Shown here: piece after piece, positions 1-64,000 of the stretch | Position numbering within the stretch: position 1 is the first letter of the stretch | Layout of the letters: every line of letters starts with the position of its first letter | Source: a virus | IMG/VR virus record: IMGVR_UViG_3300020442_000015 | Coordinates: 1-64,000 of that record | DNA: 64,000 nt | Direction: 5' to 3' (one strand) | The notes under the pieces: generated by a model | Databases searched by the model: none | Told to the model about the DNA's origin: nothing | Seen by the model: the letters and a program-made list of their open reading frames with translations, nothing else | Program-made: the position numbers and the translations under genes

Positions 1-177
1 GCCTATGATTTTGTAAGTCAGGAGATTAGGGCAGCAGAAGATCCTGAGTTCGAGACTTTCTATACTAAGAACATTCTTTTGAACGAAGGTCTTCGTGCCT
101 GGTTGGCACCCATTGATCAACCACACGAATCGTTTGTGTTCCCTGAAGAAGTATTGCCACGAGGCAACGCTCTTTGA
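1..177 (+). CDS. psbD: Photosystem II D2 protein, 3' end (partial)
   Basis: Frame 1 reads [34 protein letters not shown]...[10 protein letters not shown], the canonical D2 C-terminus. Confidence 0.97.
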
Positions 178-185
178 TATACTAC

Positions 186-209
186 GAGCACCCCACGGGG
201 TGCTTTTTT
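186..209 (+). terminator. Intrinsic terminator after psbD
   Basis: AGCACCCC-AC-GGGGTGCT inverted repeat followed by a T-tract. Confidence 0.8.
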
Positions 210-238
210 AATACATAAGATACAACCGTTTTATCGCA

Positions 239-529
239 ATGACCTACTCTGTTACTATCAAGAATTCTGATGGTGAGACCACTATCCAATGTGCATCGGA
301 TGAGTACATCCTAGATGCTGCTGAAGAGGCAGGTATCGATCTTCCGTACTCCTGTCGTGCTGGTGCTTGCTCTACTTGTGCTGGTAAGATTCTTTCAGGA
401 ACTGTTGATCAGTCAGACCAGTCTTTCCTCGACGATGATCAACTTGAAGCAGGTTTTGCACTGCTCTGTGTCTCTTATCCCACGTCCGATTGTGTTGTTC
501 AAGGTGAAGCGGAGGAACAATTATATTGA
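239..529 (+). CDS. petF: Plant-type [2Fe-2S] ferredoxin
   Basis: [13 protein letters not shown]...LLC cluster motif. Confidence 0.97.
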
Positions 530-759
530 TAAAACTTCTACGCATCTGGAAATATTCTCTTGGAAGTTTCAGTGATGACAAGACAGAACCATACGATAAT
601 TACATCGCTGCTGTACGCACAATCTTGTTCGTCTCCTATCTTGTCACCAACTGCTTCATCATTTCTGGTGTCATCAGGCACTGGGATGATGGCATAAATA
701 AAAAGAAACAGAATTCCATTAGTTATGTCCACTGTGCCAGGGAACAATCATTGGTTTGA
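526..759 (+). CDS. Small hypothetical membrane protein
   Basis: [10 protein letters not shown] motif plus one hydrophobic segment; TTG start overlaps the petF stop. Confidence 0.6.
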
Positions 760-3700
760 TCGTAATTGCGATCCCACAGATGCTCCCCAACAGCAGGAGC
801 AGGTCGCCTCGGGCGGTGGTAACGTTGGTTCCCCCCAAGGCGGTCCTGCTGACTCAACTGTAAACCAAGTAATTGAAGATCTAATTGGGCAGTGCTACCC
901 ATCGCAAGCACCTACGTCCATCAGGAATTTTATTGGAGATGATGCTCCAAAGATTCCTAATGAGATGAACCTGGACTGGAGTGGTATATTTCAAATCATT
1001 GACGGGTACGGAATCCCAAGACCTGATACCACAAAGATCAGGGTGAACTTTCCAGACGTGGGAGAACCTGGATCTGGTAGCATCTGTTATGACAGAGGTG
1101 ATGGTGTTCTTGACTGCTCTGTTCCAAAGAACCCAGACTTCGATGCCTGCATCAAGGATCACCTTGATTGTATGTTCAAACCTTATGTGGGTGGTGCTTG
1201 GAAACCACCTTCTACAGACTGTGATGCATTCATTCCTAAGCAAACATTTGGTACCTCAAATAAGATCTGTATTGCCAACTGTGTTCCCGAAAGGGTACCG
1301 ATCTATGAGCACGTGTTAGGTGGTCCTGAGGTTGGTGAAGACAATGCCACATTCAGTAGTAACTCTACTCTCAGTATCAGTGCTCCCTCTATCGTAACGA
1401 TTGAATTCTGGTGGGATGATAATCCTGGCACTGCTGGAGTTGCAGTTAATACCGTCACCATTGATGGAACTACATTTACACGTAATGGAACCAAAGGTAA
1501 GTCTACCGAAACATTCAATCTTGATGCAGGTAACTACACCATTTCCTACACAGGTCTGAACTCTGTTGGTAATCATTACGTCACCAACAGTTACGGAAAC
1601 AATAAGAACATTAAGTTTGAGGATGCAGATGGTAGTGACCAGAACGCACGTCTGACTATCGTGGATAGCGGTGTTGCAACCAACCACCTGTACAGTCTGG
1701 ATGAGACCCCTCCTTCGGGTTACAACGCCACTGGCAAGGTTTTCTATGGACACCCCGCCACTGCCGTTCAGGACGCCACCAGATCGATTCCAGTGTATGT
1801 GTCGTACTCCTCCGCGAAGGTGGACACAATGCTCACTACAAGACCTGAAGCCGAAAAGTCTACGATGGACTCGTATGGTATGGGTGCACGTGATGAAACG
1901 CTGTTCTGGGCTTACGATGATACCGATGATATGATCTCCTCACTGATGGATGGTGAAGAAGCACACGCTCTGCACAGATACTTCAGTCCTGATAAAAGAG
2001 ATCACCTCTATACATTACAACCTCTTGGTGGTGCAACTCTAGAACCTAATCTGAAGAAGGGTAGGTACAGGTTGGTTGATAAAGCACAAACTTATTTGAA
2101 CATTGCTTTTGAGGCACGTAAGGGTAATGCTGGTCGCGAGAATACATTCTTCTGGTATGTGACTGACGGACTGGGTGGTGATCCTGTCTATGGTGAAGTT
2201 ATTATGCCTAACATCACTGATGCATCGGGTAAGTTCATCCACAAGATCAACAAGAAACTTCTCAATCAATACATTCCTTGTGACTTTGGTTTTGGTATCG
2301 TCCCTGATGGTAATGATGAGAACGGTGGTGTTGAACAAGGTGATGTTCTGTCGTTCTCTGACACTGGTGATGGGTGGAAATGTAACTTGGACAGTGTGGA
2401 ACCAGATAACATTTCATTCTTCTCAGAGAGGAGATTGAATAGAGATGAGAAAGAGTGTACTCTGTGGCCAAATAGAAGGTGGCAGTATTGGGAGGATATG
2501 TTCTCAGGTAGTGATGAGGATTATGATGATGTGAAGATCTCATACAACCTCACGTATGGAAACTCGGCATATTATTATGAGGGTATCCAGTGCTATGTGT
2601 TTGACCAACCTGCAACGCCTGTGTATCAGGATCTGAAAACGTCTGACTGTGCACAAGCAGTCTTCGATGGTGCGTTCGGTGATGTTGAACTCATCCGTAC
2701 AGGTTGTGGAAATATGTCTGAGAATGAGACCGAAGGTGATGGTGCTGGTTGTGGTAAGTGTACGGGTGAGTATGGATATACTTTGAACAAAGTACAATCT
2801 ATTACTGCAACACGTGACGCCACTCTGACTCTAAGAACTCACGGTGGTATGACTGGTGGTAGAAATGATTGCTGTGTCTTTACCTACGGGATTGAGATCA
2901 ACGGCAACGAAACTATGAGTGAGAGGGTACACGTCAAAGACTGGGGAATTATTGGTAGAGTTCTTCAAACTTTCAATGTATCAAAGGGTGATCAGGTCAC
3001 ATTCAAAATTAAGAATGTCAATCGTGGTCACTACAATAGTAGAACTGCACCAGCAGTGTCTCTAAGAGATGAAACTCAGGAAGAGATTCTGAATACGTGG
3101 ACCATTAACATCACTACGACTTCTCAGGGATACAATGATCAGAACCCTGGTCAGGTTGATGGAAGAGCTACTGAGGCAACCGAACCTTGTGGACTCCCCG
3201 TTAGCGGTAAACTATTTGCAACTTGTAATGACACTCAAGAAGATCTGACGACGGTGCTAACCAATAAGGCGGTTCAGAATAACTTCCTGGAGACACGTGG
3301 AGATCTGAACTGTGACATTGAGGTCATCGGTGGTAAGTTAGTCAAAGATATGTCTACTAACCAAACAGGTTTCCTTAATACCAAAGGTGATGGTGGTGTA
3401 ACCCTGAAACTTACATACCAGATTCTTAATCCTGCTACCTATCACATCCGTTGGTCACTCAATGAGGTGCTTGATTATGGTCGCGGTGGTTGGGAAACAG
3501 GTGATACATTCAGATTGTTTATTGGTTCTTGGACCAAGATCAAGAAGAGTGCTGCCAAGACATACAAAGACGATCCAACTATCAGGAACAGGAAAGAGAA
3601 ATACTATCTTGGATTCAAGGTGACTGGTATCAATGGTCTACAGTGTCCAGATACCAATAGTGATCAGGGCAAGATTCAAGATGTCAAGTTCTTTGCTACA

Positions 3701-4327
3701 TCATATGCCTATAGAGTTGATCCTATTCTGGAACCCAGAAGAGTTATCAACAACAGGTCCATCACTGGCAATGAATTTAAGATCAATATGAATGAGTTGT
3801 TCCAGAGTATGTTCTTGTACGATGCTGGTGTTGCAACATCATTCGATGAATATTGGTTGAAGGAATCAGCAGCAGGTAGAGAGGTTGCTTTCTATCAGGA
3901 CTATAGAGACGTTCGTGGATTCAAATTCAGAGCTAAGATTCGTGTTCAACGAATCGATCACTATGCTGATGGTGACACCTATGAGTATCCTAAGTATGGA
4001 TGGTTTGGTAACTGGAGTATTTCTCAGGTAGACAGTTACGGTAAGAGATATGGTGAGAATGAAACTCTTATGATTGAGTTCCCACCTGGTCGATTGCAGA
4101 CAACTACAGGACAAGAAACAGAGGCACCATACTATCCTGTACAGGATAATCTCCCTAAAGATGTTCTTGTTACAGACAGAACGACTGGTAGATTCAAGCG
4201 TAATGCACGCTGGGCAATTTACCAATCTTCACACGACAAGAATAGTAATGTGTGGTATAGTAACCAGACATCATTCAAACCTTCACAGAAGGTTTACATT
4301 GAAACTCAAATTACTGACGTAGACTAA
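725..4327 (+). CDS. Large putative virion structural protein (1200 aa)
   Basis: Late promoter ATAAATA near 694; beta-rich; Cys pairs; DUF4114-like WEDM..GSDEDYDD and HRYF..DHLYT motifs. Confidence 0.7.
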   Translation: MSTVPGNNHWFDRNCDPTDAPQQQEQVASGGGNVGSPQGGPADSTVNQVIEDLIGQCYPSQAPTSIRNFIGDDAPKIPNEMNLDWSGIFQIIDGYGIPRPDTTKIRVNFPDVGEPGSGSICYDRGDGVLDCSVPKNPDFDACIKDHLDCMFKPYVGGAWKPPSTDCDAFIPKQTFGTSNKICIANCVPERVPIYEHVLGGPEVGEDNATFSSNSTLSISAPSIVTIEFWWDDNPGTAGVAVNTVTIDGTTFTRNGTKGKSTETFNLDAGNYTISYTGLNSVGNHYVTNSYGNNKNIKFEDADGSDQNARLTIVDSGVATNHLYSLDETPPSGYNATGKVFYGHPATAVQDATRSIPVYVSYSSAKVDTMLTTRPEAEKSTMDSYGMGARDETLFWAYDDTDDMISSLMDGEEAHALHRYFSPDKRDHLYTLQPLGGATLEPNLKKGRYRLVDKAQTYLNIAFEARKGNAGRENTFFWYVTDGLGGDPVYGEVIMPNITDASGKFIHKINKKLLNQYIPCDFGFGIVPDGNDENGGVEQGDVLSFSDTGDGWKCNLDSVEPDNISFFSERRLNRDEKECTLWPNRRWQYWEDMFSGSDEDYDDVKISYNLTYGNSAYYYEGIQCYVFDQPATPVYQDLKTSDCAQAVFDGAFGDVELIRTGCGNMSENETEGDGAGCGKCTGEYGYTLNKVQSITATRDATLTLRTHGGMTGGRNDCCVFTYGIEINGNETMSERVHVKDWGIIGRVLQTFNVSKGDQVTFKIKNVNRGHYNSRTAPAVSLRDETQEEILNTWTINITTTSQGYNDQNPGQVDGRATEATEPCGLPVSGKLFATCNDTQEDLTTVLTNKAVQNNFLETRGDLNCDIEVIGGKLVKDMSTNQTGFLNTKGDGGVTLKLTYQILNPATYHIRWSLNEVLDYGRGGWETGDTFRLFIGSWTKIKKSAAKTYKDDPTIRNRKEKYYLGFKVTGINGLQCPDTNSDQGKIQDVKFFATSYAYRVDPILEPRRVINNRSITGNEFKINMNELFQSMFLYDAGVATSFDEYWLKESAAGREVAFYQDYRDVRGFKFRAKIRVQRIDHYADGDTYEYPKYGWFGNWSISQVDSYGKRYGENETLMIEFPPGRLQTTTGQETEAPYYPVQDNLPKDVLVTDRTTGRFKRNARWAIYQSSHDKNSNVWYSNQTSFKPSQKVYIETQITDVD

Positions 4328-4603
4328 ATGGATTACTGGGACAGGCGATTGATGAAATCGACTATGGAACTCAAAGCAGTGAAGAATGCTTTGGAGGAGT
4401 CCGACGGCGACCAAAGGTATGCCGCTAAGAAACTAAAGAAAATCCGTAAATTCTTCAAATCACCCCTCGGAGAGGTTGCTCGCATTGATCAATCAATATA
4501 TAATGTTAGCAAACAATCACAGGAGGCTGCCGATGGCGACAAAGGACCAGAAACTCAGGGGGATGAGTCTCTTGATAGAGAGTCTGATCGAACCGAACCC
4601 TGA
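4328..4603 (+). CDS. Hypothetical protein
   Basis: ORF abuts the upstream stop codon. Confidence 0.55.
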   Translation: MDYWDRRLMKSTMELKAVKNALEESDGDQRYAAKKLKKIRKFFKSPLGEVARIDQSIYNVSKQSQEAADGDKGPETQGDESLDRESDRTEP

Positions 4604-4715
4604 ACTGAGGGCAGACGCACACGAACAGAAGTGTTATCACGAACTAATGATGTATCGTGATGAGTGTATTGAGTATTGTCGCCGTCGGTACGTTGAGGTT
4701 GTGCAAGAACAATGA
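4533..4715 (+). CDS. Hypothetical protein
   Basis: ATG at 4533 preceded by AGGAGG. Confidence 0.6.
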   Translation: MATKDQKLRGMSLLIESLIEPNPELRADAHEQKCYHELMMYRDECIEYCRRRYVEVVQEQ

Positions 4716-4924
4716 TCAACCTCCATATGAAATACAATCATTACCTGCACACCGACAGGACGATTGATCACGATGACATCAACGAAAAACTTATCTCTTA
4801 TGGATGGACAGATGATGGAAAGAACGTGACAGGTTACTACCTGGTTACTGAACACCACGTTTTGTACTTCAATCTTAAAGAGCAACTTGTATCCAAGGAA
4901 AAAACTAAGGAACGGGTTGCATAA
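4712..4924 (+). CDS. Hypothetical protein
   Basis: ATGA-coupled ORF followed by a terminator. Confidence 0.6.
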   Translation: MINLHMKYNHYLHTDRTIDHDDINEKLISYGWTDDGKNVTGYYLVTEHHVLYFNLKEQLVSKEKTKERVA

Positions 4925-4946
4925 GTCCTCCTGATTGTATCAATAA

Positions 4947-4972
4947 GCACCATCTATCGATGGTGTTTTTTT
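4947..4972 (+). terminator. Intrinsic terminator
   Basis: GCACCATC-TATC-GATGGTGT plus T-tract. Confidence 0.8.
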
Positions 4973-4973
4973 G

Positions 4974-5056
4974 TATAAATAAAAATTCGTAACGTTCGTA
5001 ACGAATTATTACAGCGATCCTAGGGGTTGACGAATCCTAAAAGTATGCTGTATATT
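4974..5056 (+). promoter_or_regulatory. T4-type late promoter (TATAAATA 4974-4981) plus sigma70-like promoter (TTGACG 5027, 18 nt, TATATT 5051)
   Basis: Consensus matches upstream of the beta-barrel gene. Confidence 0.6.
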
Positions 5057-5135
5057 ACTCAAGCGATCGACACAAGTCGGTCCTCCATCTGCGGGTAACC
5101 ACTCCGCAAGCAAACTACAAAGAGGAAAACATCTA

Positions 5136-5501
5136 ATGATCAAATCTGCACTGACAGCACTCGCTGCTACCCCCCTGATGGCAGGCGCTGCCCTGGCAGG
5201 TCCCTACGTGAACGTGGAAGCGAACTCCTCGTTCACTGGTTCCGACTACACTGGAACGACGACCGACGCCCACGTGGGCTACGCTGGTGAAGCTGGCGCT
5301 GTGTCCTATGGTGTCCAAGCAGGTCCTAGCTTCGTCGTTACTGATGGTGGCGAGAGCGACACTGTTCTGTCTGGTAAGGCATATGCAAGTGTTGCTGCAA
5401 CCGAGTCTCTCTCCGTTTACGGTGAAGTTTCCTTCGCTGGTGGCATCGACGATGCTGACAACGGTTACGGCACCAAGGTGGGCGCAACCTGGTCCTTCTG
5501 A
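5136..5501 (+). CDS. Small outer-membrane beta-barrel / porin-like protein
   Basis: Signal peptide ending ALA, alternating beta-strand pattern, C-terminal beta-signal KVGATWSF. Confidence 0.75.
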   Translation: MIKSALTALAATPLMAGAALAGPYVNVEANSSFTGSDYTGTTTDAHVGYAGEAGAVSYGVQAGPSFVVTDGGESDTVLSGKAYASVAATESLSVYGEVSFAGGIDDADNGYGTKVGATWSF

Positions 5502-5527
5502 TCAGTCAAATAGCGATACTATATACT

Positions 5528-5552
5528 GGGCAGGATAATCCTGCCCTTTTTT
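5528..5552 (+). terminator. Intrinsic terminator
   Basis: GGGCAGGA-TAA-TCCTGCCC plus T-tract. Confidence 0.85.
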
Positions 5553-5567
5553 AATGCTTCTCCTGTT

Positions 5568-5813
5568 ATGAAACCAAACACTACTGTCATTTACACCAGA
5601 CGCAACTGTCCCTTCTGCACCAAGATCAAAAAGGTGTATGATGCTAAGGGATGGACCTACGCTGAACTTGTTCTCGATGAGAACTACACTCGCGATCAGT
5701 TCTGGGGTGAGTTTGGACGCTCTGCCACCTTCCCTCAACTCATTGTTGATGGTAAGAAAACTGGTGGTTGCAACGAGACCATTAGTGAATTCCGTTCTAA
5801 GGGATGGGTCTAA
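5568..5813 (+). CDS. nrdC: Glutaredoxin
   Basis: CPFC active site, TFPQ and GG motifs. Confidence 0.9.
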   Translation: MKPNTTVIYTRRNCPFCTKIKKVYDAKGWTYAELVLDENYTRDQFWGEFGRSATFPQLIVDGKKTGGCNETISEFRSKGWV

Positions 5814-5886
5814 TTCACTAAATAATATTAAGTATCGTAGGAGGTCTTTCTTTTTTGCAAACCATTCACCTTACAGGAGAGACCAA

Positions 5887-6117
5887 ATGCTACAAGCGGT
5901 TTACACATTTGCCATCTTCGGTGCATTCATTCTAGGTGGGGTCATTTCCTGGATCGCTAAAGAATATGTTGATGCTTATATCGACAACGCTCATTACGCG
6001 AAGTCCATAACTCACCCTGAGATGTTGAACGAAGATGGAACAGTGAACCAAGAAGAGTTGATCTACTTGCGTTTCACTGATGATGATGCTACACTCGATG
6101 ACGAAGACGACGACTGA
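5887..6117 (+). CDS. Conserved hypothetical membrane protein
   Basis: ATG 5887 after AGGAG; TM segment, HPEM motif, acidic tail. Confidence 0.7.
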   Translation: MLQAVYTFAIFGAFILGGVISWIAKEYVDAYIDNAHYAKSITHPEMLNEDGTVNQEELIYLRFTDDDATLDDEDDD

Positions 6118-6119
6118 TT

Positions 6120-6998
6120 ATGATCCTTGTGGATATGAATCAGGTGATGATTGCAAACCTTATGGTTTCGCTTTCTCAATCTGATGAATTGCAAGAAGGA
6201 CTGGTCCGCCATATGGTACTCAATGCTTTACGAAAGTATCGCAAAGAGTTCCGTAAAGAATATGGCGAACTGGTCCTTTGTTATGACTCGAAAAACTATT
6301 GGCGACGAGAAGTCTTCCCTCATTACAAGGGCACACGTAAGCGTGACCGAGAGAAGTCTAAGCATAACTGGAACAACATCTTCGATCTACTGAACAAACT
6401 AAAAGATGAATTCAGAATTTCATTACCATACAAGGTTGTTGAGGTCGATGGTGCTGAAGCAGATGACATTATTGCAATCCTGGTTAAAGAGCAGGGACTC
6501 AAGAACATCAGACTCCAGAACAATATGCAACCCGCCCAGAAAGTTCTGATTCTTTCTGGAGATAAAGACTTCATTCAACTGCAACGATTCAAATTCGTTA
6601 CGCAGTACAACCCAGCACTCAAGAAGTATGTTAATGGGGTAGACCCATTCCTATACATCTCTGAGCACGTTCTCAAGGGTGATCGGAGCGATGGTATCCC
6701 AAACTTCCTATCGGATGACAAGTGCCTGCTAGAGGGGCGCAGACAGCGACCTCTGGCAAAGAAGAAGATCGAGCATTGGATCACACAAGATCCTGACGAC
6801 TTCTGTCCTGATGAGACTATCAAACAAAACTACCTGAGGAATCAACGACTGATTGATTTCCAGTTCATCCCTACGGAGGTTGAGGAATCTATTATAGATA
6901 CCTATGAGAACTTTGATCCTCCTGCACGTAAATATGTGTGGAAGTATCTTGTCGAAAACGAACTCAATGATTTGCTCCAAAATCTAGGAGACTTTTAA
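6120..6998 (+). CDS. rnh: T4-type RNase H / 5'-3' exonuclease
   Basis: MILVD, EADD, SGDKDFIQL and GDRSDGIPN motifs. Confidence 0.95.
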   Translation: MILVDMNQVMIANLMVSLSQSDELQEGLVRHMVLNALRKYRKEFRKEYGELVLCYDSKNYWRREVFPHYKGTRKRDREKSKHNWNNIFDLLNKLKDEFRISLPYKVVEVDGAEADDIIAILVKEQGLKNIRLQNNMQPAQKVLILSGDKDFIQLQRFKFVTQYNPALKKYVNGVDPFLYISEHVLKGDRSDGIPNFLSDDKCLLEGRRQRPLAKKKIEHWITQDPDDFCPDETIKQNYLRNQRLIDFQFIPTEVEESIIDTYENFDPPARKYVWKYLVENELNDLLQNLGDF

Positions 6999-7000
6999 CT

Positions 7001-7453
7001 ATGGCTATGAAATTGCTTATTTCTGAAGTCCTGCAGAAGGTACACAGTGCCAAGACGAAAGCAGAAAAGATCCGTCTATTGCAGGAGAACAACTCACAGG
7101 TGCTCAGGTCTCTGTTCATCTGGAACTTTGATGACAGTGTACAAACCATCCTGCCCGAAGGTGATGTCCCTTATACACCTAACGATGCACCCGTTGGTAC
7201 TGAGCACACACGTCTCGAAGTAGAAGGACGTAAACTGTATTACTTCATCAAGGGTGGTGCAGATAATGTGCCACGTATGCAGCGTGAGAATATGTTTATT
7301 CAAATGCTGGAAGGTCTGTACAAGGATGAAGCGAAGGTGCTTTGTCTAGTCAAGGACAAACAACTCCACAAAAAGTATCGCATCACCAAAGCGGTGGTCA
7401 CTGAGGCATTTCCGTCGATCAACTGGGGTGGTCGAAGCAAGGATGGCAAATGA
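7001..7453 (+). CDS. Conserved T4-like hypothetical protein
   Basis: LPEGDVPY and RENMFIQMLEGL motifs typical of the gene following rnh. Confidence 0.75.
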   Translation: MAMKLLISEVLQKVHSAKTKAEKIRLLQENNSQVLRSLFIWNFDDSVQTILPEGDVPYTPNDAPVGTEHTRLEVEGRKLYYFIKGGADNVPRMQRENMFIQMLEGLYKDEAKVLCLVKDKQLHKKYRITKAVVTEAFPSINWGGRSKDGK

Positions 7454-7721
7454 TTTTATGCAGACTAAGATCAGGATTCTAGAAACGAATTGTGATCCTA
7501 GTCGTGCAAGCGATCGAACCCTGCCCTACACTTCATACTTGGTTGAGTATCTAGACGACACTGCTAAGAGATGTTATGATCTTATTATCTGTAATAAGCA
7601 AGTTGACATCTTTGATCACTATTGGGACAGATACCGACACAATTTTGTTGGATGGGTCCAGACGGATGGTAGAGTCAACCCTAAATTATGGAACCCCCCT
7701 GGAAGCAGCAAAAAGAAATGA
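7443..7721 (+). CDS. Hypothetical protein
   Basis: Coupled ORF ending GRVNPKLW. Confidence 0.65.
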   Translation: MANDFMQTKIRILETNCDPSRASDRTLPYTSYLVEYLDDTAKRCYDLIICNKQVDIFDHYWDRYRHNFVGWVQTDGRVNPKLWNPPGSSKKK

Positions 7722-7966
7722 CCATTTACAATAATCTTCCTGGACGAAAGGTTCAGGAAGAAGAACCAAAGGTTGAATTGAAGTCTGAAGATCTTGTAAC
7801 TGCGGAAGCAGTTGGTAAGTTCATCGGAATTTATTTAATGGGTCCGCTAGTTGTTATGCTATGCTGGAACTATGTTGTACCATATTTGTTTGCCCTAAAA
7901 GGCATCAACTATCTACACGCACTTTGTATTATTATCATCGCGAGATTCCTACAGAATGACAAATAA
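7718..7966 (+). CDS. Hypothetical membrane protein
   Basis: Two hydrophobic segments; ATGA coupling. Confidence 0.6.
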   Translation: MTIYNNLPGRKVQEEEPKVELKSEDLVTAEAVGKFIGIYLMGPLVVMLCWNYVVPYLFALKGINYLHALCIIIIARFLQNDK

Positions 7967-8705
7967 CCTGTACGGTGAACCTCAAGAGCATCGCTCTAAG
8001 GTTTGTCTCATCTCAGTCACACCTGACGCTGAAAAGCATATGGGTTATGTGGCACGTGTAAGCAACCCAAAGAATCAGAACAACCCCTCGGTTGAGAAAC
8101 TCCTTCGCTATTGCATCAAGCACGGACACTGGTCTGTGTTCGAGCAAGCGTTTATGACACTGGAGATCAACACTACCAGGGGTCTGGCAGCTCAAATTTT
8201 GAGGCACCGTAGCTTCACATATCAAGAGTTTTCCCAGCGGTATGCTGATACGAATCTTCTCTCTCAAAAGATTGAAGTTCCTGACCTGCGTCTCCAAGAC
8301 TCTAAGAACAGGCAGAACAGTATCGATGCTGTAGAAGCAGATCGGAAAGCATTCCTTCAAGGTCGCATCCATCAATACTTTGTTGAAGGTATGGACCTGT
8401 ACAATGAACTCCTTCGAGAGGGAATCGCAAAGGAGTGTGCTCGTTTTGTGCTTCCCCTCGCCACGCCCACTAGAATCTATATGACAGGATCTGTGCGTTC
8501 GTGGTGCCATTATATTGCCCTGAGGTCTGCTAACGGTACACAGAAGGAACATATGGAGATTGCTGAACTGTGTAAGCAACACTTCATCTGTCAGTTCCCT
8601 ATCACCGCAGCAGCAATGGACTGGTGTGATGAGGAGTGTCCTTGTAATGCAAAGGAAGATTGTCTTGACTGGAGTGATCTTGCTCCTTCATTGAGGATCG
8701 ACTAA
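7956..8705 (+). CDS. thyX: FAD-dependent thymidylate synthase
   Basis: HWSVFE, RHRSFTYQEFSQRY, ARFVLP and TQKEH motifs. Confidence 0.97.
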   Translation: MTNNLYGEPQEHRSKVCLISVTPDAEKHMGYVARVSNPKNQNNPSVEKLLRYCIKHGHWSVFEQAFMTLEINTTRGLAAQILRHRSFTYQEFSQRYADTNLLSQKIEVPDLRLQDSKNRQNSIDAVEADRKAFLQGRIHQYFVEGMDLYNELLREGIAKECARFVLPLATPTRIYMTGSVRSWCHYIALRSANGTQKEHMEIAELCKQHFICQFPITAAAMDWCDEECPCNAKEDCLDWSDLAPSLRID

Positions 8706-9298
8706 TGTCAACCGAGGTCATCCCTCTGTTCTCATCTCCACTGTATGTCTCAGTGGATGGTGAGATGCCTGAGGTCGGTAAAGAACTTCAGGAGATTGAG
8801 TGTGTCGAGAGTGGGACTGGTGGATTCTTGTCACAAGAAACCAATGTACTGGATGTTCTTCCACAAGAACTATCTGATTGGGCATACAGACACGTAAGAG
8901 AGTACGTGAATGGTGTGATGGGTGTTAGTTCAGATCACAACCTACAGATTCCAAACTCTTGGATCAGTGTCCTACACAAAGGACAGAGTGCTGGATCACA
9001 CGACCACACCAACAGTATGTACTCAGCGGTGATGTTCCTGTCAGCACCAGAAGGATCTGCAGAACTTGTGTTCGATGCCAACAGGTACAAGATGCTTGAA
9101 CCTACGATTGCAAATTACAATTTGTATAACTCAAGTGTCTATAGAATTTCGCCCAAGACTGGGATGATATGTTTATTCCCCTCCGATATGGTTCACTATG
9201 TGACTGAACATCAGTTGGATGAACCTCGCGTTAGTCTTTCCTTTAATATATTTGTGAGAGGAAAGTTCGGAGTACAAACTAAATTGCTTACACTATGA
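8705..9298 (+). CDS. 2OG-Fe(II) oxygenase (TIGR02466-like)
   Basis: LFSSP start, HDH...FPS..H...R.SLSFN. Confidence 0.85.
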   Translation: MSTEVIPLFSSPLYVSVDGEMPEVGKELQEIECVESGTGGFLSQETNVLDVLPQELSDWAYRHVREYVNGVMGVSSDHNLQIPNSWISVLHKGQSAGSHDHTNSMYSAVMFLSAPEGSAELVFDANRYKMLEPTIANYNLYNSSVYRISPKTGMICLFPSDMVHYVTEHQLDEPRVSLSFNIFVRGKFGVQTKLLTL

Positions 9299-9915
9299 CA
9301 GAGATTCAGGCACTACCACTATTCTCTACACCTGTATACGTTACCGATCCCGATAGGGATATGCCTGACATCTTACCTCAGGTAAAGTCTCTAGAGTATG
9401 TTCGTTATTCATACTCTGATCTGGCACACAGGACGATGGATCAACAGGTGCTTGAGAGTTTCCCAGAGATGGCAAAGTGGTTGGAAAGACACATCAATGA
9501 ATACACTCACGGTATGCTCGGGATTAGTTCCGAGCATCATCGTATGAAGGTAACCACATCTTGGGTCAATAAATATAATGTCGGAGGAAGTTCCTATCCT
9601 CACTTCCACGACAACAGTATGTACTCTGGAAATGTATTCTTGTCTGGCAACAGTGGTGCTCTCGTGTTTGAAAGACACAAACACTCGATGATGAAACCAA
9701 CTATTGCTATTCAGAACATATATAATTCCACCCAATACAAAATTGCACCACGCGATTCTGTTCTTGTATTATTTCCATCAAACGTGGTACACTTTACAGA
9801 ACCTACCAACGTAGAAAGATATACATTGTCTTTCAATATGCGCGTGGAAGGTACTCCCGTCTGGATAGAAGACCAATTCACTGAAGAACAAAATGCCGAC
9901 CTACGAATGGATTAA
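9295..9915 (+). CDS. 2OG-Fe(II) oxygenase (TIGR02466-like), tandem paralog
   Basis: SWVN, HFH..SMYSG, FPS..H, RYTLSFN. Confidence 0.85.
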   Translation: MTEIQALPLFSTPVYVTDPDRDMPDILPQVKSLEYVRYSYSDLAHRTMDQQVLESFPEMAKWLERHINEYTHGMLGISSEHHRMKVTTSWVNKYNVGGSSYPHFHDNSMYSGNVFLSGNSGALVFERHKHSMMKPTIAIQNIYNSTQYKIAPRDSVLVLFPSNVVHFTEPTNVERYTLSFNMRVEGTPVWIEDQFTEEQNADLRMD

Positions 9916-10123
9916 CAAAGAGACAGGAGAGATCACGTCAAATTATATGGCGATCTCTGCTCTTGATAAATATAAAGAAGAGCATCCTGAACTTGAAAGA
10001 TATTTCGGGAACCAGAACATCAACACTGTCTACGGCAAACCGAAGCAAGCAGATGGATTCAAGCAAGTAATGCAGAAGATCCAATCTGCTCACCCTGCCG
10101 CAAATTTGAGTCGTTTCACCTAA
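9893..10123 (+). CDS. Conserved small protein (FmdB-like)
   Basis: MPTY...TGE start; usual position upstream of phoH. Confidence 0.65.
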   Translation: MPTYEWINKETGEITSNYMAISALDKYKEEHPELERYFGNQNINTVYGKPKQADGFKQVMQKIQSAHPAANLSRFT

Positions 10124-10126
10124 ATT

Positions 10127-10876
10127 ATGCCACCTAGAAAGCGTAAGACCCCAGTATCGTCTAGTATGTCTGCTAAACAGATGCGTCGTAAGAAACCGAT
10201 CAACCTTGATCATCTCAAGACTATCGAACCACTCACTCCAAACCAGGAGAGAGTGTTCACATCGTATGCTGAAGGCAAGAATTTAATTCTTCACGGTGCT
10301 GCTGGTACTGGTAAAACTTTTATCAGTTTGTACCTTGCAATGAAGGATGTGATGGAACCATCTTCTCCATACGAGAAGGTATATATGGTGAGATCTCTTG
10401 TCCCAACACGTGAGATTGGTTTCCTTCCTGGAGATCACGAGGACAAGTCAAACTTGTACCAGATTCCATACAAGAATATGGTGAAGTATATGTTTGAGAT
10501 GCCTGATGATGCAGCATTTGAAATGTTGTATGACAATCTACGTTCTCAAGAGACAGTATCTTTCTGGTCCACCTCATTCATTCGTGGTGTGACTATGGAT
10601 AACTGTGTCATTATCGTAGATGAATTCAGCAACTTGAATTTCCACGAACTTGATAGTATAATTACTAGGGTAGGTGAAAACTGTAAGATCATCTTTAGTG
10701 GTGACTACTCACAGTCCGACCTTGTGAAATCCAACGAGAAGAATGGTGTCCTGGACTTTATGAGAATCATTCAGACAATGCAGTCTTTTGATGTTGTGGA
10801 GTTTGGTATCGAAGACATCGTTCGCTCTGGTCTGGTCAGAGAATATCTGATTAGCAAAATTAACCTTGGTATGTAA
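10127..10876 (+). CDS. phoH: PhoH family ATPase
   Basis: GAAGTGKT, IGFLPG, RGVT, IVDE, DIVRSGLV. Confidence 0.96.
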   Translation: MPPRKRKTPVSSSMSAKQMRRKKPINLDHLKTIEPLTPNQERVFTSYAEGKNLILHGAAGTGKTFISLYLAMKDVMEPSSPYEKVYMVRSLVPTREIGFLPGDHEDKSNLYQIPYKNMVKYMFEMPDDAAFEMLYDNLRSQETVSFWSTSFIRGVTMDNCVIIVDEFSNLNFHELDSIITRVGENCKIIFSGDYSQSDLVKSNEKNGVLDFMRIIQTMQSFDVVEFGIEDIVRSGLVREYLISKINLGM

Positions 10877-10878
10877 TT

Positions 10879-11547
10879 ATGTTCAAAACAGTGGGACCTC
10901 CTGTTCCACTAACTGAAATGAATGCCGTCACTAAAGGTGACGGTCTTCGTTTATATGAAGTTGGTGATGGTAAATGGTATCCTTCCGTGACGACTGTCAC
11001 CAGTCATCGTAAAAAGGATTCTATTATCAAGTGGCGTAAGCGTGTCGGTGAAGCAGAAGCTAACAAAATTAGCGGGAGAGCATCAGCACGTGGCAATAAG
11101 TTTCACAGTATGGTAGAATCATACTTGAAGAACGAAACGGTTTCATTCGATGATAAGAGCCCTCTTGCCTCTTTCCTATTCAAAACTGCTAAGGAAACTC
11201 TTCATCGTATCGACAACATTCATCTTCTTGAGAGTCCTCTTTACAGTGATAGTCTTCGCATTGCTGGTCGTGTTGACTGCATAGCAGAGTACGATGGTGA
11301 ACTTGCTGTCATTGACTTCAAGACATCCACGAAAGAGAAGAAAGAATCCTGGATTGAAAACTACTTCGTTCAGGAAACTGCATACGCTGCGATGTACTAC
11401 GAACGTAGTGGCGTAAAGGTTGACAAGATCGTCACCCTCATTGCAACTGAAGAAGGTGGTATGCAGATCTTTGAAAAATATGATCTCGATTACTACTACG
11501 TTCTTCTTGAGGAGTACATCCAAGAGTTTATGCAATCCATTAAATGA
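10879..11547 (+). CDS. PD-(D/E)XK exonuclease (Cas4/RecB-like)
   Basis: YPSVTTV, AGRVD, IDFKTS, QETAY. Confidence 0.9.
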   Translation: MFKTVGPPVPLTEMNAVTKGDGLRLYEVGDGKWYPSVTTVTSHRKKDSIIKWRKRVGEAEANKISGRASARGNKFHSMVESYLKNETVSFDDKSPLASFLFKTAKETLHRIDNIHLLESPLYSDSLRIAGRVDCIAEYDGELAVIDFKTSTKEKKESWIENYFVQETAYAAMYYERSGVKVDKIVTLIATEEGGMQIFEKYDLDYYYVLLEEYIQEFMQSIK

Positions 11548-11789
11548 AAGAATTCAAAGACAAATTTATGACACAAGCAAAGTTTTCAACGATGGTTGAA
11601 GACGTGGTGAAGAATAGTAATGGTCTTGTGAATTACATTGATGCTGTCATTGTGGTATGTGACGAGTTAGAGATTGAGGTTGATACTGTCAACAAACTCA
11701 TCTCAAAACCGCTGAAAGACAAGATTAAGTTTAATGCCCAGCAACTAAACTTTGTAAAACGAACAAGCAGAGGAGTCCTCCCGATATGA
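11544..11789 (+). CDS. gp33: Late transcription coactivator gp33
   Basis: YIDA...C, KLISKPLKDKIK..A..LNF; synteny. Confidence 0.85.
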   Translation: MKEFKDKFMTQAKFSTMVEDVVKNSNGLVNYIDAVIVVCDELEIEVDTVNKLISKPLKDKIKFNAQQLNFVKRTSRGVLPI

Positions 11790-12127
11790 CGGAGCAACCA
11801 TTTTACGAATCAAATGTAATTAGAGAAGAACTAAAGGAGATGGAGCAACTCTATCTCGATCTTGCCAAACTCTCCTACAATCTTCCGCGCCTGAACCAGG
11901 AAGAAAAATTAGATCACATTCGGAAAACCCTGGAACTGATCGCCAAACAAAAGGTTTTCTATGCTAGACTTGCTTTGATGTCACACGAGGATGAAGAAGC
12001 ACGTGAAGTAAAGCATCGTATTGATACGATGACGGAGATGTATTCCAACGGGAAGCACATCAATCAAGTTCTAGACGAGATGGAGGAAAAACTCCTTGGT
12101 CTCAAAGCAACTCTTGACAACGCCTAA
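11786..12127 (+). CDS. DUF1825-like conserved protein
   Basis: LIAKQKVFYARLAL; located just before gp32. Confidence 0.7.
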   Translation: MTEQPFYESNVIREELKEMEQLYLDLAKLSYNLPRLNQEEKLDHIRKTLELIAKQKVFYARLALMSHEDEEAREVKHRIDTMTEMYSNGKHINQVLDEMEEKLLGLKATLDNA

Positions 12128-12186
12128 ATAATGCGTTACCCTTATTGGGTAGTACACACAACAAAAACACACACGAGGAACACACA

Positions 12187-13104
12187 ATGTCTTTTGCAAA
12201 TCTCAAGAAGAAGTCTGGTTCGTTTTCTAACCTGACCAAAGAGATTGAAAAAATGTCCAGCGGCGGAAAGAAAGTCGATGACCGCTTCTGGAAACCCCAA
12301 GTGGATAAGAGTGGCAACGGGTTTGCCGTTATCCGCTTCCTTCCTGAGTCCGAAGGTAGTGACCTTCCGTGGGCACAGGTTTGGAGTCACGCTTTCCAAG
12401 GTCCTGGTGGTTGGTTGATTGACAACTGCCCCACTACCAAAGGTGAAAAGTGTCCTGTTTGTGCTGCTAACACTGCTCTCTGGAACAGTGGAACTGAAGC
12501 AGACAAGGACGTGGCACGTAAACAAAAGCGTAAGTTGTCGTACTACAGCAACATCTATGTCGTCAAGGATCCTCTGAATCCTGAGAACGAAGGCAAGGTC
12601 TTCCTGTACAAGTACGGCAAGCGTATCTTTGACAAACTGATGGCAAAGATGCAACCCGACGAGAATGACTATGATCCGCAACCTGCATTCAATCCTTTCG
12701 ATCTCTGGAAGGGTGCTGACTTCAAACTGAAGATCAAGCAAGTCGCTGGTTTCTGGAACTACGATGACTCAGTGTTCACTACACCTGATGTCCTTGGTGG
12801 TAAGTCTGACACTGAACTTGAAGAGGTGTACAACTCGATGCACGACCTTGCATCATTCACTTCTGATGATCAGTTCAAGTCCTATGAAGAACTTGAGGGA
12901 CGTATGAAGCAAGTGCTTGGTCGTCCTGCTGCCACTCGCATCGATGAAGAAACGCTGGAGGCAGAATCTGACTTTAATGCCCCTGATATTACCTCTCGTA
13001 ATACCGAGGCACCTTCCTGGACTGCCACTGTGGACAGTAAAACAACTGGCACAGAGGATGAAGATCATATGTCTTACTTTGCTAAACTTGCAGAAGAAGA
13101 CTAA
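12187..13104 (+). CDS. gp32: Single-stranded DNA-binding protein gp32
   Basis: DDRFWKP.VDKSGNG.AVIRFLP, Zn ligands H/C/CPVC, SYFAKLA tail; start ATG 12187. Confidence 0.97.
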   Translation: MSFANLKKKSGSFSNLTKEIEKMSSGGKKVDDRFWKPQVDKSGNGFAVIRFLPESEGSDLPWAQVWSHAFQGPGGWLIDNCPTTKGEKCPVCAANTALWNSGTEADKDVARKQKRKLSYYSNIYVVKDPLNPENEGKVFLYKYGKRIFDKLMAKMQPDENDYDPQPAFNPFDLWKGADFKLKIKQVAGFWNYDDSVFTTPDVLGGKSDTELEEVYNSMHDLASFTSDDQFKSYEELEGRMKQVLGRPAATRIDEETLEAESDFNAPDITSRNTEAPSWTATVDSKTTGTEDEDHMSYFAKLAEED

Positions 13105-13109
13105 AGGTT

Positions 13110-13400
13110 ATGAAACGACTCGCTATCGCACTTGCAACTCTACTCGTCGCATCTCCTGCGATGGCGGGTCACGCCAGGCGATCTGGTGATGGGTTTGAAG
13201 TAGAACCTTCACACTGTGTCTACGATCAACTGTTCCATACTTGGAACTGCTGGTACAAACCAGTCAGACCTACTAGACAACCACGTCACTATCATAACCA
13301 CTATCATTACCAGCACGGTGGTCCTTACTTTCGCCCTAACAAGCACAATGAACACGGTGTTCCGTGTTACTTCTACAAGAAAGACGGTTGGTGTTTCTAA
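13110..13400 (+). CDS. Secreted His/Cys-rich small protein
   Basis: Signal peptide ending AMA; HYHNHYH run; two Cys pairs. Confidence 0.65.
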   Translation: MKRLAIALATLLVASPAMAGHARRSGDGFEVEPSHCVYDQLFHTWNCWYKPVRPTRQPRHYHNHYHYQHGGPYFRPNKHNEHGVPCYFYKKDGWCF

Positions 13401-14396
13401 TTAGTATCCGCCGCCGTAGTATCCACCACCAGACGATCCACTGCTTCCGCTAGATCCACTTGATCCAGAGGAACTACTGCTTGATCCACTGCTGCTACTG
13501 CTGCTACTGGAACTGCTGCTGGAGGAAGAGGAACTACTGCTTGAAGAGGTTGTGCTACTGGTATTACTGTAGGTGGTTGAGGTTGAGGGTGTTGTGCTAA
13601 CCGTTGTTGTAGTATCTTCGACGATTGTTGCACCTGTGCTCGTACCGCTACCAGAACCTCCAGAGGAGATAAGTGCAGTAGAAGAACCACTGCCAGATGC
13701 AGACCCAGTTGAAGCAGTGCTTTGACTGGGTTTTCTATAGTTTGTGATCCCGATGAACTCTTCAGCAAGAGTTGTTGGGGTCTTTTTGTTTCCGTCAACA
13801 TCGATCTCACCGTGTGGTAGATATGCTGCGAGTTTCTTGAACTCTTTTACGAAGTCATTAACATAACCTTCACGAAGCAAGAAGATGTTTCTCTTCTTTT
13901 CATTCTCCGCTGCTTCCATCTCATAATACGTGACTGGTTTCCTAGAATCTGCCTTAGGAACTATAGTTCCATCAGGTCTGATGAATTGGAACGACTCATT
14001 CACAATAAGTCCTTCATCCAGAACCTTGATACCGTCTGTTGTTTTTATTTCATACGTTTCATAGTGACTGACCTTATCAACTGAACCATACTTGTTCAAC
14101 ACGTGAGCATATAATTGCTCTCTTGTCATTGGCCAATCATCATATACATTGATGATGTTATTGCAGAGAAGAACAACCCAGTCTAAACCAGGGTCACCAT
14201 ACAACACGTTAGCAATCTGATCAGGACGCTCACCTTCACCGATTTCATACTGTACAAATCCAAGCAGTGCACCTTGAAGATCATCTCTGATCTTGATGCG
14301 ACGGAAGATGTTCTTAGTCAGTTGGAAAGGATGATTACCATTGACCTGAGAACGATCTCTGATGTATACGTTGGGAAGATACTTAAAATAACTCAT
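13401..14396 (-). CDS. gp53: Baseplate wedge subunit gp53 with Ser/Gly-rich tail
   Basis: MSYF, NIFRR, ERPDQIA..LYG...DWVVL..NNI, HYET. Confidence 0.9.
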   Translation of the reverse strand: MSYFKYLPNVYIRDRSQVNGNHPFQLTKNIFRRIKIRDDLQGALLGFVQYEIGEGERPDQIANVLYGDPGLDWVVLLCNNIINVYDDWPMTREQLYAHVLNKYGSVDKVSHYETYEIKTTDGIKVLDEGLIVNESFQFIRPDGTIVPKADSRKPVTYYEMEAAENEKKRNIFLLREGYVNDFVKEFKKLAAYLPHGEIDVDGNKKTPTTLAEEFIGITNYRKPSQSTASTGSASGSGSSTALISSGGSGSGTSTGATIVEDTTTTVSTTPSTSTTYSNTSSTTSSSSSSSSSSSSSSSSSSSSGSSSSSSGSSGSSGSSGSSGGGYYGGGY

Positions 14397-15445
14397 CTGA
14401 TCATATCTCGTGTGATGAAGGCAGTTTCCTTCAGTGTAAGTGCCATTTCCATAGCAGCAGGACCATAATCATCCAGTTCGCTTTGCAATCCTTTCAAAGT
14501 ATTCATCTGACCGTCAGGTGTGACGTTCATATTGAGTCCAGTGATCACCATCTTGGTTGGGAACTGCATAATCTCTCTGAGACGTGCACCTTTTCCACTG
14601 ATCTCTTCAACTCTAGTTTCTCCAGAACCATTTGACTCGACACGAACAATCGAGCATCTAACATAGTCAGGGATGTTCAGGTATCTAGCACCACCGTATG
14701 ACTCGGTGCCAGACTTCATAATTTTTTCCATAATGGAACCTTCTTCAACATTCCCCAACGGATCATAGTTACCAGCAGTACCACTGACTGATGGCAGCAT
14801 TGCTTTTCTGAGTGCGTTGAAGATGTTGTAGCATTCTCTCGCTTCTTCTGGATTGCGAGGTGCCATCTTAAAGTTAAAACTGTGCTCTCTATAGTTCACA
14901 CCACGGAAGGTGACTTCCTGGTACGGGTTGAACACTTTTTTATTGACAAGTGCGTTAATATCTTGTGCGCTGATGCTTCCTTCAAGACCAAGAGAACTGT
15001 TCACAGCACCAAGACCAGATGCAATAGCGTTCAAACCAAACTGAGGTTTGACACTCGCTGCAAACTGTTGGATGTTCGTGACTAGATCTCCACCCTGCCC
15101 TGCACCTTGTTCCGACAATGCTTTCAGAGCACCAACACCAGCGGGACCTAGAGTTGTCTCGTTATAGATGGTGTTATACGATTCTGAAAGATTATTGGGA
15201 AGATATAGATAAATAGTGAAACGAATCGGTTCACCTCTCGACCCTCCGTTGGGAGCATACATACCACCAGGATTCTTTCCCATATATGTGTATGGATTAC
15301 CAGCATTGCTAGAACTATCGTAGACCTGAATCTTCAGATAATCTACAACTCTAGTCTCTTCGGCATCCTGAACATCGATACCATCACGCGATGTGAATGG
15401 CATCTCAGGGAGAGCTCTTGGATATACAAGTGGGGCTATTGACAT
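14393..15445 (-). CDS. gp48: Baseplate tail-tube cap gp48 (start 15445, alternatively TTG 15487)
   Basis: IYLYLP, NPYQEVTFRGV..R.HSFNFKM.PRN..EA. Confidence 0.85.
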   Translation of the reverse strand: MSIAPLVYPRALPEMPFTSRDGIDVQDAEETRVVDYLKIQVYDSSSNAGNPYTYMGKNPGGMYAPNGGSRGEPIRFTIYLYLPNNLSESYNTIYNETTLGPAGVGALKALSEQGAGQGGDLVTNIQQFAASVKPQFGLNAIASGLGAVNSSLGLEGSISAQDINALVNKKVFNPYQEVTFRGVNYREHSFNFKMAPRNPEEARECYNIFNALRKAMLPSVSGTAGNYDPLGNVEEGSIMEKIMKSGTESYGGARYLNIPDYVRCSIVRVESNGSGETRVEEISGKGARLREIMQFPTKMVITGLNMNVTPDGQMNTLKGLQSELDDYGPAAMEMALTLKETAFITRDMIR

Positions 15446-15447
15446 TG

Positions 15448-15894
15448 ATGAAACAACAGAGATCTTATCAAGGTAGGTTTCAGCCAAGTTACCCTGGAAA
15501 GTATAAGGGGGATCCTACAAACATTATTTATAGATCTTTGTGGGAACGTAAACTGATGGTATGGTGTGATAGAAATGAATCAATTCTTGAGTGGGGTTCG
15601 GAAGAAATTGTCATTCCATACCGTAGTCCTGTTGACGGTAGGATTCACCGCTATTTTCCAGACTTTTATATACGAGCACGCACCAGGCAAGGAGGGATTG
15701 AGAAGTTCATTATCGAGGTTAAACCGAAAGCCCAGTGTGCGCCCCCCAAGAAACCTAAACGGCAAACCAAAAGATACATAAATGAAGTGAAGACATACGC
15801 TGTCAATGATGCCAAATGGAAGGCAGCGAAAGAATTTTGTGATGACAGGAGGATGAAGTTCCTTATTCTCACAGAGAAAGAGCTCAAAGTATGA
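15448..15894 (+). CDS. gp4: Head completion nuclease gp4
   Basis: KYKGDPTNIIYRSLWE, HRYFPDF, IEVKP, N.AKW.AA. Confidence 0.92.
   Translation: MKQQRSYQGRFQPSYPGKYKGDPTNIIYRSLWERKLMVWCDRNESILEWGSEEIVIPYRSPVDGRIHRYFPDFYIRARTRQGGIEKFIIEVKPKAQCAPPKKPKRQTKRYINEVKTYAVNDAKWKAAKEFCDDRRMKFLILTEKELKV
15525..15532 (-). promoter_or_regulatory. Late promoter for gp48-gp53, inside gp4
   Basis: Perfect TATAAATA on the minus strand. Confidence 0.7.
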
Positions 15895-16352
15895 GTGCTT
15901 ACACCGACATAAAATCATTAGCAAACAACAAGTCACAGAAATCATCGTGGTGGCGTAACCAGTTGTTCTTTTACCTGAGCTCCAACGTCAAGGGTGTTGA
16001 CAGCGTGATGCCTGGAACAGCAGTGACATTCGGGTATCGTGCAGAGTACGGTGAGAAGATGCAGTTCTGGGACAAGTTCCCAATGGTGTACATCTATGGT
16101 GAAGATGCAACGCACTTCTGGGGTGCCAATGTACACTACCTGCTACCTGAGTACAGGTTCACTGGGTTCAGCCCAGCAGCACCTGCTAAGACACTGCATA
16201 AATACTTGAGGAGCAATGTACTTACTCCGTTATATGGCATCGAAAACTCTGAGTGGCAAGATATTGGTTTAATTCCCTCGGAACAATTCGTAATGACATC
16301 TAACGGTAGAACGCTAGACATACCCCGCACGATAATTTACAAGCGACTCTAA
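15891..16352 (+). CDS. gp2: DNA end protector gp2
   Basis: FWDKFP, FWGANVHYL, LHKYL; follows gp4. Confidence 0.8.
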   Translation: MSAYTDIKSLANNKSQKSSWWRNQLFFYLSSNVKGVDSVMPGTAVTFGYRAEYGEKMQFWDKFPMVYIYGEDATHFWGANVHYLLPEYRFTGFSPAAPAKTLHKYLRSNVLTPLYGIENSEWQDIGLIPSEQFVMTSNGRTLDIPRTIIYKRL

Positions 16353-17080
16353 TGGGCGTCCCTAATTCATTCCTACAATTTCGTGATTTACTCTCGTCAG
16401 GTTCATTTGAACCATCGAAGGGTAATCTTTTTAGTGTGGAGATGGGTCTCCCTATAATGTTCCAATCCTCAGAGACAGTTCCAAACTTCAGAACTGACAC
16501 TAGAGAGATGTATGAAGCGGTCAATTACCTGGCAGACTCTGTTGTCATCCCCTCTCGTAACGTGACCACAGGTGAGGTCAAGCAGATTGGAATGACTAGA
16601 ACATATGGTACTGGTCAGACTGCAAATGAATTGTCTGTTTCATTCTTGCTGACTAAAAACAACTGGCATAGAAATTTCTTTGAGAAGTGGATGAATGCTA
16701 TTGCGCCTGACAATGAAAACCGTGTGGCATTCTACGATCACTACACCACAGACATTACAGTAAGGAAGTGGGAAAATGGATCTAACATTGTTGCTAAGAC
16801 CACAGTCGATGGAGAACCTCAATACTCCAGACTGAATAAAGCAACTGGTGTGTATTGTTTTGCGAGAGCATTTCCTTTTAATATTAGTAACATCACTTAC
16901 TCTAATGAAGCACAGTTGATGAAGATGGACGTGCAGTTTAAGTACGAACGTTATAGATTTACAACCAAGGTCAAGAGAAGGAACGAGTGGACATCTGACA
17001 TCATTCTTGATGACTTCAATGCATCAACACAGATACTCTCCACTGGTGCATTTGGAATCGACACCCGCTTTGGGGTCTAA
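16352..17080 (+). CDS. Tail tube / tube initiator protein (gp54/gp19-like)
   Basis: FFEKWMNAI, FYD.Y..DI, AFP.NI, VQFKY motifs; synteny. Confidence 0.75.
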   Translation: MGVPNSFLQFRDLLSSGSFEPSKGNLFSVEMGLPIMFQSSETVPNFRTDTREMYEAVNYLADSVVIPSRNVTTGEVKQIGMTRTYGTGQTANELSVSFLLTKNNWHRNFFEKWMNAIAPDNENRVAFYDHYTTDITVRKWENGSNIVAKTTVDGEPQYSRLNKATGVYCFARAFPFNISNITYSNEAQLMKMDVQFKYERYRFTTKVKRRNEWTSDIILDDFNASTQILSTGAFGIDTRFGV

Positions 17081-17108
17081 ATAGAATTACTGAATTGTTT
17101 TTTACACA

Positions 17109-17813
17109 ATGCCTTTACCAAAACTGAGCATTCCTGATTATGAATGTGTGCTCCCTCGTGGTCAAAAAGTCACCTACAGACCATTCCTAGTCCGTGAAGA
17201 GAAGTTGCTGTACCTGGCAATGGAAACTCAGGATCAAAAGGAAATGATGAAAGCGGTGAAAGAGATCATCAAGAATTGCACAAGTGTCAAGAAGGTCGAA
17301 GATCTTGCCACCTTTGAGATTGAATTCCTCTTCCTTAAGATTCGTGCCAAGTCTGTTGGTGAAATTAGTGAGTTCAAACTCACCTGCCCCGATGATGATG
17401 AGACTCAAGTTGATGTGGAAGTGAACCTTGATCAAATTGAGGTTACTGTCCCTGATGACCACACCAACGTTGTCAAACTGAATGATGAAGTGACATTGAC
17501 TATGAAGTATCCATCCCTGGATACATTTGTGAAGAATAACTTGTCTGACAATCCTGGTATTGATGACATCTTCAAACTGGCAGCAGATTGTACTGAATCT
17601 ATCGCTGAAGGAGACGAACTCCACGCAGCTAAGGACTACAAGAAGGCAGAACTTGTTGAATTCTATGAGTCTATGAACTCTAAGCAGTTCCAAGACGTTC
17701 AGAAATTCTTTGAGACTATGCCTAAGTTGAGTCACCAGATTGAACTATTCAATCCTAAGACTGAGGTTACCAGCACTATTACTCTTGAAGGTCTAGCGGC
17801 TTTTTTCGCGTAG
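17109..17813 (+). CDS. gp26: Baseplate hub assembly chaperone gp26
   Basis: MPLPK, YRPFLVREEK, FL.IRAKSVGE, FFETMPKL, LEGLAAFF; late promoter CTAAATA near 17077. Confidence 0.92.
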   Translation: MPLPKLSIPDYECVLPRGQKVTYRPFLVREEKLLYLAMETQDQKEMMKAVKEIIKNCTSVKKVEDLATFEIEFLFLKIRAKSVGEISEFKLTCPDDDETQVDVEVNLDQIEVTVPDDHTNVVKLNDEVTLTMKYPSLDTFVKNNLSDNPGIDDIFKLAADCTESIAEGDELHAAKDYKKAELVEFYESMNSKQFQDVQKFFETMPKLSHQIELFNPKTEVTSTITLEGLAAFFA

Positions 17814-18007
17814 CCCTAGCGCACGACTCTCTGTTGAACTTGTATGAGACGAATTTCGCTCTGATGCAACACCACAAGTACAGTCTGACTGAACTTGAAA
17901 ATATGATGCCCTGGGAGAGGGATGTGTATGTGAACCTTCTGCTTAGATACCTTCGAGAGGAGGAAGCTAGACAGAGGCAAGCAAACGGACAACATCAATC
18001 ACTTTAA
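17807..18007 (+). CDS. gp51: gp51-like baseplate hub assembly domain; -1 frame relative to gp26 (not in ORF track; first ATG at 17864)
   Basis: RVALAHDSLLNLYETNFALMQHHKYSLTELENMMPWERDVYV...; TAA 18005-18007 overlaps the next ATG. Confidence 0.85.
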   Translation, partial: RVALAHDSLLNLYETNFALMQHHKYSLTELENMMPWERDVYVNLLLRYLREEEARQRQANGQHQSL

Positions 18008-20385
18008 TGGCAGCACTAAAAGTAAGATCATTTTTACCAACTACGGTACAGGGTAGTCCACGTGTGGACCCTATATCAGGTCTTACTACGTCTGTTAATC
18101 GCCTGGGGACTGTTGTAGAAGATCTTGGAAAAATCCTGACTGGTATGCACCAGGACAAGATGGATCTTCTCAATCGACAGCAGAGAACTGCGAACTTTGG
18201 GCGAGATAGATCTAGAGAAACCGCACTTGAGAAGGATGTGGTAAAGGGCGTAAAAGAAGATAAGTCATTAAACAAGACACAGAAGAAGAGTAAGGGGTGG
18301 TTAGATTCTTTAATCGAACCATTCATTTGGATTGCGGAGAAGGCAATCACATTCTTTGTACTGGATTGGTTATCTAATCCAGAGAATGAGAAGTTTCTTA
18401 GAGTAACTGTACCTATTATTGGTGGGTGGTTGAAAACTGCCTGGAATATTGGCACAGCGTCAGTCAATATGATTCTGGAGGCATTCTCGGAAGATAGTCT
18501 TCTGATGGGTGCTTTGAAACTGGTCGGTGGTATCGGTGGACTTTGGTTGATGGGACGCATCTTGCGTCCGTGGAAGATTGCAAGTGATATTGGTAAGTTG
18601 ATGAGACTTATCAGTGGTAATAAGAAAGCACGGCAACCAAAACCACAGTCACCAGGACAGATAAGAGCACAATCAGCCCAAGCTCGTAATGCTAACGCTA
18701 GTATTGCTGCGAAGGAGAGATATAGAAAGAGGTTTGGTGAAAAGGCATACCAAAAGAGGTTTGGTCCCAGTAGACTAGCCCGAGTTAAACAAGGTTTAGG
18801 AAGTAATATTAGAAGGGGACTGACAAATTCTAAGGTGATGGGTGGCGCTGCTGGTCTCGTCTCCTTTGGAACTAGACTGGCACAGGGAGACAGCATTCAG
18901 AAGGCAGCAGGTGGTGGTATTGGTGCAACCATCGGTTCGATGGCACTTACAGCACTGATTACACCTATCCTGGGTCCATTTGCACCACTGGTTGGTAGTG
19001 TTCTTGGTGGATTCCTTGGTGATAAGGTTGGTGCATTCATTGGTGAAGCAATCACACCAATTCTCAAACCATTGAAGACGCTGTTTATGGAGGTTCTGCT
19101 TCCAATAATCACGTCATACTTTGAACCTCTTCTCCCGCCCGTTCAGGAGTTGTTCAACGAACTTGGTCCTATTCTGCAGATGATTGCAGACTTCTGTAAA
19201 CCTCTGATTGATGGTGCAGTTAAAGAGATTGCACAGTTCTTGAGTGGAAATATTGCTAAGGCAGTCAACGGATTGATGTGGTTGATCAAGTTTGGTGCCA
19301 ATGCTGTCTCTGGAATTGTTGAAGGTACTGGTGCCGTTCTGAGGAAGGTTGACTTCTTAGGTCTGTTCAAAGATGATGTATTAAAAGCGGAAGAGAGACT
19401 GCAAAGCGCAGTAAATGCTGTAGATAGAGCTGATAGAAAGGTTAAACTTTGGGAAGGTATTGTTGCAGAAAAGGGTTCTGGTCATAAAGATCATATATTT
19501 GATAAGACAACTGCTGCCCAAGATCTTCAAAACGCTAGAGATGAATATGAGGCTGCTGTAGTTCTTGTTGAGTCAAGAAAAAAAGAACTAGCGCAAGCAA
19601 AGTCTGAGCAAGAAGCGAAAGCCACTCAGGCAATGATGGAGGAGCAGGCAAGAAGAGATGCTTTGTCTACAGATGATTCTGGTGGCGGTGATGGTAGAAC
19701 GCCTATCAGTGCTTCTGGTGTCACTGCTGCTGCGAAGAAAGTTATTGGTAAGTACCAAGGCGTCAGCAATATGTGCGCGATGTCTGTTCGTGCATACTTG
19801 AAGGCAGTAGGTCATCCAAAGTGGGATACGATTGCTACCAAGACAGGTAACCTTGATCCTGACGGCACAGCATACATTGGACCAACATTTGCAGCATCAT
19901 TTGCTGGTACTGACCTCGGTCAGCATATTATGGATAAGTCTAAACTGAAACCTGGAGACATTCTTCTCTATAGAGACACCATATCTGGTTTCACTCCTGG
20001 TGCTGTCACACACGTCGGTGTGATGGGAGAGAATGGTATGCAGTATGACCACAACTCAAGAAAAGGTTTCCATCAAAGATCCCTTGCAAGTGTGTTGACC
20101 TGGGCTAAATGGGGTGGTGGTATCAGACTGAAGGGTATGCCATCACAGGATCCTCCTGCAGCACAGGAAGTTACTAAGGTAGATCCTAGTAGTGATCTAA
20201 ATAATAGGAAGACCGAATTGATTAGTAGATCCGAATCGGAATCCACTACACAACTACAAAATGAAAGTGGCGGAGATCCTAAAGTGATCTTGCAACCGAT
20301 AATCAAACCCGCAGTTGTCACCGCTTCTAGCGGAGGCGGAGGAACAACTCTTGTTCCTGGGTCAGTCTCTACCTCAGTTAGCTAA
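18007..20385 (+). CDS. Tape-measure-like protein with C-terminal CHAP/NlpC-type amidase domain
   Basis: Helical Ala/Gly-rich repeats; NMCAMSV...LKPGDILLY...HVGVM Cys/His dyad. Confidence 0.7.
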   Translation: MAALKVRSFLPTTVQGSPRVDPISGLTTSVNRLGTVVEDLGKILTGMHQDKMDLLNRQQRTANFGRDRSRETALEKDVVKGVKEDKSLNKTQKKSKGWLDSLIEPFIWIAEKAITFFVLDWLSNPENEKFLRVTVPIIGGWLKTAWNIGTASVNMILEAFSEDSLLMGALKLVGGIGGLWLMGRILRPWKIASDIGKLMRLISGNKKARQPKPQSPGQIRAQSAQARNANASIAAKERYRKRFGEKAYQKRFGPSRLARVKQGLGSNIRRGLTNSKVMGGAAGLVSFGTRLAQGDSIQKAAGGGIGATIGSMALTALITPILGPFAPLVGSVLGGFLGDKVGAFIGEAITPILKPLKTLFMEVLLPIITSYFEPLLPPVQELFNELGPILQMIADFCKPLIDGAVKEIAQFLSGNIAKAVNGLMWLIKFGANAVSGIVEGTGAVLRKVDFLGLFKDDVLKAEERLQSAVNAVDRADRKVKLWEGIVAEKGSGHKDHIFDKTTAAQDLQNARDEYEAAVVLVESRKKELAQAKSEQEAKATQAMMEEQARRDALSTDDSGGGDGRTPISASGVTAAAKKVIGKYQGVSNMCAMSVRAYLKAVGHPKWDTIATKTGNLDPDGTAYIGPTFAASFAGTDLGQHIMDKSKLKPGDILLYRDTISGFTPGAVTHVGVMGENGMQYDHNSRKGFHQRSLASVLTWAKWGGGIRLKGMPSQDPPAAQEVTKVDPSSDLNNRKTELISRSESESTTQLQNESGGDPKVILQPIIKPAVVTASSGGGGTTLVPGSVSTSVS

Positions 20386-22415
20386 TGGCAGAAGCGAAAT
20401 CAAAAATTAGATTTTACAAGTATGTAACCCCACCCAAGGATGGGGGTGCAACGATTAGCGTAGGAAATAAGACCATTGCTGGGTCAAATTTCACGGCAAC
20501 TATAAATGCAGTTAATTCCCTGGGTGCAACTGTAAACAGTATTGCTGTAGCATTGCAAGGTCAACGTTCAGCTCAGCAGATAGCTCAGGCACAAGCAGAC
20601 AGGAGAGCACAGTTACAAAGGGATAGAAATAGAGAGGGTAAATTAGAATCTACAGGCACAAAAGCAAAAGAAATTGTTGGTGGTGTTGTAAAGGGTGGTG
20701 CAAGTTTTCTAGAGAATCTACTTAAGTTCCTCAAAGATTTCTTGATCTTTACAGCACTGGATTGGTTAGCTGATCCTAAGAATCGAGAGAGGATAGAAAA
20801 AACACTTGATCGTATAGGTAAGTTCTTCAACTGGATGAGGGATACCTTCAACTGGGTATCGAACTGGATTAGTGAAAACTGGGAAAAAACATTTGGTGAG
20901 GACAAAACCTTCCAAGAACGATTAGAAGGTGCCAGCAGTCTATTACTTGGTGCTGGTGCAGCCTTATTAGGTCTTGCGTTCCTGAAGAATCCCATTGGGA
21001 CGATTGCCAACTTCACAAAGATCATTACCACAGTTGGTAAAGGTATTCTGAACATTGGTAAAGCACTTGGTGGGACTGCGTTAGGTCAAGTTGCTATGGG
21101 TGCTACCCAAGGATACTTTGCCTATCAGGACGTGATGGAGAACTACGATGGTCCTGAAGAGGATCGCGTAGCAGCGGCACGTGGGGCAGCGGGTGGTGCT
21201 ACTGTTGGTGCTGTTGGACTAGGAATGCTCGGCAACAAGATTGCTGGTCCTCTTGGTGGTATCATTGGTAATGCTCTGGGCGGTTTCCTAGGTAAGGAGG
21301 CAGGTAAGTTCCTGGGACCAATCGTTGGTGACTTCTTCAATACAATGCAGGAAGTCTTCGGGGGCATTATGAGCTTCCTGGAAGAGACGTTCAAACCAGT
21401 TGGTGAAGCACTGGAGCAACTGTTTGTTGAGATGGGTCCTGCTATTGATAAACTGACTCAGTTCATCAAACCACACTTACCGAAATTAAAAGAACTCGCA
21501 CAATTTATTGGTAAGATTGCATTTACACCACTCATCTTACTGATGAAGGGTATCACCAATCTCTTGAAGTTGGTGAATGGTGGTAAAGCAGAGGATCCAA
21601 CTAAGAGTGGAGAAGAAACAGAAGAAAAATCTGCTGGTGGACTGTTTAGAATGCCACCTCTGCTGTCTAAGGGTGGATGGATCACGGGACCACAATCTGG
21701 TTACCCAGTGTCTATGGATGGTGGTAAGTCCGTTTCCTTTATCGGTCACGGAACAGAATATGTTGCACAAAGATCCTCAGGCGGTTTCGTCATACCTTTT
21801 GATACCCCCCATACTAGAAGAGATCCTGGTCTGACGAGTCGTCGGATGACACAGGCAAGATCATATGGTTACAAAACACCAGAGTTTTCTATTGGTGGGC
21901 AGTTTAATTATGCAAACGCATTTGCACCGACATTCAACAAAACGGTCAATATGCCATCCCCTACATATAGCAAATTGCCCCAACGTAGTATTGGTGGTTT
22001 TGTGAAGGGTATTGCATCTGCCGCTGGATCTATGTTTGGTGGACCCGCAGTTGGTGCTGCAATGGGTATGCTCGGTAACGTTGCTGGAGCAGCACAGAAC
22101 ATCACCAAAGCAGCAATGCCTGTTATCAGTTCTGTCATCCCTGGTGGTAATATTACTGGTAAGTTCCTGTCAGATGCTTTGTCAAAGGTTAAAACTGCTG
22201 CTGCCGAAGTTAAAGCAGGAAATATGGAAGAAGCAGTCAAAACAATCGTTGCCGAAGCGATTGTGCTGCCAACTGCTACTTCACAGACTGGTTCAGCAGG
22301 TGGAGAAGGCACACCTGTTCCTATTCCCTCGGCAGAAAACCCTGCTACAGATTTCTTGAAGAGCAGATTTGGTTCATTTGCCGAACTTGCCAACCCATTG
22401 AGTAACTTCTTCTAA
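20385..22415 (+). CDS. Tape-measure-like protein, paralog 2
   Basis: Shares VN.LG.TV, LDWL..P.N and GP.G..G..LGGFLG motifs with the upstream gene; GG.ITGP.SGYPV...HGTE. Confidence 0.65.
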   Translation: MAEAKSKIRFYKYVTPPKDGGATISVGNKTIAGSNFTATINAVNSLGATVNSIAVALQGQRSAQQIAQAQADRRAQLQRDRNREGKLESTGTKAKEIVGGVVKGGASFLENLLKFLKDFLIFTALDWLADPKNRERIEKTLDRIGKFFNWMRDTFNWVSNWISENWEKTFGEDKTFQERLEGASSLLLGAGAALLGLAFLKNPIGTIANFTKIITTVGKGILNIGKALGGTALGQVAMGATQGYFAYQDVMENYDGPEEDRVAAARGAAGGATVGAVGLGMLGNKIAGPLGGIIGNALGGFLGKEAGKFLGPIVGDFFNTMQEVFGGIMSFLEETFKPVGEALEQLFVEMGPAIDKLTQFIKPHLPKLKELAQFIGKIAFTPLILLMKGITNLLKLVNGGKAEDPTKSGEETEEKSAGGLFRMPPLLSKGGWITGPQSGYPVSMDGGKSVSFIGHGTEYVAQRSSGGFVIPFDTPHTRRDPGLTSRRMTQARSYGYKTPEFSIGGQFNYANAFAPTFNKTVNMPSPTYSKLPQRSIGGFVKGIASAAGSMFGGPAVGAAMGMLGNVAGAAQNITKAAMPVISSVIPGGNITGKFLSDALSKVKTAAAEVKAGNMEEAVKTIVAEAIVLPTATSQTGSAGGEGTPVPIPSAENPATDFLKSRFGSFAELANPLSNFF

Positions 22416-23767
22416 TGTCGTCTAATCAACCGAAAGGATATACAATCAAGGATTTTACTTTGGAGTTAGATCCTGCAACTTCCCCTGGAAAGTTTCAGGA
22501 CGCAAGAAAGAGGGAAAGTGGCAATAATTCAAATCTTGACATCCAGAGAATTTGCTCTGGTTTTAACTATATCGAAAGTATTGACGCTGCATCTGTTAGA
22601 TGTGAATTTATTATCAATGACTCAATCGACTTAATTGACTCACTCACTGGTAATGAGAAGATTACTGTTGAACTTGAGACTGATTCTGCACCTGGTACAA
22701 CACTGAAGATTGAGCAGCAGATCTTTAAGATTGGCAATATCATCAAACAGGAGAAATCGCAGGTTTATGTGATTTACACTGTGTCTCCTTTTATCATTGC
22801 AGGTGAGACTAAAAAAGTTTTTAAGGCATTCCAAGGTAAACCTGCCTCGGATATTGTCAAAGATATGTGTAATGACTATTTGGGTGCAAAAGGTGCTAAA
22901 ATTGAGGGAACGCAGGGAAACTTCAATTTTATTGCACCCCACTGGCGAGCACTTGATGTTATCAACTATATAACTGACAAGTGCGTAAGTGCTCAGACTA
23001 AAACATCAGGATTCCGATTCTTTGAGGATAAGGATTCTGTGCGTTTTGCCACTATCGACTCATTGTGCAAAGTAGACGGAAAACCCGTGAAATACACATT
23101 TGAGCAGGCAAACGTCGGTGAATCGGACAAGAATGCTTTTAAGATCGAAAGCGTGAAGTTCCCTGACAGGGCAAACCATCTGGAAAAGATGAGAACTGGC
23201 GCATACAGTAATACTGTTATTGGCGTTAAAGTTCCCGCTTTGAGTGGTGGAATGTTGCCAAGTGCGGACAAAACAACAGGGTCGATCCATAAACCAATAA
23301 ATATGGGATTAACCACTGTGTTTGGTCTTGCCAAATCACGAGGTTGTATTCTTAATGATACCTTCCCTTTCCCGAAGGTGAATAAAGAATATTTCTCAGA
23401 CAAAAATCCAACAAGAGTTAAGATTAGAGCACTGCCTGGAATGAAAGATTCCAAGACTATGCAAAACTCCGATGCCGCTGCGGCAAATATGGATTTTGAC
23501 ACAGTTCGCTCCAGTGCATATTCTTTTTCTCGTTGGCAACTCCTCAACGCGATCACCCTTGACATACAAGTGCCTGGTAATGTAAACTTAACCGTCGGTC
23601 AAGTGATTGATGTGGAAATCCCCAAATCATCACAATCAAGTTCAAGGGCAGAGGTTGACGAAATCTACTCTGGTAACTATCTTATTAAGGGACTCAGACA
23701 TAATTATGCCCCAGATGGCATTACAACATATCTGAATCTCGCTAAAGATAGTATTGCTATGCAGTAA
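22415..23767 (+). CDS. Baseplate hub protein (gp27 / gpD-like)
   Basis: YIESI, FIAPHW, F.FFE, VPGN..L.VG, YSG.YLI..LRH. Confidence 0.75.
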   Translation: MSSNQPKGYTIKDFTLELDPATSPGKFQDARKRESGNNSNLDIQRICSGFNYIESIDAASVRCEFIINDSIDLIDSLTGNEKITVELETDSAPGTTLKIEQQIFKIGNIIKQEKSQVYVIYTVSPFIIAGETKKVFKAFQGKPASDIVKDMCNDYLGAKGAKIEGTQGNFNFIAPHWRALDVINYITDKCVSAQTKTSGFRFFEDKDSVRFATIDSLCKVDGKPVKYTFEQANVGESDKNAFKIESVKFPDRANHLEKMRTGAYSNTVIGVKVPALSGGMLPSADKTTGSIHKPINMGLTTVFGLAKSRGCILNDTFPFPKVNKEYFSDKNPTRVKIRALPGMKDSKTMQNSDAAAANMDFDTVRSSAYSFSRWQLLNAITLDIQVPGNVNLTVGQVIDVEIPKSSQSSSRAEVDEIYSGNYLIKGLRHNYAPDGITTYLNLAKDSIAMQ

Positions 23768-23787
23768 CACACGTACCCTGAGGTAAA

Positions 23788-24015
23788 ATGGAAAACATCG
23801 AAGCACACATCGAACAGGACAAAAAGATCCTCGAAGATCCTACAGTTTCTCCACAAATGCGTCGTCACATTGAGGGCGAATTGCACGACTTGGAAGATTA
23901 CGTGGAACACCACAAAGAAGAGATTGCAGCAGGTGACCACCACGATCCAACTGCCCTAGAACTGTACTGTGACCAAGAACCTGGTGCTCCCGAGTGTAAG
24001 GTCCACGACAACTAA
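23788..24015 (+). CDS. cp12: CP12 Calvin-cycle regulator
   Basis: DPTALELYCDQEPGAPECKVHD C-terminal CP12 motif. Confidence 0.92.
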   Translation: MENIEAHIEQDKKILEDPTVSPQMRRHIEGELHDLEDYVEHHKEEIAAGDHHDPTALELYCDQEPGAPECKVHDN

Positions 24016-24030
24016 TTTATTTCGATAATT

Positions 24031-24594
24031 ATGACAGCAGTACAATCGTTTATTGCTGGTGGCACAATGAAGGAAGAGGTCATCGATGGGGTGATCGACT
24101 TTTGGAAAGAATGTGACTACCTAGAAAAAGTCCCTGGTGAGTACAGCGGTGGAGTTGATCCATTGATCAAAAACTCCACCGATATGGCAGTTCCTTCTTG
24201 GTTGAAAGACCCTAGAATTGTAACGTACCTAGACGAAGTTCAAGCGTGTATTCAACTGTATGTTGAACAATATCCTTGGGCTAAAATGGCAGATCTTGAG
24301 GTCATTGAACCATTCAATATCCAACATTACGAACCAGGGCAAGCATTTTCCCAACCTCATTGTGAGAGAGTTGGTTCTGACAAGACAACATCGTTCCGTC
24401 ATCTAACTTGGATGACATATTTGAATGACGTGGAGGAAGGCGGTGAAACGCAATGGGTCCATCAGGATCTGGCAATTCAACCCAAGAAAGGTCTAACGCT
24501 GATTTGGCCAGTAGACTGGACACATCTCCACCACGGAGTACCTGCGCCTAAAGAAGAAAAACTTATTGTTACTGGATGGATTTCCTATGCGTGA
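24031..24594 (+). CDS. 2OG-Fe(II) oxygenase (prolyl-4-hydroxylase-like)
   Basis: HCE, MTYLNDV..GGET, WTHLHHG, K.IVTGW. Confidence 0.88.
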   Translation: MTAVQSFIAGGTMKEEVIDGVIDFWKECDYLEKVPGEYSGGVDPLIKNSTDMAVPSWLKDPRIVTYLDEVQACIQLYVEQYPWAKMADLEVIEPFNIQHYEPGQAFSQPHCERVGSDKTTSFRHLTWMTYLNDVEEGGETQWVHQDLAIQPKKGLTLIWPVDWTHLHHGVPAPKEEKLIVTGWISYA

Positions 24595-25267
24595 TGTAAT
24601 GATTGCTGGTGCCCTCTTGGGTGCACTGCACGGATCGATGGTGCCTGTTATGGCAGGCGAAGACAAGATTACAAAGGGTTATCACACTATGGACGCTATG
24701 GGGTGTATGTTGCTCCAAGAGTGTACTAATGGTGTGCAGCAGATCAAATCTTCAAAAGATCTTCGTAAAGCATTCCCTGATTCTGATTGGAGTCCTGTTG
24801 CTGACGAGTTCGATAAGATTATGGACTCTTTCACTCAGATTGGAACAAACGTCTATCTGGCAGACCCCAAATATTTTCCCCCTGGACATCGCGGTGTTTA
24901 TCATACTGTTAGCAATCATTTTTATCTCAACAAGGATCACGTCCATCGTCCACACATCCTGATGAGTGTTACTCGTCACGAAGGTTGGCACGCTGCTCAA
25001 GACTGTATGGCAGGTACGATCAAGAATAATATGATCGCTATCATTATGCCTGAAGAGTCTGTGCCTATGATCTGGCGTACTATGGCAGAGCGTACCTATC
25101 CAAAACACGCTGTGCCTTGGGAAGCAGAAGCAGGATGGGCAGGACGCACTGAAGGTATGACACAGAAAGCACTCGACTCCTGTGCTCGTGGCACTATGTG
25201 GAGTGATTACGATCCAACACCTATGACACGTGAGTGGTTAGAAGAGAACGGGTTCTTGTCTAAATAA
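24587..25267 (+). CDS. Putative secreted zinc metallopeptidase-like protein
   Basis: N-terminal hydrophobic signal; RHEGWHAAQ (HExxH) and downstream WEAEA. Confidence 0.65.
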   Translation: MRDVMIAGALLGALHGSMVPVMAGEDKITKGYHTMDAMGCMLLQECTNGVQQIKSSKDLRKAFPDSDWSPVADEFDKIMDSFTQIGTNVYLADPKYFPPGHRGVYHTVSNHFYLNKDHVHRPHILMSVTRHEGWHAAQDCMAGTIKNNMIAIIMPEESVPMIWRTMAERTYPKHAVPWEAEAGWAGRTEGMTQKALDSCARGTMWSDYDPTPMTREWLEENGFLSK

Positions 25268-25290
25268 CTTCACGGACATAATATATTAAC

Positions 25291-27735
25291 GTGCCACAAC
25301 TGAGTTCTCTTGGAAAATCTGACGTAATGGGTCGTGACGGGTTCACCTGGTGGGTGGGCGAAGTCGAATCCATTAAAGACCCACAGTTGCTGGGTCGCGT
25401 TAAAGTGCGTATTGTCGGTTGGTACACTGGTGCTGGCGAGACATCGTATCTTGATGAAGTTCCAACAGAATCTCTTCCCTGGGCAGCAGTTATGCTCCCC
25501 ACTGACCAACCTGGTATCAAGAACACTGGTACAAAGGGTGAACTACAGGTCGGTGCGGTTGTCTTAGGTTTCTTCCTCGATGGCGAGGAAGCACAGGTTC
25601 CGATTGTTCTCGGTTCTATTCGCGGTTTTAAGAACAAGGCGAGTAGTAAAGATCCAAGCGGAGAGCCGTCTACTGATGAGGGTGCTGAGGCAACAGTCTT
25701 GGCATCTTCTGACGAAGCACTTGAGGATCTACCCCCTCAAGCAAAGACCATCACTGGTGAGGATGCACACGGCGGTCACCCATTCAATGTTGCTGGTAGT
25801 CAGACTCCTGGTGATGAAAATGGTGGTGAAGAAAAGAGTCGTGGTGTAATTTCTCAACTTGAGGAAAATGCTCCTGGTCACTACGCAACTAACCCTATCA
25901 AAGTTCCCGCTGAGGCACAGGGTATTGCTGATGGTTTGAGTGGTCCTAATGGTGAAGGTTTTGAGAGAGACCTCAATAGAATGTTGACTGAGTTTGGTCA
26001 ACTTGGCGGATCCCTCGCCCAAGGTAAAGATGGTAACCTTGTATCTCTCATCACTGGTAAGAAGGTGAGAAACAATATCATCTCTGAGACGTTAGCAGGC
26101 ATTAAGAATGCTGTTAGCGGTGCCATTAGTGGCATTATGTCGTCGCTCAAGAGTATCCTTGCACAAGGCATTGAACAACTGCTGAATACTCTTCTCTCTG
26201 CACTGAGCAACATCATTCCACTGGGCATCCTGAACACACTGATGGCACTCGCTGAGTTCATCTTCAGTCTGTTCTGTAATTTTGAAGCAAGTTATATCTT
26301 GGGTGCTATTAGGGGTGCACTAGGAAATATATCAGGATTTGCCTCGGATATTGCGGGTAAGGTCGTTGACAAAGTTGTCGGTGGTCTTGCTTCTAAAGTT
26401 CAAGGCACTGTGAACAAAGTGATTGGTAACATTCAATCACAGATGGCAAAAGTTGCATCAATCGGTCAGAAGATTGTTCAGGCAGTTGCAGTTGCTAAGA
26501 AAGGACTGGACGCAGCAAAGAAACTTGGTGGTTCTCTTCAGTCACTCTTTAGTTTTGACTTCTCTAAGATCAACTGGTCTTCTTTGATCACAATTCTTCT
26601 CAACATCCTTAAGGCACTCTTCGGTAATAAGGATTGCGGACGATCGTTAGCACCACCTAAACAAAAATTCTGGTTACCACTGCTAGGAACATCGACGTGT
26701 ACGTCAGTTCCTGAGTATCTCCAGCAAGAAATCACTATTGATACTTCGACTGGAAATCCAAAATCCAAGGGTGACTACTTCTCTGACCTGTTTACTAACA
26801 TTGACACCTACGCTACGCAGGTGACAACGTTCTTGAATGGTGCAAAAACAATTCAGGATGCTACCCCAGGCAAAGAGAAAACTATTGTTCAACATAGTGG
26901 TGGTCAAACCACGATTGCTACGGCAATGGGTGACCAACACACAAACATTCCTGGTAATGATACCAAGATTGTTGGTAATGATGATTGTAAGACAGTCAAA
27001 GCAAACAAAGCATTGACTATTGAAGGTGACTTCACCCTGAAGGTTATGGGTGATTTTAACCTGGAAGTTCAAGGTACCCAAAACATCAACGTCTCTCAGG
27101 GTGTTGAAACTGATGAAGGCGGTGAACCTGCTGGTGACGCAAAGCAGAAGAAGGGTGCACAAACATTTGCATCAGACTACGACGTTATCTACGAGGGTGA
27201 CTGGAAAGTACAAGCACCTAACGTCACATTGTCTGCGCTGAACGACTTAGACCTGAACGGTTCTGCGGTTACAGTCAAAGCATCTTCCTTGATGAACTCT
27301 ATCTCTGGTGAGATCATCAACGAGTGTGCTTGGAAAACTGAGTTCATCAACAACGTGCACTTCTCCCTGATCGGGATGATGAACCCAATTCCTGCTCTGA
27401 CTGGTCGTCTGACACTGATCAAGGGTCCTGATATTACTATCTGTGGTACTGGTCTTGGAACTTCTCCTCTCCCTGCTGCTCATATTCGTATTACTGAGTG
27501 TGCTACCATTCCTGGTGGTATCGTTGATATGGTTAACGGTTCTGCTGGAGGACACGTGACGATGGTCAATACTGCTGCTGGTGGTATTGGTGAGTTTGTG
27601 AACGGTGGTGCAGGTGCTATCGTGAACAACGTCACAACAGGTGTCGCTTCTTACAACGTCGGTTCTGGTATTATGACAGTTGGTTGCTTGGGTGGTCCTA
27701 CCCAGGTCTATGGATTGCCACTTCTGCTGAATTGA
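25291..27735 (+). CDS. gp5: Baseplate hub/needle protein gp5 (OB fold, no lysozyme domain)
   Basis: WWVGEVE..DP..LGRVKVR, LPWA, V.GFFLDG; C-terminal beta-helix repeats. Confidence 0.88.
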   Translation: MPQLSSLGKSDVMGRDGFTWWVGEVESIKDPQLLGRVKVRIVGWYTGAGETSYLDEVPTESLPWAAVMLPTDQPGIKNTGTKGELQVGAVVLGFFLDGEEAQVPIVLGSIRGFKNKASSKDPSGEPSTDEGAEATVLASSDEALEDLPPQAKTITGEDAHGGHPFNVAGSQTPGDENGGEEKSRGVISQLEENAPGHYATNPIKVPAEAQGIADGLSGPNGEGFERDLNRMLTEFGQLGGSLAQGKDGNLVSLITGKKVRNNIISETLAGIKNAVSGAISGIMSSLKSILAQGIEQLLNTLLSALSNIIPLGILNTLMALAEFIFSLFCNFEASYILGAIRGALGNISGFASDIAGKVVDKVVGGLASKVQGTVNKVIGNIQSQMAKVASIGQKIVQAVAVAKKGLDAAKKLGGSLQSLFSFDFSKINWSSLITILLNILKALFGNKDCGRSLAPPKQKFWLPLLGTSTCTSVPEYLQQEITIDTSTGNPKSKGDYFSDLFTNIDTYATQVTTFLNGAKTIQDATPGKEKTIVQHSGGQTTIATAMGDQHTNIPGNDTKIVGNDDCKTVKANKALTIEGDFTLKVMGDFNLEVQGTQNINVSQGVETDEGGEPAGDAKQKKGAQTFASDYDVIYEGDWKVQAPNVTLSALNDLDLNGSAVTVKASSLMNSISGEIINECAWKTEFINNVHFSLIGMMNPIPALTGRLTLIKGPDITICGTGLGTSPLPAAHIRITECATIPGGIVDMVNGSAGGHVTMVNTAAGGIGEFVNGGAGAIVNNVTTGVASYNVGSGIMTVGCLGGPTQVYGLPLLLN

Positions 27736-27744
27736 TGCTATAAT
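27715..27744 (+). promoter_or_regulatory. sigma70-like promoter with extended -10
   Basis: TTGCCA-N18-(TGC)TATAAT. Confidence 0.6.
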
Positions 27745-27766
27745 AATCTCAGTTCAACCTGAGGTT

Positions 27767-27919
27767 ATGCAAGGTCGGAAGTACGAGGTGCTGATGCGCC
27801 GTCCATCTGGACCACACAAACGTGTCATCGTTGAGGATTGCTACACAATCCAAGAAGCGAGGCAACGTGCTGCATCTATGTACGGTCTCGAAGTCATCGA
27901 TGCATACCCCAAATCCTGA
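27767..27919 (+). CDS. Small hypothetical protein (50 aa, not in track)
   Basis: GAGG immediately before ATG; MQGRKYEVLMRR...; downstream of a promoter. Confidence 0.55.
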   Translation: MQGRKYEVLMRRPSGPHKRVIVEDCYTIQEARQRAASMYGLEVIDAYPKS

Positions 27920-27926
27920 ATACATA

Positions 27927-28115
27927 ATGGAAGAAACATTTGTTGATTATGTTTGGATCGATTTTCCAAAACGCTCCCTGTCCATACAAGATAATGAGGG
28001 ACGCCTTGAAAAAGTTAAGTTCGATTGGACGGAGGAAGGAGCAGAAGGATTCACCGAATTCGTAGAAGTGCTCCACCAACACACAACACCTGAGATGAGA
28101 CATTATCAGTTATGA
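27927..28115 (+). CDS. Hypothetical protein
   Basis: ATG 27927; coupled to the next gene. Confidence 0.55.
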   Translation: MEETFVDYVWIDFPKRSLSIQDNEGRLEKVKFDWTEEGAEGFTEFVEVLHQHTTPEMRHYQL

Positions 28116-28405
28116 TTAGAGTAACAGTTGAGGAAGCACAGGAGAATTTTGACTTCCTTATGACATTAGTTGAGCGTGGCGAAACCATCTTGATTGAAGG
28201 CGAGAAGGGTAACGTTGTGATGGCACCAGTTGCCGCAACAAACAACACGATCAACGATCAAATTGAAGAGGCACTCCTAGAGCGTGAGAAGCAGGCACAG
28301 TACGGTGGTCCTGCTCCCATCCCTGGAACCAATCTGCCCTCTGCCGCAGAACTTGCCTCATTCGTTGCACAAGAAACTGCCACTGCACACAAGGACTTGA
28401 AATGA
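28112..28405 (+). CDS. Phd/YefM antitoxin-like protein
   Basis: VTVEEAQENFDFLMTLVERGETILI...VVMAP matches the Phd DNA-binding fold pattern. Confidence 0.6.
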   Translation: MIRVTVEEAQENFDFLMTLVERGETILIEGEKGNVVMAPVAATNNTINDQIEEALLEREKQAQYGGPAPIPGTNLPSAAELASFVAQETATAHKDLK

Positions 28406-28704
28406 ACAACGACCTCATTGCCGACTACTGGACAGCACCAACACCACCCGTATCACCTACACAATGGCAATCAGTTTACGAAAAACAAAGGCGAGATCGC
28501 CTTGGAGACATTCTTGTAGATTATCTTGGCGATGAAACAGTTACACCTCGTAGAGTTTATGAAGAACTTCTGGCAGAAGTTGATTCATATCGCAAGTACC
28601 ATAAAGAAAATCTTGCCAGGGCAAACGAACTCTACGACCTCCTCCTCGGATTCAGACCAGGAGAATTTGCTCTTGAAGATGTCGAAAATGGGGTTGGAGG
28701 ATGA
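28402..28704 (+). CDS. Hypothetical protein
   Basis: ATGA-coupled ORF. Confidence 0.6.
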   Translation: MNNDLIADYWTAPTPPVSPTQWQSVYEKQRRDRLGDILVDYLGDETVTPRRVYEELLAEVDSYRKYHKENLARANELYDLLLGFRPGEFALEDVENGVGG

Positions 28705-28739
28705 GTGGAACGATTATGTTGACTGCTGCGATGCTTTAG

Positions 28740-28916
28740 ATGTCAAACCAAACCTCCGAAGATTCATCAGATACAACGAACTCTACCCTAGAACCACCCA
28801 TTCCTAATCTTATTGGGTTAGGTGTTTTGTTTTTAGGCACGATTGCAACCATTGTTTATGGTTACTTTCACGGCAATATGCATTTGATTACTACGTTGAA
28901 AAATGCTAGAGGATGA
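28740..28916 (+). CDS. Small membrane protein (58 aa, not in track)
   Basis: ...LIGLGVLFLGTIATIVYGYFHG single TM segment. Confidence 0.45.
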   Translation: MSNQTSEDSSDTTNSTLEPPIPNLIGLGVLFLGTIATIVYGYFHGNMHLITTLKNARG

Positions 28917-29343
28917 GTTTACTAAAATTTTACTAGGACACTGGGACAACGCATATCAGGCACAATGTAATCCTTCAAACTGGGCACACATTCATTACAA
29001 GTGGTACCTAGTTGGGAATACATTGTGTTCAAAACAATGGTATGAGTGGAGTGGACAGACGTACCGTGAACGATCACATAAAGTGAAAGAAGTTGACGGT
29101 AAGATTCTCCTGGAAACCTATCGTGATGCAAACATCAAAGAAACCGATATGTGGTTTGAAAAAACTAATAAAGGTTTCAAGGGTTACACCCTAGAAGGTG
29201 CTGTAAATCACAAAGGTGTTAAAGTATTTTCTGAAGTTGTCATTACCGAGAATCAGTTCACCACTGTAGATAAAGGTGATGATGGTGTAACCTGGGGTAA
29301 CACTCCTGGACCTTTTGTCTTCAAACGAAAATATATAGATTAG
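28903..29343 (+). CDS. cpeT: CpeT/CpcT-type bilin lyase, copy 1
   Basis: GHWDN..QAQ.NP..WAHI, KQWY, YRER, DKG, WG..GPF.F. Confidence 0.85.
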   Translation: MLEDEFTKILLGHWDNAYQAQCNPSNWAHIHYKWYLVGNTLCSKQWYEWSGQTYRERSHKVKEVDGKILLETYRDANIKETDMWFEKTNKGFKGYTLEGAVNHKGVKVFSEVVITENQFTTVDKGDDGVTWGNTPGPFVFKRKYID

Positions 29344-29347
29344 AATT

Positions 29348-29794
29348 ATGGAGAAGTTTCTAGACCTATTCGTTCATCATTGGCATAATCTTCGGCAAGC
29401 ACAACATTCACCAGCATCTTTTGCATACGTTCATTACGAGGTGACCTGGGATGGTGAACAACTGAAGACTAAGCAGTGGTATGATTATGAGGGTCCCGAT
29501 AAACCGTATCGCGAACGACAACATAACGTCAGTGATATGGAGGACGGTAAAGTTTTACTTGAAACTTTCAACAATTTCGTTAAACTGGCGGATACCATCT
29601 TTGTCCCAACTCCTGAAGGTTTTAGAGGACAAACAGAGGATGGTTACTTCGATCCCCAAGGTAGAAGAGTTGAAACCAAGGTTACCCTCACGAATACTGA
29701 ATTCGCTACTAGCGATAAAGGATGGGATAGAAATGGCAACTTACTGTGGGGCTCAGAAAAAGGACCGTTTGTGTTTAACCGATGTACAAAGTAA
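29348..29794 (+). CDS. cpeT: CpeT/CpcT-type bilin lyase, copy 2
   Basis: HWHN..QAQ.SP..FAYV, PYRER, DKGWD..G.LLWGS..GPF.F. Confidence 0.88.
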   Translation: MEKFLDLFVHHWHNLRQAQHSPASFAYVHYEVTWDGEQLKTKQWYDYEGPDKPYRERQHNVSDMEDGKVLLETFNNFVKLADTIFVPTPEGFRGQTEDGYFDPQGRRVETKVTLTNTEFATSDKGWDRNGNLLWGSEKGPFVFNRCTK

Positions 29795-30054
29795 CTTTCG
29801 ATTATCGTCTACTAATTCAGGACACCAAGTATGCACCTATCGTGTGCAAGTTCTGGTATATTAACGGTGTTCCATACACTTTTGATGAAATCGACTTTCC
29901 AGAAATCGAACTCCTTGAGAGTTGCGAAACAATAGATCCTTGGACTATCGATGATCTATATAAGTGGAGTAGTTACCTTGTTATGGAAGAGATTCACCCT
30001 CTCCTCTTTGAGTTGGAAGACCAGATAGAATGTGAATGTGAATTGCCAAATTAG
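29782..30054 (+). CDS. Conserved hypothetical protein
   Basis: INGVPYTFDE...SYLVMEE.HP; stop codon lies inside the tRNA. Confidence 0.65.
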   Translation: MYKVTFDYRLLIQDTKYAPIVCKFWYINGVPYTFDEIDFPEIELLESCETIDPWTIDDLYKWSSYLVMEEIHPLLFELEDQIECECELPN

Positions 30055-30118
30055 CTCAGCTGGATAGAGCAACGGTTTTGTAAACCGTAGGTCGTCGGTT
30101 CAAGTCCGACATTTGGCT
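30045..30118 (+). tRNA. trnT: tRNA-Thr (TGT), CCA not encoded
   Basis: Acceptor GCCAAAT/ATTTGGC; anticodon arm ACGGT-TTTGTAA-ACCGT; T-loop GGTTCAAGTCC. Confidence 0.95.
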
Positions 30119-30133
30119 CTCTGACATTTTATT

Positions 30134-30334
30134 ATGGACGATTCTTCTAAATATGTCTTCGGCGGATTCCCAGTGACATCCGTCAATATACTACGCCTCA
30201 TCAGCGAACTGGAGGGTTCATACCAACTTACCAAGTATATGGGTTTCAAGGAGGATATGGACACTTTGGAAGAAATCAAGAAGAGATACTATAAGATGTA
30301 TTTCAAACTTGCAAAAGAGGAGAAATCGTGCTAG
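30134..30334 (+). CDS. Hypothetical protein
   Basis: ORF after the tRNA. Confidence 0.65.
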   Translation: MDDSSKYVFGGFPVTSVNILRLISELEGSYQLTKYMGFKEDMDTLEEIKKRYYKMYFKLAKEEKSC

Positions 30335-30359
30335 GTTATGCTTGAAAAGTTTCATCGCT

Positions 30360-30560
30360 ATGACACACTACAAACCCTATAGTCCAGAATGGCATAGGCA
30401 ACGCTACCTCAAGGAAGCGTTACTAAAGTATCTTGACGATGGTGTAGACAACAATGCAATCTACACAGACATTCTGGACATCCTCCAAGAGAGATCCGAG
30501 TCAGCATATGCTGAATATGAACGGGTCACAGAGTTGGAATCAATGCTTCAATCTAAATAG
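30360..30560 (+). CDS. Hypothetical protein
   Basis: YKPYSPEWHR motif; ATG 30360. Confidence 0.65.
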   Translation: MTHYKPYSPEWHRQRYLKEALLKYLDDGVDNNAIYTDILDILQERSESAYAEYERVTELESMLQSK

Positions 30561-30579
30561 TCCGAACGCAGTACCGTCA

Positions 30580-30891
30580 ATGCTCTCAACCGCATATCGT
30601 CTCAGATTGGAATCAATCTGTCGTTGCATCGCTAATAATGAAGAAGTTCCCCTGGAAGATATGATCTGGGCGGAAAAACTAGCAAAAGCACATACACTCG
30701 CACGTGATTGGTTAAACAAGGCACGTCGTCAATCCAATGGAATTGAGGAGGGTAGTATGGATGATTTTATGAATAAGATGGGTTTAGGAGATCCCGATCC
30801 ATCTAACCACAAAACAGGGTTCTCTGGTGCAGACGAAATTGTTGACTGGTTTAAGCAAGATAAACCTGATGATTGGAGGCAACGTGACTGA
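30580..30891 (+). CDS. Conserved cyanophage hypothetical protein
   Basis: MLSTAYRLRLE.IC...DDWRQRD; CTAAATA upstream. Confidence 0.75.
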   Translation: MLSTAYRLRLESICRCIANNEEVPLEDMIWAEKLAKAHTLARDWLNKARRQSNGIEEGSMDDFMNKMGLGDPDPSNHKTGFSGADEIVDWFKQDKPDDWRQRD

Positions 30892-31041
30892 TACTACTAA
30901 TCTGAACATTGCCAAGAATTTGGTTGAGAAAATCGAAGAACTCTTGGATGGTGGCAAAGCACATTATCTTGAGTGCTCCGACCGTACTACGCATCACAAA
31001 AAAATCGTAATTGAATACGATCATTCTACTAGGGAGGCAAC

Positions 31042-31272
31042 GTGATTGAAGCAGACATCGTTTTGTATTCCGACGGCGGACAGGAGTCCCAGAGAGCGGA
31101 AATGCTACTCAAGACAGACGCACTGAGGTACAAAAAGTACGTTCTGGGAAAAGATTTTTCTAAGACAGAATTTGAAATGGAGTTTGGTGGCGATGCCCAC
31201 TATCCTCAATTAAATGTTGGAACTAAACACGTAGGTGGACTGAAAGAGTTTCTCCAACACCTCTATATGTGA
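31042..31272 (+). CDS. Glutaredoxin-like protein lacking CxxC
   Basis: EFG..A.YPQ...HVGG.KE fold motifs; QESQ in place of CxxC. Confidence 0.7.
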   Translation: MIEADIVLYSDGGQESQRAEMLLKTDALRYKKYVLGKDFSKTEFEMEFGGDAHYPQLNVGTKHVGGLKEFLQHLYM

Positions 31273-31312
31273 ACAGTATAAATAGGTTTGTATAAATTAG
31301 CGCCTGAGTTAA

Positions 31313-32638
31313 GTGGGTACAAAAAGAATATCACAATTAGAGACTCTGGCAGATGCCGTCTTGACGGGAGAAGCAATTCTCCCCGTTGTTATCTCTGACC
31401 CACTGATCCCAAATAGAAAAGCGAAGATCAATCAACTTTTCAAAGGGGTTAGTGCAGGATCTCAATCAGCCCCAGGACTTTGTTTCGACCTGGACCGCGA
31501 CACTGGTCTATACCAGAACGCATATGATGAGATTGGTATGGCATTCGGTACGTCTTCAATGTACTACCGAAAGCAGAACAACGCCGATGGATCTGCTACG
31601 ATTCGTATGATCGCAGGTGACACAACGTCATCTAACGTCAATATTGATATGCGTCCGCAGGGATCTGGAAGATTCCTTGTGAACGGACCTGCTGAATTCC
31701 AAGACGTGAACCTTCTGATCGCTGACGATCAGAACCCTGACAAGAAAGCAAAATTTGAAGTTTCTGGTGTCTCAACAGGCGCGGGTATCAGAACATTTGC
31801 GCTTCCTAGCACGGGTCAGTTCACATCTACAACTCTTCTTGGTAATGATACAGCGCAGACAATCAGTAACAAGACGATCATCATCAAGGATGGTGACCTG
31901 AGAATTACTGGTTCTTCTGACACTGCTAAGATTGCATTGTTTGAAACTGATGCTTGGGAAGCACCAGGAACGCACATCTATCGTCTTCCTGATTATGGAA
32001 CGACTGCTGCACAATCGACACTGATTGATACTATTACTGAACAAAACGTCAGTAATAAGAACTTCATCAATCCGTCAATCTCAAACATTGAATCTGGTGA
32101 TCCCAATGCTCCAACACCAAAGGTTACCTTCCTTTCTGGTGATGTGACATCTGATCGTGTTGTGACTTTCCCTGACCAGTCTATGACTGTTGCAGGTACA
32201 GAGTCTTCACAAACACTGAAGAACAAAGATTACGCTGATCCTCGTTTTGCTGATGGTACAGACATCACAAAGCGTGTCCAGTTTGATCTTTCGGAGATGC
32301 CTGGCGCTACTATTAACCGCTATTCATTTCCATATCAAAATCTGAACGTACCGATTTCGGAAAACAATGTTTTTGTTACCGAGAAGGCACGTCAGGTGTT
32401 GTCCGACAAGTCAATCGTTGGACTTAAACTGATCGATGAAACAAACGATCAGAACCAGGTGAATCTGGTACTGGACAACATTACTGGTACTAAATCTATT
32501 AGATTCCCGAATGCAGATGCAACTCTGCTTTCAACCGAAAACGTCGGAACACTGGGTGTTAGCTTTGGTGGTCCGATTTCTGCTCCCGACCTCGGTGGTA
32601 GACTTAGACTCCAACAACACTTTACAGCAGGATGGTAA
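31313..32638 (+). CDS. Virion structural / tail protein
   Basis: TATAAATA upstream; TKRISQL start; repeated T.Q.L.NK motifs. Confidence 0.75.
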   Translation: MGTKRISQLETLADAVLTGEAILPVVISDPLIPNRKAKINQLFKGVSAGSQSAPGLCFDLDRDTGLYQNAYDEIGMAFGTSSMYYRKQNNADGSATIRMIAGDTTSSNVNIDMRPQGSGRFLVNGPAEFQDVNLLIADDQNPDKKAKFEVSGVSTGAGIRTFALPSTGQFTSTTLLGNDTAQTISNKTIIIKDGDLRITGSSDTAKIALFETDAWEAPGTHIYRLPDYGTTAAQSTLIDTITEQNVSNKNFINPSISNIESGDPNAPTPKVTFLSGDVTSDRVVTFPDQSMTVAGTESSQTLKNKDYADPRFADGTDITKRVQFDLSEMPGATINRYSFPYQNLNVPISENNVFVTEKARQVLSDKSIVGLKLIDETNDQNQVNLVLDNITGTKSIRFPNADATLLSTENVGTLGVSFGGPISAPDLGGRLRLQQHFTAGW

Positions 32639-32645
32639 TTAACAA

Positions 32646-34547
32646 ATGACAGCAGGAAGACTCGCTGCTGCCGCACCAGCAGCAACTACTAATACAGTTT
32701 TATACTCGACAAACTCGTTGAACACAGCGTCAACAGTTCTTCAAGTTGCAGAAAGGGGTGGATCCGCTGCAACTTATCGCGTTGGGCATAAGAACTACAC
32801 ACAAGAACTTACACTGGATGCAAACACCTATAAGTTTGCACCGAGAAACGTAGTTTCTAACTACAAGATTGAGATCCTCCCAGGTATCTCTAGAACTGAT
32901 GCAACTCCTGGTTTGGCAATTAACTCTGCCGACCTTGCTAAGTCTGCATTTCTCGCTGACGTGTTTGTGGATACATCCATTATCACTAACTACGTCAAGG
33001 TGATGACGACAACATCGTTTGGTATTGATACTAACGCTGTTGTTGGTACCTTCCAAGGTGGTGAGACTATCACAGGTGGCACATCTGGTTTTACTGCAAC
33101 TGCACGTGGAGTTGGTACTCAGTTCAATGCAGAAGTTGCAGACCTTACTTCTGGCGCTACATCCATCAACATCAGTGACGGTACTGTCGCTGCTGCTAAT
33201 GCCTATTTCGTGTTGAGCGATGGCATTGTAGGTTACACCGCTGAGATCATTCAGATTTCTAGTGCTGCTTTCTACACTGGAGCAACTGGTGGTGCTGATA
33301 TGACTGTGGTCCGTGCACAACTCGGCACGACTGCTGCTGCACACCGTTCTGGTCAAGTTGTTACCATCTATCAGGCAGCAGCAGGAACCACCACTATCAA
33401 CGAGGGTGCACAGTTTGCTGCTGGTGATACCACACTGACTGTGACTGACGGTACGACTGGTATTACTGGTCAATATGTTCAGGTTGGCAACGAGGTGATG
33501 CTGATCACCGCTGCTGCTGGTAACGATTGGACAGTGACTCGTGGACAGTTTGGTACAACTGATGCAGCACACGCTGACGGTTCTACTGTTACTCCTTGGA
33601 CTGCTGGTGCACAGGCTCAGGTCAACTGGTTTGATGGTGCTGAAACCGTCACTGGTGGCACATCCAACGCAACTGCAACAACTCAGTTCACTCCTACTTC
33701 ATCTGCTTCCTACACAACTGGTTTCGTTTGGGGTACAACTGCTGGACAGGAAGTTGTTCCTGGTGCGTTCACGATGGACGTTGATCGTACTTATCGCTTT
33801 GATCAGTCTGATTCTTCTAACACTGGACTTCCACTGAGATTCTCTGACACTCAGGATGGTACAGGTGCACAACCTACCCCTGGTACAGAATTTACCACTG
33901 GTGTTACTAAGACTGGTACTGCTGGTACAGATGGTATTATTGACATCGTTCCTGATGCTCAAACACCTGACCCAATTTTCTATTATGCAGAAGGTACTAC
34001 TGGATATTCTGCATCTATCGATGTTGTTCCCGATCCTGTCTTCACTGAGGTCTTCCTCTATGATGTTGAAGGAACTTGGGTGCAAGGTGATACCTTCACG
34101 ATTGGTACTGCAACTCTGACAGTTGGTACTGTGACTGGTGGTAAGTATGGTTATGTTTCTGAGTGGGATTCTGCAAATAGCAAACTGTATGTGACACTTG
34201 GTATTAACTCCGCTGCTTTTGCTGGAACTGATACTTTCGTTGACACTCCTCCTGAAACAGGTGCCGATAGAGCAACTGCTACGGTCAGTAGCGCGGGTGC
34301 TGCGACAGATCTCCTCACTAAGGATTACATCTATTACGATTATGCTATTGCTGCTAATGCAACCAATAAGCATAGTGGTATTGTTGTTGGACCAAACTCT
34401 CACATCATTGTATATGCGTCTACAGCAGATCTCACATTCCAAGTAAATGGATTTGAGAATGCTGCAACTGACTTCTTGCCTCAACAGTATAACCAGACTA
34501 CTGGTACTGCTGGTGGTGGTGCAGGTGGTGGACAACCTACCCCCTGA
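32646..34547 (+). CDS. Virion structural protein (Thr/Gly-rich)
   Basis: Repeated VTRGQ.GT.AAAH and ET.TGGTS.ATAT; TYRFDQSD.SN. Confidence 0.75.
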   Translation: MTAGRLAAAAPAATTNTVLYSTNSLNTASTVLQVAERGGSAATYRVGHKNYTQELTLDANTYKFAPRNVVSNYKIEILPGISRTDATPGLAINSADLAKSAFLADVFVDTSIITNYVKVMTTTSFGIDTNAVVGTFQGGETITGGTSGFTATARGVGTQFNAEVADLTSGATSINISDGTVAAANAYFVLSDGIVGYTAEIIQISSAAFYTGATGGADMTVVRAQLGTTAAAHRSGQVVTIYQAAAGTTTINEGAQFAAGDTTLTVTDGTTGITGQYVQVGNEVMLITAAAGNDWTVTRGQFGTTDAAHADGSTVTPWTAGAQAQVNWFDGAETVTGGTSNATATTQFTPTSSASYTTGFVWGTTAGQEVVPGAFTMDVDRTYRFDQSDSSNTGLPLRFSDTQDGTGAQPTPGTEFTTGVTKTGTAGTDGIIDIVPDAQTPDPIFYYAEGTTGYSASIDVVPDPVFTEVFLYDVEGTWVQGDTFTIGTATLTVGTVTGGKYGYVSEWDSANSKLYVTLGINSAAFAGTDTFVDTPPETGADRATATVSSAGAATDLLTKDYIYYDYAIAANATNKHSGIVVGPNSHIIVYASTADLTFQVNGFENAATDFLPQQYNQTTGTAGGGAGGGQPTP

Positions 34548-34590
34548 TCTAGGTGACAACTAAATACTCATATAACAGGATTCCAAGTAA

Positions 34591-37500
34591 ATGGCACTAA
34601 CTCGTCTTAAGAATATTATCACGTCTAGGACGGGACGTATTATCTACGTCAACCCTGACGACTTCGATGCATCGGACGCATACGACAATAGAGGTAACTC
34701 GGCACTGCGTCCGTTCAAGACGTTGCAACGTGCCTTCCTTGAAGTGGCAAGGTTCTCCTATCGAGTTGGTCTGAGTAATGACGAATTCGATGCATTCTCC
34801 ATTTACTTGTATCCTTCTGAGTATGTTCTAGATAATCGTCCTGGTACTTCTAACTTTAACGAGATCACTCCGTTTGATGAGAATACCAACTTTGATTTAA
34901 CATCACCCAACAACATCTTATATAAGTTCAACTCTGTAAACGGTGGTATCATCTGCCCTAGAGGTGTTTCTGTTGTTGGTTCTGACCTTCGTCGTACGAA
35001 GATCATTCCTAAGTATGTGCCATATCCAACGATCAATGCATCGCTTGGTATCACATCTGCTAACGAACCTGCAAACTCTGCAATCTTCAGACTGACTGGT
35101 GGTTGCTATTTCTGGCAGGCATCGTTCTTCGATGGTGATAACAATGGTGTGTATTATCGTCCTGATGTGACAGAGACGATTGCACCTAACTTCTCTCACC
35201 ATAAGATTACTTGTTTCGAGTATGCTAACGTAGCAGACTTGGAACTTTACTATCAGAAGATCTCGAAAGCATACGCTACAATTCCTGATACTTCTGGTAC
35301 GATTGCACAAGACCAGTTGCAAGCAAGGGTCGAAGAAAACAGAATCGTTGGTCCGATTTCCGACGAATTCCGTGTTTCTCAGATCATTAGAAACGGTCAA
35401 ACTGCAACAGCATTTACTGTTGATATTCAGGACAACCCAGTCAACCACGGTTTCTCTGTGGGTGTTGCTGTTAATATTTCTGGTGTTACTGGACCAACAG
35501 AAACCGACTCGAACCTGTATAATGGTTCTTTCCTTGTTACATCTGCACAAGGTAACCAGTTTACCTATCAGATGTCAGCAGAACCATCGGGTAATGCAAT
35601 CGGTTCCAACGTTCTTGTGAAGGTTGAGATTGACACGGTTGACTCTGCGTCACCATATGTGTTCAATATGTCATTGAGATCGGTGTGGGGCATCAACGGG
35701 ATGCACGCAGATGGTTCTCAGGCAACTGGTTTCAAATCGATGGTTGTGGCACAGTTCACGGGTATCTCTCTACAAAAGGATGACCGTGCCTTCGTGCTAT
35801 ATAACCCATCCACAGGTAACTATGAAGCGCAGGCAGCAGGATCTGGTGCCCATATTAACGGTCTATGTAAATACCGTAAAGGATGGCGTCACGTCCATAT
35901 TAGAGCATCCAACGACTCATTCATTCAGGTTGTGTCTGTGTTTGCTGTGGGATTTGGTGACCATTTCTTCAGTGACAGCGGTGGCGACCTTTCTATTACT
36001 AACAGTAACTCAAACTTCGGAAACACCTCCCTGCGATCCAAAGGATTTAAGTCAGCAGCGTTTACAAAGGATAAAGCAGGTCAGATAACACATATTATTC
36101 CACCTAAAGGAATCTCTGATGTTGCTGAGGTTTCTATTAACTGGGTGACATTTGATATTAACAAGATCCGTGCAGCAGCAGATCCTACAAAACTGTATCT
36201 GTACGGTTATACAAACGAGAACGCAAAACCCCCTAGCAAAATTCAGGGTTATACCATCGGTGCACGTAGAGATTCACCTACACTGCCTGATAAGATTAAC
36301 GTTCTCTTGGTTGCATCTGGTGCAAACGCACCTACAACTCACACTGCAAAGATCGACCCCTCTGGTCCTACAGTGACGGGTACATCTCCTGGAGATGATG
36401 AGTCCCCGATCAAGTATGATCCTAACCAGTCTAACTGGTACTTGCAGGTTGACTCTGCAAATAATGATATTTACACAACTCTAATCGCTAACAGTCAGTA
36501 TCAAAATCTTGGATTCACGCCAACATCATTCATCAGAAGAGTCCCTGACGCAAGAGACCTTAAGGATAGAATCTACAGATTTAGATATGTACTGGACAAG
36601 GATGCGTTCCCGATTCCTAGAGAACCCATTACTGGTTTCGTGGTACAACCTAGATCTTCAGAGACTAACTCTCCTGCATATGATAAGACATACTACATCT
36701 ATGAAGTAGAAACTTATCAAGAGTTTGAGCGTGGTGTTGCTGATGGTATCTACTATCTGACATTCTTGAACGCATCTGTGTCTCCTGCAACGTCTAACTT
36801 CGACGACTTTGCATTCTCACAACAGACTGTTGACTTGTATCCTGCATTTGACAGAGACAACCCTGTTGCTGACCCTGGTCCTGCTATCTCTGTTGCAGAT
36901 AATGATGTTCTGGGTCTGGTTAGAACAACTGATGGTGCAACTCCTACTCCTAATGAAGACACTAAACTGTCTATCACTAAGGAAACATCACAGTTCTTCC
37001 TGCTTGAGCAAGAGAACAACCTTGGTTACAATACCACATCCAACACACTGAATAGTATTGTTGTTACTGCACGTTTGGGTGATGAGGAAGAAAGAAAGAT
37101 TCCTTTGAAACTGAATGCAGACAACTCTGTTGCACCTATCCTCTGTGAATTGAGAAGATACTCGATTCTTAGAGCATCTGGTCACACGTTTGAATATCTT
37201 GGTTTCGGTCCTGGTAACTACTCAACTGCATTCCCATCTACTCAGGTGGAAGTGTTGTCACCTGCACAGGTTAGACTGTCACAGTCACTCAAAGAAGCAG
37301 CAGGTGTTGCATACTACTCTGGTGTGAACTCTGATGGTGAACTGTTCGTTGGTAACCAGGTTATTAACCCAGTTACGGGTCAGATCACAAACGAGGATAT
37401 TGCACAGTTGAACGTCTTGGGTGAAGAAGGTACAACGATTGAGACCTTCTCTGAGATCGTTCTTACTGACAAACTCACCGTTATCGGTGGTGCATCTAAC

Positions 37501-38166
37501 CAGTTGGAATCTGTCTTCTCAGGTCCTGTTACTTTCCAGAAGCGTATTACTGCTCAGGAAAACATTCAGACCCTGAAACTTACTTACAGTAACGATGATG
37601 GTACTGTACTAAAGCAGACGTTCCTTGCAGAAGATGATGGATCAGGTCAACCAGATATTGATTCGTCACTTGCATTTAATGATGGCGATATTATCTATAA
37701 TATTGATTGGCAGGCAGGTGATTCACTTGGTTGGATTTATGAAACAGGAACTTGGTATCAGTTTGGTCTGACAGATACCTCACCTATTACTGCACGTCGT
37801 TTCAGTGGTGTGACCAACTATGGTATCGGTATGGCACCCGATGCCAATAACAGAATGAAGATCAGTGGCAACACTTACATCGATGGTAACCTTGATGTGA
37901 GTGGCAATTATGGTGCTGCTGATAAATATAGACTGGCAACTGGTATTGCAAATGGCAATAACGGTGTCACGTACAGTGGCAATGGATCTACATCATCCTT
38001 TGCTATCTCCGCTGGACACACCTCCTACTCTGTGTTGGTGTTCCTTAATGGTGTTGCACAGATCCCTGGTGTTGATTATCAGGTTTCTGGTAACGCAGTT
38101 GACTTTAGTATTAGCACTCCCCCTGCGACTGGTGACGTGATTCAGATCAGAGAACTCGTTATCTAA
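34591..38166 (+). CDS. Large tail fibre / baseplate structural protein (1191 aa)
   Basis: MALTRLKN...RPFKTLQRA..E, PRGVSVVG.DLR; late promoter CTAAATA at 34560. Confidence 0.8.
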   Translation: MALTRLKNIITSRTGRIIYVNPDDFDASDAYDNRGNSALRPFKTLQRAFLEVARFSYRVGLSNDEFDAFSIYLYPSEYVLDNRPGTSNFNEITPFDENTNFDLTSPNNILYKFNSVNGGIICPRGVSVVGSDLRRTKIIPKYVPYPTINASLGITSANEPANSAIFRLTGGCYFWQASFFDGDNNGVYYRPDVTETIAPNFSHHKITCFEYANVADLELYYQKISKAYATIPDTSGTIAQDQLQARVEENRIVGPISDEFRVSQIIRNGQTATAFTVDIQDNPVNHGFSVGVAVNISGVTGPTETDSNLYNGSFLVTSAQGNQFTYQMSAEPSGNAIGSNVLVKVEIDTVDSASPYVFNMSLRSVWGINGMHADGSQATGFKSMVVAQFTGISLQKDDRAFVLYNPSTGNYEAQAAGSGAHINGLCKYRKGWRHVHIRASNDSFIQVVSVFAVGFGDHFFSDSGGDLSITNSNSNFGNTSLRSKGFKSAAFTKDKAGQITHIIPPKGISDVAEVSINWVTFDINKIRAAADPTKLYLYGYTNENAKPPSKIQGYTIGARRDSPTLPDKINVLLVASGANAPTTHTAKIDPSGPTVTGTSPGDDESPIKYDPNQSNWYLQVDSANNDIYTTLIANSQYQNLGFTPTSFIRRVPDARDLKDRIYRFRYVLDKDAFPIPREPITGFVVQPRSSETNSPAYDKTYYIYEVETYQEFERGVADGIYYLTFLNASVSPATSNFDDFAFSQQTVDLYPAFDRDNPVADPGPAISVADNDVLGLVRTTDGATPTPNEDTKLSITKETSQFFLLEQENNLGYNTTSNTLNSIVVTARLGDEEERKIPLKLNADNSVAPILCELRRYSILRASGHTFEYLGFGPGNYSTAFPSTQVEVLSPAQVRLSQSLKEAAGVAYYSGVNSDGELFVGNQVINPVTGQITNEDIAQLNVLGEEGTTIETFSEIVLTDKLTVIGGASNQLESVFSGPVTFQKRITAQENIQTLKLTYSNDDGTVLKQTFLAEDDGSGQPDIDSSLAFNDGDIIYNIDWQAGDSLGWIYETGTWYQFGLTDTSPITARRFSGVTNYGIGMAPDANNRMKISGNTYIDGNLDVSGNYGAADKYRLATGIANGNNGVTYSGNGSTSSFAISAGHTSYSVLVFLNGVAQIPGVDYQVSGNAVDFSISTPPATGDVIQIRELVI

Positions 38167-38191
38167 ATACTATTGTAGAGACTAGGTTCCT

Positions 38192-39046
38192 ATGGCAACC
38201 AAGATTAACGGTAATCAGATACAAGCGACCACCAGAGGTTTGGTGGAAGCGTGGCAGATTACTGAACAACTTAACCTTCCCTCGCTAAACCAATCACAGG
38301 TCAATGCTCTTGGCACTCCTGCGTTTGGTACGGTTGTGTATAACTCAACCGAGGATATGGCGCAGATCTATAAACAGGATGCCAACCAAGGTAACCCTGG
38401 ATGGAGTGACGTTGGTGGAGGTGGTCCTGCGATTGGTGATAAGTCAATCATCAGAACGAACGGTACAACTATTGCCGAAAACCTGACGATTGGTGCTACA
38501 TTCAACGGTGGTGTTGAATTTACTAACGGTTTCTCCGCTGGTCCGATTGAGATTGCGTCTGGATATACACTCACCATTGAGAATGGTGCATCCTGGATGA
38601 TTATGGGTGACGACGATCTGTCGTTCGCTGAGTTTGTTGATATTGAATCACAGCACGCTACGTTTACTGGAACTCTACACTTCAGTGAAACGAAAGAGAG
38701 CATTTATTATTATATGACGAGTGGGTCAGTTACCCACGATTTCAATAACGGTAACACGATCTGGATTAACAAAACTGGTGGTGGTAACTTCACACTTACC
38801 CTAAACAATGTGCCTACTGATGGTGCACACGGTTATGGTATTACTGTGGTTATGAAAACTGAAGGTGGTAGTGGTATTCCTACTGGACTTGTAATTAACG
38901 GACAATCCACAAGTATTTTCTGGTCTGGTGGTAACGTTCCTGGTATGGATGGTACATACTGTATCATCTCTTTTGCTATGGTTTATATCTCTAACCCTAA
39001 CCAGCAAGCATTCTCTGTCTTCGGTTCCGCTGTTAATTATTCCTGA
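38192..39046 (+). CDS. Tail fibre protein
   Basis: Late promoter; SAGPIEI.SG.TLTI..G.SW; I.WSGG.VP domain. Confidence 0.7.
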   Translation: MATKINGNQIQATTRGLVEAWQITEQLNLPSLNQSQVNALGTPAFGTVVYNSTEDMAQIYKQDANQGNPGWSDVGGGGPAIGDKSIIRTNGTTIAENLTIGATFNGGVEFTNGFSAGPIEIASGYTLTIENGASWMIMGDDDLSFAEFVDIESQHATFTGTLHFSETKESIYYYMTSGSVTHDFNNGNTIWINKTGGGNFTLTLNNVPTDGAHGYGITVVMKTEGGSGIPTGLVINGQSTSIFWSGGNVPGMDGTYCIISFAMVYISNPNQQAFSVFGSAVNYS

Positions 39047-39048
39047 TT

Positions 39049-40038
39049 ATGTCCACTCAAATCGGTTTTTCTGGAAACTTCAATCCTCTCTCATCTTCAA
39101 TGTGTTCCCGTGGAGGTGGAGCAGGTGGTGGCGGTGGTGTTCCTAAAATTACAGCAGATAATAACGGTACAGTTTTTAATACACAACACCCTAGTAACGG
39201 AAAACAACTGAAGTGCCATAGATTTACTGGTACTGGTGATAATAGTTTGTACATCCGTGATGGTGCTGGTGGTAGCATTTACGTTTGGATGTGGGGTGCT
39301 GCTGGTGGTAGAGGTGGTCAGGGTGGTAACTCTGGCGGTGCTGGTGGTCACTCATATTCTGAGATTGAAGTACAAGAATCCTGGATCAATGCTGGCGGTA
39401 GAATGAGAATCTACGTCGGTGGTGGCGGTGGTGGAGGAAATGGTTGCTACGGTTGCTGGGGCGGCGGTGGTAACGGTACCAATGGATCTGGATATGGTTC
39501 TGGTGGTCGTGGAACTCACGCTTCTTGCAGAGGTTGCTCAGCAGGTGGTGGTGGAGGTGGAGCAGCAACGATGCTGTTCTCCCCTATGGGTGTCAATATG
39601 AATCAAGGCAACATTCTCCAAGTCGCTGGAGGCGGCGGAGGAGGTGGAGGTCGCGAAGGTTGTGGTGGTGCTGGTAGAGGCGGTGCAGGCGGTCAACGTG
39701 GTGAGAATGGACAGTGTGGATCCCAAGGTGGTGGCGCTGGACAGAATGGTGATACCAATGGTGATGAGTGCGGAAGACCTGGTAACGACGCTTCAGGCGG
39801 CGGTGGAGGCGGTGGAGGTTACAATGCAGGAAACTGTGGTGGTAACCCTGGTTGCGATTGTAATGGTGCTGCTGGAGGTGGTGGAGGTAACAGTTGGACA
39901 TCAAGTCCATACACCATAGATAGTTCTATATCTAATGGTAACTACACAACTCCTGGTGATACTAATAACAGTTTCCGTAATGGTGCTGCTGGCAGTGATG
40001 GCGGCAGTGGCATTTGTACCATATGCTATGAAGAGTAA
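39049..40038 (+). CDS. Glycine-rich (polyglycine-II, adhesin-like) protein with Cys-rich loops
   Basis: MWGAAGG, IYVGGGG, VAGGGGGGG runs; many Cys. Confidence 0.75.
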   Translation: MSTQIGFSGNFNPLSSSMCSRGGGAGGGGGVPKITADNNGTVFNTQHPSNGKQLKCHRFTGTGDNSLYIRDGAGGSIYVWMWGAAGGRGGQGGNSGGAGGHSYSEIEVQESWINAGGRMRIYVGGGGGGGNGCYGCWGGGGNGTNGSGYGSGGRGTHASCRGCSAGGGGGGAATMLFSPMGVNMNQGNILQVAGGGGGGGGREGCGGAGRGGAGGQRGENGQCGSQGGGAGQNGDTNGDECGRPGNDASGGGGGGGGYNAGNCGGNPGCDCNGAAGGGGGNSWTSSPYTIDSSISNGNYTTPGDTNNSFRNGAAGSDGGSGICTICYEE

Positions 40039-40571
40039 TGCCTACTAAAAGTATCTACGAACCTAAAACAGAAGACAATGATTATGAGCAGTTGAATACT
40101 GCTTCAGTTCTTATTGACTTCGACAGAGGTATTATTGAGGTTGGATCTCTTCAAACCTTGAAAGCAAACTCTGTTATGGTTAGAGTTAGCATCCGTAAGG
40201 ATAATAAATATGAATGCACGTTTGATAAACTGCAAGTTGGTGTCCTCATCACAAAGGGTGCTGAAGTCATTCTTGAGGATAAACTCGAAGGAGTTATCTG
40301 CACAGACCAACGTTATATTATGATGTGCAATGTTCCTCCCTTGGTAAAGGGTCAGGAATATACATTACAAGTCTGGTGTCACGAAGGTGATTCTAAGTTG
40401 ACATTCAGAGAAAATTTCACAGTTCCTGATTACGAAGATCAGACAACTGAAATGGATAATCCAGTTGGTACCGTTGTGTATCACGATGGATATTACCCTG
40501 ATGATGAACAATGGGAGAGAGATCAACCATACCTTCCAGAAGGATATGTTAGACCTGTCCCGCCTACATAA
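40038..40571 (+). CDS. Hypothetical protein (possible fibre chaperone)
   Basis: Coupled to the glycine-rich gene. Confidence 0.6.
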   Translation: MPTKSIYEPKTEDNDYEQLNTASVLIDFDRGIIEVGSLQTLKANSVMVRVSIRKDNKYECTFDKLQVGVLITKGAEVILEDKLEGVICTDQRYIMMCNVPPLVKGQEYTLQVWCHEGDSKLTFRENFTVPDYEDQTTEMDNPVGTVVYHDGYYPDDEQWERDQPYLPEGYVRPVPPT

Positions 40572-40607
40572 TTGTATAAATAACACTAGGAGAATTCTTA
40601 AGGTCAA

Positions 40608-41408
40608 ATGAGTACACTCAAAGTTGCATCTATTAGAGACCTGTCTGGTATTGGTGGTTTTACCCTTGCATCGGGTAACATTACTGCGAACGGTACGCTC
40701 ACCGTTAGTAATTTAACGGTCAACGGCACAATGTCTGGTTCCTCTGGTCAGATTGTACCGAGTGTCTCAGGACAGGCAGGCAAATTCCTCACAACTGATG
40801 GTTCCAATATGTCTTGGACATCTGTGAGTTCAGAGAACATCAGCTCTATGCAAGTCTGGACAGGTAATGGTACCTGGAACAGACCATCTGGTGTTAAGTA
40901 TATCCACGTTCGCCTAAATGGTGGCGGAGGCGGTGGTGCTGGTCACGGCGAATCTGGCGGTGCTGGTGGTTACGCTGAGCGCGTTATGTCTGTTGCTAAC
41001 ATCTCGTCGGTGGGTATTTCCATCGGTGGTGGTGGCGGTGGAACCTGGTATTTCAACCGAGGTGGTGATGGTGGATCCACATCCTTCGGTCCTTATATGT
41101 CTGCGGGTGGTGGTCACGGTGCTGCTCGTAACAACTCTCACTCTGGTGGTCTCGGCAGACAGGGTTCTGGCGGTGACCTGAACATCTGGGGTGGTGGCGG
41201 TCAGTCTCACGCTGCTCACGGCGGTGGAACTGGTGGTCCTTCTCACTTCGGTGGATCTGTGGCAGCAGGTTGGCCCAATGGTGGCAACTTCTCCCACAAT
41301 CACCAAGACCACGCTGCATTTGGTGCAGGCGGTTCTGGTGGTCACTTCTCTTCTTTCCGTGGATCTAACGGCAAGTATGGTGTCGTTACTGTCATCAACT
41401 ACAAGTAA
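40608..41408 (+). CDS. Glycine-rich tail fibre/adhesin-like protein with His-rich loops
   Basis: TATAAATA upstream; GKFLTTDG...SW; GTW.RPSGV...GGGGGG. Confidence 0.75.
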   Translation: MSTLKVASIRDLSGIGGFTLASGNITANGTLTVSNLTVNGTMSGSSGQIVPSVSGQAGKFLTTDGSNMSWTSVSSENISSMQVWTGNGTWNRPSGVKYIHVRLNGGGGGGAGHGESGGAGGYAERVMSVANISSVGISIGGGGGGTWYFNRGGDGGSTSFGPYMSAGGGHGAARNNSHSGGLGRQGSGGDLNIWGGGGQSHAAHGGGTGGPSHFGGSVAAGWPNGGNFSHNHQDHAAFGAGGSGGHFSSFRGSNGKYGVVTVINYK

Positions 41409-41421
41409 TTAAGGGGAAGCA

Positions 41422-41946
41422 ATGAAGAAAGCACTTATGGATTTTACAGGCGGTGTCGCTGACATCGTTGAACCTGGCGAAGAGTATCCTCTGTTCTTGG
41501 GACGTGGATGTGCTCAGATGTGGGTGAATGCACCCGACGACATCACTAAAGTTTGGACTCTTGAATGGTCACCTTCTGCTGAAGATATGATCTGGGTTGA
41601 GCGTACTGAAACTTACGCTGATCCTGCTACCACTCGTAGAGTTGCATATGGTGAAGTTGGTCAGCAACTGGATCTTCTCTATAAAGATCTTGCTGCTGGT
41701 AGAGACCTTGCAGGTGCTGATGCACTGTGGTTTAATCACATTAAGACAGTCAAAGAAAATACAGTTCGCCCTTCTGACGTTGAGGAACCAATGGATCCTA
41801 CAATGACTGAGGAAGAGGTTTCTGAATTTATGTCTGATGCTGTTGAACCAAGCAAAGATCGTCCTATGAAGATCTCTTCTCCTGAGAATCCTTGCTGGGA
41901 AAGATACAGCAACTGGGGACGTACTTACGAGGAACTTCCTGAGTGA
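41422..41946 (+). CDS. Putative tail fibre assembly protein
   Basis: RRVAYG.VG.QLDLLYKD...W..HI..VK motif. Confidence 0.6.
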   Translation: MKKALMDFTGGVADIVEPGEEYPLFLGRGCAQMWVNAPDDITKVWTLEWSPSAEDMIWVERTETYADPATTRRVAYGEVGQQLDLLYKDLAAGRDLAGADALWFNHIKTVKENTVRPSDVEEPMDPTMTEEEVSEFMSDAVEPSKDRPMKISSPENPCWERYSNWGRTYEELPE

Positions 41947-41991
41947 TAAAATAGCACTTGTGCTATACTATATAAAGAAAGTGATTAAGTT

Positions 41992-43683
41992 ATGCAGGTA
42001 AACAATGTAGTTATTGTTGGCGGCGGGTCGTCTGGATGGATGACCGCCGCTGCTTTGTTGAAACTATGCCCTTGGGTTAATGTTGTGTTGGTCGAGAGTG
42101 CCAAGCATCCAACTGTGGGTGTTGGTGAATCTACTCTTGGTCACTTCAATAAGTATTTGAAAGCACTGGGTCTTCGTGACGAAGATTGGATGGCAGCGTG
42201 TAATGCCACCTATAAGAATAGTATCCAGTTCACTAATTTTAGAGATAATAACGATTCTGTCTTCCAGTATCCTTTTGGTGTCTATGATTATCATCTAGAC
42301 ACAATGGAAATCGGAATTGGTGGTGGAAATATAGAAGATTTCTTTGACATTCAAGCAAGTATTGGTGCAGGAGAAGATTTGTATGAGTCTCCTGATGGAT
42401 TTGCAACGTACTACAATGCAGAGAATACTCTCCTAGCAACGCATAATAAACAGACAGACAATAAGGATGGTAAGTTCCGTAACTTTGATCCTGCTGTTGA
42501 TGTAGCATATCATCTGGATGCTGAAAAGTTTGGACAGTGGTTGAGAGTAAATGTCTGCGAACCTTGGAAGCAAGTTGATCGCTTCACTCACATTATTGGT
42601 GATGTGCGTGGTATGGTGAAAGATGTGACTGCTGGTGGTTCACCTGCTCAGTCTAATCGTATTATCAAACAACTTGCAGTTAGACTAGACGAATCTAAGA
42701 AAACTATTGGTGTGGTTGGTGATCTGTTCATTGACTGTACTGGTTTCAAGGGTGCATTGATCGAAGGATTGATGAATGTTCGCCATATTAGTTTCGAGAA
42801 AGTTCTTCCTAACAACAAAGCATATTTTGCACGGATTCCCTATGAGGATCAGAAGTTCCGTGAGATTGCAATGCACAACACAACTGATTGTGAGGGTGCA
42901 GAGAATGGTTGGATGTGGACTATTCCACTGTGGGATCGTATCGGTGTAGGATATTGTTGGTCAGATAGATTTGCTATGCCCACTGAGGCAAAGCAAGAGT
43001 TTGAGATGTGGATTGAACGTAAATTCAACATCGAACCAGGCACATATGAGATCAAGGAACTTGACATCAAGCACGGTTATCGTGAGAAGGCGTGGGAACT
43101 GAACTGTCTGTCAATCGGTCTGTCTTATGGTTTTGTTGAACCACTAGAATCTACTGGTCTGTTGACTACACACGAGAACGTTCTCCGTCTGGTTGATGTC
43201 TTGAAGCGCCGTAAAGGATATGTTACCAATCTGGAAAGATCGTGGTATAATTATCAAGCACAGCGTGAAGTGATCGGTTTCAGCAAGTTTGTGGCAATGC
43301 ACTATGCACTGTCTATGCGTACTGATAACCCTTATTGGCGTCACGCCACACAACGCTGTGATTATATGGAAGATAACTTTGATGGTAATGTCAAAGTGAA
43401 TGATAACTATGAGCGTATGGGTGACATTCTGGACAACAACTGTCCACTTGCTGCCAATATGCTTGGTATGAATTATATTGCTGCTGGTATGGGTCTGCGC
43501 CTTGGTACTAGGTTTAGTTACCACGATATGGACCTAGATACTTTGGCAATTAAGAAACAGGATAGAGAAGAGTACATTGCATATGTACACAACGAAGTTC
43601 ACAAACTTCCTTCTCATTACCAGTATCTACTTGACAACATTTATGGAGGAGTTGATGAAATTCGGGATTCCCTGGAGGCGTAA
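41992..43683 (+). CDS. prnA: Flavin-dependent (tryptophan-type) halogenase, PrnA/VirX1 family
   Basis: IVGGGSSGW, VGVGEST, catalytic Lys in NATYK, FIDCTGF, WMWTIP, FVEPLESTG. Confidence 0.93.
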   Translation: MQVNNVVIVGGGSSGWMTAAALLKLCPWVNVVLVESAKHPTVGVGESTLGHFNKYLKALGLRDEDWMAACNATYKNSIQFTNFRDNNDSVFQYPFGVYDYHLDTMEIGIGGGNIEDFFDIQASIGAGEDLYESPDGFATYYNAENTLLATHNKQTDNKDGKFRNFDPAVDVAYHLDAEKFGQWLRVNVCEPWKQVDRFTHIIGDVRGMVKDVTAGGSPAQSNRIIKQLAVRLDESKKTIGVVGDLFIDCTGFKGALIEGLMNVRHISFEKVLPNNKAYFARIPYEDQKFREIAMHNTTDCEGAENGWMWTIPLWDRIGVGYCWSDRFAMPTEAKQEFEMWIERKFNIEPGTYEIKELDIKHGYREKAWELNCLSIGLSYGFVEPLESTGLLTTHENVLRLVDVLKRRKGYVTNLERSWYNYQAQREVIGFSKFVAMHYALSMRTDNPYWRHATQRCDYMEDNFDGNVKVNDNYERMGDILDNNCPLAANMLGMNYIAAGMGLRLGTRFSYHDMDLDTLAIKKQDREEYIAYVHNEVHKLPSHYQYLLDNIYGGVDEIRDSLEA

Positions 43684-44440
43684 GAAACCGTGGTTGCGGT
43701 TCTTCTCACTCGAACCAGGACTTGCTGAGAATTATCCACTAATACCCACATCATCTATTAAGAGGACGTGGCAGGATAAGGAGCACAAAGAATCACGATG
43801 CCCATTTATGGGCACACAGAATGTTGCTAACTGTCCTGGTTTGAAACAAATCACTAGGATGGGTTATGTTGTTACTGCTCCTATGGACTTCACTATCATC
43901 ACTAATGGTGATGGAGTATCTTACGAGTGGGAAACACCAGCAACATTCGCAAGGCATAGTAACTACATCGGGGATCACTCTCCTGATCAGGTTGTACCAC
44001 TGGTTGATAATCCTCGGGATTGTTTGGCACATATTATCAAACTAGAGACACCTTGGCGTGTTCGTGCTAGTGATGATCTTGTGTTTATGCAACTTCCTGT
44101 TTATTGGAATAATGAGTCAAGATTTGAAGCAGTTGCTGGGATCTATGATCCTAGATTTGCAATGCAGGTGAATGTGCAACTGCTATGGTATGTTATGGAT
44201 GGTCATACGTTGGTCAAGGCAGGTACACCCCTAGCACAGTTTGTGCCTGTTCCAAGATCATCTATCGAGAGAACTTGGTACGATATGACTATAGATAATG
44301 CAACCCAAGAAGATTGGGATCTTGAAGCAGCGTTCAACTATAGTCTCAGAGCAGAATACTCGACAGAAGACACAGTTAATGCTAAGATCAAGCGTGCTAT
44401 GCGTGCTATTAACTATCACAGCAATGGAAAAACCCGATGA
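43655..44440 (+). CDS. Hypothetical protein (CPG...GY..D family, beta-rich)
   Basis: ATG 43655 after GGAGG; NCPG..ITRMGYVV.AP.D, KAGTPLAQFVP. Confidence 0.7.
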   Translation: MKFGIPWRRKKPWLRFFSLEPGLAENYPLIPTSSIKRTWQDKEHKESRCPFMGTQNVANCPGLKQITRMGYVVTAPMDFTIITNGDGVSYEWETPATFARHSNYIGDHSPDQVVPLVDNPRDCLAHIIKLETPWRVRASDDLVFMQLPVYWNNESRFEAVAGIYDPRFAMQVNVQLLWYVMDGHTLVKAGTPLAQFVPVPRSSIERTWYDMTIDNATQEDWDLEAAFNYSLRAEYSTEDTVNAKIKRAMRAINYHSNGKTR

Positions 44441-44787
44441 CTATTGACGAACTGATTCAGAACTTTCACCTCCAGAAGGAGGCAGTACAAGAACTTATCA
44501 AGGGATATGATAGGGACTTCTCTAATAAAAAACTCAATCCATATGGTGTGACAACTATTGAGTTCCAACAACGTAGTGATGCGTTTGCTCAACAGTCTCG
44601 CCTTGAAGGTGCTATTGATGCACTCTATATTGTGAAACGTGATATTATGGGAGAGGAAGGTGATGTTCCTATTCCTAGCGCAGCACTAGATATTGCTGAG
44701 CAGGATATGGAAATGGAAATTGTTGGTCAAACCAGCGATGACAACCTCCCACTAGATGATGACATCCCAGGTGATCCAAGTTACTAA
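44437..44787 (+). CDS. Hypothetical protein
   Basis: Coupled ORF with acidic tail. Confidence 0.6.
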   Translation: MTIDELIQNFHLQKEAVQELIKGYDRDFSNKKLNPYGVTTIEFQQRSDAFAQQSRLEGAIDALYIVKRDIMGEEGDVPIPSAALDIAEQDMEMEIVGQTSDDNLPLDDDIPGDPSY

Positions 44788-45361
44788 ACCACATCAGTTT
44801 CATCCAAACTATCTTTGGAAGACACAGTATGATTTTAACTATGAAGGTAGTCCCCTTCAGACACATTGTGGTCAACTGTTAGATCATACTGGTAGGTCCT
44901 CAGTATTAGAAACTGGCAACGCATTTTCAACAGCAGGTAATCTTCAGCAGTCTCCACATCATTGGGAGATACTTGAAGATTTTCTTGTCTGGATGCAAGC
45001 ACAGATTATTCCTATCTGGGATCACTGGAACTATTTCCCGTGTATGCCTCAACCATTTAATTCGTGGGTGAATCTACATAAGAGAGGAGGAGAAACACTA
45101 GAGCACTATCACTCACCCTGTCCACTTGTGGTGTCGTGCTATTTGAAGTGTCCTCCTAATTCTGGTAACTTTCTTGTCAGAGATCCGTTTGAGTATCATC
45201 TCTTCGGTACACCATCTGAACCACAAGAAAAATTATGGACAGAGATACCAGTACAAACAAATGACATCCTAATCTTCCCTGGTTGGTTGAAACATAAGAC
45301 ACAACCAAATGAGACTGACGAAGACCGAATTGTTCTCACTCTAAATTATGAAGGTAATTAA
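44756..45361 (+). CDS. 2OG-Fe(II) oxygenase (TIGR02466-like)
   Basis: SWVN.H, HYH, IFPGWLKH, RIVL..N. Confidence 0.88.
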   Translation: MMTSQVIQVTKPHQFHPNYLWKTQYDFNYEGSPLQTHCGQLLDHTGRSSVLETGNAFSTAGNLQQSPHHWEILEDFLVWMQAQIIPIWDHWNYFPCMPQPFNSWVNLHKRGGETLEHYHSPCPLVVSCYLKCPPNSGNFLVRDPFEYHLFGTPSEPQEKLWTEIPVQTNDILIFPGWLKHKTQPNETDEDRIVLTLNYEGN

Positions 45362-45869
45362 AAATGTTATCTCTCCGCTGTATGCGGACAAGATTGAAGA
45401 ACTGATGAGTGATGTACAATTTCAGTGGGGATTTCTGAAAGATGTAACTTACGTCGATCAGGCAGCATTTGGTGCTAATCGTGGAACCCCAGGATTTGCA
45501 CATTTATTCTTCGACGCACAAAATGGTCATCAGTCTGACCATTGTAATTTTATCCTCCCTCTGTTCTATACACTCTGTGGTGATGGATTCCACGAGTTAA
45601 TAAGGATTAAGGGAGGATTGCTTTTACCAACGCAAGAAGGATATAATAATAAACACGTGGATTTTGACTTTCCACACACGACAGCATTGTATTATGTTAA
45701 TGATTCAGACGGCGACACGCTCTTCTTCAATGACAATTTGGAGATTGTTAATCGAGTTAAACCAGAGAAAGGAAAACTAATTATTTTTGATGGTTCTATT
45801 TTACACGCATCGTCCTGTCCTACCTCCCACACAAATAGAATTGTGATAAATTTCAACTATGTCAAGTAA
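45348..45869 (+). CDS. 2OG-Fe(II) oxygenase
   Basis: HVD, LYYVNDSDGDT, FDG..LH, RIVINFN. Confidence 0.88.
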   Translation: MKVIKNVISPLYADKIEELMSDVQFQWGFLKDVTYVDQAAFGANRGTPGFAHLFFDAQNGHQSDHCNFILPLFYTLCGDGFHELIRIKGGLLLPTQEGYNNKHVDFDFPHTTALYYVNDSDGDTLFFNDNLEIVNRVKPEKGKLIIFDGSILHASSCPTSHTNRIVINFNYVK

Positions 45870-46548
45870 GATTTTCTACTATCAATATGAAGGTGCTCGT
45901 GATCCAATCACGATGCTAGATTCTCCTCTTGATATAGAAGGAGTGGGTCTTGAACCAAGAAAAGAGATCGACAATCACTCTCCAAAGGATACACCGTTCT
46001 ACGATTGTCCTGCGTGGAGTCATCGTGCTAAGCGAGAGTTCGTAGTTTATGCACCTCGTGACATCACACTGCACGTTAATAACGAAACAGGAGAACTTCA
46101 CGCACCAAATATTTCACAGGAAGATTTTGAGAGATGGGTGAACGTACAAGATGCAACGTTGCCTATCACCACAATTCAGATTCCTGTCCCTATGTTTCTA
46201 TTCTGGACAGAGAGTAAGAATATTTGGATCGAACAGATTGACCATCCACAGACAGCATCAAAGAATAATTTCACACTGGTGACAGGATGGTTCAATCTCT
46301 CTTCTTGGTGTCGTCCTATCTCTCTAGGTGTGCGTCTGGTTGATGATAAGAAACCCATCATAATTAAACGTGGTGATCCACTATATAAGATCAGGTTTAT
46401 GAAGGAAGGAAACTTCAATAAAACTTTCGAGTTGGTGAAGTCACGACCTGAACCTGAAATTATGTTGGATGTTCACAAACGTGTCAAAGCGAAAAAGATC
46501 ATTCCATATCTTTCCGACAAACTTATCTTTGGGTGTCCGTTCAAATGA
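45859..46548 (+). CDS. Hypothetical protein, distant paralog of 43655-44440
   Basis: DCPAW, W.RPI, IKRGDPL. Confidence 0.65.
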   Translation: MSSKIFYYQYEGARDPITMLDSPLDIEGVGLEPRKEIDNHSPKDTPFYDCPAWSHRAKREFVVYAPRDITLHVNNETGELHAPNISQEDFERWVNVQDATLPITTIQIPVPMFLFWTESKNIWIEQIDHPQTASKNNFTLVTGWFNLSSWCRPISLGVRLVDDKKPIIIKRGDPLYKIRFMKEGNFNKTFELVKSRPEPEIMLDVHKRVKAKKIIPYLSDKLIFGCPFK

Positions 46549-47195
46549 ATAATTACGCTGAAGAGTTTGTTCCCACAACGGTGATCGATAATTTCTTTGA
46601 GACACCATCACTCGTGAGAGCATTTGCTCAACAACAAGAATACTTTCTCTGCACAGATCACCCTCGTGGTGGTAATTGGCCAGGGAAAAGATGTAACCTG
46701 TTAAATGAGATCGATCCAGTCTTTCACGAGATTGTGTGTAAGAAACTGGTAAGGTATCTTCCACATCATCAAGCATTTGACATCGCAGATATGACATTTC
46801 ATATGTGTGATGGAGCAAACTCTCCTGGGTGGATCCACACTGACCCACCACATTTGGGCATCGGTGCTGTTATCTATTTGAATCAAGGTATTAGACCAGG
46901 CACAGGAACTTGTCTGTATGATGTACCGCCTGGGTTTAATGGTCAGGGATATGAAGAAGAGTTCCAACAACAACTTGCTCTTCAGGGTACACCTGAGGCA
47001 GCAAAGTTCGAGAAGTATAAAGAAGATTGTAATGGTGTATTTCGACCGTCAGTGACTGTTGAAGCACGCTATAATCGATGTATACTATTTGATGGACGTA
47101 AATACCACGGAGGTATGAACTTCTTTGGTAATGACGTTACTGATGCTAGACTAACACTTGTATTCTTTGGGAGGGGTATTTTAATTGGACCTTGA
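46545..47195 (+). CDS. 2OG-Fe(II) oxygenase-like (DUF6445-like)
   Basis: VIDNFF..P..VR, WPGKR, WIHTD, YNR.ILFDG..YH, RLTLVFF. Confidence 0.82.
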   Translation: MNNYAEEFVPTTVIDNFFETPSLVRAFAQQQEYFLCTDHPRGGNWPGKRCNLLNEIDPVFHEIVCKKLVRYLPHHQAFDIADMTFHMCDGANSPGWIHTDPPHLGIGAVIYLNQGIRPGTGTCLYDVPPGFNGQGYEEEFQQQLALQGTPEAAKFEKYKEDCNGVFRPSVTVEARYNRCILFDGRKYHGGMNFFGNDVTDARLTLVFFGRGILIGP

Positions 47196-47820
47196 AACAC
47201 TTGCTGACAATAAACTGTACCTGATTAAAGGTGCACTCAGTACAGATCTCTGTGAGTATCTGAAGACTGAGTTTATGATGATTAAGGACATCATTGAGGC
47301 AAACCCGATGGGTCCAACCAGTGATCCTATTATGCCTGGGGCATTTGCAATGTATTCACCTATTTGTTTTGAAGCAATGGGTGATAAGATCAAACCACAG
47401 ATTGAGGAAGTGCTCGATGCAGAACTATGGCAAACCTTTTCCTACGCGAGGGTGTACGTTAAGGGTACCAATCTTGTACGACATCGTGATAGAACCTCAG
47501 GAGAATGGGTCGGTAATGTTTGCATCACTCGTGATGATACCGATTGGCCCTTCTATATTGAGATCGATGGAAAGTCGCATCAAATTGTCCTCAATCAAGG
47601 CGATTTATTGATATTCAGGGGACACAAAGATTTCCACTGGAGACCAAAATATCAGGGAGATCTTCAAATCCAAGCATTTGTCTCTTATGTTGACAAAAAT
47701 GGCAAATATAGTAAGAATAAGTGGGATGGTCGCCCTGGTCTTGCTTATCCTTGGGAAACTGCATCCGAAGAGATACAGTATGAACAGTCGATGATTAACT
47801 CTTCACCTTATTACACCTGA
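47185..47820 (+). CDS. 2OG-Fe(II) oxygenase
   Basis: SYARVY..G..L.RHRDR, GD.L.F.G...HWR. Confidence 0.85.
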   Translation: MDLETLADNKLYLIKGALSTDLCEYLKTEFMMIKDIIEANPMGPTSDPIMPGAFAMYSPICFEAMGDKIKPQIEEVLDAELWQTFSYARVYVKGTNLVRHRDRTSGEWVGNVCITRDDTDWPFYIEIDGKSHQIVLNQGDLLIFRGHKDFHWRPKYQGDLQIQAFVSYVDKNGKYSKNKWDGRPGLAYPWETASEEIQYEQSMINSSPYYT

Positions 47821-47978
47821 TGAATTTTGACTCTGAAGAACTGAAGTATCTGCTCACAGTATTGGGCAGAACATCATCTTTCACCCGTGCTAGAGGTGAA
47901 CAAATCGATCACCCAACAATTAAACATCAACGTATTGAACGTAAAGTTCAAGATCAACTAAGACGTTTGCATCAATGA
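47820..47978 (+). CDS. Small hypothetical protein (52 aa, not in track)
   Basis: TGATG and ATGA coupling on both sides. Confidence 0.5.
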   Translation: MNFDSEELKYLLTVLGRTSSFTRARGEQIDHPTIKHQRIERKVQDQLRRLHQ

Positions 47979-48598
47979 AACTAACAATCGAAAATCCATT
48001 CGATACATTCTATAAGAAGGCAAAAGATGTCATCGTGTTTGATGATATTATTCCTGAGGTATACCAAAATTGGTTGATAGATTGTATCAAGAATGAAGAC
48101 CTGATGTGGCACCGTAAGGATGCTGCAATTAGTGATATGTTTGAGGATGATCCTCGCAATGGATTCTGCAACTTTCACTATCTCTTTGATAAGGATGAGG
48201 GTGGAGAGTTGAGTCCATTGTGTAATGCGTTTATGCCACTGGCATTGCAGTTTAGAGAGAAACTTCAGGCAGAATGTTTGTTTCGTATGCGTGTGAATTG
48301 TGTGCCTGCTTGGCACTCTAATCAAGTACAACTTCCACACGTTGATTCGTATCATTTTGAAGCGTGGAATGTTATCTACTACATTGATGACAGTAATGGT
48401 GATACAATCATCTATGATGAACGTACGAGAGATCATCAAGAATACTTGAAGATTGCAACGAGAGATATGTACACAGTTAAGACAGCAGTATCACCCAAGA
48501 AAGGACGTGCTGTTGCTATTAAAGGTGATCTCTTTCACGCTTCTACATTGCCAATGGGAACTTGGAGACCAGTGTTAAATATGGTAGTACATTCTTGA
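47975..48598 (+). CDS. 2OG-Fe(II) oxygenase
   Basis: PHVD, IYYIDDSNGDT, PKKGR...FH. Confidence 0.85.
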   Translation: MKLTIENPFDTFYKKAKDVIVFDDIIPEVYQNWLIDCIKNEDLMWHRKDAAISDMFEDDPRNGFCNFHYLFDKDEGGELSPLCNAFMPLALQFREKLQAECLFRMRVNCVPAWHSNQVQLPHVDSYHFEAWNVIYYIDDSNGDTIIYDERTRDHQEYLKIATRDMYTVKTAVSPKKGRAVAIKGDLFHASTLPMGTWRPVLNMVVHS

Positions 48599-48600
48599 TT

Positions 48601-49275
48601 ATGGATAAAGTCTATAAGGTATATGATGGTGACGCTCACTGTTTGTGGAGGTCACCTGTTGTTGTAAATGAACAAGATGAGATGATTGCACAACTTGGTC
48701 GTGCACATCGTCATTTCAAGAATACTTTCACTGGGTTCGATTCTTCTCTCACTGGTAATGAATTGACTCTTGGTGCTCTACCTAACTTGTTCTCACAACA
48801 GGAACAACGAGAGGATGACAAAGTATTTCTAGATGGTGAGAAGGATTTCAGTGGTTATAGGTTCTATAATATATTTGCACTGACAGCACCATCACCACTA
48901 TTTTGGCAACTATATCGTGACATTCAAACTGTAGTTCGCACAACACTTGCACACGATGAACCACTGTATATGCAATGTTGGATGAATTATCATACTCCTG
49001 ACAAGGTATTGAAGTGGCACGATCATAAGTTTCCATACCACGGTTATGTGAGTATTGATCCCAAGAATACCACCACTAAGTTTAGAAACGGTGAGGATCC
49101 TGTCCTCTATGAGATCAATAACGAAGTGGGAAACATATATTTTGGTGCTGCCCCAGGCAGGTATCACAAAGTATTCGTAAACGATGACTTCGGGGGTAGA
49201 CGAATTACCCTTGGATTTGATATAGTAGAGACGCCTGATCTTCCTGACGATCAGTTCTCACTAATCCCTATCTAA
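48601..49275 (+). CDS. 2OG-Fe(II) oxygenase-like protein
   Basis: QCWMNYH, LKWHDH, YHKV, RITLGFD. Confidence 0.78.
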   Translation: MDKVYKVYDGDAHCLWRSPVVVNEQDEMIAQLGRAHRHFKNTFTGFDSSLTGNELTLGALPNLFSQQEQREDDKVFLDGEKDFSGYRFYNIFALTAPSPLFWQLYRDIQTVVRTTLAHDEPLYMQCWMNYHTPDKVLKWHDHKFPYHGYVSIDPKNTTTKFRNGEDPVLYEINNEVGNIYFGAAPGRYHKVFVNDDFGGRRITLGFDIVETPDLPDDQFSLIPI

Positions 49276-49301
49276 ATACTGTTAAGCAACTTCGACAACT
49301 T

Positions 49302-49811
49302 ATGGACACACGAGTCACTAACTGGATGGATCGTTCTTGTGGTAGATGGACTTCATATCGTAGGTATATCTACACCAAGTTCAACAAACAAATTAAGTAT
49401 GAAACAACATTGATTTGTGACAAGAGATCTGACAACAGTTGGGGTAGTCAATGGTGTTCAAAAGATGAGGAAGGCAACTACTTCAGTGAAGGAGATATGG
49501 AACTATTCATCACTCCTGACAATAAGTGTGAGCGTTCCAGAGGTTATATGTCAGAAGAACCAGACACAAGTGACATCTCAGTGATCGATGATGATTGCCT
49601 TGTCTGGGAAACTTCGTATAATGGTATGACATTCCGCGAGGAGATTCGTCTCTGCGAGAATGACACCGTTAGGTTGAGACAAACCTACGGCAAGAAGTTG
49701 TCCGATGGGACAGTTTTTCTTGTTGGACAGTATTACGAAAAACGTTCTGGGGGGAACGAAAATGTACCTGAAGTCACAGATTCTGTCAGAGAATCAGAAG
49801 TGCATACTTAG
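49302..49811 (+). CDS. CpcS/CpeS-type phycobiliprotein lyase
   Basis: G.W.S.R near the N-terminus, RSRGY, T.Y.G..FREEIRL, R.RQT, GQY.E.R. Confidence 0.75.
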   Translation: MDTRVTNWMDRSCGRWTSYRRYIYTKFNKQIKYETTLICDKRSDNSWGSQWCSKDEEGNYFSEGDMELFITPDNKCERSRGYMSEEPDTSDISVIDDDCLVWETSYNGMTFREEIRLCENDTVRLRQTYGKKLSDGTVFLVGQYYEKRSGGNENVPEVTDSVRESEVHT

Positions 49812-52190
49812 AAAAGCACTTATGTTATATCTGGCAAATACGCACCGCAAGCACCACAACAAACAGATCAGTGACACTCAATTAACTGTCACAGAGTGCA
49901 ACCTCGATGAGATTGCAGATCTGCTACACTTAAGGCACGTCCTTAAATGACGACGCCTCTCTTTCTATCGGAGTCCGTACCTTTGGAAGTAAGAAACATT
50001 CTCAAGGCACTTGAAGTGGGTATGCCTGCAAAATGGGGCACGATTCAAGGAGAGATCGAGTACATTGGGGACGAATATCTCACCATTTGTGTTGCTTCTA
50101 AGGAGCAATGTGATGAGCATTGTTTTCGCAAAGAAACCAAATGTTGTGTTATAGTATATCAAGCGGACTGGGATGATCTTGAGATTGATCCTGCTGTCTT
50201 TCAATATAAGAAAGCATACAGGGGAAAAACTAACGATCACCCAGGAAACGAGATGCTCCCACCTACCGATCAACGATGAGAAACTACGCAACCGAAATGT
50301 ACACATACAACGACAAGTTGTATAAACAGATCTGTCTTTATTATGAACAAATTCAACGTGACGTGGAAGAAGCAAAAGAAACGAGGAAGTTTCTCAACTC
50401 AGCAAGTTACGTTCCTAAGTCTGTCGGACGCGGTATGGTACAGCACTGAGTTGCAATTAGATCCCAAATGTACTAAGATTGAAGTAATTCCGATCTTTCA
50501 CGATGACTGACGCCGAATCTGCTAAGATGTGGGAGAACCGTTATTGGTCTCTACGTCGATGGATTGAAAAACAACGTCTTGACATTGATTCAATGTCTGA
50601 CGATGATGCCACAGTTGACCTATTCTGGGAAACCCTTGTAATTGACAATCAAAATGATCGGAAACCTTGAACCTGAAGAACACGTTATGAGCGACAAATG
50701 TTTCACTCAAGAGGATCTATGGCAGTTAATGCAAACTCTCGGATGGGATGTTCGCAATGATAACATTGCCCTCGAAGTTGGCGGAACCTCAGTCTATATG
50801 ATTGATGGCGATGGAACTAAATGGGCACCAGTGAAAGGAACGAGAAAGTATAATAAAGATGCTTTCATCGTTATCAAGAACAGGAGTCGTGATCCTGTTG
50901 TACCATCTATGCCAATTCCTATTCAACAAGATGAACAAACTGAACAAAAGGGAGACGATCGCACTACAGACAGCAATGCAACTGATGTCAAAGCGTGATC
51001 AACAACTGCAAGAGAATCTTCTAAATATCTCCTACAGTAACCTGTTCGATAAACTAGAAGATTATGTCAATGCCATTGAGGAAACTGGCGAAACTCACGC
51101 CAGTGTCTGATCGTGCTAAACTACAGTTTGCACAAATAATGAACAACAATCCGATGTGTACTATTGAAGAACGTAGATCTGACGGTCGTACGTTCTTCTC
51201 TAGTCATCAAGAACCAGAGTTCTGGATGTGGTCGGATGGAAGAGATGATCCGCACTGGACTTATGAGCAACTTGCCTGATTTCTTCAAACAAACATCAGA
51301 TGCACCTTATGATCGCCACTGGTATAAGATCTGGTGCACTGATAATAGTGTTAAGATCGTAGAATCTTACGAGGAAGTTCAAACCGCTTGGTGGAACTTC
51401 AAACAATTTATTTCACATATTGAGGTGATTGATGCCAAACGAAACAGAGGGTCAGGCAGGGGATTCGCTTAAGATTGATGTAACTGACGACGGTCAAGTT
51501 ACCATCGACTGGGATCCAAACGATCCACAATGGGGATGGTTGTCTGCACTAAATGATGAACAATTACAGGAATTTGTAAACAATGCCTTATCACAACTTG
51601 TCGAATCCAGCAGTGAAGATGAACGAGATGGAGCAGATGATCTATGAGGTAGAATCACTGAGAGTCAGAGTATCTGGATCCACTGAGTTTACCAAGTCAC
51701 AGATCAACAGAATGCAAGATTTGCTTGCTATTGTACACCGAGACCTTATTCGTTGGAATGGAGATGTGCAACAATCCACAGACGTGTCCAGCGTGGATAC
51801 AATCGAATCTGGAGATACTGTCGAAGGTGAAGATACCTTGCGACACTCCGATGCATATTATGATTACTTCAGAAACCGATAAGAAAGTACACCAAAGCAA
51901 CAAATAGTAGTTAAGTTTGGTATTGTACTATACATAATAGTAGAGTTTAGCGAGGTGAAACGATGTCCCCTAAGTTTAACTTTATTATGTGATTGTTCTT
52001 TATGGAGTTTATGATGCACAACATCATTTCCAAAGATCAAATGGCAGAATGGAGACACTTTGAACACACTGTTGATACTTGTACTGAAGAACTTGACAAT
52101 GTGAACGACTACTTCGATTGCCTAATTGATTGTTCGATTGAAACTAAATCGCACGGAGAATGCAGGAGGATATGTAGAGAAATGCTATGA
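49762..52190 (+). other. Cluster of about 11 small hypothetical genes (e.g. 49762-49950, 49947-50279, 50654-50998, 51064-51279, 51263-51472, 51432-51647, 51619-51882, 52011-52190)
   Basis: Tightly coupled short + strand ORFs without recognisable motifs. Confidence 0.6.
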
Positions 52191-52243
52191 CACTCACGGT
52201 ACTGTCCACCGCCCTTGCCCCAGGGCGGTTTTTTTTGTATAAT
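52188..52243 (+). promoter_or_regulatory. Early-type promoter motif copy A with embedded terminator hairpin
   Basis: TGACA-N10-TGTCCAC-N28-TATAAT; CCGCCCT/AGGGCGG plus T-tract inside the spacer. Confidence 0.7.
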
Positions 52244-52266
52244 TATGGGACAGACGACAAACAGAC

Positions 52267-53508
52267 TTGACAATCACCCTCAGACCCCACCAGCAACGCG
52301 CTCTCGATGCAATGAGCACTGCCGATAAGGGTCAGATCATTGTGCCTACTGGTGGCGGCAAAACATTCATTATGATTCAGGATTGCCTGCGTCAACTTAA
52401 CAACGGTCCTAAGACTATTGTTGTTGTTGCTCCTCGCATTCTTCTTGCTAATCAACTCTGTGATGAGTTTATGCAGCAAGTTTCTAATACTTGGACACAC
52501 GTTGCACACTGCCACAGTGGTGAAACTCACTACTTCAGCACTACTAAGTCTCATAAACTTGCTCTCTTCGCTAACACTGCAAGAGCAGCAAATGAGTCTG
52601 TAATTATCTTCACAACCTATCATTCTCTTGCTCGTGTTGTTGATTCTGGCATTGATATTGATTGTGCTTATTTCGACGAAGCACATAACAGTGTCAAGAG
52701 GTCTTTCTTTGTTCCTACTGTCGCTGTTAGTGATCTCGCTAAGCGCACCTATTTCTTTACTGCTACTCCTCGCATTGCTCGTCATCATCGCGGGATGAAC
52801 AATGTGGACGTTTATGGTCCTATCATCGAGAATGTTCCTGCTCCTGAGTTGTTGAACAACGGCAGCATTATTGCTCCCACGATTGTACCTTTTGAGGTTG
52901 ATCTTAATCGTGACAAGAAAACAGCACATCACGCTGATGCTACCACTGTGCAGGATGTGATTGACCAACTCGATGATAATCACGCCGCTAAGGTGCTTGT
53001 AGCGGTCCCCAGCAGTCGTGTTCTCGGTAATATTATTGCCAAGACAGATTTGCTGTTTCAACTCAAGCAGCGCGGTTACAACGTGCTTCACGTTACATCT
53101 AAGTTCGGTGCATATGTCAACGATAAGAAGGTAAACCGTGAGCAATTCTTCGACACGTTGACTGCTTGGGGCAAGGATAAGGAGAAGAAGTTTGTTATCT
53201 TCCACTACAGTATTCTGTCTGAAGGTATCAACGTGCCTGGTCTTACCCACACAATTCTTCTTCGCAACCTGCAAATCGTTGAGATGGCACAAACAATCGG
53301 TCGTGTGATTCGTCTCGATCGTGATGATGCTGCTGACATTGCTGCTGGTAACATCGTTGCAGGTAAATTCTCTCTCTATCGTAAACCCACGGGTTATGTT
53401 TCTGTCCCCGTGTACAAGAACTATGGCAAGCGTACGATTCAGCGTCTCCAAAATGTGTGTGATGCTATCTTCGTCAAGGGTATCCCCCCTGAGTCGTTTG
53501 TTGCATAA
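52267..53508 (+). CDS. Superfamily 2 (DExH, ResIII-like) helicase
   Basis: LRPHQ, PTGGGKT, DEAH, FTATP, ILSEGINVP, QTIGRVIR. Confidence 0.92.
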   Translation: MTITLRPHQQRALDAMSTADKGQIIVPTGGGKTFIMIQDCLRQLNNGPKTIVVVAPRILLANQLCDEFMQQVSNTWTHVAHCHSGETHYFSTTKSHKLALFANTARAANESVIIFTTYHSLARVVDSGIDIDCAYFDEAHNSVKRSFFVPTVAVSDLAKRTYFFTATPRIARHHRGMNNVDVYGPIIENVPAPELLNNGSIIAPTIVPFEVDLNRDKKTAHHADATTVQDVIDQLDDNHAAKVLVAVPSSRVLGNIIAKTDLLFQLKQRGYNVLHVTSKFGAYVNDKKVNREQFFDTLTAWGKDKEKKFVIFHYSILSEGINVPGLTHTILLRNLQIVEMAQTIGRVIRLDRDDAADIAAGNIVAGKFSLYRKPTGYVSVPVYKNYGKRTIQRLQNVCDAIFVKGIPPESFVA

Positions 53509-53540
53509 ATAAGACAGGACACTAACACTGAGAAAAGTAA

Positions 53541-53969
53541 ATGGCATCCGAAACTGTTAATGGGCAGGCAGATCTCCTGCTTGCAAAGTTAGGTGAGAAG
53601 GCAAAAGCATACCGTCTCGCTAACATCAACAAGAGACTGACTGAGAGTTCTGTTGGTGTTGGATCCGCAGGATTAGGCGCTGGAGGTAGTGCTGACCGCA
53701 TCCAACAAAAGAAAGACAAAGTAGAAGCAAATCACGCCTCTGTTACTTGGCAATTCACCAAGGAAGATGGGCAAAACGGTGATCTTATCATCAAAGCGAT
53801 TGCACCCGCTGATAGAGGTGGATACACTAAAGTTTGGGGATACGTTGATGGTGAGACTGGTAAAGTTCGCCCTGATTTGAATGCAGCATATGTGGATGCT
53901 AACAGCATTAGTGACACATATAGAGCAGCATTCTTTGATAAAATTACACATTTAGGCACACACTGGTAA
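53541..53969 (+). CDS. Hypothetical protein
   Basis: ATAAATA late promoter near 53505; good ORF. Confidence 0.65.
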   Translation: MASETVNGQADLLLAKLGEKAKAYRLANINKRLTESSVGVGSAGLGAGGSADRIQQKKDKVEANHASVTWQFTKEDGQNGDLIIKAIAPADRGGYTKVWGYVDGETGKVRPDLNAAYVDANSISDTYRAAFFDKITHLGTHW

Positions 53970-53977
53970 ACCCCTTG

Positions 53978-54034
53978 TGCCAATTAGATAAAGTGTCCAC
54001 TGAACCACCCCACGGGGTGGTTTTCGTGTATTCT
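53978..54034 (+). promoter_or_regulatory. Early-type promoter motif copy B with embedded hairpin
   Basis: TGCCA-N11-TGTCCAC-N28-TATTCT; AACCACCCC/GGGGTGGTT hairpin. Confidence 0.7.
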
Positions 54035-54057
54035 ATGAGAGTCAAAGGAACAGCACT

Positions 54058-54354
54058 ATGGAACTCGATCACATCTGCGTCTACTTCGGTAAGGGATCTG
54101 ATGGTGAAGAATGGTCCATCACTGCTCGTGGATTCTCTACACCACGACAGGCAGAAAAGCACGGTCTGTTTATGATGCCAGTGCCTGGATGTTTCGGGTT
54201 CGCTGTTATCACTCAAGGAGAATCTGAAAGCGGTCCCTGCTTCTGGCAAGTTCGTGAAGATCTGAGCATCCTCCCTAACGATCGTTCGATCACAATGGGA
54301 GACTACAATAATTTCAAGATCACCACTCTCGTCGGTAAACTTCAGTACGTTTGA
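54058..54354 (+). CDS. Hypothetical early protein
   Basis: Downstream of promoter B; AAAGGA RBS. Confidence 0.65.
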   Translation: MELDHICVYFGKGSDGEEWSITARGFSTPRQAEKHGLFMMPVPGCFGFAVITQGESESGPCFWQVREDLSILPNDRSITMGDYNNFKITTLVGKLQYV

Positions 54355-54560
54355 TGACAATGACCACTGCAACTTTCCCCATCCTGAGTAAAATGATCCA
54401 CTCCAAAAGAATGATCCTCGACGTGATCGCAGAGAACCCACAAACTCACACATTGGACCGTACTCAAAAGTTTATGGTCTTCTGCAACGTTTGTGATAAT
54501 TTGTTGGATGAAGGTAGGATAACAAAAGCAAACCATAAAAGGTGGACCGAGATCGTGTGA
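54354..54560 (+). CDS. Hypothetical early protein
   Basis: F..VCDNLL.EGRIT motif. Confidence 0.6.
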   Translation: MTMTTATFPILSKMIHSKRMILDVIAENPQTHTLDRTQKFMVFCNVCDNLLDEGRITKANHKRWTEIV

Positions 54561-54613
54561 CAGTCGGCAAGGTGCCCACTATTGCCCCACAGCACCCCAA
54601 AATCGTGTATATT
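54558..54613 (+). promoter_or_regulatory. Early-type promoter motif copy C
   Basis: TGACA-N10-TGCCCAC-N28-TATATT. Confidence 0.7.
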
Positions 54614-54642
54614 AAGAGAGTCAAAGGAACGCACTGAACCAA

Positions 54643-54909
54643 ATGCAAGTCACCAACAACAACTGCATCGTTGATTATTTCCCCGAGGCATTTGTTGCTG
54701 AGGCAGATCCTATCAAAGGGATGCGAGTTACAATCAAACGTTTTGTCCGTCGTGTCACTTTCCGTGCTAATGGTATGAAATCATACAGCACGATTCTTCA
54801 CATCGAAGCGAAGCACGATTGGCAGTCTCGTATTGCTAACGGTGCTGAGGTTACTGGTTACAACACCGACAAATTGCCTTCCTCTGAGTATATGCCACTG
54901 TACTGCTGA
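54643..54909 (+). CDS. Hypothetical early protein
   Basis: Downstream of promoter C. Confidence 0.65.
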   Translation: MQVTNNNCIVDYFPEAFVAEADPIKGMRVTIKRFVRRVTFRANGMKSYSTILHIEAKHDWQSRIANGAEVTGYNTDKLPSSEYMPLYC

Positions 54910-54954
54910 TTATGTCAATCCTCTTTTATTCTGTCCTCTTCATTATTACTCACC

Positions 54955-55152
54955 GTGACTTCTAAATTCTACACAAAAGCGCAAGTTCTTCAACAATTCC
55001 GCTACAACTGGAAAGTTGCTTGTATGTCATCACCACGTTTGCGCGGAGATGTTATCGCAAAGCGCGAATCGTGGAGCAACTTTACTGATATGCTCTGCAA
55101 ATGCAATGAAATTAGTATGAATCAGTACGAAAGTTGGACCAACCCGTTCTGA
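54955..55152 (+). CDS. Hypothetical early protein
   Basis: W..FTD.LCK..EI...QY..W.NPF. Confidence 0.65.
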   Translation: MTSKFYTKAQVLQQFRYNWKVACMSSPRLRGDVIAKRESWSNFTDMLCKCNEISMNQYESWTNPF

Positions 55153-55154
55153 TA

Positions 55155-55210
55155 TGACAATCGCAGAGGTGTCCACTATCTTCACACAGGGCACCAATCT
55201 GCGTTAATAT
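55155..55210 (+). promoter_or_regulatory. Early-type promoter motif copy D
   Basis: TGACA-N10-TGTCCAC-N28-TAATAT. Confidence 0.7.
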
Positions 55211-55231
55211 ACATACATCGACAAAAGACCA

Positions 55232-55735
55232 ATGACTGTGACTCTCACTCCCGAACAACGTTATCAACAACTGTTTGAGCAGATGTATGAACTCTGCGAC
55301 CAACAGTCTTGGGGAGATCCTTTCTCTTACGCTCGTTCTCGTGAGATTCACTTAGCAGGCGTCTTGGGTCACACTATTGCTGACGATTATAGTGGTGCTG
55401 ATGCATACGATGAGGATGGTCCTTGTGAGTATAAATCAACAATCGGTAAAAATCTCACCGCTACATATAACGGTATCTCCGTTCAACCAACTTGGAAAGA
55501 TCAAGTCAATTATCTTATCAATGACAAGATCGGTAAGTATAAGAACCACTATTTCGCACGTTATCACCTTGGCAAGATCGTTGAGGTTTACAAACTTTCT
55601 GCCGATGATGTGCTTGCTATTCTTATACCTAACCTCAAGCGTCAGTACGAGAATCCCAGCAACCGCAAAGATCCTCGTCTCGGATATACTATCTCCAACA
55701 GGTATATCAAAGCAAATGGAACACGAATCGTCTGA
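55232..55735 (+). CDS. PvuII-like type II restriction endonuclease (PD-(D/E)XK)
   Basis: GADAYD..G..EYKS core; KIGKY...FARY..G.I.EVY.L and YI...GTRI segments align by eye with R.PvuII over the full length. Confidence 0.65.
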   Translation: MTVTLTPEQRYQQLFEQMYELCDQQSWGDPFSYARSREIHLAGVLGHTIADDYSGADAYDEDGPCEYKSTIGKNLTATYNGISVQPTWKDQVNYLINDKIGKYKNHYFARYHLGKIVEVYKLSADDVLAILIPNLKRQYENPSNRKDPRLGYTISNRYIKANGTRIV

Positions 55736-57308
55736 AGATTTCACCATCTCTTCAATCACTGAAACCAACGATTACACTGAAACAATGCAACAATCCATTG
55801 ATCTCCTCGGTGAACACTATATGGAGCAGATTTCACGACACGTTGAGAACAACGACCGCGACAGTGCTGATGCCATCTTCAAAGAATTTGTTGTCGATGG
55901 TATAGATCCAGAGGACGGATCTTACGAGTGGTTGTTTCTTGATGAAATCACAGTCTCCTGAGCAAACTTTCATTATTCTGACCAATGAACATCCAACTGA
56001 CTAACATCCAACGCGACGAGTTGATTGTCAACGCGGTTGACCAAATTGTGGAGGATATGGACATTGACGCTCTTCAACAGTTTGTGAAAGAAACTCTCGC
56101 GGAGGGTTATAGTCAATGCGGTGATCTTGAGTTGCTTGATACTGTGCTCCTAAATGTGTGTCACGACAATGTAGACGAGTTTGAAGAATTGACTGAAGAT
56201 GTACTCACTGAAGAACAACTCAATGTTTACATCGACGACAATAATCAAGGCGTCTGGGTTGACACTAAAGAAGAACCAAGCGAGGCAACGGGATGGCAGT
56301 GACACTTTGAGAATTGGTTTTCCCGTTTTGTATCACCACGAACTACCGCGCCCCAGGATCTGTGCAATCATACTGGTATGAACAAAACAAACAACGTGCT
56401 TCTCTTCTCTGACTCCAACCTGACTGAACTTCAGGATTTTATGTTTGACACGATGCTCCCTGCTGATGATTGTGTTGATTGGTTCTGCGATCGTTTCGAT
56501 GTTAGTGCAACCGATGACGTGATTGATTTCGTTGTTGATGCTCACTTTGCTTTCCACGGAGAATAATTATGAACGACATTTTTTCTGACATTCAAGACCA
56601 ACTAAATTCACTCTCAATCTACAAAAGACCAAATTATGATGTTCACAACTCCCAACGGAAAGCAACACTACTTCCCCGACCAACTTACCCCGTCCGAAGC
56701 AACAAAGCGGATGCAACGTGAAGAGCGTTGGTGTCAAGAACACCGCGACGAATTAGAGCGTGATTCTCAAGAACTTTTCGATCAAATGTTTGGAGGTTGA
56801 TGACAATGAGCGACAACATCAAGGACGTAACGAATTCACCTAAAGACTGGGAGGATTTTTGGCATTCACCTGAAAAATATGGGTCTTGGGATTACCTAGA
56901 CTCAGAATCTGAGGGTCTCGATGTTCCTAACCCTCACAACATTGATTCTGCTTATGTGCAAGACATTATTGCAGGTAAGGAAGTATTTCGACGCAAACAA
57001 TCGCCCCTCAATGATTGATGTTTTATTGCACCGCATTTGGTAATGTTCCCGAAGCAAAGTACCCAGCAACTGTATGGAATCACCGCAGCGAACATAACAC
57101 CAAAGAGGAGGCAATTCGCTCAGGTGACTTATCAATGGTTGAACCAACAACGATCGGATATGTTATCACTGAGGTCGATGATGTGCGTGGAGTTTGGATC
57201 ATTGTAGATGAGAAGAATGCAGGAGGGATGCAATACCAATGGGTTGAAGATGGCAAGATTCAGATCACTAAATCTACAGCATATCCGCTCCATTACTATC
57301 AAGAATAA
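55716..57308 (+). other. Cluster of small acidic hypothetical early genes (55716-55961, 55985-56302, 56378-56566, 56800-57018, 57018-57308)
   Basis: Short + strand ORFs. Confidence 0.55.
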
Positions 57309-57364
57309 ACCAGTTGACGAAGTGGCACAATACGATGGCACAGCGTCCTAAAATCGTGTATATT
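57308..57364 (+). promoter_or_regulatory. Early-type promoter motif copy E
   Basis: AACCA-N10-TGGCACA-N29-TATATT; shares AATCGTGTATATTAA.AGAGTCAAAG with copy C. Confidence 0.65.
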
Positions 57365-57390
57365 AAAAGAGTCAAAGAAATCACACCAAA

Positions 57391-57714
57391 ATGCGTAAGA
57401 TCGAAACCCAAATGAATGCCGCTCTCGCTAACAGCAAGAACTGGACATCTGGCAACACTTCTGTTCACTACAACGAAGAAAACAACACCTCTGTTGTTCG
57501 TCTTCACGGTAACAAAATTGCTGTCTTGGGTGATGACTTCCTTGAGATCTTTGATGGCGGTTGGCAAACAACAACCACCAAATCTCGTCTCAATGCTATC
57601 ATCAACTGCTTCTGCAATGGCGTGACTGATGGTGTTTTTCAAAAGAACTATGAGTGGTTCGTTCGTGACAACAATGTCGTGAAAGAATTCACCAACGGTT
57701 ACATCTTTGCCTGA
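57391..57714 (+). CDS. Conserved hypothetical early protein
   Basis: MRKIE.QM, LHGNKIA, GGWQTTTTKSRLNA. Confidence 0.75.
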   Translation: MRKIETQMNAALANSKNWTSGNTSVHYNEENNTSVVRLHGNKIAVLGDDFLEIFDGGWQTTTTKSRLNAIINCFCNGVTDGVFQKNYEWFVRDNNVVKEFTNGYIFA

Positions 57715-57795
57715 TTTCTTCAGAGGGTTTATATAATTGTATCTCCATCCGCGAGATCTCCCCTCTCTCTTTTTTTCCTCATCTCACTATCACAA

Positions 57796-57927
57796 ATGCG
57801 CCTCGCACTTACTGCCATTGTTGTTCTCCTCGGTGCTAATCTTGTTGTCGATTTACTTGACAGCAATCTGTCTGACGTTATCAACAATCGCCGTGAAACT
57901 ATTGAGCGCCAGATCAATCAATTATGA
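57796..57927 (+). CDS. Small membrane/secreted protein (43 aa, not in track)
   Basis: MRLALTAIVVLLGANLVV... Confidence 0.5.
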   Translation: MRLALTAIVVLLGANLVVDLLDSNLSDVINNRRETIERQINQL

Positions 57928-57983
57928 TTGACAATTAACTCTAAATAAGTTACACTTAGGGGATCAAATTGATCTCCTTTTTT
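57928..57983 (+). promoter_or_regulatory. sigma70 promoter with nested late promoter, followed by a terminator-like hairpin
   Basis: TTGACA-N17-TACACT with CTAAATA in the spacer; GGGGATCA/TGATCTCC plus T-tract. Confidence 0.6.
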
Positions 57984-58003
57984 ATTGTCGTTATTGCTCC
58001 ATT

Positions 58004-58648
58004 ATGCCTAACTTATCGGACAATTTTGAGTCGATTGCAACAACTAACGTCTACGGCGTGTTTCTGACACCTATTGGCGTATATCGCAACCCAGACCATA
58101 AAGAACATAAGCAACTAATTCTTGACTATATTCGGTCAATGAATCCCGAAGATGTGAACGTCTCGCCCCGTTCTGATATTAACACTGGTATCAAGCAATT
58201 AGGCGGGATGAATATACTTTCGACCCCAGAGTTAGCACCAATCAGAGAGACCATCTCTAAGGCGGTTCTAGAGGTCAATGACGGAGGATTAGCATATGAT
58301 ATGCAACAACCAGTCTTCACAGATTCTGTTCTTGAGTTAGCAGATAAGGGATCATTCTACGCGCCCCACGAGTATTCCAATACTGTCTATAGTGGCGTCT
58401 ATTATGTTAATTTCGATCACGATCAACATAGTCAACTAAAGTGGAAAAGATGCATCGGTTCGCCTTTCTATCCGATCGTACAAATGCCACAAACTAAGAT
58501 CACTGCTTTCAATCAATTAGATACACAAATCCCCACAGAAGAAGGAGACATTGTTATCTTCCCCTCTAATCTTTCCCACGGGTATGAATCAAACACTCAC
58601 GGGAATAGAATTACTTTGTCCTTTAATGTTGCCCCTTGGTCAGAATGA
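58004..58648 (+). CDS. 2OG-Fe(II) oxygenase (TIGR02466-like, possibly altered metal motif)
   Basis: HEY..TVYSGVYY, IFPSNLSH, RITLSFN. Confidence 0.8.
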   Translation: MPNLSDNFESIATTNVYGVFLTPIGVYRNPDHKEHKQLILDYIRSMNPEDVNVSPRSDINTGIKQLGGMNILSTPELAPIRETISKAVLEVNDGGLAYDMQQPVFTDSVLELADKGSFYAPHEYSNTVYSGVYYVNFDHDQHSQLKWKRCIGSPFYPIVQMPQTKITAFNQLDTQIPTEEGDIVIFPSNLSHGYESNTHGNRITLSFNVAPWSE

Positions 58649-58980
58649 ATCCTTTTACTAAAATCAACGAAAATACCTACCAAGATATGGCAGGAGTGTT
58701 ATACAAACCTATCCCACAATACGAAGATTATTTTGTATCAAGTGATGGAGAGATCTATTCAACTAAGTGGGGTAAATGGAAACGCCTTAAAGTTCATCTA
58801 AATGAAAACGGTTATAGAAGAGTAACCCTCAGACAAGAGGGGCGGACAGTAGTAAGAAGATGCGCCAGATTGACCGCTCTTGCTTTTCATCCTGCGGACT
58901 CTAATCATACCAACGTTTTTCACATCGACGGAGACAAAGTGAACGACCATTATACTAACTTAAGATGGGGACAAGAGTAA
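58645..58980 (+). CDS. NUMOD4-HNH endonuclease-like protein (short)
   Basis: YFVSSDGEIYS; HIDGDKVNDHYTNLRW. Confidence 0.8.
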   Translation: MNPFTKINENTYQDMAGVLYKPIPQYEDYFVSSDGEIYSTKWGKWKRLKVHLNENGYRRVTLRQEGRTVVRRCARLTALAFHPADSNHTNVFHIDGDKVNDHYTNLRWGQE

Positions 58981-58983
58981 TAG

Positions 58984-59028
58984 TTTTCCACAATGTTTTC
59001 CACAAAAGGTATCAATCTCTGTGGAAAA
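58984..59028. repeat. Three TTTTCCACA boxes (cyanobacterial DnaA-box consensus)
   Basis: + strand 58984-58992 and 58996-59004; - strand 59020-59028. Confidence 0.75.
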
Positions 59029-59099
59029 TAAATGGTTAAATAAATATACTCTCGAATTTTATCTTTCGCCTTAAATGTACGGAACTGATGTGACCTTAG

Positions 59100-59128
59100 A
59101 CTCTACTCTATCGCGAGACAGTTGTCAA
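59100..59128 (-). promoter_or_regulatory. Leftward sigma70-like promoter with no downstream gene
   Basis: Minus strand TTGACA-N17-TAGAGT. Confidence 0.5.
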
Positions 59129-59163
59129 CACTCAGAGGACGGAAGAGAAATTGACACAAACCA

Positions 59164-59192
59164 TTGACATTTTCGGAGGTTTTCCTTATAGT
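59164..59192 (+). promoter_or_regulatory. sigma70 promoter
   Basis: TTGACA-N17-TATAGT. Confidence 0.75.
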
Positions 59193-59233
59193 TCCTAAGT
59201 AGTCCAGTTCTGCACATTATTGCCGACAATCTG

Positions 59234-59428
59234 ATGGGTCGCACTTACAAACGCAATGACACGTATAGGTCAAATAGACCGAAATCTTTGAGGGAAAAAC
59301 GATCAACAAGAACCCGCACTAAGTATGATCAATTCAATGACACATACAAGGGTGAACAACACAATCGAACAAACAGTAAGCAACAACTAGACAACAATGA
59401 TTTCGACGGAGATGTATTCAATGGTTGA
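59234..59428 (+). CDS. Basic hypothetical protein
   Basis: MGRTYKRN; downstream of a promoter. Confidence 0.6.
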   Translation: MGRTYKRNDTYRSNRPKSLREKRSTRTRTKYDQFNDTYKGEQHNRTNSKQQLDNNDFDGDVFNG

Positions 59429-59563
59429 CCCTAATGAGTATCAACAACTAGACAACGATTGGATAGATGAATTCCTCGAAGATGACTCGGATGATGTCTT
59501 TGAAGATCTCGAATTTGATGATCAATCAGGGGGAGATATTGACATCGATTACACTACACAAGA

Positions 59564-59752
59564 ATGAAACGATTTGAGTTCTTATGTGAACTAATGGAGG
59601 CACAATCTCTGCCTCCTTCGGAGTTAGTGGAGTGGGCACAATTTGTGCTTGACACTGAGATCGAACCGTGGTACACTAAGTATCATAAACTATTAGATTA
59701 TTGCGTCTCGGAGGGTATGTGCTACCACGTGCAATCCTCTGAGGGTTATTGA
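59564..59752 (+). CDS. Hypothetical protein
   Basis: ORF. Confidence 0.55.
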   Translation: MKRFEFLCELMEAQSLPPSELVEWAQFVLDTEIEPWYTKYHKLLDYCVSEGMCYHVQSSEGY

Positions 59753-59870
59753 CATTTTTCGCATATTAAAAAGGGACCCGCTCTGCAACCTACAACAGTA
59801 TAGGGTCGCATATATTATCGAAAACGCATTTATGGGTCCCCCCATATACAAAATTTTTTTCTGGTAAAAA

Positions 59871-60296
59871 ATGACCAAAAGAGTCCGTTTAGCATTTGAG
59901 GAAGAGTATTCTGAGTTCCTCGGAAGGGAGTGGGGAGGACAACGAGGAGGTGGGTGTTTCCGCCTGCTGTATGACGTTGGAATCGCTCTGGGCATCCACG
60001 AGTGTAAGGAAGACTATTCATTCAACCACCGAGCGTTCCTGAGGGACCTCTGGGAGGACGAAGGATGGGAGGTGTTCAGGGAATCAGAGATGGGTGAGCA
60101 GTTCGACCTCGGAGATTTGAAAAAATGGGATGTGTTGCTGATGAACCTCGGCAGCAATCGGTTAAATCACGGGGCACTGTACTTAGGGGATGGTTATATC
60201 TTACATCACAAAGCATTCGATATTAGTCGCGTGGAAAAAGTTCAAACATACATAGCTTCAACAATGTATGTTATTAGGAAACGGGATGTCTCGTAG
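59871..60296 (+). CDS. NlpC/P60 (C40) family peptidase
   Basis: GCFRLL catalytic Cys; DVLLM...NHGALYLGDG.ILHH. Confidence 0.8.
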   Translation: MTKRVRLAFEEEYSEFLGREWGGQRGGGCFRLLYDVGIALGIHECKEDYSFNHRAFLRDLWEDEGWEVFRESEMGEQFDLGDLKKWDVLLMNLGSNRLNHGALYLGDGYILHHKAFDISRVEKVQTYIASTMYVIRKRDVS

Positions 60297-60447
60297 ATTT
60301 ATTCTTACGATTGACGAAGATGACCACGGCGATCTCTTTGTCACACTACCCGATGAGTTAACAGAAGAACTTGGATGGCTCATTGGGGATACACTACAAT
60401 ACCAAGTCGATGATGAAACCCTTGTTGTAACTAAACTGGATGAATAA
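60286..60447 (+). CDS. AbrB/MazE/SpoVT-like small DNA-binding protein (53 aa, not in track)
   Basis: GDLFVTLPDELTEELGWLIGDTL.Y.V....LVV. Confidence 0.7.
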   Translation: MSRRFILTIDEDDHGDLFVTLPDELTEELGWLIGDTLQYQVDDETLVVTKLDE

Positions 60448-60759
60448 ACTGACATTAGACCAGAAGAAACTGATCTTTGATGCTGTTCGTTACTATCAGA
60501 TGAATGCGATTGGACCTTTTAAGGAAAGACGCTATAATGAATGCGACAAGATTCTACAGCAACTTGAATCCTCCAGGAAGTTTTATGAAAAAGGCGAGTG
60601 CGACATCTAAGTGGGAGATCTCTCTCACTGATGAAGAGCGTAAACTTATCTGCAACTCAGGTAAGTGGGCTCTTATTTACAAGGCAGATGTTTGTGGTGG
60701 CAAGGAACTGGAGAAGGTACAAGCATTATGGCGTTCTATTCGTGAAAAACTAGGAGAGT

Positions 60760-61311
60760 ATGATGACAGTCCCTTCGTTGGAGGTAATTGACAATTTCTT
60801 GCCTGAAGATTTGTTCTACAAGATGCAAGAACAGATTTGTGGAGATCAATGTTTTCCTTGGTATCTGAATCACGCGAAGGTGATGCACGTTGCTCGTGCA
60901 TTTGATCCAGAACTACAAGCGAAGGAATTATACAACTGGCAAATGGTGCACAAGTTCTATGAGTTAGGTAGACCACAATCCCAGGAGTGGGAATACATCT
61001 TACCTCTCATTAACTACTTGCGACCTCGTGCCTTAATACGGATCAAAGGAAATTTGAACCATCACACGGATAGTATGATAGAGTATGACTATCACACAGA
61101 CTGTGGAGAGTATGGTATGAACGACTTTGAGGGGGCAACCACTGCGGTGTTCTATCTGAATACCTGCGATGGTTATACCTTCTTCAAGGACGGTACGAAG
61201 GTGAACTCGGTAGAGAACCGACTTGTTCGTTTCCCTGTTGATACACCACACGCTGGCACATCTACAACTGACCAGAAGTTTCGTTTTGTCCTAAATTTGA
61301 ATTATTTCTGA
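60760..61311 (+). CDS. 2OG-Fe(II) oxygenase
   Basis: YHTD, FYLNTCDGYT, NRLV.F....H, RFVLNLNYF. Confidence 0.88.
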   Translation: MMTVPSLEVIDNFLPEDLFYKMQEQICGDQCFPWYLNHAKVMHVARAFDPELQAKELYNWQMVHKFYELGRPQSQEWEYILPLINYLRPRALIRIKGNLNHHTDSMIEYDYHTDCGEYGMNDFEGATTAVFYLNTCDGYTFFKDGTKVNSVENRLVRFPVDTPHAGTSTTDQKFRFVLNLNYF

Positions 61312-61387
61312 TATATAAGGGGAAGTAAAACGGTTCTAGGGGCACCCCCCGCGAGCGTTTTCCCTATACTAATACATTAAACATACT

Positions 61388-62200
61388 ATGACATTTGGCA
61401 CAAACTTCGATCCAGACTACGATTACAATCCAAACTTCATACAACCAAAAGGCACCAGACAAAACACTGAACTAAAAGATATACTCGATATACCCTATAC
61501 AGTACCAGGAGAGCTAGTTACATCCCTACCTGGGGAGAAGTGGAAACTAGCGCGTGTAGTAGAATACGGTAAGGAGATTATCCTACCGTGGTATCACGTC
61601 AGTAACTTAGGGCGTGTGATTAGTCATATCCGCCATAACCGTACGCCATTGTATCGTTCGGGTAATCGGTGGGGTTATGACGAGAACCGTATCTGCAACG
61701 GTAAGATGAAGAAGTTCGGTTCACCTAATAAAGGGAGGAACGCAGCAGTTGAAGACTATCACTGGAAACTCTTCCTGAAGGTAGTGCACTGGGGTTTACT
61801 GGAACCAATCTGGTTGGATGAGGCAAAGACTAAACAGTCTGCTTCATCTGAAAGACAAGAGAAGGATCTACCTATCCATAGACTTGTCATTGACACCTGG
61901 GCACCTATCTACGAGGTGGATCCCGACATTCCTGCAGAGATGCTAGAAGCAATGAGATGGCACTCTATGCCTAAGGAAGGCAAACTGTGGATGAACCCTA
62001 TGTTTGAAGTTGATCATAGTGGTGAAGAACAGAACTCACTTGACAACAGAGTGCACAAACTTCGTCGTACTACTGGGGGCGACAACAACCGTGCGGCATT
62101 GATTGCACGTGGAGGTAGTCACGCTAATCCTATTCAGGCACGTGTCACGACTTCAAAACCCAAAGAAACCCCAACCCTCGAAACCTTTTTTGTAAAATGA
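61388..62200 (+). CDS. NUMOD4/HNH homing endonuclease-like protein
   Basis: EKWK, YHVSNLGRVIS, IHRLV, EVDH...N..DN. Confidence 0.7.
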   Translation: MTFGTNFDPDYDYNPNFIQPKGTRQNTELKDILDIPYTVPGELVTSLPGEKWKLARVVEYGKEIILPWYHVSNLGRVISHIRHNRTPLYRSGNRWGYDENRICNGKMKKFGSPNKGRNAAVEDYHWKLFLKVVHWGLLEPIWLDEAKTKQSASSERQEKDLPIHRLVIDTWAPIYEVDPDIPAEMLEAMRWHSMPKEGKLWMNPMFEVDHSGEEQNSLDNRVHKLRRTTGGDNNRAALIARGGSHANPIQARVTTSKPKETPTLETFFVK

Positions 62201-62451
62201 CCCAAACACCACCTGCTATTCCAGAATTTGAAACCTATGAGGAGGAGATTGAATGGAGATTCGGCAAGATCGCTGAGAGCATCAAGACTCTTGCGGAACG
62301 TAGTCAATCAACAGAAGCGTTCCTACAGAGGGGTGCTGATATGATTCAGTACAAGATCCCAGGTCACACTGAGTATTCAAACTTACGTCAGATCTTTGAC
62401 GATCTCTATTCCAGAATAAATACACTGGAAGAGAAACTTAACAGTGACTAA
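62197..62451 (+). CDS. Hypothetical coiled-coil protein
   Basis: YKIPG...FDDLYSRIN.LE. Confidence 0.65.
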   Translation: MTQTPPAIPEFETYEEEIEWRFGKIAESIKTLAERSQSTEAFLQRGADMIQYKIPGHTEYSNLRQIFDDLYSRINTLEEKLNSD

Positions 62452-64000
62452 TGCCAGCCTACATTATTGAAACTGGTCGTAGTTATCCGAATCCTGTAGA
62501 TTCTGAAGACTATGATAGAACCTATACATCTGATGAACATCCCTCCTTTGGAAGTGGTTATCAGATTGAGATTGAGGGCTCTGGACCAGGTTCATATGCA
62601 TTTGGCAGGGATGAAGTCTTCTATATTGGTGATCCTACCGAGACTTGTGTAGAGTTTTGCGATGCAGACCGTAGAGCGGTCTATCGTTTCTACAGTGGTC
62701 GTTGGGAGGATCATTTTTATTATCATAAGGAAAAGATTCCTAAGGACATTCCTCAAGAAAGAAAGAGATATAATATTGAACCTCGTAATGGACAAGACTA
62801 TTTTCAACTCAACAAGAGCAACGTATCTGGTTCTATTCCTGTGTATGTTGCTTGGAATGGGGGCGACAAAAATAGTTACCTTTCTACTTCTGGTGGACAG
62901 AAGTTGCTTGGATACGGGTTCCCAAGTGTATCTGCAGCAACCAGTGCGGGGGTAAGTTTCGTTAATGAGATGCCAACGGCACTCTATCACTATAGAAAGA
63001 ATGCAGATGGTGATGTTGATGACTTTTACACCATCAATCCTGCCAATGAAGTCAATTTATCTGGTGGACCTATCCCTCCAAGGGAAGCAAGGCAGGGTGA
63101 GTACGTCTACCAAGGCATTTTCTGCTATGTTTGGACTGGTGGAGCGCCTAGAAACCGTAAAAGAGTCGAAACATCGGGTAAAGCGTACAATACTGGCGAA
63201 GTTGACCGCAATGGGTGGTATCAATACAACCAAACTTGGTCAAAAGCACGTTATCACGACGAACCAGAGGCAACTCCTGCTCAAGAAGGGTGGGGTGACC
63301 CAAATAATGCGGAACTAATCAGTACAAATGCCAACTTTGAGTGGTTTTACGGCAAAAATGGTGCTGTCAAAGCGGCAATGCCAAGATTCCTTGGTTTTCA
63401 CGACTGTTTTGAGGGTCAATTTGTCTATTATCTGTATGATACGTCATTTCCCTTCAATGGTCCCATCTATGGTATCAACTTTACTACCACAGATGCTCCG
63501 TGTTGCCCTCAAAGAAGTCAAACACCGTGTGAACCCAATGTTAGGTACCACTCATTGTACTATGAGATGCGTCAAGACGCTTGGGTAACCAAGAGAACCT
63601 CAATGACAGTGGATAGCACTGAACACGGTAGTCAAGGAGACTCATTCTGGACTGTTGGTACAGATGAAGAGATGATCTTCTTCCGTTATACGTCTGCTAC
63701 TGGTGCTTTCCGTGTTGGGGAGACTCTCAACAACTGGACAATTATGAAAGTACGATACTTCGGTGATGAATTGAAGTGTGGTTATATGAAATTGTTCAAA
63801 GAGGGTAAAGCAAGGGGCAATGAATTCACCTATCTGCAGAATATCACATCAGATGATGGTGCAACTGCTTCAGTTTTGGCAGGATATGGTATCAAAGACA
63901 AGGTTGCGTTCTTTGGTGTGTATGAATTTCCCAAAAAACTGTCATATTACCGTGTAGAGATCGATAATAAGGCACTGATTCCAAAAAGAACGCTGGATGT
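62451..64000 (+). CDS. Large virion structural protein, 5' part (runs off the window; not in track)
   Basis: ATG 62451 in TAATG overlap; MPAYIIETGRSY...; ATAAATA near 62416; shares motifs with 725-4327. Confidence 0.75.
   Translation, partial: MPAYIIETGRSYPNPVDSEDYDRTYTSDEHPSFGSGYQIEIEGSGPGSYAFGRDEVFYIGDPTETCVEFCDADRRAVYRFYSGRWEDHFYYHKEKIPKDIPQERKRYNIEPRNGQDYFQLNKSNVSGSIPVYVAWNGGDKNSYLSTSGGQKLLGYGFPSVSAATSAGVSFVNEMPTALYHYRKNADGDVDDFYTINPANEVNLSGGPIPPREARQGEYVYQGIFCYVWTGGAPRNRKRVETSGKAYNTGEVDRNGWYQYNQTWSKARYHDEPEATPAQEGWGDPNNAELISTNANFEWFYGKNGAVKAAMPRFLGFHDCFEGQFVYYLYDTSFPFNGPIYGINFTTTDAPCCPQRSQTPCEPNVRYHSLYYEMRQDAWVTKRTSMTVDSTEHGSQGDSFWTVGTDEEMIFFRYTSATGAFRVGETLNNWTIMKVRYFGDELKCGYMKLFKEGKARGNEFTYLQNITSDDGATASVLAGYGIKDKVAFFGVYEFPKKLSYYRVEIDNKALIPKRTLD

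Follow-up and report, generated by a model that had tools for sequence, protein, structure and literature searches.

The genome of this T4-like marine cyanophage has been stripped of a set of short palindromes, and the data support restriction-avoidance-type purifying selection, strong and sequence-specific: only palindromes are hit, they are removed by synonymous change, and the residual copies are forced by function. The targets of type II (palindrome-reading) nucleases have thus been purged site by site. The agent acting on CATG is probably the phage's own methylase-less nuclease; the nucleases for the other words would also be cyanophage-borne, which we infer with less assurance. The stretch analysed (the window) consists of the first 64 kb of a 99,495-bp (99.5-kb) contig from an uncultured member of the Kyanoviridae, whose genome is only 54% complete in the contig.

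Missing Palindromes in the Window and in the Family

Both CATG and CCGG are absent from the window, where a second-order Markov model predicts 237 and 58 copies, respectively. By the same model, GGCC occurs 6 times against 48 expected, and AGCT 25 times against 131. The purge can be listed as a single feature:

1..64000, no strand: purge of CATG, CCGG, GGCC, RGCY, and at least 14 hexamers (k-mer counts against Markov or codon-shuffled expectation)

The original prediction, made from the letters alone, had claimed a near-absolute avoidance of the first two words and a reduction of AGCT, and both claims hold. It had also described GATC, TCGA, GTAC, TGCA, and ACGT as plentiful, and all five are indeed near Markov expectation in the window (397, 188, 213, 352, and 221 copies). 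A codon-aware expectation, obtained from 200 synonymous codon shuffles within genes over the whole 99,495-bp contig, leads to the same result. CATG is found 0 times for 174 ± 11 expected, CCGG 0 times for 144 ± 10, and GGCC within genes 9 times for 78. The depletion extends to AGCT (47 vs. 287), GGCT (21 vs. 185), and AGCC (19 vs. 126), so that all four RGCY words have observed/expected ratios of 0.11–0.16, i.e., they are depleted 6–9 times. The six lowest 4-mers of the contig include AGCT, AGCC, GGCT, and GGCC, and the highest include GGCG, AGCA, TGCT, and CGCT. Hence, RGCR and YGCY are spared and RGCY is depleted, a CviJI-like pattern. Intergenic DNA (8.3 kb) is likewise purged, with no CATG for 31 expected and no CCGG for 15.

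Longer palindromes are also affected. Among the 42 testable palindromic hexamers, 14 are absent, vs. none of 1836 non-palindromic pairs at an equal expectation threshold. The missing ones (at least 14) include ATTAAT, GATATC, TTCGAA, AGTACT, CAATTG, and GACGTC, and hexamers composed only of A and T are not exempt (ATTAAT, TTATAA, TTTAAA). The absent hexamers, the depletion of RGCY as a whole, and the rarity of the Trp-Pro dipeptide described below go beyond what had originally been noticed.

The loss of CCGG and GGCC/RGCY is common to all the T4-like cyanophages examined. CCGG is absent from 74/74 metagenomic loci around gp5 homologues, which have 0–8 copies of GGCC per locus against 12–54 expected, and from 12/12 cultured Kyanoviridae sampled. 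The CCGG-free phages sampled belong to nine named genera and to many lineages not yet cultured. The loss is uniform over phages whose hosts range from 31% to 61% GC. The set of missing hexamers varies between phage lineages. The search for a phage nuclease behind CCGG, GGCC, or RGCY yielded no candidate, enzymes of the HpaII and HaeIII types being found in 0/14 complete kyanovirus genomes.

Residual Sites

The traces of synonymous removal are visible in codon choice. None of the 503 codons preceding an internal Met ends in C. The original prediction had stated that no start codon is preceded by C and that His before a codon starting with G is CAC; the counts agree, with 0 of 108 called ATG starts preceded by C, and 140 CAC and 0 CAT before G, vs. 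CAT in about half of the His codons before other bases. The contig has 10 GGCC sites, a single one between genes and the other 9 within Trp-Pro codon pairs. The six in the window were predicted at their exact positions; all are TGG-CCN pairs, and one belongs to a gene on the minus strand:

2466..2469, plus strand: GGCC kept in TGG-CCA (Trp-Pro)
14131..14134, minus strand: GGCC kept in TGG-CCA (Trp-Pro), in a gp53-like baseplate wedge gene
24506..24509, plus strand: GGCC kept in TGG-CCA (Trp-Pro)
41272..41275, plus strand: GGCC kept in TGG-CCC (Trp-Pro)
46678..46681, plus strand: GGCC kept in TGG-CCA (Trp-Pro)
47546..47549, plus strand: GGCC kept in TGG-CCC (Trp-Pro)

The Trp-Pro dipeptide is itself present at about half its expected frequency in the contig (9 vs. 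18.3, P = 0.01). The shortage is replicated in two complete relatives (15 vs. 29.3 and 16 vs. 28.3), and Pro-Trp is not depleted.

Residual RGCY sites are unevenly distributed (index of dispersion of 2.3 for counts per 2.5-kb bin). They are densest in the gene at 15397-15894, which has five and codes for a predicted gp4-like head-completion nuclease (Pfam hits). The D-arm (TAGCTCAGCTGG) of a tRNA gene contains one CAGCTG and two of the AGCT sites left in the window; it is the gene whose T-arm (GGTTCAAGTCC) lacks TTCGAA, one of the purged words.

15001..22500, no strand: clustered residual RGCY sites (24 out of 109 in the contig)
30045..30119, plus strand: tRNA-Thr(TGT), found with ARAGORN

A Nuclease without a Methylase and the Loss of CATG

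One gene of the window provides a candidate agent for CATG:

55232..55735, plus strand: candidate CATG cutter, a 167-aa PvuII-fold (type IIP restriction-like) nuclease without partner methylase (AlphaFold2/Foldseek)

The AlphaFold2 model of this protein has a mean pLDDT of 92.7, and the best 11 matches listed by Foldseek against the PDB are all PvuII, with probability 1.00 and TM scores of 0.59–0.73. Residues D57, E66, and K68, a D...ExK motif, are invariant in 27 homologues and would be the equivalents of D58, E68, and K70 of PvuII. The fold is apparent only from the predicted structure, because sequence searches gave nothing: the protein has no Pfam match at E ≤ 1 and is below the gathering score of PF09225, a scan of the contig with the PF09225 and PF05315 models missed the nuclease, and phmmer and profile searches against PDB sequences found no match. 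PF09225 matches 10 of the 27 homologues, weakly (best E of 1.2e-4). Because CAGCTG, the PvuII site, is present five times in the phage's own contig, it is not the target of this nuclease. The target is predicted to be CATG, from its correlation with the gene among relatives. Methylase searches of the contig were all without match, whether with PF00145 (thus no cytosine methylase), PF01555, and PF02086 or by tblastn with the methylases of P-TIM68 and P-SSM2.

Other nuclease-like genes of the window were considered and set aside. The product of 60760-61311, annotated as "DNA endonuclease V" (phrog_274), groups with 2OG-Fe(II) oxygenase relatives, and 47975-48598, with the same annotation, was dismissed solely through the family that it shares with the former. 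The gene at 58636-58980 codes for an HNH protein with a NUMOD4 motif, of the homing type, and that at 10879-11547 for a Cas4/RecB-like PD-(D/E)XK exonuclease. The TnsA-like nuclease at 15397-15894 is at a position annotated "head closure" in relatives and is presumably the match of T4 gp4.

Among relatives, the loss of CATG is lineage-specific and follows the presence of the nuclease and the status of the methylase; the comparison with related phages thus separates CATG from CCGG and GGCC, whose loss is common to the family. In P-TIM68 and in 68/84 loci, the nuclease gene is directly upstream of a gene for a 176-aa adenine-methylase-like protein. Where the PvuII-like gene is absent, the genes preceding that of the methylase gave no Pfam match to NlaIII/IceA-type nucleases. 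In 10 cultured phages and in 5 large contigs, all without the nuclease, CATG is near expectation, and the 66 loci with nuclease and methylase have a median observed/expected ratio of 0.2. The nuclease is found without an adjacent methylase in 14 loci, and the 12 of these that belong to kyanoviruses have no CATG at all. The other two are P-SSM2, which has a methylase copy about 7 kb from the nuclease, and L104, a different, 318-kb virus. Alone among 4- and 6-mer palindromes, CATG is missing from all orphan-nuclease genomes yet common in the methylase-bearing ones.

The methylase of the window's phage could lie in the missing part of its genome. Two complete relatives with an orphan nuclease, G001 and G014, speak against this: neither has the small methylase, or a PF01555 methylase anywhere, and both have zero CATG, apart from 12 copies in the last 2.4 kb of G001. 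In the nuclease tree, the CATG-tolerant, methylase-bearing clade is nested among CATG-free orphans. The orphan nucleases make up a single clade, so that only some 2–4 independent methylase losses lie behind the correlation. Moreover, 16 of the 66 methylase-bearing loci are also CATG-free. Therefore, the loss of CATG does not require that of the methylase, and the reverse order, with the purge preceding the loss of the methylase, is possible.

Source of the Selection and Comparison with Known Systems

The original prediction had proposed host restriction, methyl-directed defence, or a phage-encoded nuclease as the source of the selection. The last is the best supported for CATG, since a PvuII-fold gene without methylase lies in the window and the content of this word follows the presence of the gene and its methylase status in relatives. 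The cassette of nuclease and small adenine methylase seen in relatives has lost the methylase in the window's lineage. Under this reading, the nuclease would cut the phage's own DNA at any CATG, and it would still find targets in host DNA (2–4 CATG per kb) and in that of rival phages. Selection strips all copies for which a synonymous codon is available and leaves those forced by function, in Trp-Pro pairs for GGCC and in the tRNA D-arm for AGCT; for GGCC, it has even thinned the Trp-Pro dipeptides. For the other words, the nucleases may be carried by the phage itself or by rivals that infect the same cell, and not by the hosts, which are poor in restriction systems, although this part of the reading is the weaker one.

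Alternatively, all the purged words, CATG included, could be targets of the restriction-modification systems of diverse hosts, the phage nuclease being incidental and able to lose its methylase only because CATG was gone already. We regard this as unlikely, even if textbooks explain palindrome avoidance by host restriction (Rusinov et al. 2018, PMC6286503; Gelfand and Koonin 1997, cited after PMC8262939). The lineage mosaic of missing hexamers would fit variable host repertoires, a C5 methylase is present in 28 of 251 host-family genomes (11%), and many methylase-bearing phages are already low in CATG. However, marine picocyanobacteria are at the bottom of the distribution of restriction-modification systems, with typically 0–1 per genome in Prochlorococcus and none in many (PMC8262939). 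Enzymes of the HpaII, HaeIII, MspI, and IceA/NlaIII types were found in 0/251 host-family genomes, a search with a positive control for HpaII only and whose reach excludes novel or strain-variable enzymes; the phage nuclease family was also found in 0/251. Host DNA carries all the purged words at expectation, and the T7-like cyanophages P-SSP7 and Syn5, on the same hosts, retain CATG, CCGG, and AGCT, though such phages may escape host restriction otherwise. If hosts were the cause, one would also have to explain why 10/10 nuclease-free cultured kyanoviruses keep CATG when they share hosts with nuclease-bearing ones (P-SSM2), and why CCGG is lost uniformly over such a range of host GC. Hence, the hosts seem not to drive the purge, and host restriction as originally proposed is unsupported by these searches and comparisons.

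Methyl-directed (type IV) defence, in which orphan host methylases would mark words on progeny DNA that the next host cuts, so that the phage sheds them, is improbable and has gained no positive evidence. GATC, the classic site of the widespread cyanobacterial Dam, is abundant (601 copies in the contig, observed/expected 0.89), C5 methylases occur in few host-family genomes, and the tracking of the phage nuclease by CATG would be left unexplained, though cyanobacteria in general often have orphan methylases, among them those for GGCC (m4C) (bioRxiv 10.64898/2026.10.20.760421). Mutational decay, e.g., by deamination of 5-methylcytosine, and assembly or sequencing artefacts can be rejected, with very little probability left to either. 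Methylated cytosines are hypermutable and every fully purged 4-mer contains C, but no mutational equilibrium comes near 0 sites where 174 and 144 are expected, the contig has no detectable cytosine methylase, hexamers of A and T alone are purged too, and residual GGCC sits almost only in the single context that synonymous change cannot alter, with Trp-Pro itself depleted. An artefact is contradicted by the recurrence of the pattern in finished genomes of cultured phages and in dozens of metagenome assemblies made independently.

Few viruses of the ocean are as abundant as the Kyanoviridae, which build their own DNA from that of the host; cyanomyovirus infection involves early degradation of host DNA (PMC7852597). 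The literature searched gave no explanation of how the unmodified phage DNA is spared. A methylase-less restriction enzyme with a target-free genome would, if true, be a simple answer, and extreme palindrome avoidance could then report a virus's own or its rivals' weapons instead of host defences, which would change the reading of such signatures in metagenomes. A broader view, that T4-like cyanophages tell self from non-self by the absence of words, with methylase-less nucleases (of PvuII fold for CATG here, family-wide putative ones for CCGG and GGCC/RGCY) that shred host and rival DNA in place of the modified-base strategy of T4 and that, in place of host defence, are the main force on these genomes, is for the moment a doubtful extrapolation. 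The puzzle posed is which agent keeps CCGG out of all the T4-like cyanophages sampled.

Short-palindrome avoidance in virulent dsDNA phages was surveyed by Rusinov et al. (2018, PMC6286503), where no mention of cyanophages was found, and a literature search found no published description of a cyanophage word purge. As in known restriction-site avoidance in phages, only palindromes are scarce here, they are removed by synonymous codons, and the losses are lineage-specific. Classic cases reportedly include Staphylococcus phage K, which has no GATC, and Bacillus phages poor in GGCC (Sharp 1986; Kruger and Bickle 1983). The purge described here differs in its unusual breadth and completeness (three 4-mers, the degenerate RGCY, and at least 14 hexamers, with a count of exactly zero for many of these words), in that it reaches the amino-acid level, and in that few hosts have so little restriction-modification, the matching enzymes not having been found there.

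The window's nuclease (167 aa) shares with R.PvuII (about 157 aa; type IIP, CAG^CTG; PF09225; PDB 1pvi, 1f0o, 2pvi) the same full-length fold and a PD...(D/E)XK motif. Yet the two have only about 19–22% identity, and the phage protein has no partner methylase and evidently another target. Chlorella viruses degrade host DNA with R.CviAII (CATG) and R.CviJI (RGCY), and methylation of these sites protects the viral genomes. The likeness is that of a virus-borne restriction-type nuclease with a 4-bp target, the words of CviAII and CviJI being among those purged here; unlike these viruses, the window's genome has neither sites nor methylase. In T4, hydroxymethylcytosine marks phage DNA, and EndoII and EndoIV degrade host DNA that contains cytosine. 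The cyanophage, a T4-like phage degrading host DNA, must also spare its own, but its discrimination would rest on a missing target word and not on a modified base.

Word avoidance in the contig and among its relatives

CATG and CCGG are both absent from the contig, where 200 synonymous codon shuffles inside genes predict 174 ± 11 and 144 ± 10 occurrences, respectively. The original prediction had claimed that the two words are avoided in the window and that GGCC is kept there only where Trp-Pro forces it. Its counts are all correct (k-mer counts on window and contig), and over the full contig the rule for GGCC admits one exception: 9 of the 10 sites are TGG-CCN Trp-Pro pairs, the sole context from which synonymous change cannot remove the word, and one is intergenic. 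The depletion noted for GGCC and AGCT also stands, but that set was too narrow, as all four RGCY words (AGCT, AGCC, GGCT, and GGCC) are each 6–9-fold depleted; RGCR and YGCY words are enriched. Of the 42 palindromic hexamers that are free of the purged 4-mers and expected at least 5 times under the Markov model, 14 are absent (including ATTAAT, TTATAA, TTTAAA, AGTACT, CAATTG, GATATC, TTCGAA, and GACGTC), versus none of 1836 non-palindromic hexamer pairs of comparable expectation.

The purge extends to intergenic DNA, and two leftover AGCT sites are part of the conserved tRNA-Thr D-arm. Trp-Pro dipeptides occur at about half of their expected number in the contig and in two complete relatives, and Pro-Trp is not depleted in any of them. 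Hence, selection against GGCC reaches the protein sequence. Taken together, the word counts, the intergenic DNA, the tRNA sites, and the Trp-Pro deficit rule out chance, mutation bias, and artefact, and indicate selection. The codon-shuffle set is slightly affected by a 434-aa ATG-started ORF (52243–53547, minus strand) that the crude gene caller took as a gene; this ORF runs antisense to a helicase gene (ResIII/DEAD, 52267–53508, plus strand) and is, with near certainty, a mirror ORF rather than a gene. By far the largest ORF of the contig (6380 aa, contig positions 69404–88546, outside the window) presumably codes for a giant protein of structural or fibre type; two of the Trp-Pro GGCC sites fall within it.

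The contig is a 99,495-bp IMG/VR virus record with 54% estimated completeness (CheckV), and its first 64 kb make up the window. All nucleotide matches of the window come from T4-like cyanophages (Kyanoviridae) whose hosts are Synechococcus and Prochlorococcus, and its genes are consistent with this family (gp32, gp53, gp48, gp5, RNase H, PhoH, ThyX, CpeT, CP12, and many 2OG-Fe(II) oxygenases). The nearest cultured phage is remote (top gp5 identity 40%), but marine metagenomes often contain near-identical and related contigs. CCGG is absent from all 74 IMG/VR loci around gp5 homologues, and GGCC occurs 0–8 times per locus versus 12–54 expected. The same holds among 12 cultured kyanoviruses (nine named genera and one unassigned phage), whose hosts include low-GC Prochlorococcus and marine Synechococcus: all 12 lack CCGG and are depleted in GGCC and RGCY. 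CATG is absent in the lineages closest to the window and normal in remoter lineages and in 10 of these cultured phages. The only 12 CATG of G001, a complete relative of 187 kb, are confined to the terminal 2.4 kb (185063–187347); either this stretch was acquired recently or the assembly is chimeric at its end. Other words are purged more locally: GCGC and GTAC in some metagenomic clades, GATC in S-RIM8 (3 of 50 expected), and TCGA and ACGT in P-TIM68 (1 and 5 of 70 expected). P-SSM2 has neither GCGC nor CGCG (24 expected of each). The set of missing hexamers differs from genome to genome.

A PvuII-fold nuclease and the distribution of CATG

Pfam models detect no such nuclease in the contig; it was located by tblastn from a weak match in a complete relative. 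This gene and other features of the window are as follows.

55232–55735: PvuII-fold nuclease, 167 aa (AlphaFold2, Foldseek, and invariant residues)
58636–58980: HNH endonuclease with NUMOD4 motif, 114 aa, homing type
61388–62200: 270-aa protein with a weak NUMOD4 match
41992–43683: tryptophan halogenase homologue, 563 aa (PF04820, E 3e-81)
8705–9915, 24031–24594, 44756–45869, 47975–48598, 58004–58648, 60760–61311: 2OG-Fe(II) oxygenase-like genes

The AlphaFold2 model of the nuclease has a pLDDT of 92.7, all 11 of the best PDB matches listed for it are PvuII over the full length, and D57, E66, and K68 are invariant among the homologues. The family is highly abundant in marine metagenomes (1350 clusters), and none of 251 host-family genomes yielded a member. 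P-TIM68 and 68 of 84 loci share one arrangement, in which the nuclease is directly followed by a 176-aa methylase-like gene with weak similarity to adenine methylases, the pair forming a restriction-modification-like cassette. The small methylase is absent from the contig, and two complete relatives have neither a methylase of this kind nor PF01555 anywhere. The PvuII site itself, CAGCTG, is present five times in the contig.

CATG tracks the status of these two genes. It is near expectation in genomes lacking the nuclease (10 cultured phages, Syn9 and P-SSM7 among them, and five large contigs), has a median observed/expected ratio of 0.2 in loci with nuclease and methylase, and is missing from all 12 kyanovirus loci with an orphan nuclease, as well as from the two complete orphan genomes save the terminal sites of G001. 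It is the only palindromic 4- or 6-mer absent from every orphan genome yet common in methylase-bearing ones. In the nuclease tree, a clade with methylase and CATG is nested among CATG-free orphans. Two further loci without an adjacent methylase gene retain CATG: P-SSM2, where a methylase copy lies about 7 kb from the nuclease, and L104 (IMGVR_UViG_3300037780_000034). The latter is a different virus of much greater size and low GC content (317,722 bp, 32% GC) that also has the PvuII-like nuclease; in it, CATG, GTAC, and TCGA occur 12, 2, and 4 times (58 expected of each), and CCGG is normal. From this correlative pattern, which includes few independent methylase losses, we infer that the nuclease cuts CATG, with Cm6ATG as the predicted product of the methylase in P-TIM68 and P-SSM2, and that a target-free genome replaces the methylase in the lineage of the window. 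Methylase loss may have come before or after the purge, since 16 of the 66 loci with a methylase already lack CATG.

Other nuclease-like genes of the window code for the homing-type HNH, a gp4-like head-completion nuclease, a Cas4-like exonuclease, and RNase H. The two NUMOD4 genes are probably homing-endonuclease genes or remnants. Oxygenase-like paralogues number at least eight in the window. Phage annotations label two such proteins DNA endonuclease V (phrog_274); the one examined, 60760–61311, clusters with relatives of the 2OG-Fe(II) oxygenases, and Pfam gives it no match to the enzyme of T4. S-WAM1 and S-SZBM1 likewise have an annotated tryptophan halogenase.

Host or phage as the source of selection

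The original interpretation holds in part: restriction-type nucleases are the best-supported cause of the avoidance, and the phage's own orphan PvuII-fold enzyme, with its predicted target, is the likely cause of CATG loss. The host defence also proposed is not favoured. Prochlorococcus and marine Synechococcus rank lowest in restriction-modification systems, which many of their strains lack altogether (PMC8262939). C5 methylases occur in 28 of 251 host-family genomes, and enzymes of HpaII, HaeIII, MspI, and IceA/NlaIII types in none of them, three of these family searches being run without a positive control. All of the purged words are at Markov expectation in host DNA (10–43 sites per kb; CATG, 2.3–3.6 per kb), and CATG, CCGG, and AGCT are at expectation in the T7-like cyanophages P-SSP7 and Syn5, whose hosts are from the same genera. 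Host DNA is, moreover, degraded early in cyanomyovirus infection (PMC7852597). Together, these data favour nucleases that T4-like cyanophages carry and direct at the DNA of hosts or rivals. Neither the HpaII nor the HaeIII type occurs in 14 complete kyanovirus genomes, and no candidate was found for CCGG, GGCC, or RGCY.

Palindrome avoidance as such has been described before (PMC6286503). The literature searched gave no published description in cyanophages, which does not prove that none exists. Four features are unusual here: the purge is complete and broad, it affects phages whose hosts are poor in restriction systems, CCGG is lost uniformly across the family, and one genome combines total CATG loss with a restriction-type nuclease lacking its methylase.

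What the first reader, a model, noticed from the sequence alone, without database searches (positions are those of the whole stretch)
55155..55735. Orphan PvuII-like restriction endonuclease under an early promoter: possible host-DNA-cutting system without a methyltransferase
Seen: a 167-aa ORF directly behind early-promoter copy D, with no methyltransferase nearby or anywhere in the window. Established knowledge (R.PvuII sequence recalled from memory): its GNDAVD..GQEYELKS, IAKYR..WIFAIY.G..IEAIYRL and YVMEHGTKIY segments line up colinearly with GADAYDEDGPCEYKS, IGKYKNHYFARYHLGKIVEVYKL and YIKANGTRIV here; the N-terminal helix and D.F motif also match. Inference: the window appears purged of CATG, CCGG and unforced GGCC, so the phage may express a sequence-specific nuclease early to fragment host or competitor DNA while protecting itself by site elimination rather than methylation.
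Basis: partly seen in the sequence, partly recalled or inferred. Interest (0 to 1): 0.8.

Follow-up and report, generated by a model that had tools for sequence, protein, structure and literature searches.

The report
Methylase-less PvuII-like nuclease, CATG-free cyanophage
This marine cyanophage carries an intact relative of the restriction enzyme PvuII without the partner methylase its relatives usually have, and its DNA contains no CATG at all, so the enzyme most likely cuts CATG in host or rival DNA while the phage is safe because it has no sites.

Summary
The ORF is real: 55232-55735 (+), 167 aa. It is a true PvuII homologue. A profile of 47 relatives hits R.PvuII at E 5e-8 over its full length. 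The AlphaFold model (pLDDT 93.5) matches PvuII at Foldseek E 2e-8 and Z 14.3. D57/E66/K68 align with PvuII D58/E68/K70, but the DNA-reading loops differ.

The family is not orphan in general. In most cyanophage relatives a small NPPF (adenine-type) methylase lies directly downstream. The window's lineage lacks it.

Every well-sampled methylase-less carrier has zero CATG: 0 observed against 1358 expected in 397 kb. Carriers with the methylase have 699/1604. The nearest relatives without the gene have 2166/1384. No other 4-6-mer discriminates.

CCGG and GGCC depletion is shared by all cyanomyoviruses examined and is unrelated to this gene.

Best reading: a CATG-specific type II nuclease that has lost its methylase, with self-protection by complete site purge.

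Not shown: the cut site, early expression and the target (host or rival DNA). The methylase-less carriers form essentially one clade of the nuclease tree. The contig is only 54% complete.

Follow-up agents of this scan reached the same reading on other genomes. I found no paper describing it.

The parts
55155..55215 (+). Promoter-like module: TGACA-N10-TGTCCAC dyad-like box, then a -10-like TAATAT about 28 nt downstream.
   Evidence: Regex scan finds four + strand copies at 52188, 53978, 54558 and 55155, each ahead of a gene start, and one other match in 99.5 kb. The consensus scan lists TTCACA-18-TAATAT ending at 55210. Related dyad + TATAAT modules precede the gene in many other phages. Function as an early promoter is inferred, not shown.
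55232..55735 (+). PvuII-like PD-(D/E)XK restriction endonuclease gene (167 aa plus stop).
   Evidence: ORF. PHROG 35715 at E 5e-79. 1350 homologous protein clusters. Profile hit to R.PvuII at E 5e-8 over full length. Foldseek E 2e-8, TM 0.63-0.73. VIA Z 14.3 over 148-153 residues.
55400..55435 (+). Catalytic segment encoding D57...E66-Y-K68.
   Evidence: D57, E66 and K68 are invariant in 24 relatives and at least 90% conserved in 47 diverse relatives. They align with PvuII D58/E68/K70 (residue roles from established knowledge of PvuII).
55463..55486 (+). Invariant TYNGISVQ loop, aligned to PvuII's major-groove recognition strand (FSTHHH).
   Evidence: T78-Q85 are invariant in carriers with and without the methylase. 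The loop aligns to PvuII 'KGFSTHHH'. The different residues imply a different specificity. Invariance implies one specificity across the cyanophage family (inference).
55667..55678 (+). Invariant KDPR loop, aligned to PvuII's second recognition segment (INNPK).
   Evidence: K146-R149 are invariant; alignment.
1..64000 (.). CATG-free genome: the proposed self-protection half of the system.
   Evidence: CATG 0 observed against 237-241 expected in the window and 0 against 343-376 in the 99.5-kb contig. Avoidance is achieved by synonymous choices in all three frames: His before a G-starting codon is CAC 127 times and CAT 0 times; no codon before Met ends in C (0/449); NCA|TGN occurs 0/719 times.

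Best explanation
The gene encodes an active type II restriction endonuclease of the PvuII lineage. By analogy with PvuII it is likely a homodimer that reads a palindrome. Its reading loops differ from PvuII's, and its recognition site is most likely the 4-bp palindrome CATG.

In most T4-like cyanophages that carry it, it forms a two-gene restriction-modification module. A small NPPF methylase, inferred to be N6-adenine specific and to protect CATG, lies directly downstream.

The window's lineage has lost that methylase. It is protected because every CATG has been removed from the genome by synonymous and intergenic changes.

The gene sits in the early region behind a promoter-like module. The enzyme would cut unmethylated CATG-bearing DNA in the infected cell. 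Host chromosomes have about one site per 230-370 bp, and most co-infecting cyanophages also carry CATG. The phage's own DNA would be spared.

Shown here: homology, fold, conserved catalytic residues, methylase linkage in relatives, and the CATG pattern.

Inferred: the cut site, enzyme activity, timing of expression, and whether the target is host or rival DNA.
For: Homology and fold:
- Profile A2 against PDB sequences hits PvuII at E 5e-8 to 8e-8 (single-chain PvuII 1.8e-16), spanning query 10-165 and PvuII 14-157.
- AlphaFold2 model has pLDDT 93.5. Foldseek's top 12 hits are all PvuII, at E 2e-8 to 1.5e-6. VIA Z is 14.3 for PvuII against 10.8 for the next family.
- D57/E66/K68 are invariant.

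Linkage to a methylase:
- In P-TIM68 the gene lies between a PF01555 methylase and a small NPPF methylase.
- In most of loci L020-L082 the small methylase lies directly downstream, usually 17-37 nt after the aligned end of the nuclease gene.
- Of 73 loci found through that methylase, 56 hold the nuclease and 49 have it adjacent.
- Among 50,697 phage records, the methylase at 80% identity or more occurs only in P-TIM68, P-SSM5 and P-SSM2. These are the same three phages that carry the nuclease.

CATG (observed/expected):
- Methylase-less carriers: 0/376 (own contig), 0/662 (G001, complete), 12/690 (G002, complete). All 12 sites in G002 lie in the last 2.4 kb of the contig.
- Carriers with the methylase: P-SSM2 310/638, P-TIM68 505/607.
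- Four non-carriers: 249-388 observed against about 360 expected.
- Of all 4-6-mers, only CATG, words containing it, and GATATC separate the two groups of whole genomes. GATATC fails in other methylase-less loci and is also low in the nearest non-carriers.
- Pooled loci: 0/1358 (methylase-less), 699/1604 (with methylase), 2166/1384 (no nuclease). The next most discriminating 4-mer differs only two-fold.
- 27 of 29 methylase-less loci have zero CATG; Mann-Whitney p = 7e-11 against loci with the methylase.
- The nearest backbone relatives (70-76% identical in the neighbouring helicase) lack the gene in records up to 112 kb and have CATG at or above expectation.

Other support:
- The candidate reading loops (TYNGISVQ, KDPR) are invariant in carriers with and without the methylase.
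- Host Synechococcus and Prochlorococcus have CATG at expectation.
- Neither the nuclease nor the small methylase was found in 301 genomes of the host family, apart from one weak partial nuclease hit.
Against: - There is no biochemical evidence, so the cut site is inferred from genome composition only.
- On the nuclease tree the methylase-less, CATG-free loci fall in one well-supported clade. Methylase state changes only 3 times, and the independent-pairs test has no power. The association therefore rests on one or two evolutionary events, although at least eight diverged sub-lineages maintain it.
- One locus is an unresolved exception. L071/G029 has an intact nuclease gene, no methylase in the 29 kb seen, and 50 CATG in 31 kb. 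The contig ends 1.5 kb upstream, and in P-SSM2 the methylase lies 6.5 kb upstream.
- Many carriers with the methylase are also CATG-poor (median O/E 0.37, four at zero). A host CATG restriction system could produce this too.
- CCGG is also absent from the phage, so absence alone does not single out CATG.
- The own contig is 54% complete.
- The window's protein itself does not reach Pfam PF09225.
Confidence: 0.65

Rival explanations
1. Ordinary restriction-modification system. The cognate methylase lies in the unassembled 46% of this genome, as in P-SSM2 where it is 6.5 kb from the nuclease gene. The gene would then not be orphan.
For: The contig is 54% complete. In P-SSM2 the two genes are separated. 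Complete relatives carry a Dam-class methylase far from the nuclease gene.
Against: Two complete genomes with a 71%-identical nuclease (G001 with terminal repeats, and G002) have neither the small NPPF methylase nor any PF01555 or PF00145 methylase. Their only recognisable methylase is the Dam-class one, which non-carriers also have. With zero CATG there is nothing for a CATG methylase to protect. Three other contigs of the same phage population also lack a methylase within 10 kb.
Confidence: 0.1
2. The nuclease recognises some other word missing from the phage, such as CCGG. The CATG purge is driven by a CATG-cutting host restriction system. On this view the CATG purge and the missing NPPF methylase have nothing to do with this nuclease.
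For: CCGG is 0 in all phages examined and common in hosts. Many carriers with the methylase are CATG-poor. CATG-free loci make up about 10% of phoH-neighbour loci whose nuclease status is unknown.
Against: None of the 25 helicase-neighbour loci or the 4 isolate genomes without the nuclease is CATG-depleted. The adjacent partner has an NPPF motif typical of adenine methylases, and CCGG and GGCC contain no adenine (motif rule from established knowledge). If the site were CCGG, no carrier would need the tightly linked methylase. CATG is the only word that tracks methylase loss.
Confidence: 0.12
3. Modification-dependent nuclease of the type IV / IIM kind, like NhoI, Eco15I or DpnI, which share the fold. 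It would attack methylated foreign DNA and so would need no methylase.
For: NhoI, the Eco15I N-domain and DpnI are the next structural matches (Z 10.8, 10.0, 7.4). Such enzymes are normally solitary.
Against: Sequence evidence favours PvuII by seven orders of magnitude (E 5e-8 against 0.44 for Eco15I). A directly adjacent methylase in most relatives is hard to reconcile with a methyl-dependent cutter. Such an enzyme would give no reason to purge CATG.
Confidence: 0.05
4. No longer a restriction enzyme. It would be a structure-specific nuclease (resolvase-like) or an inactive DNA-binding relic kept for another role.
For: Hjc and RecU resolvases share the catalytic core (Z 6.7-8.0 over about 96 residues). 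No activity data exist.
Against: The match to PvuII is full length and includes the N-terminal helices, whereas resolvases match only the core. The catalytic triad and both candidate reading loops are invariant over about 1350 protein clusters and in methylase-less lineages. Genome-wide CATG removal implies an active sequence-specific threat.
Confidence: 0.06

Closest known systems
R.PvuII (Proteus vulgaris, type IIP, CAG^CTG; Pfam PF09225; PDB 1pvi, 1f0o, 3ksk)
   Same: Same size (167 against 157 aa). Homologous over the full length (profile E 5e-8). Same fold (Z 14.3). Same D...E-x-K catalytic residues at equivalent positions.
   Different: About 18-20% identity. The window's protein misses the Pfam model. 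The residues aligned with PvuII's DNA-reading segments differ (TYNGISVQ and KDPR in place of FSTHHH and INNPK). CAGCTG occurs 5 times in the phage contig, so it is not an isoschizomer. The inferred site is the 4-bp CATG. The usual partner is a small NPPF methylase, not a PvuII-type N4-cytosine methylase. Here there is no partner at all.
Chlorovirus restriction-modification systems, e.g. R.CviAII/M.CviAII (C^ATG, m6A) (own knowledge)
   Same: Virus-encoded type II nuclease acting on a 4-bp site, thought to degrade host DNA early in infection. CviAII recognises the same word, CATG.
   Different: Chloroviruses protect their DNA with a cognate methylase. Here the methylase is missing and the site itself is gone. 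I ran no comparison with R.CviAII.
R.PacI (TTAATTAA), a restriction enzyme with no cognate methylase in a host genome that lacks the site (own knowledge, not checked here)
   Same: A methylase-less restriction enzyme tolerated because its own genome has no sites.
   Different: PacI is an HNH enzyme with an 8-bp AT-rich site that is rare by composition in a GC-rich bacterium. Here a 4-bp word expected about 350-700 times per genome has been actively removed from a phage.
Restriction-site avoidance in virulent phages (classical; own knowledge)
   Same: Complete loss of short palindromes through synonymous changes. CCGG, GGCC and AGCT avoidance in all cyanomyoviruses examined fits this classical, host-driven kind.
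   Different: The CATG purge tracks the phage's own nuclease gene and the absence of its methylase, not a clade of phages or hosts. The selecting enzyme appears to be the phage's own.

Membership tests
PvuII-like restriction endonucleases (homologues of R.PvuII) | Significant sequence similarity to R.PvuII over the whole protein | tested here: met
   Profile of 47 relatives against PDB sequences: PvuII at E 4.7e-8 to 8.4e-8, query 10-165 against PvuII 14-157. The single sequence and a narrower 24-sequence profile did not reach it.
PvuII-like restriction endonucleases (homologues of R.PvuII) | Score above the gathering cut-off of Pfam PF09225 (Endonuc-PvuII) | tested here: not met
   No hit for the window's protein at E<=1. 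8 of 24 relatives hit weakly (best E 1.2e-4). P-TIM68's copy scores 18.5 bits against a cut-off of 25. I therefore file it as a distant homologue outside the current Pfam model, not as a PF09225 member.
PvuII-like restriction endonucleases (homologues of R.PvuII) | PvuII fold, including the N-terminal helices | tested here: met
   Model pLDDT 93.5. Foldseek E 2e-8, TM 0.63-0.73. VIA Z 14.3, rmsd 3.6 A, 148 of 152 residues.
PvuII-like restriction endonucleases (homologues of R.PvuII) | Catalytic Asp ... Glu-x-Lys | tested here: met
   D57, E66 and K68 are invariant or at least 90% conserved. They align with PvuII's GNDAVD...EYELKS.
PvuII-like restriction endonucleases (homologues of R.PvuII) | Recognition of CAGCTG (isoschizomer of PvuII) | tested here: not met
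   CAGCTG occurs 5 times in the methylase-less phage contig. The residues aligned with PvuII's reading segments differ. This is indirect evidence; no cleavage assay was done.
PvuII-like restriction endonucleases (homologues of R.PvuII) | Homodimer | not testable with these tools
Type II restriction-modification system (nuclease plus cognate methylase) | Cognate methyltransferase gene linked to the nuclease gene | tested here: not met
   None in the 99.5-kb contig and none in the complete relatives G001 and G002, apart from a Dam-class methylase shared with non-carriers. The feature is met in most other carriers.
Modification-dependent nucleases with PvuII-like fold (NhoI, Eco15I, DpnI) | Closer similarity to these enzymes than to PvuII | tested here: not met
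   Z 10.8, 10.0 and 7.4 against 14.3 for PvuII. Eco15I scores E 0.44 against 5e-8 for PvuII.
Holliday-junction resolvases (Hjc, RecU) | Full-length structural correspondence | tested here: not met
   Only about 96 core residues align, at Z 6.7-8.0.

The most novel reading that the evidence does not exclude
A phage-borne 4-bp restriction enzyme has outlived its methylase. A lineage of marine T4-like cyanophages evolved from a nuclease-plus-methylase state, through progressive CATG depletion, to complete removal of about 350-700 CATG sites per genome and loss of the methylase. Self versus non-self is then encoded purely in genome composition. The nuclease serves as an early weapon that shreds host chromosomes and co-infecting CATG-bearing phages. 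The enzyme would also be the first PvuII-fold CATG cutter, possibly a blunt cutter (CA^TG).
Probability: 0.5. Interest if true: 0.8.

Novelty: new variant of a known kind. Interest (0 to 1): 0.72.

Why it matters
If the enzyme cuts CATG, several things follow.

- It explains an extreme and otherwise puzzling feature of a subset of abundant ocean viruses: not one CATG in about 180 kb. The cause would be the virus's own weapon, not host defence.
- It gives a natural example of a restriction enzyme kept without a methylase, through complete site elimination of a frequent 4-bp word. The intermediates are still visible in nature as methylase-bearing carriers with CATG at about 0.4 of expectation.
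- It points to a mechanism for host-DNA breakdown or inter-phage exclusion in cyanophages, which as I recall lack T4's denA/denB-type host-DNA nucleases.
- It offers a new specificity on the well-understood PvuII scaffold, useful for studying how a 6-bp reader becomes a 4-bp reader, and possibly as a reagent.

The prediction can be tested directly with cultured phages (P-SSM2, P-SSM5, P-TIM68) and cell-free expression.

Tried and rejected
Searches that gave nothing:
- Pfam and NCBIfam scans of the protein: no hit.
- phmmer of the single protein against PDB: only a chance nitrogenase hit at E 0.18.
- The 24-sequence profile A1 against PDB: no PvuII hit. The more diverse profile A2 was needed.

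Candidates rejected:
- Weak tblastn methylase hits at window 8.7-10.4 kb: these are 2OG-Fe(II) oxygenase and PhoH genes.
- GATATC as the recognition site. It is absent from the three methylase-less genomes. However, it is present in other methylase-less loci (L006 4, L014 6, L024 5), and it is also near zero in the nearest non-carrier relatives. It is a lineage effect.
- CAGCTG (PvuII's own site): 5 copies in the contig.
- CCGG and GGCC: absent or depleted in all cyanomyoviruses, including non-carriers.
- L057 as an exception: it has a different NPPY methylase directly downstream.
- 'No methylase at all in complete relatives': corrected, because a Dam-class D12 methylase is present there and in non-carriers.

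Weak or failed tests:
- The independent-pairs test on the nuclease tree has too few contrasts, only 3 pairs.
- A genome-contig scan with the window's bilin-lyase-like protein found nothing.
- Literature searches found no paper on a PvuII-like nuclease or CATG avoidance in cyanophages.

Full report
**1. The object**

Window 55232-55735 (+) is an uninterrupted 167-aa ORF with an ATG start. The window is the first 64 kb of a 99,495-bp IMG/VR contig of a T4-like cyanomyovirus, which CheckV rates 54% complete.

The bipartite element TGACA-N10-TGTCCAC starts at 55155, 77 nt upstream of the ORF start. About 28 nt after it comes a -10-like TAATAT. The same element occurs at 52188, 53978 and 54558, each before a gene start. 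It occurs only once elsewhere in the 99.5 kb.

In many other phages the homologous gene is preceded by that lineage's own dyad plus TATAAT module. The gene therefore looks like a separate transcription unit of the early-gene type.

**2. What the protein is**

Direct searches were blank: Pfam, NCBIfam and a single-sequence search of PDB gave nothing. PHROG 35715, of unknown function, matches at E 5e-79.

The protein has about 1350 homologous protein clusters in metagenomes and 423 IMG/VR contigs encode a relative. Among 50,697 phage records it occurs only in Prochlorococcus phages P-SSM2, P-SSM5 and P-TIM68, where it is annotated as hypothetical.

Evidence for homology with PvuII:
- Eight of 24 relatives touch Pfam PF09225 (Endonuc-PvuII) below its cut-off.
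- A profile of 47 diverse relatives hits R.PvuII in PDB at E 5e-8 over the full length, and single-chain PvuII at 1.8e-16.
It places D57, E66 and K68 on PvuII's GNDAVD...EYELKS, that is D58/E68/K70 (residue roles from established knowledge).
- These three residues are invariant in 24 relatives and at least 90% conserved in 47.
- An AlphaFold2 model (pLDDT 93.5) matches PvuII first: Foldseek E 2e-8 and TM 0.63-0.73, VIA Z 14.3 over 148-153 residues.
- The next matches are the methyl-dependent NhoI and Eco15I (Z 10-10.8). After them come resolvases, which match only the core.

The segments aligned with PvuII's DNA-reading elements are different here: TYNGISVQ and KDPR. They are invariant within the cyanophage family. 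CAGCTG occurs five times in the contig.

Conclusion: a true PvuII homologue with an intact active site and a different specificity that is uniform across the family.

**3. Orphan or not**

The contig has no PF00145, PF01555 or PF02086 methylase. It has no tblastn match to five cyanophage methylases. The motif scan found only one [DNS]PP[YFW] match, at the start of a frame at 14396-15514 that no methylase search hit.

The family is not orphan, however.
- In P-TIM68 the gene sits between a PF01555 methylase and a 176-aa NPPF methylase.
- In P-SSM2 the NPPF methylase lies 6.5 kb upstream.
- In most of loci L020-L082 the NPPF methylase follows the nuclease gene directly.
- Starting from the methylase, 56 of 73 new loci hold the nuclease and 49 have it adjacent.
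- Among cultured phages the methylase (80% identity or more) occurs in exactly the three phages that have the nuclease.

This is a restriction-modification gene pair. One locus, L057, has a non-homologous NPPY methylase in the same position.

The window's nuclease belongs to a well-supported clade (SH-aLRT 96) in which the methylase is missing. Two complete genomes of that clade are G001 (182 kb, with terminal repeats) and G002 (187 kb). They have neither the NPPF methylase nor any PF01555 or PF00145 methylase. Their only recognisable methylase is a Dam-class D12 enzyme. Non-carriers S-E7, Syn19 and S-SM1 have that enzyme too.

**4. Which word is missing**

I compared whole genomes, giving CATG as observed/zero-order expectation:

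| Group | Genome | CATG |
|---|---|---|
| Methylase-less carriers | own contig | 0/376 |
| | G001 | 0/662 |
| | G002 | 12/690 |
| Carriers with methylase | P-SSM2 | 310/638 |
| | P-TIM68 | 505/607 |
| Non-carriers | S-E7, Syn19, S-SM1, Syn30 | 249-388 / about 360 |

All 12 CATG sites in G002 lie in the last 2.4 kb of the contig.

Of all 4-, 5- and 6-mers, only CATG, words containing it, and GATATC are below 0.1 of expectation in the first group and above 0.3 in every other genome. GATATC drops out for two reasons. It is present in other methylase-less loci, and it is also near zero in the nearest non-carrier relatives.

Across 80 loci, 27 of 29 methylase-less loci have zero CATG (23 observed against 1558 expected). 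Loci with a methylase have 699/1604, with a median O/E of 0.37 (Mann-Whitney p = 7e-11).

Pooled over non-redundant loci, CATG is:
- 0/1358 in 397 kb of methylase-less loci;
- 699/1604 in loci with a methylase;
- 2166/1384 in 395 kb of loci from the nearest backbone relatives without the gene.

The next most discriminating 4-mer differs only two-fold.

Those relatives are 70-76% identical in the helicase gene 1.7 kb upstream. They lack the nuclease in records of up to 112 kb.

In the window's phage the purge is made by synonymous choice in all three frames, shown here against non-carrier relatives:

| Context | Window's phage | Non-carrier relatives |
|---|---|---|
| His codon before a G-starting codon | CAC 127, CAT 0 | CAT 149, CAC 47 |
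| Codon before Met ending in C | 0/449 | 85/342 |
| NCA followed by TGN | 0/719 | 67/698 |

CCGG is zero, and GGCC and AGCT are strongly depleted, in every cyanomyovirus examined, carrier or not. Those purges are not tied to this gene.

**5. Reading**

The simplest account has four parts.
- The module's specificity is CATG.
- The NPPF methylase protects CATG. The motif is typical of N6-adenine enzymes (established knowledge), and CCGG and GGCC contain no adenine.
- Selection by the phage's own nuclease depletes CATG even when the methylase is present.
- Once CATG is gone, the methylase is dispensable and is lost, while the nuclease stays under purifying selection.

Marine Synechococcus and Prochlorococcus have CATG at expectation, 53-100 sites per 20.5 kb. 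Neither gene of the module was found in 301 genomes of the host family, apart from one weak partial hit. Host DNA and most co-infecting cyanophages would therefore be substrates.

Whether the pay-off is nucleotide scavenging, host shut-off or exclusion of rival phages cannot be decided from sequence.

**6. Limits**

- There is no cleavage, methylome or expression evidence.
- On the nuclease tree, methylase state changes only three times and the paired test has no power. The association is therefore one or two historical events. It is nonetheless maintained in at least eight diverged sub-lineages with GC 33-43%, which needs continuing selection.
- L071/G029 is unresolved. It has an intact gene, 50 CATG in 31 kb and no methylase seen, but the contig ends 1.5 kb upstream.
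- Eight of 80 phoH-neighbour loci are CATG-free, but the contigs are too short to show whether they carry the nuclease.
- A host CATG restriction system could contribute to the depletion.
- The own genome is incomplete.

**7. Prior knowledge**

Full-text searches found no paper describing this gene family or CATG avoidance in cyanophages. A metaepigenomic study reports m4C motifs (RGCY, CCWGG, GGWCC) and several methylases per genome in marine Myoviridae-like genomes (PMC8919816). That fits the PF01555 enzymes seen nearby, not this module.

Earlier notes of this scan show that follow-up agents reached the same CATG reading on other genomes. I derived it independently, before reading those notes. 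They are not independent evidence.

**8. Verdict**

- Observation: confirmed.
- Interpretation: supported, and sharpened to CATG.
- Class: a new variant of a known kind, namely a PvuII-lineage type II nuclease with a new inferred specificity that is kept without a methylase through complete site purge.

Noticed in passing
window 1-64000 and all phage genomes compared: CCGG is completely absent from every cyanomyovirus examined, carriers and non-carriers alike (0 against 156-357 expected). GGCC and AGCT are several-fold to about 50-fold depleted. Host Synechococcus and Prochlorococcus have these words near expectation. This is a general, presumably host-driven, avoidance unrelated to this gene.
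   Followed up: partly
window and contig G000: This phage alone also lacks ATTAAT, CAATTG, TTATAA, TTTAAA and ACTAGT (0 against 30-49 expected). The complete relative G001 has them at 35-54 copies. The cause is unknown.
   Followed up: no
G001, G002 versus all other phages: TTCGAA is 0 in the window's phage, P-SSM2, P-TIM68, S-E7, Syn19, S-SM1 and Syn30, but normal in G001 and G002 (44/57, 58/58). GTAC is 0/362 in S-SM1. CGCG and GCGC are 0/189 in P-SSM2. TCGA is 11/607 in P-TIM68. Each phage has its own set of purged words.
   Followed up: no
G002:C1:185063-187347 (L106): All 12 CATG of this otherwise CATG-free 187-kb genome lie in the last 2.4 kb of the contig. This could be a chimeric assembly end or a recently acquired segment.
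   Followed up: partly
L057:10514-12551: Here the nuclease gene is followed directly by a 539-aa NPPY methylase and a 141-aa ORF with an AdoMet-binding-like motif. This is a non-homologous replacement of the usual small NPPF methylase.
   Followed up: partly
window 52188, 53978, 54558, 55155: Four copies of TG(A/C)CA-N10/11-TG(T/C)CCAC, each about 25-28 nt before a -10-like hexamer and a gene start. Copies 1 and 2 have a GC hairpin plus T-run in the spacer. Analogous dyad plus TATAAT modules precede the nuclease gene in other phages.
   Followed up: partly
G001:C1:94892-95761; G002:C1:153406-154272; also P-SSM2, P-TIM68, S-E7, Syn19, S-SM1: A Dam-class (PF02086, DPPY) methylase of about 290 aa is present in all complete cyanomyoviruses checked. 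GATC is over-represented, for example 601 against 376 expected in the window's contig.
   Followed up: partly
L002:9197-9985 and many loci: A DUF6267 protein (P-TIM68 gp052 homologue) often lies within a few kb of the nuclease-methylase module.
   Followed up: no
window 8705-9915: Two tandem 2OG-Fe(II) oxygenase-like ORFs lie between thyX and phoH. They gave spurious weak tblastn hits to the small methylase.
   Followed up: no
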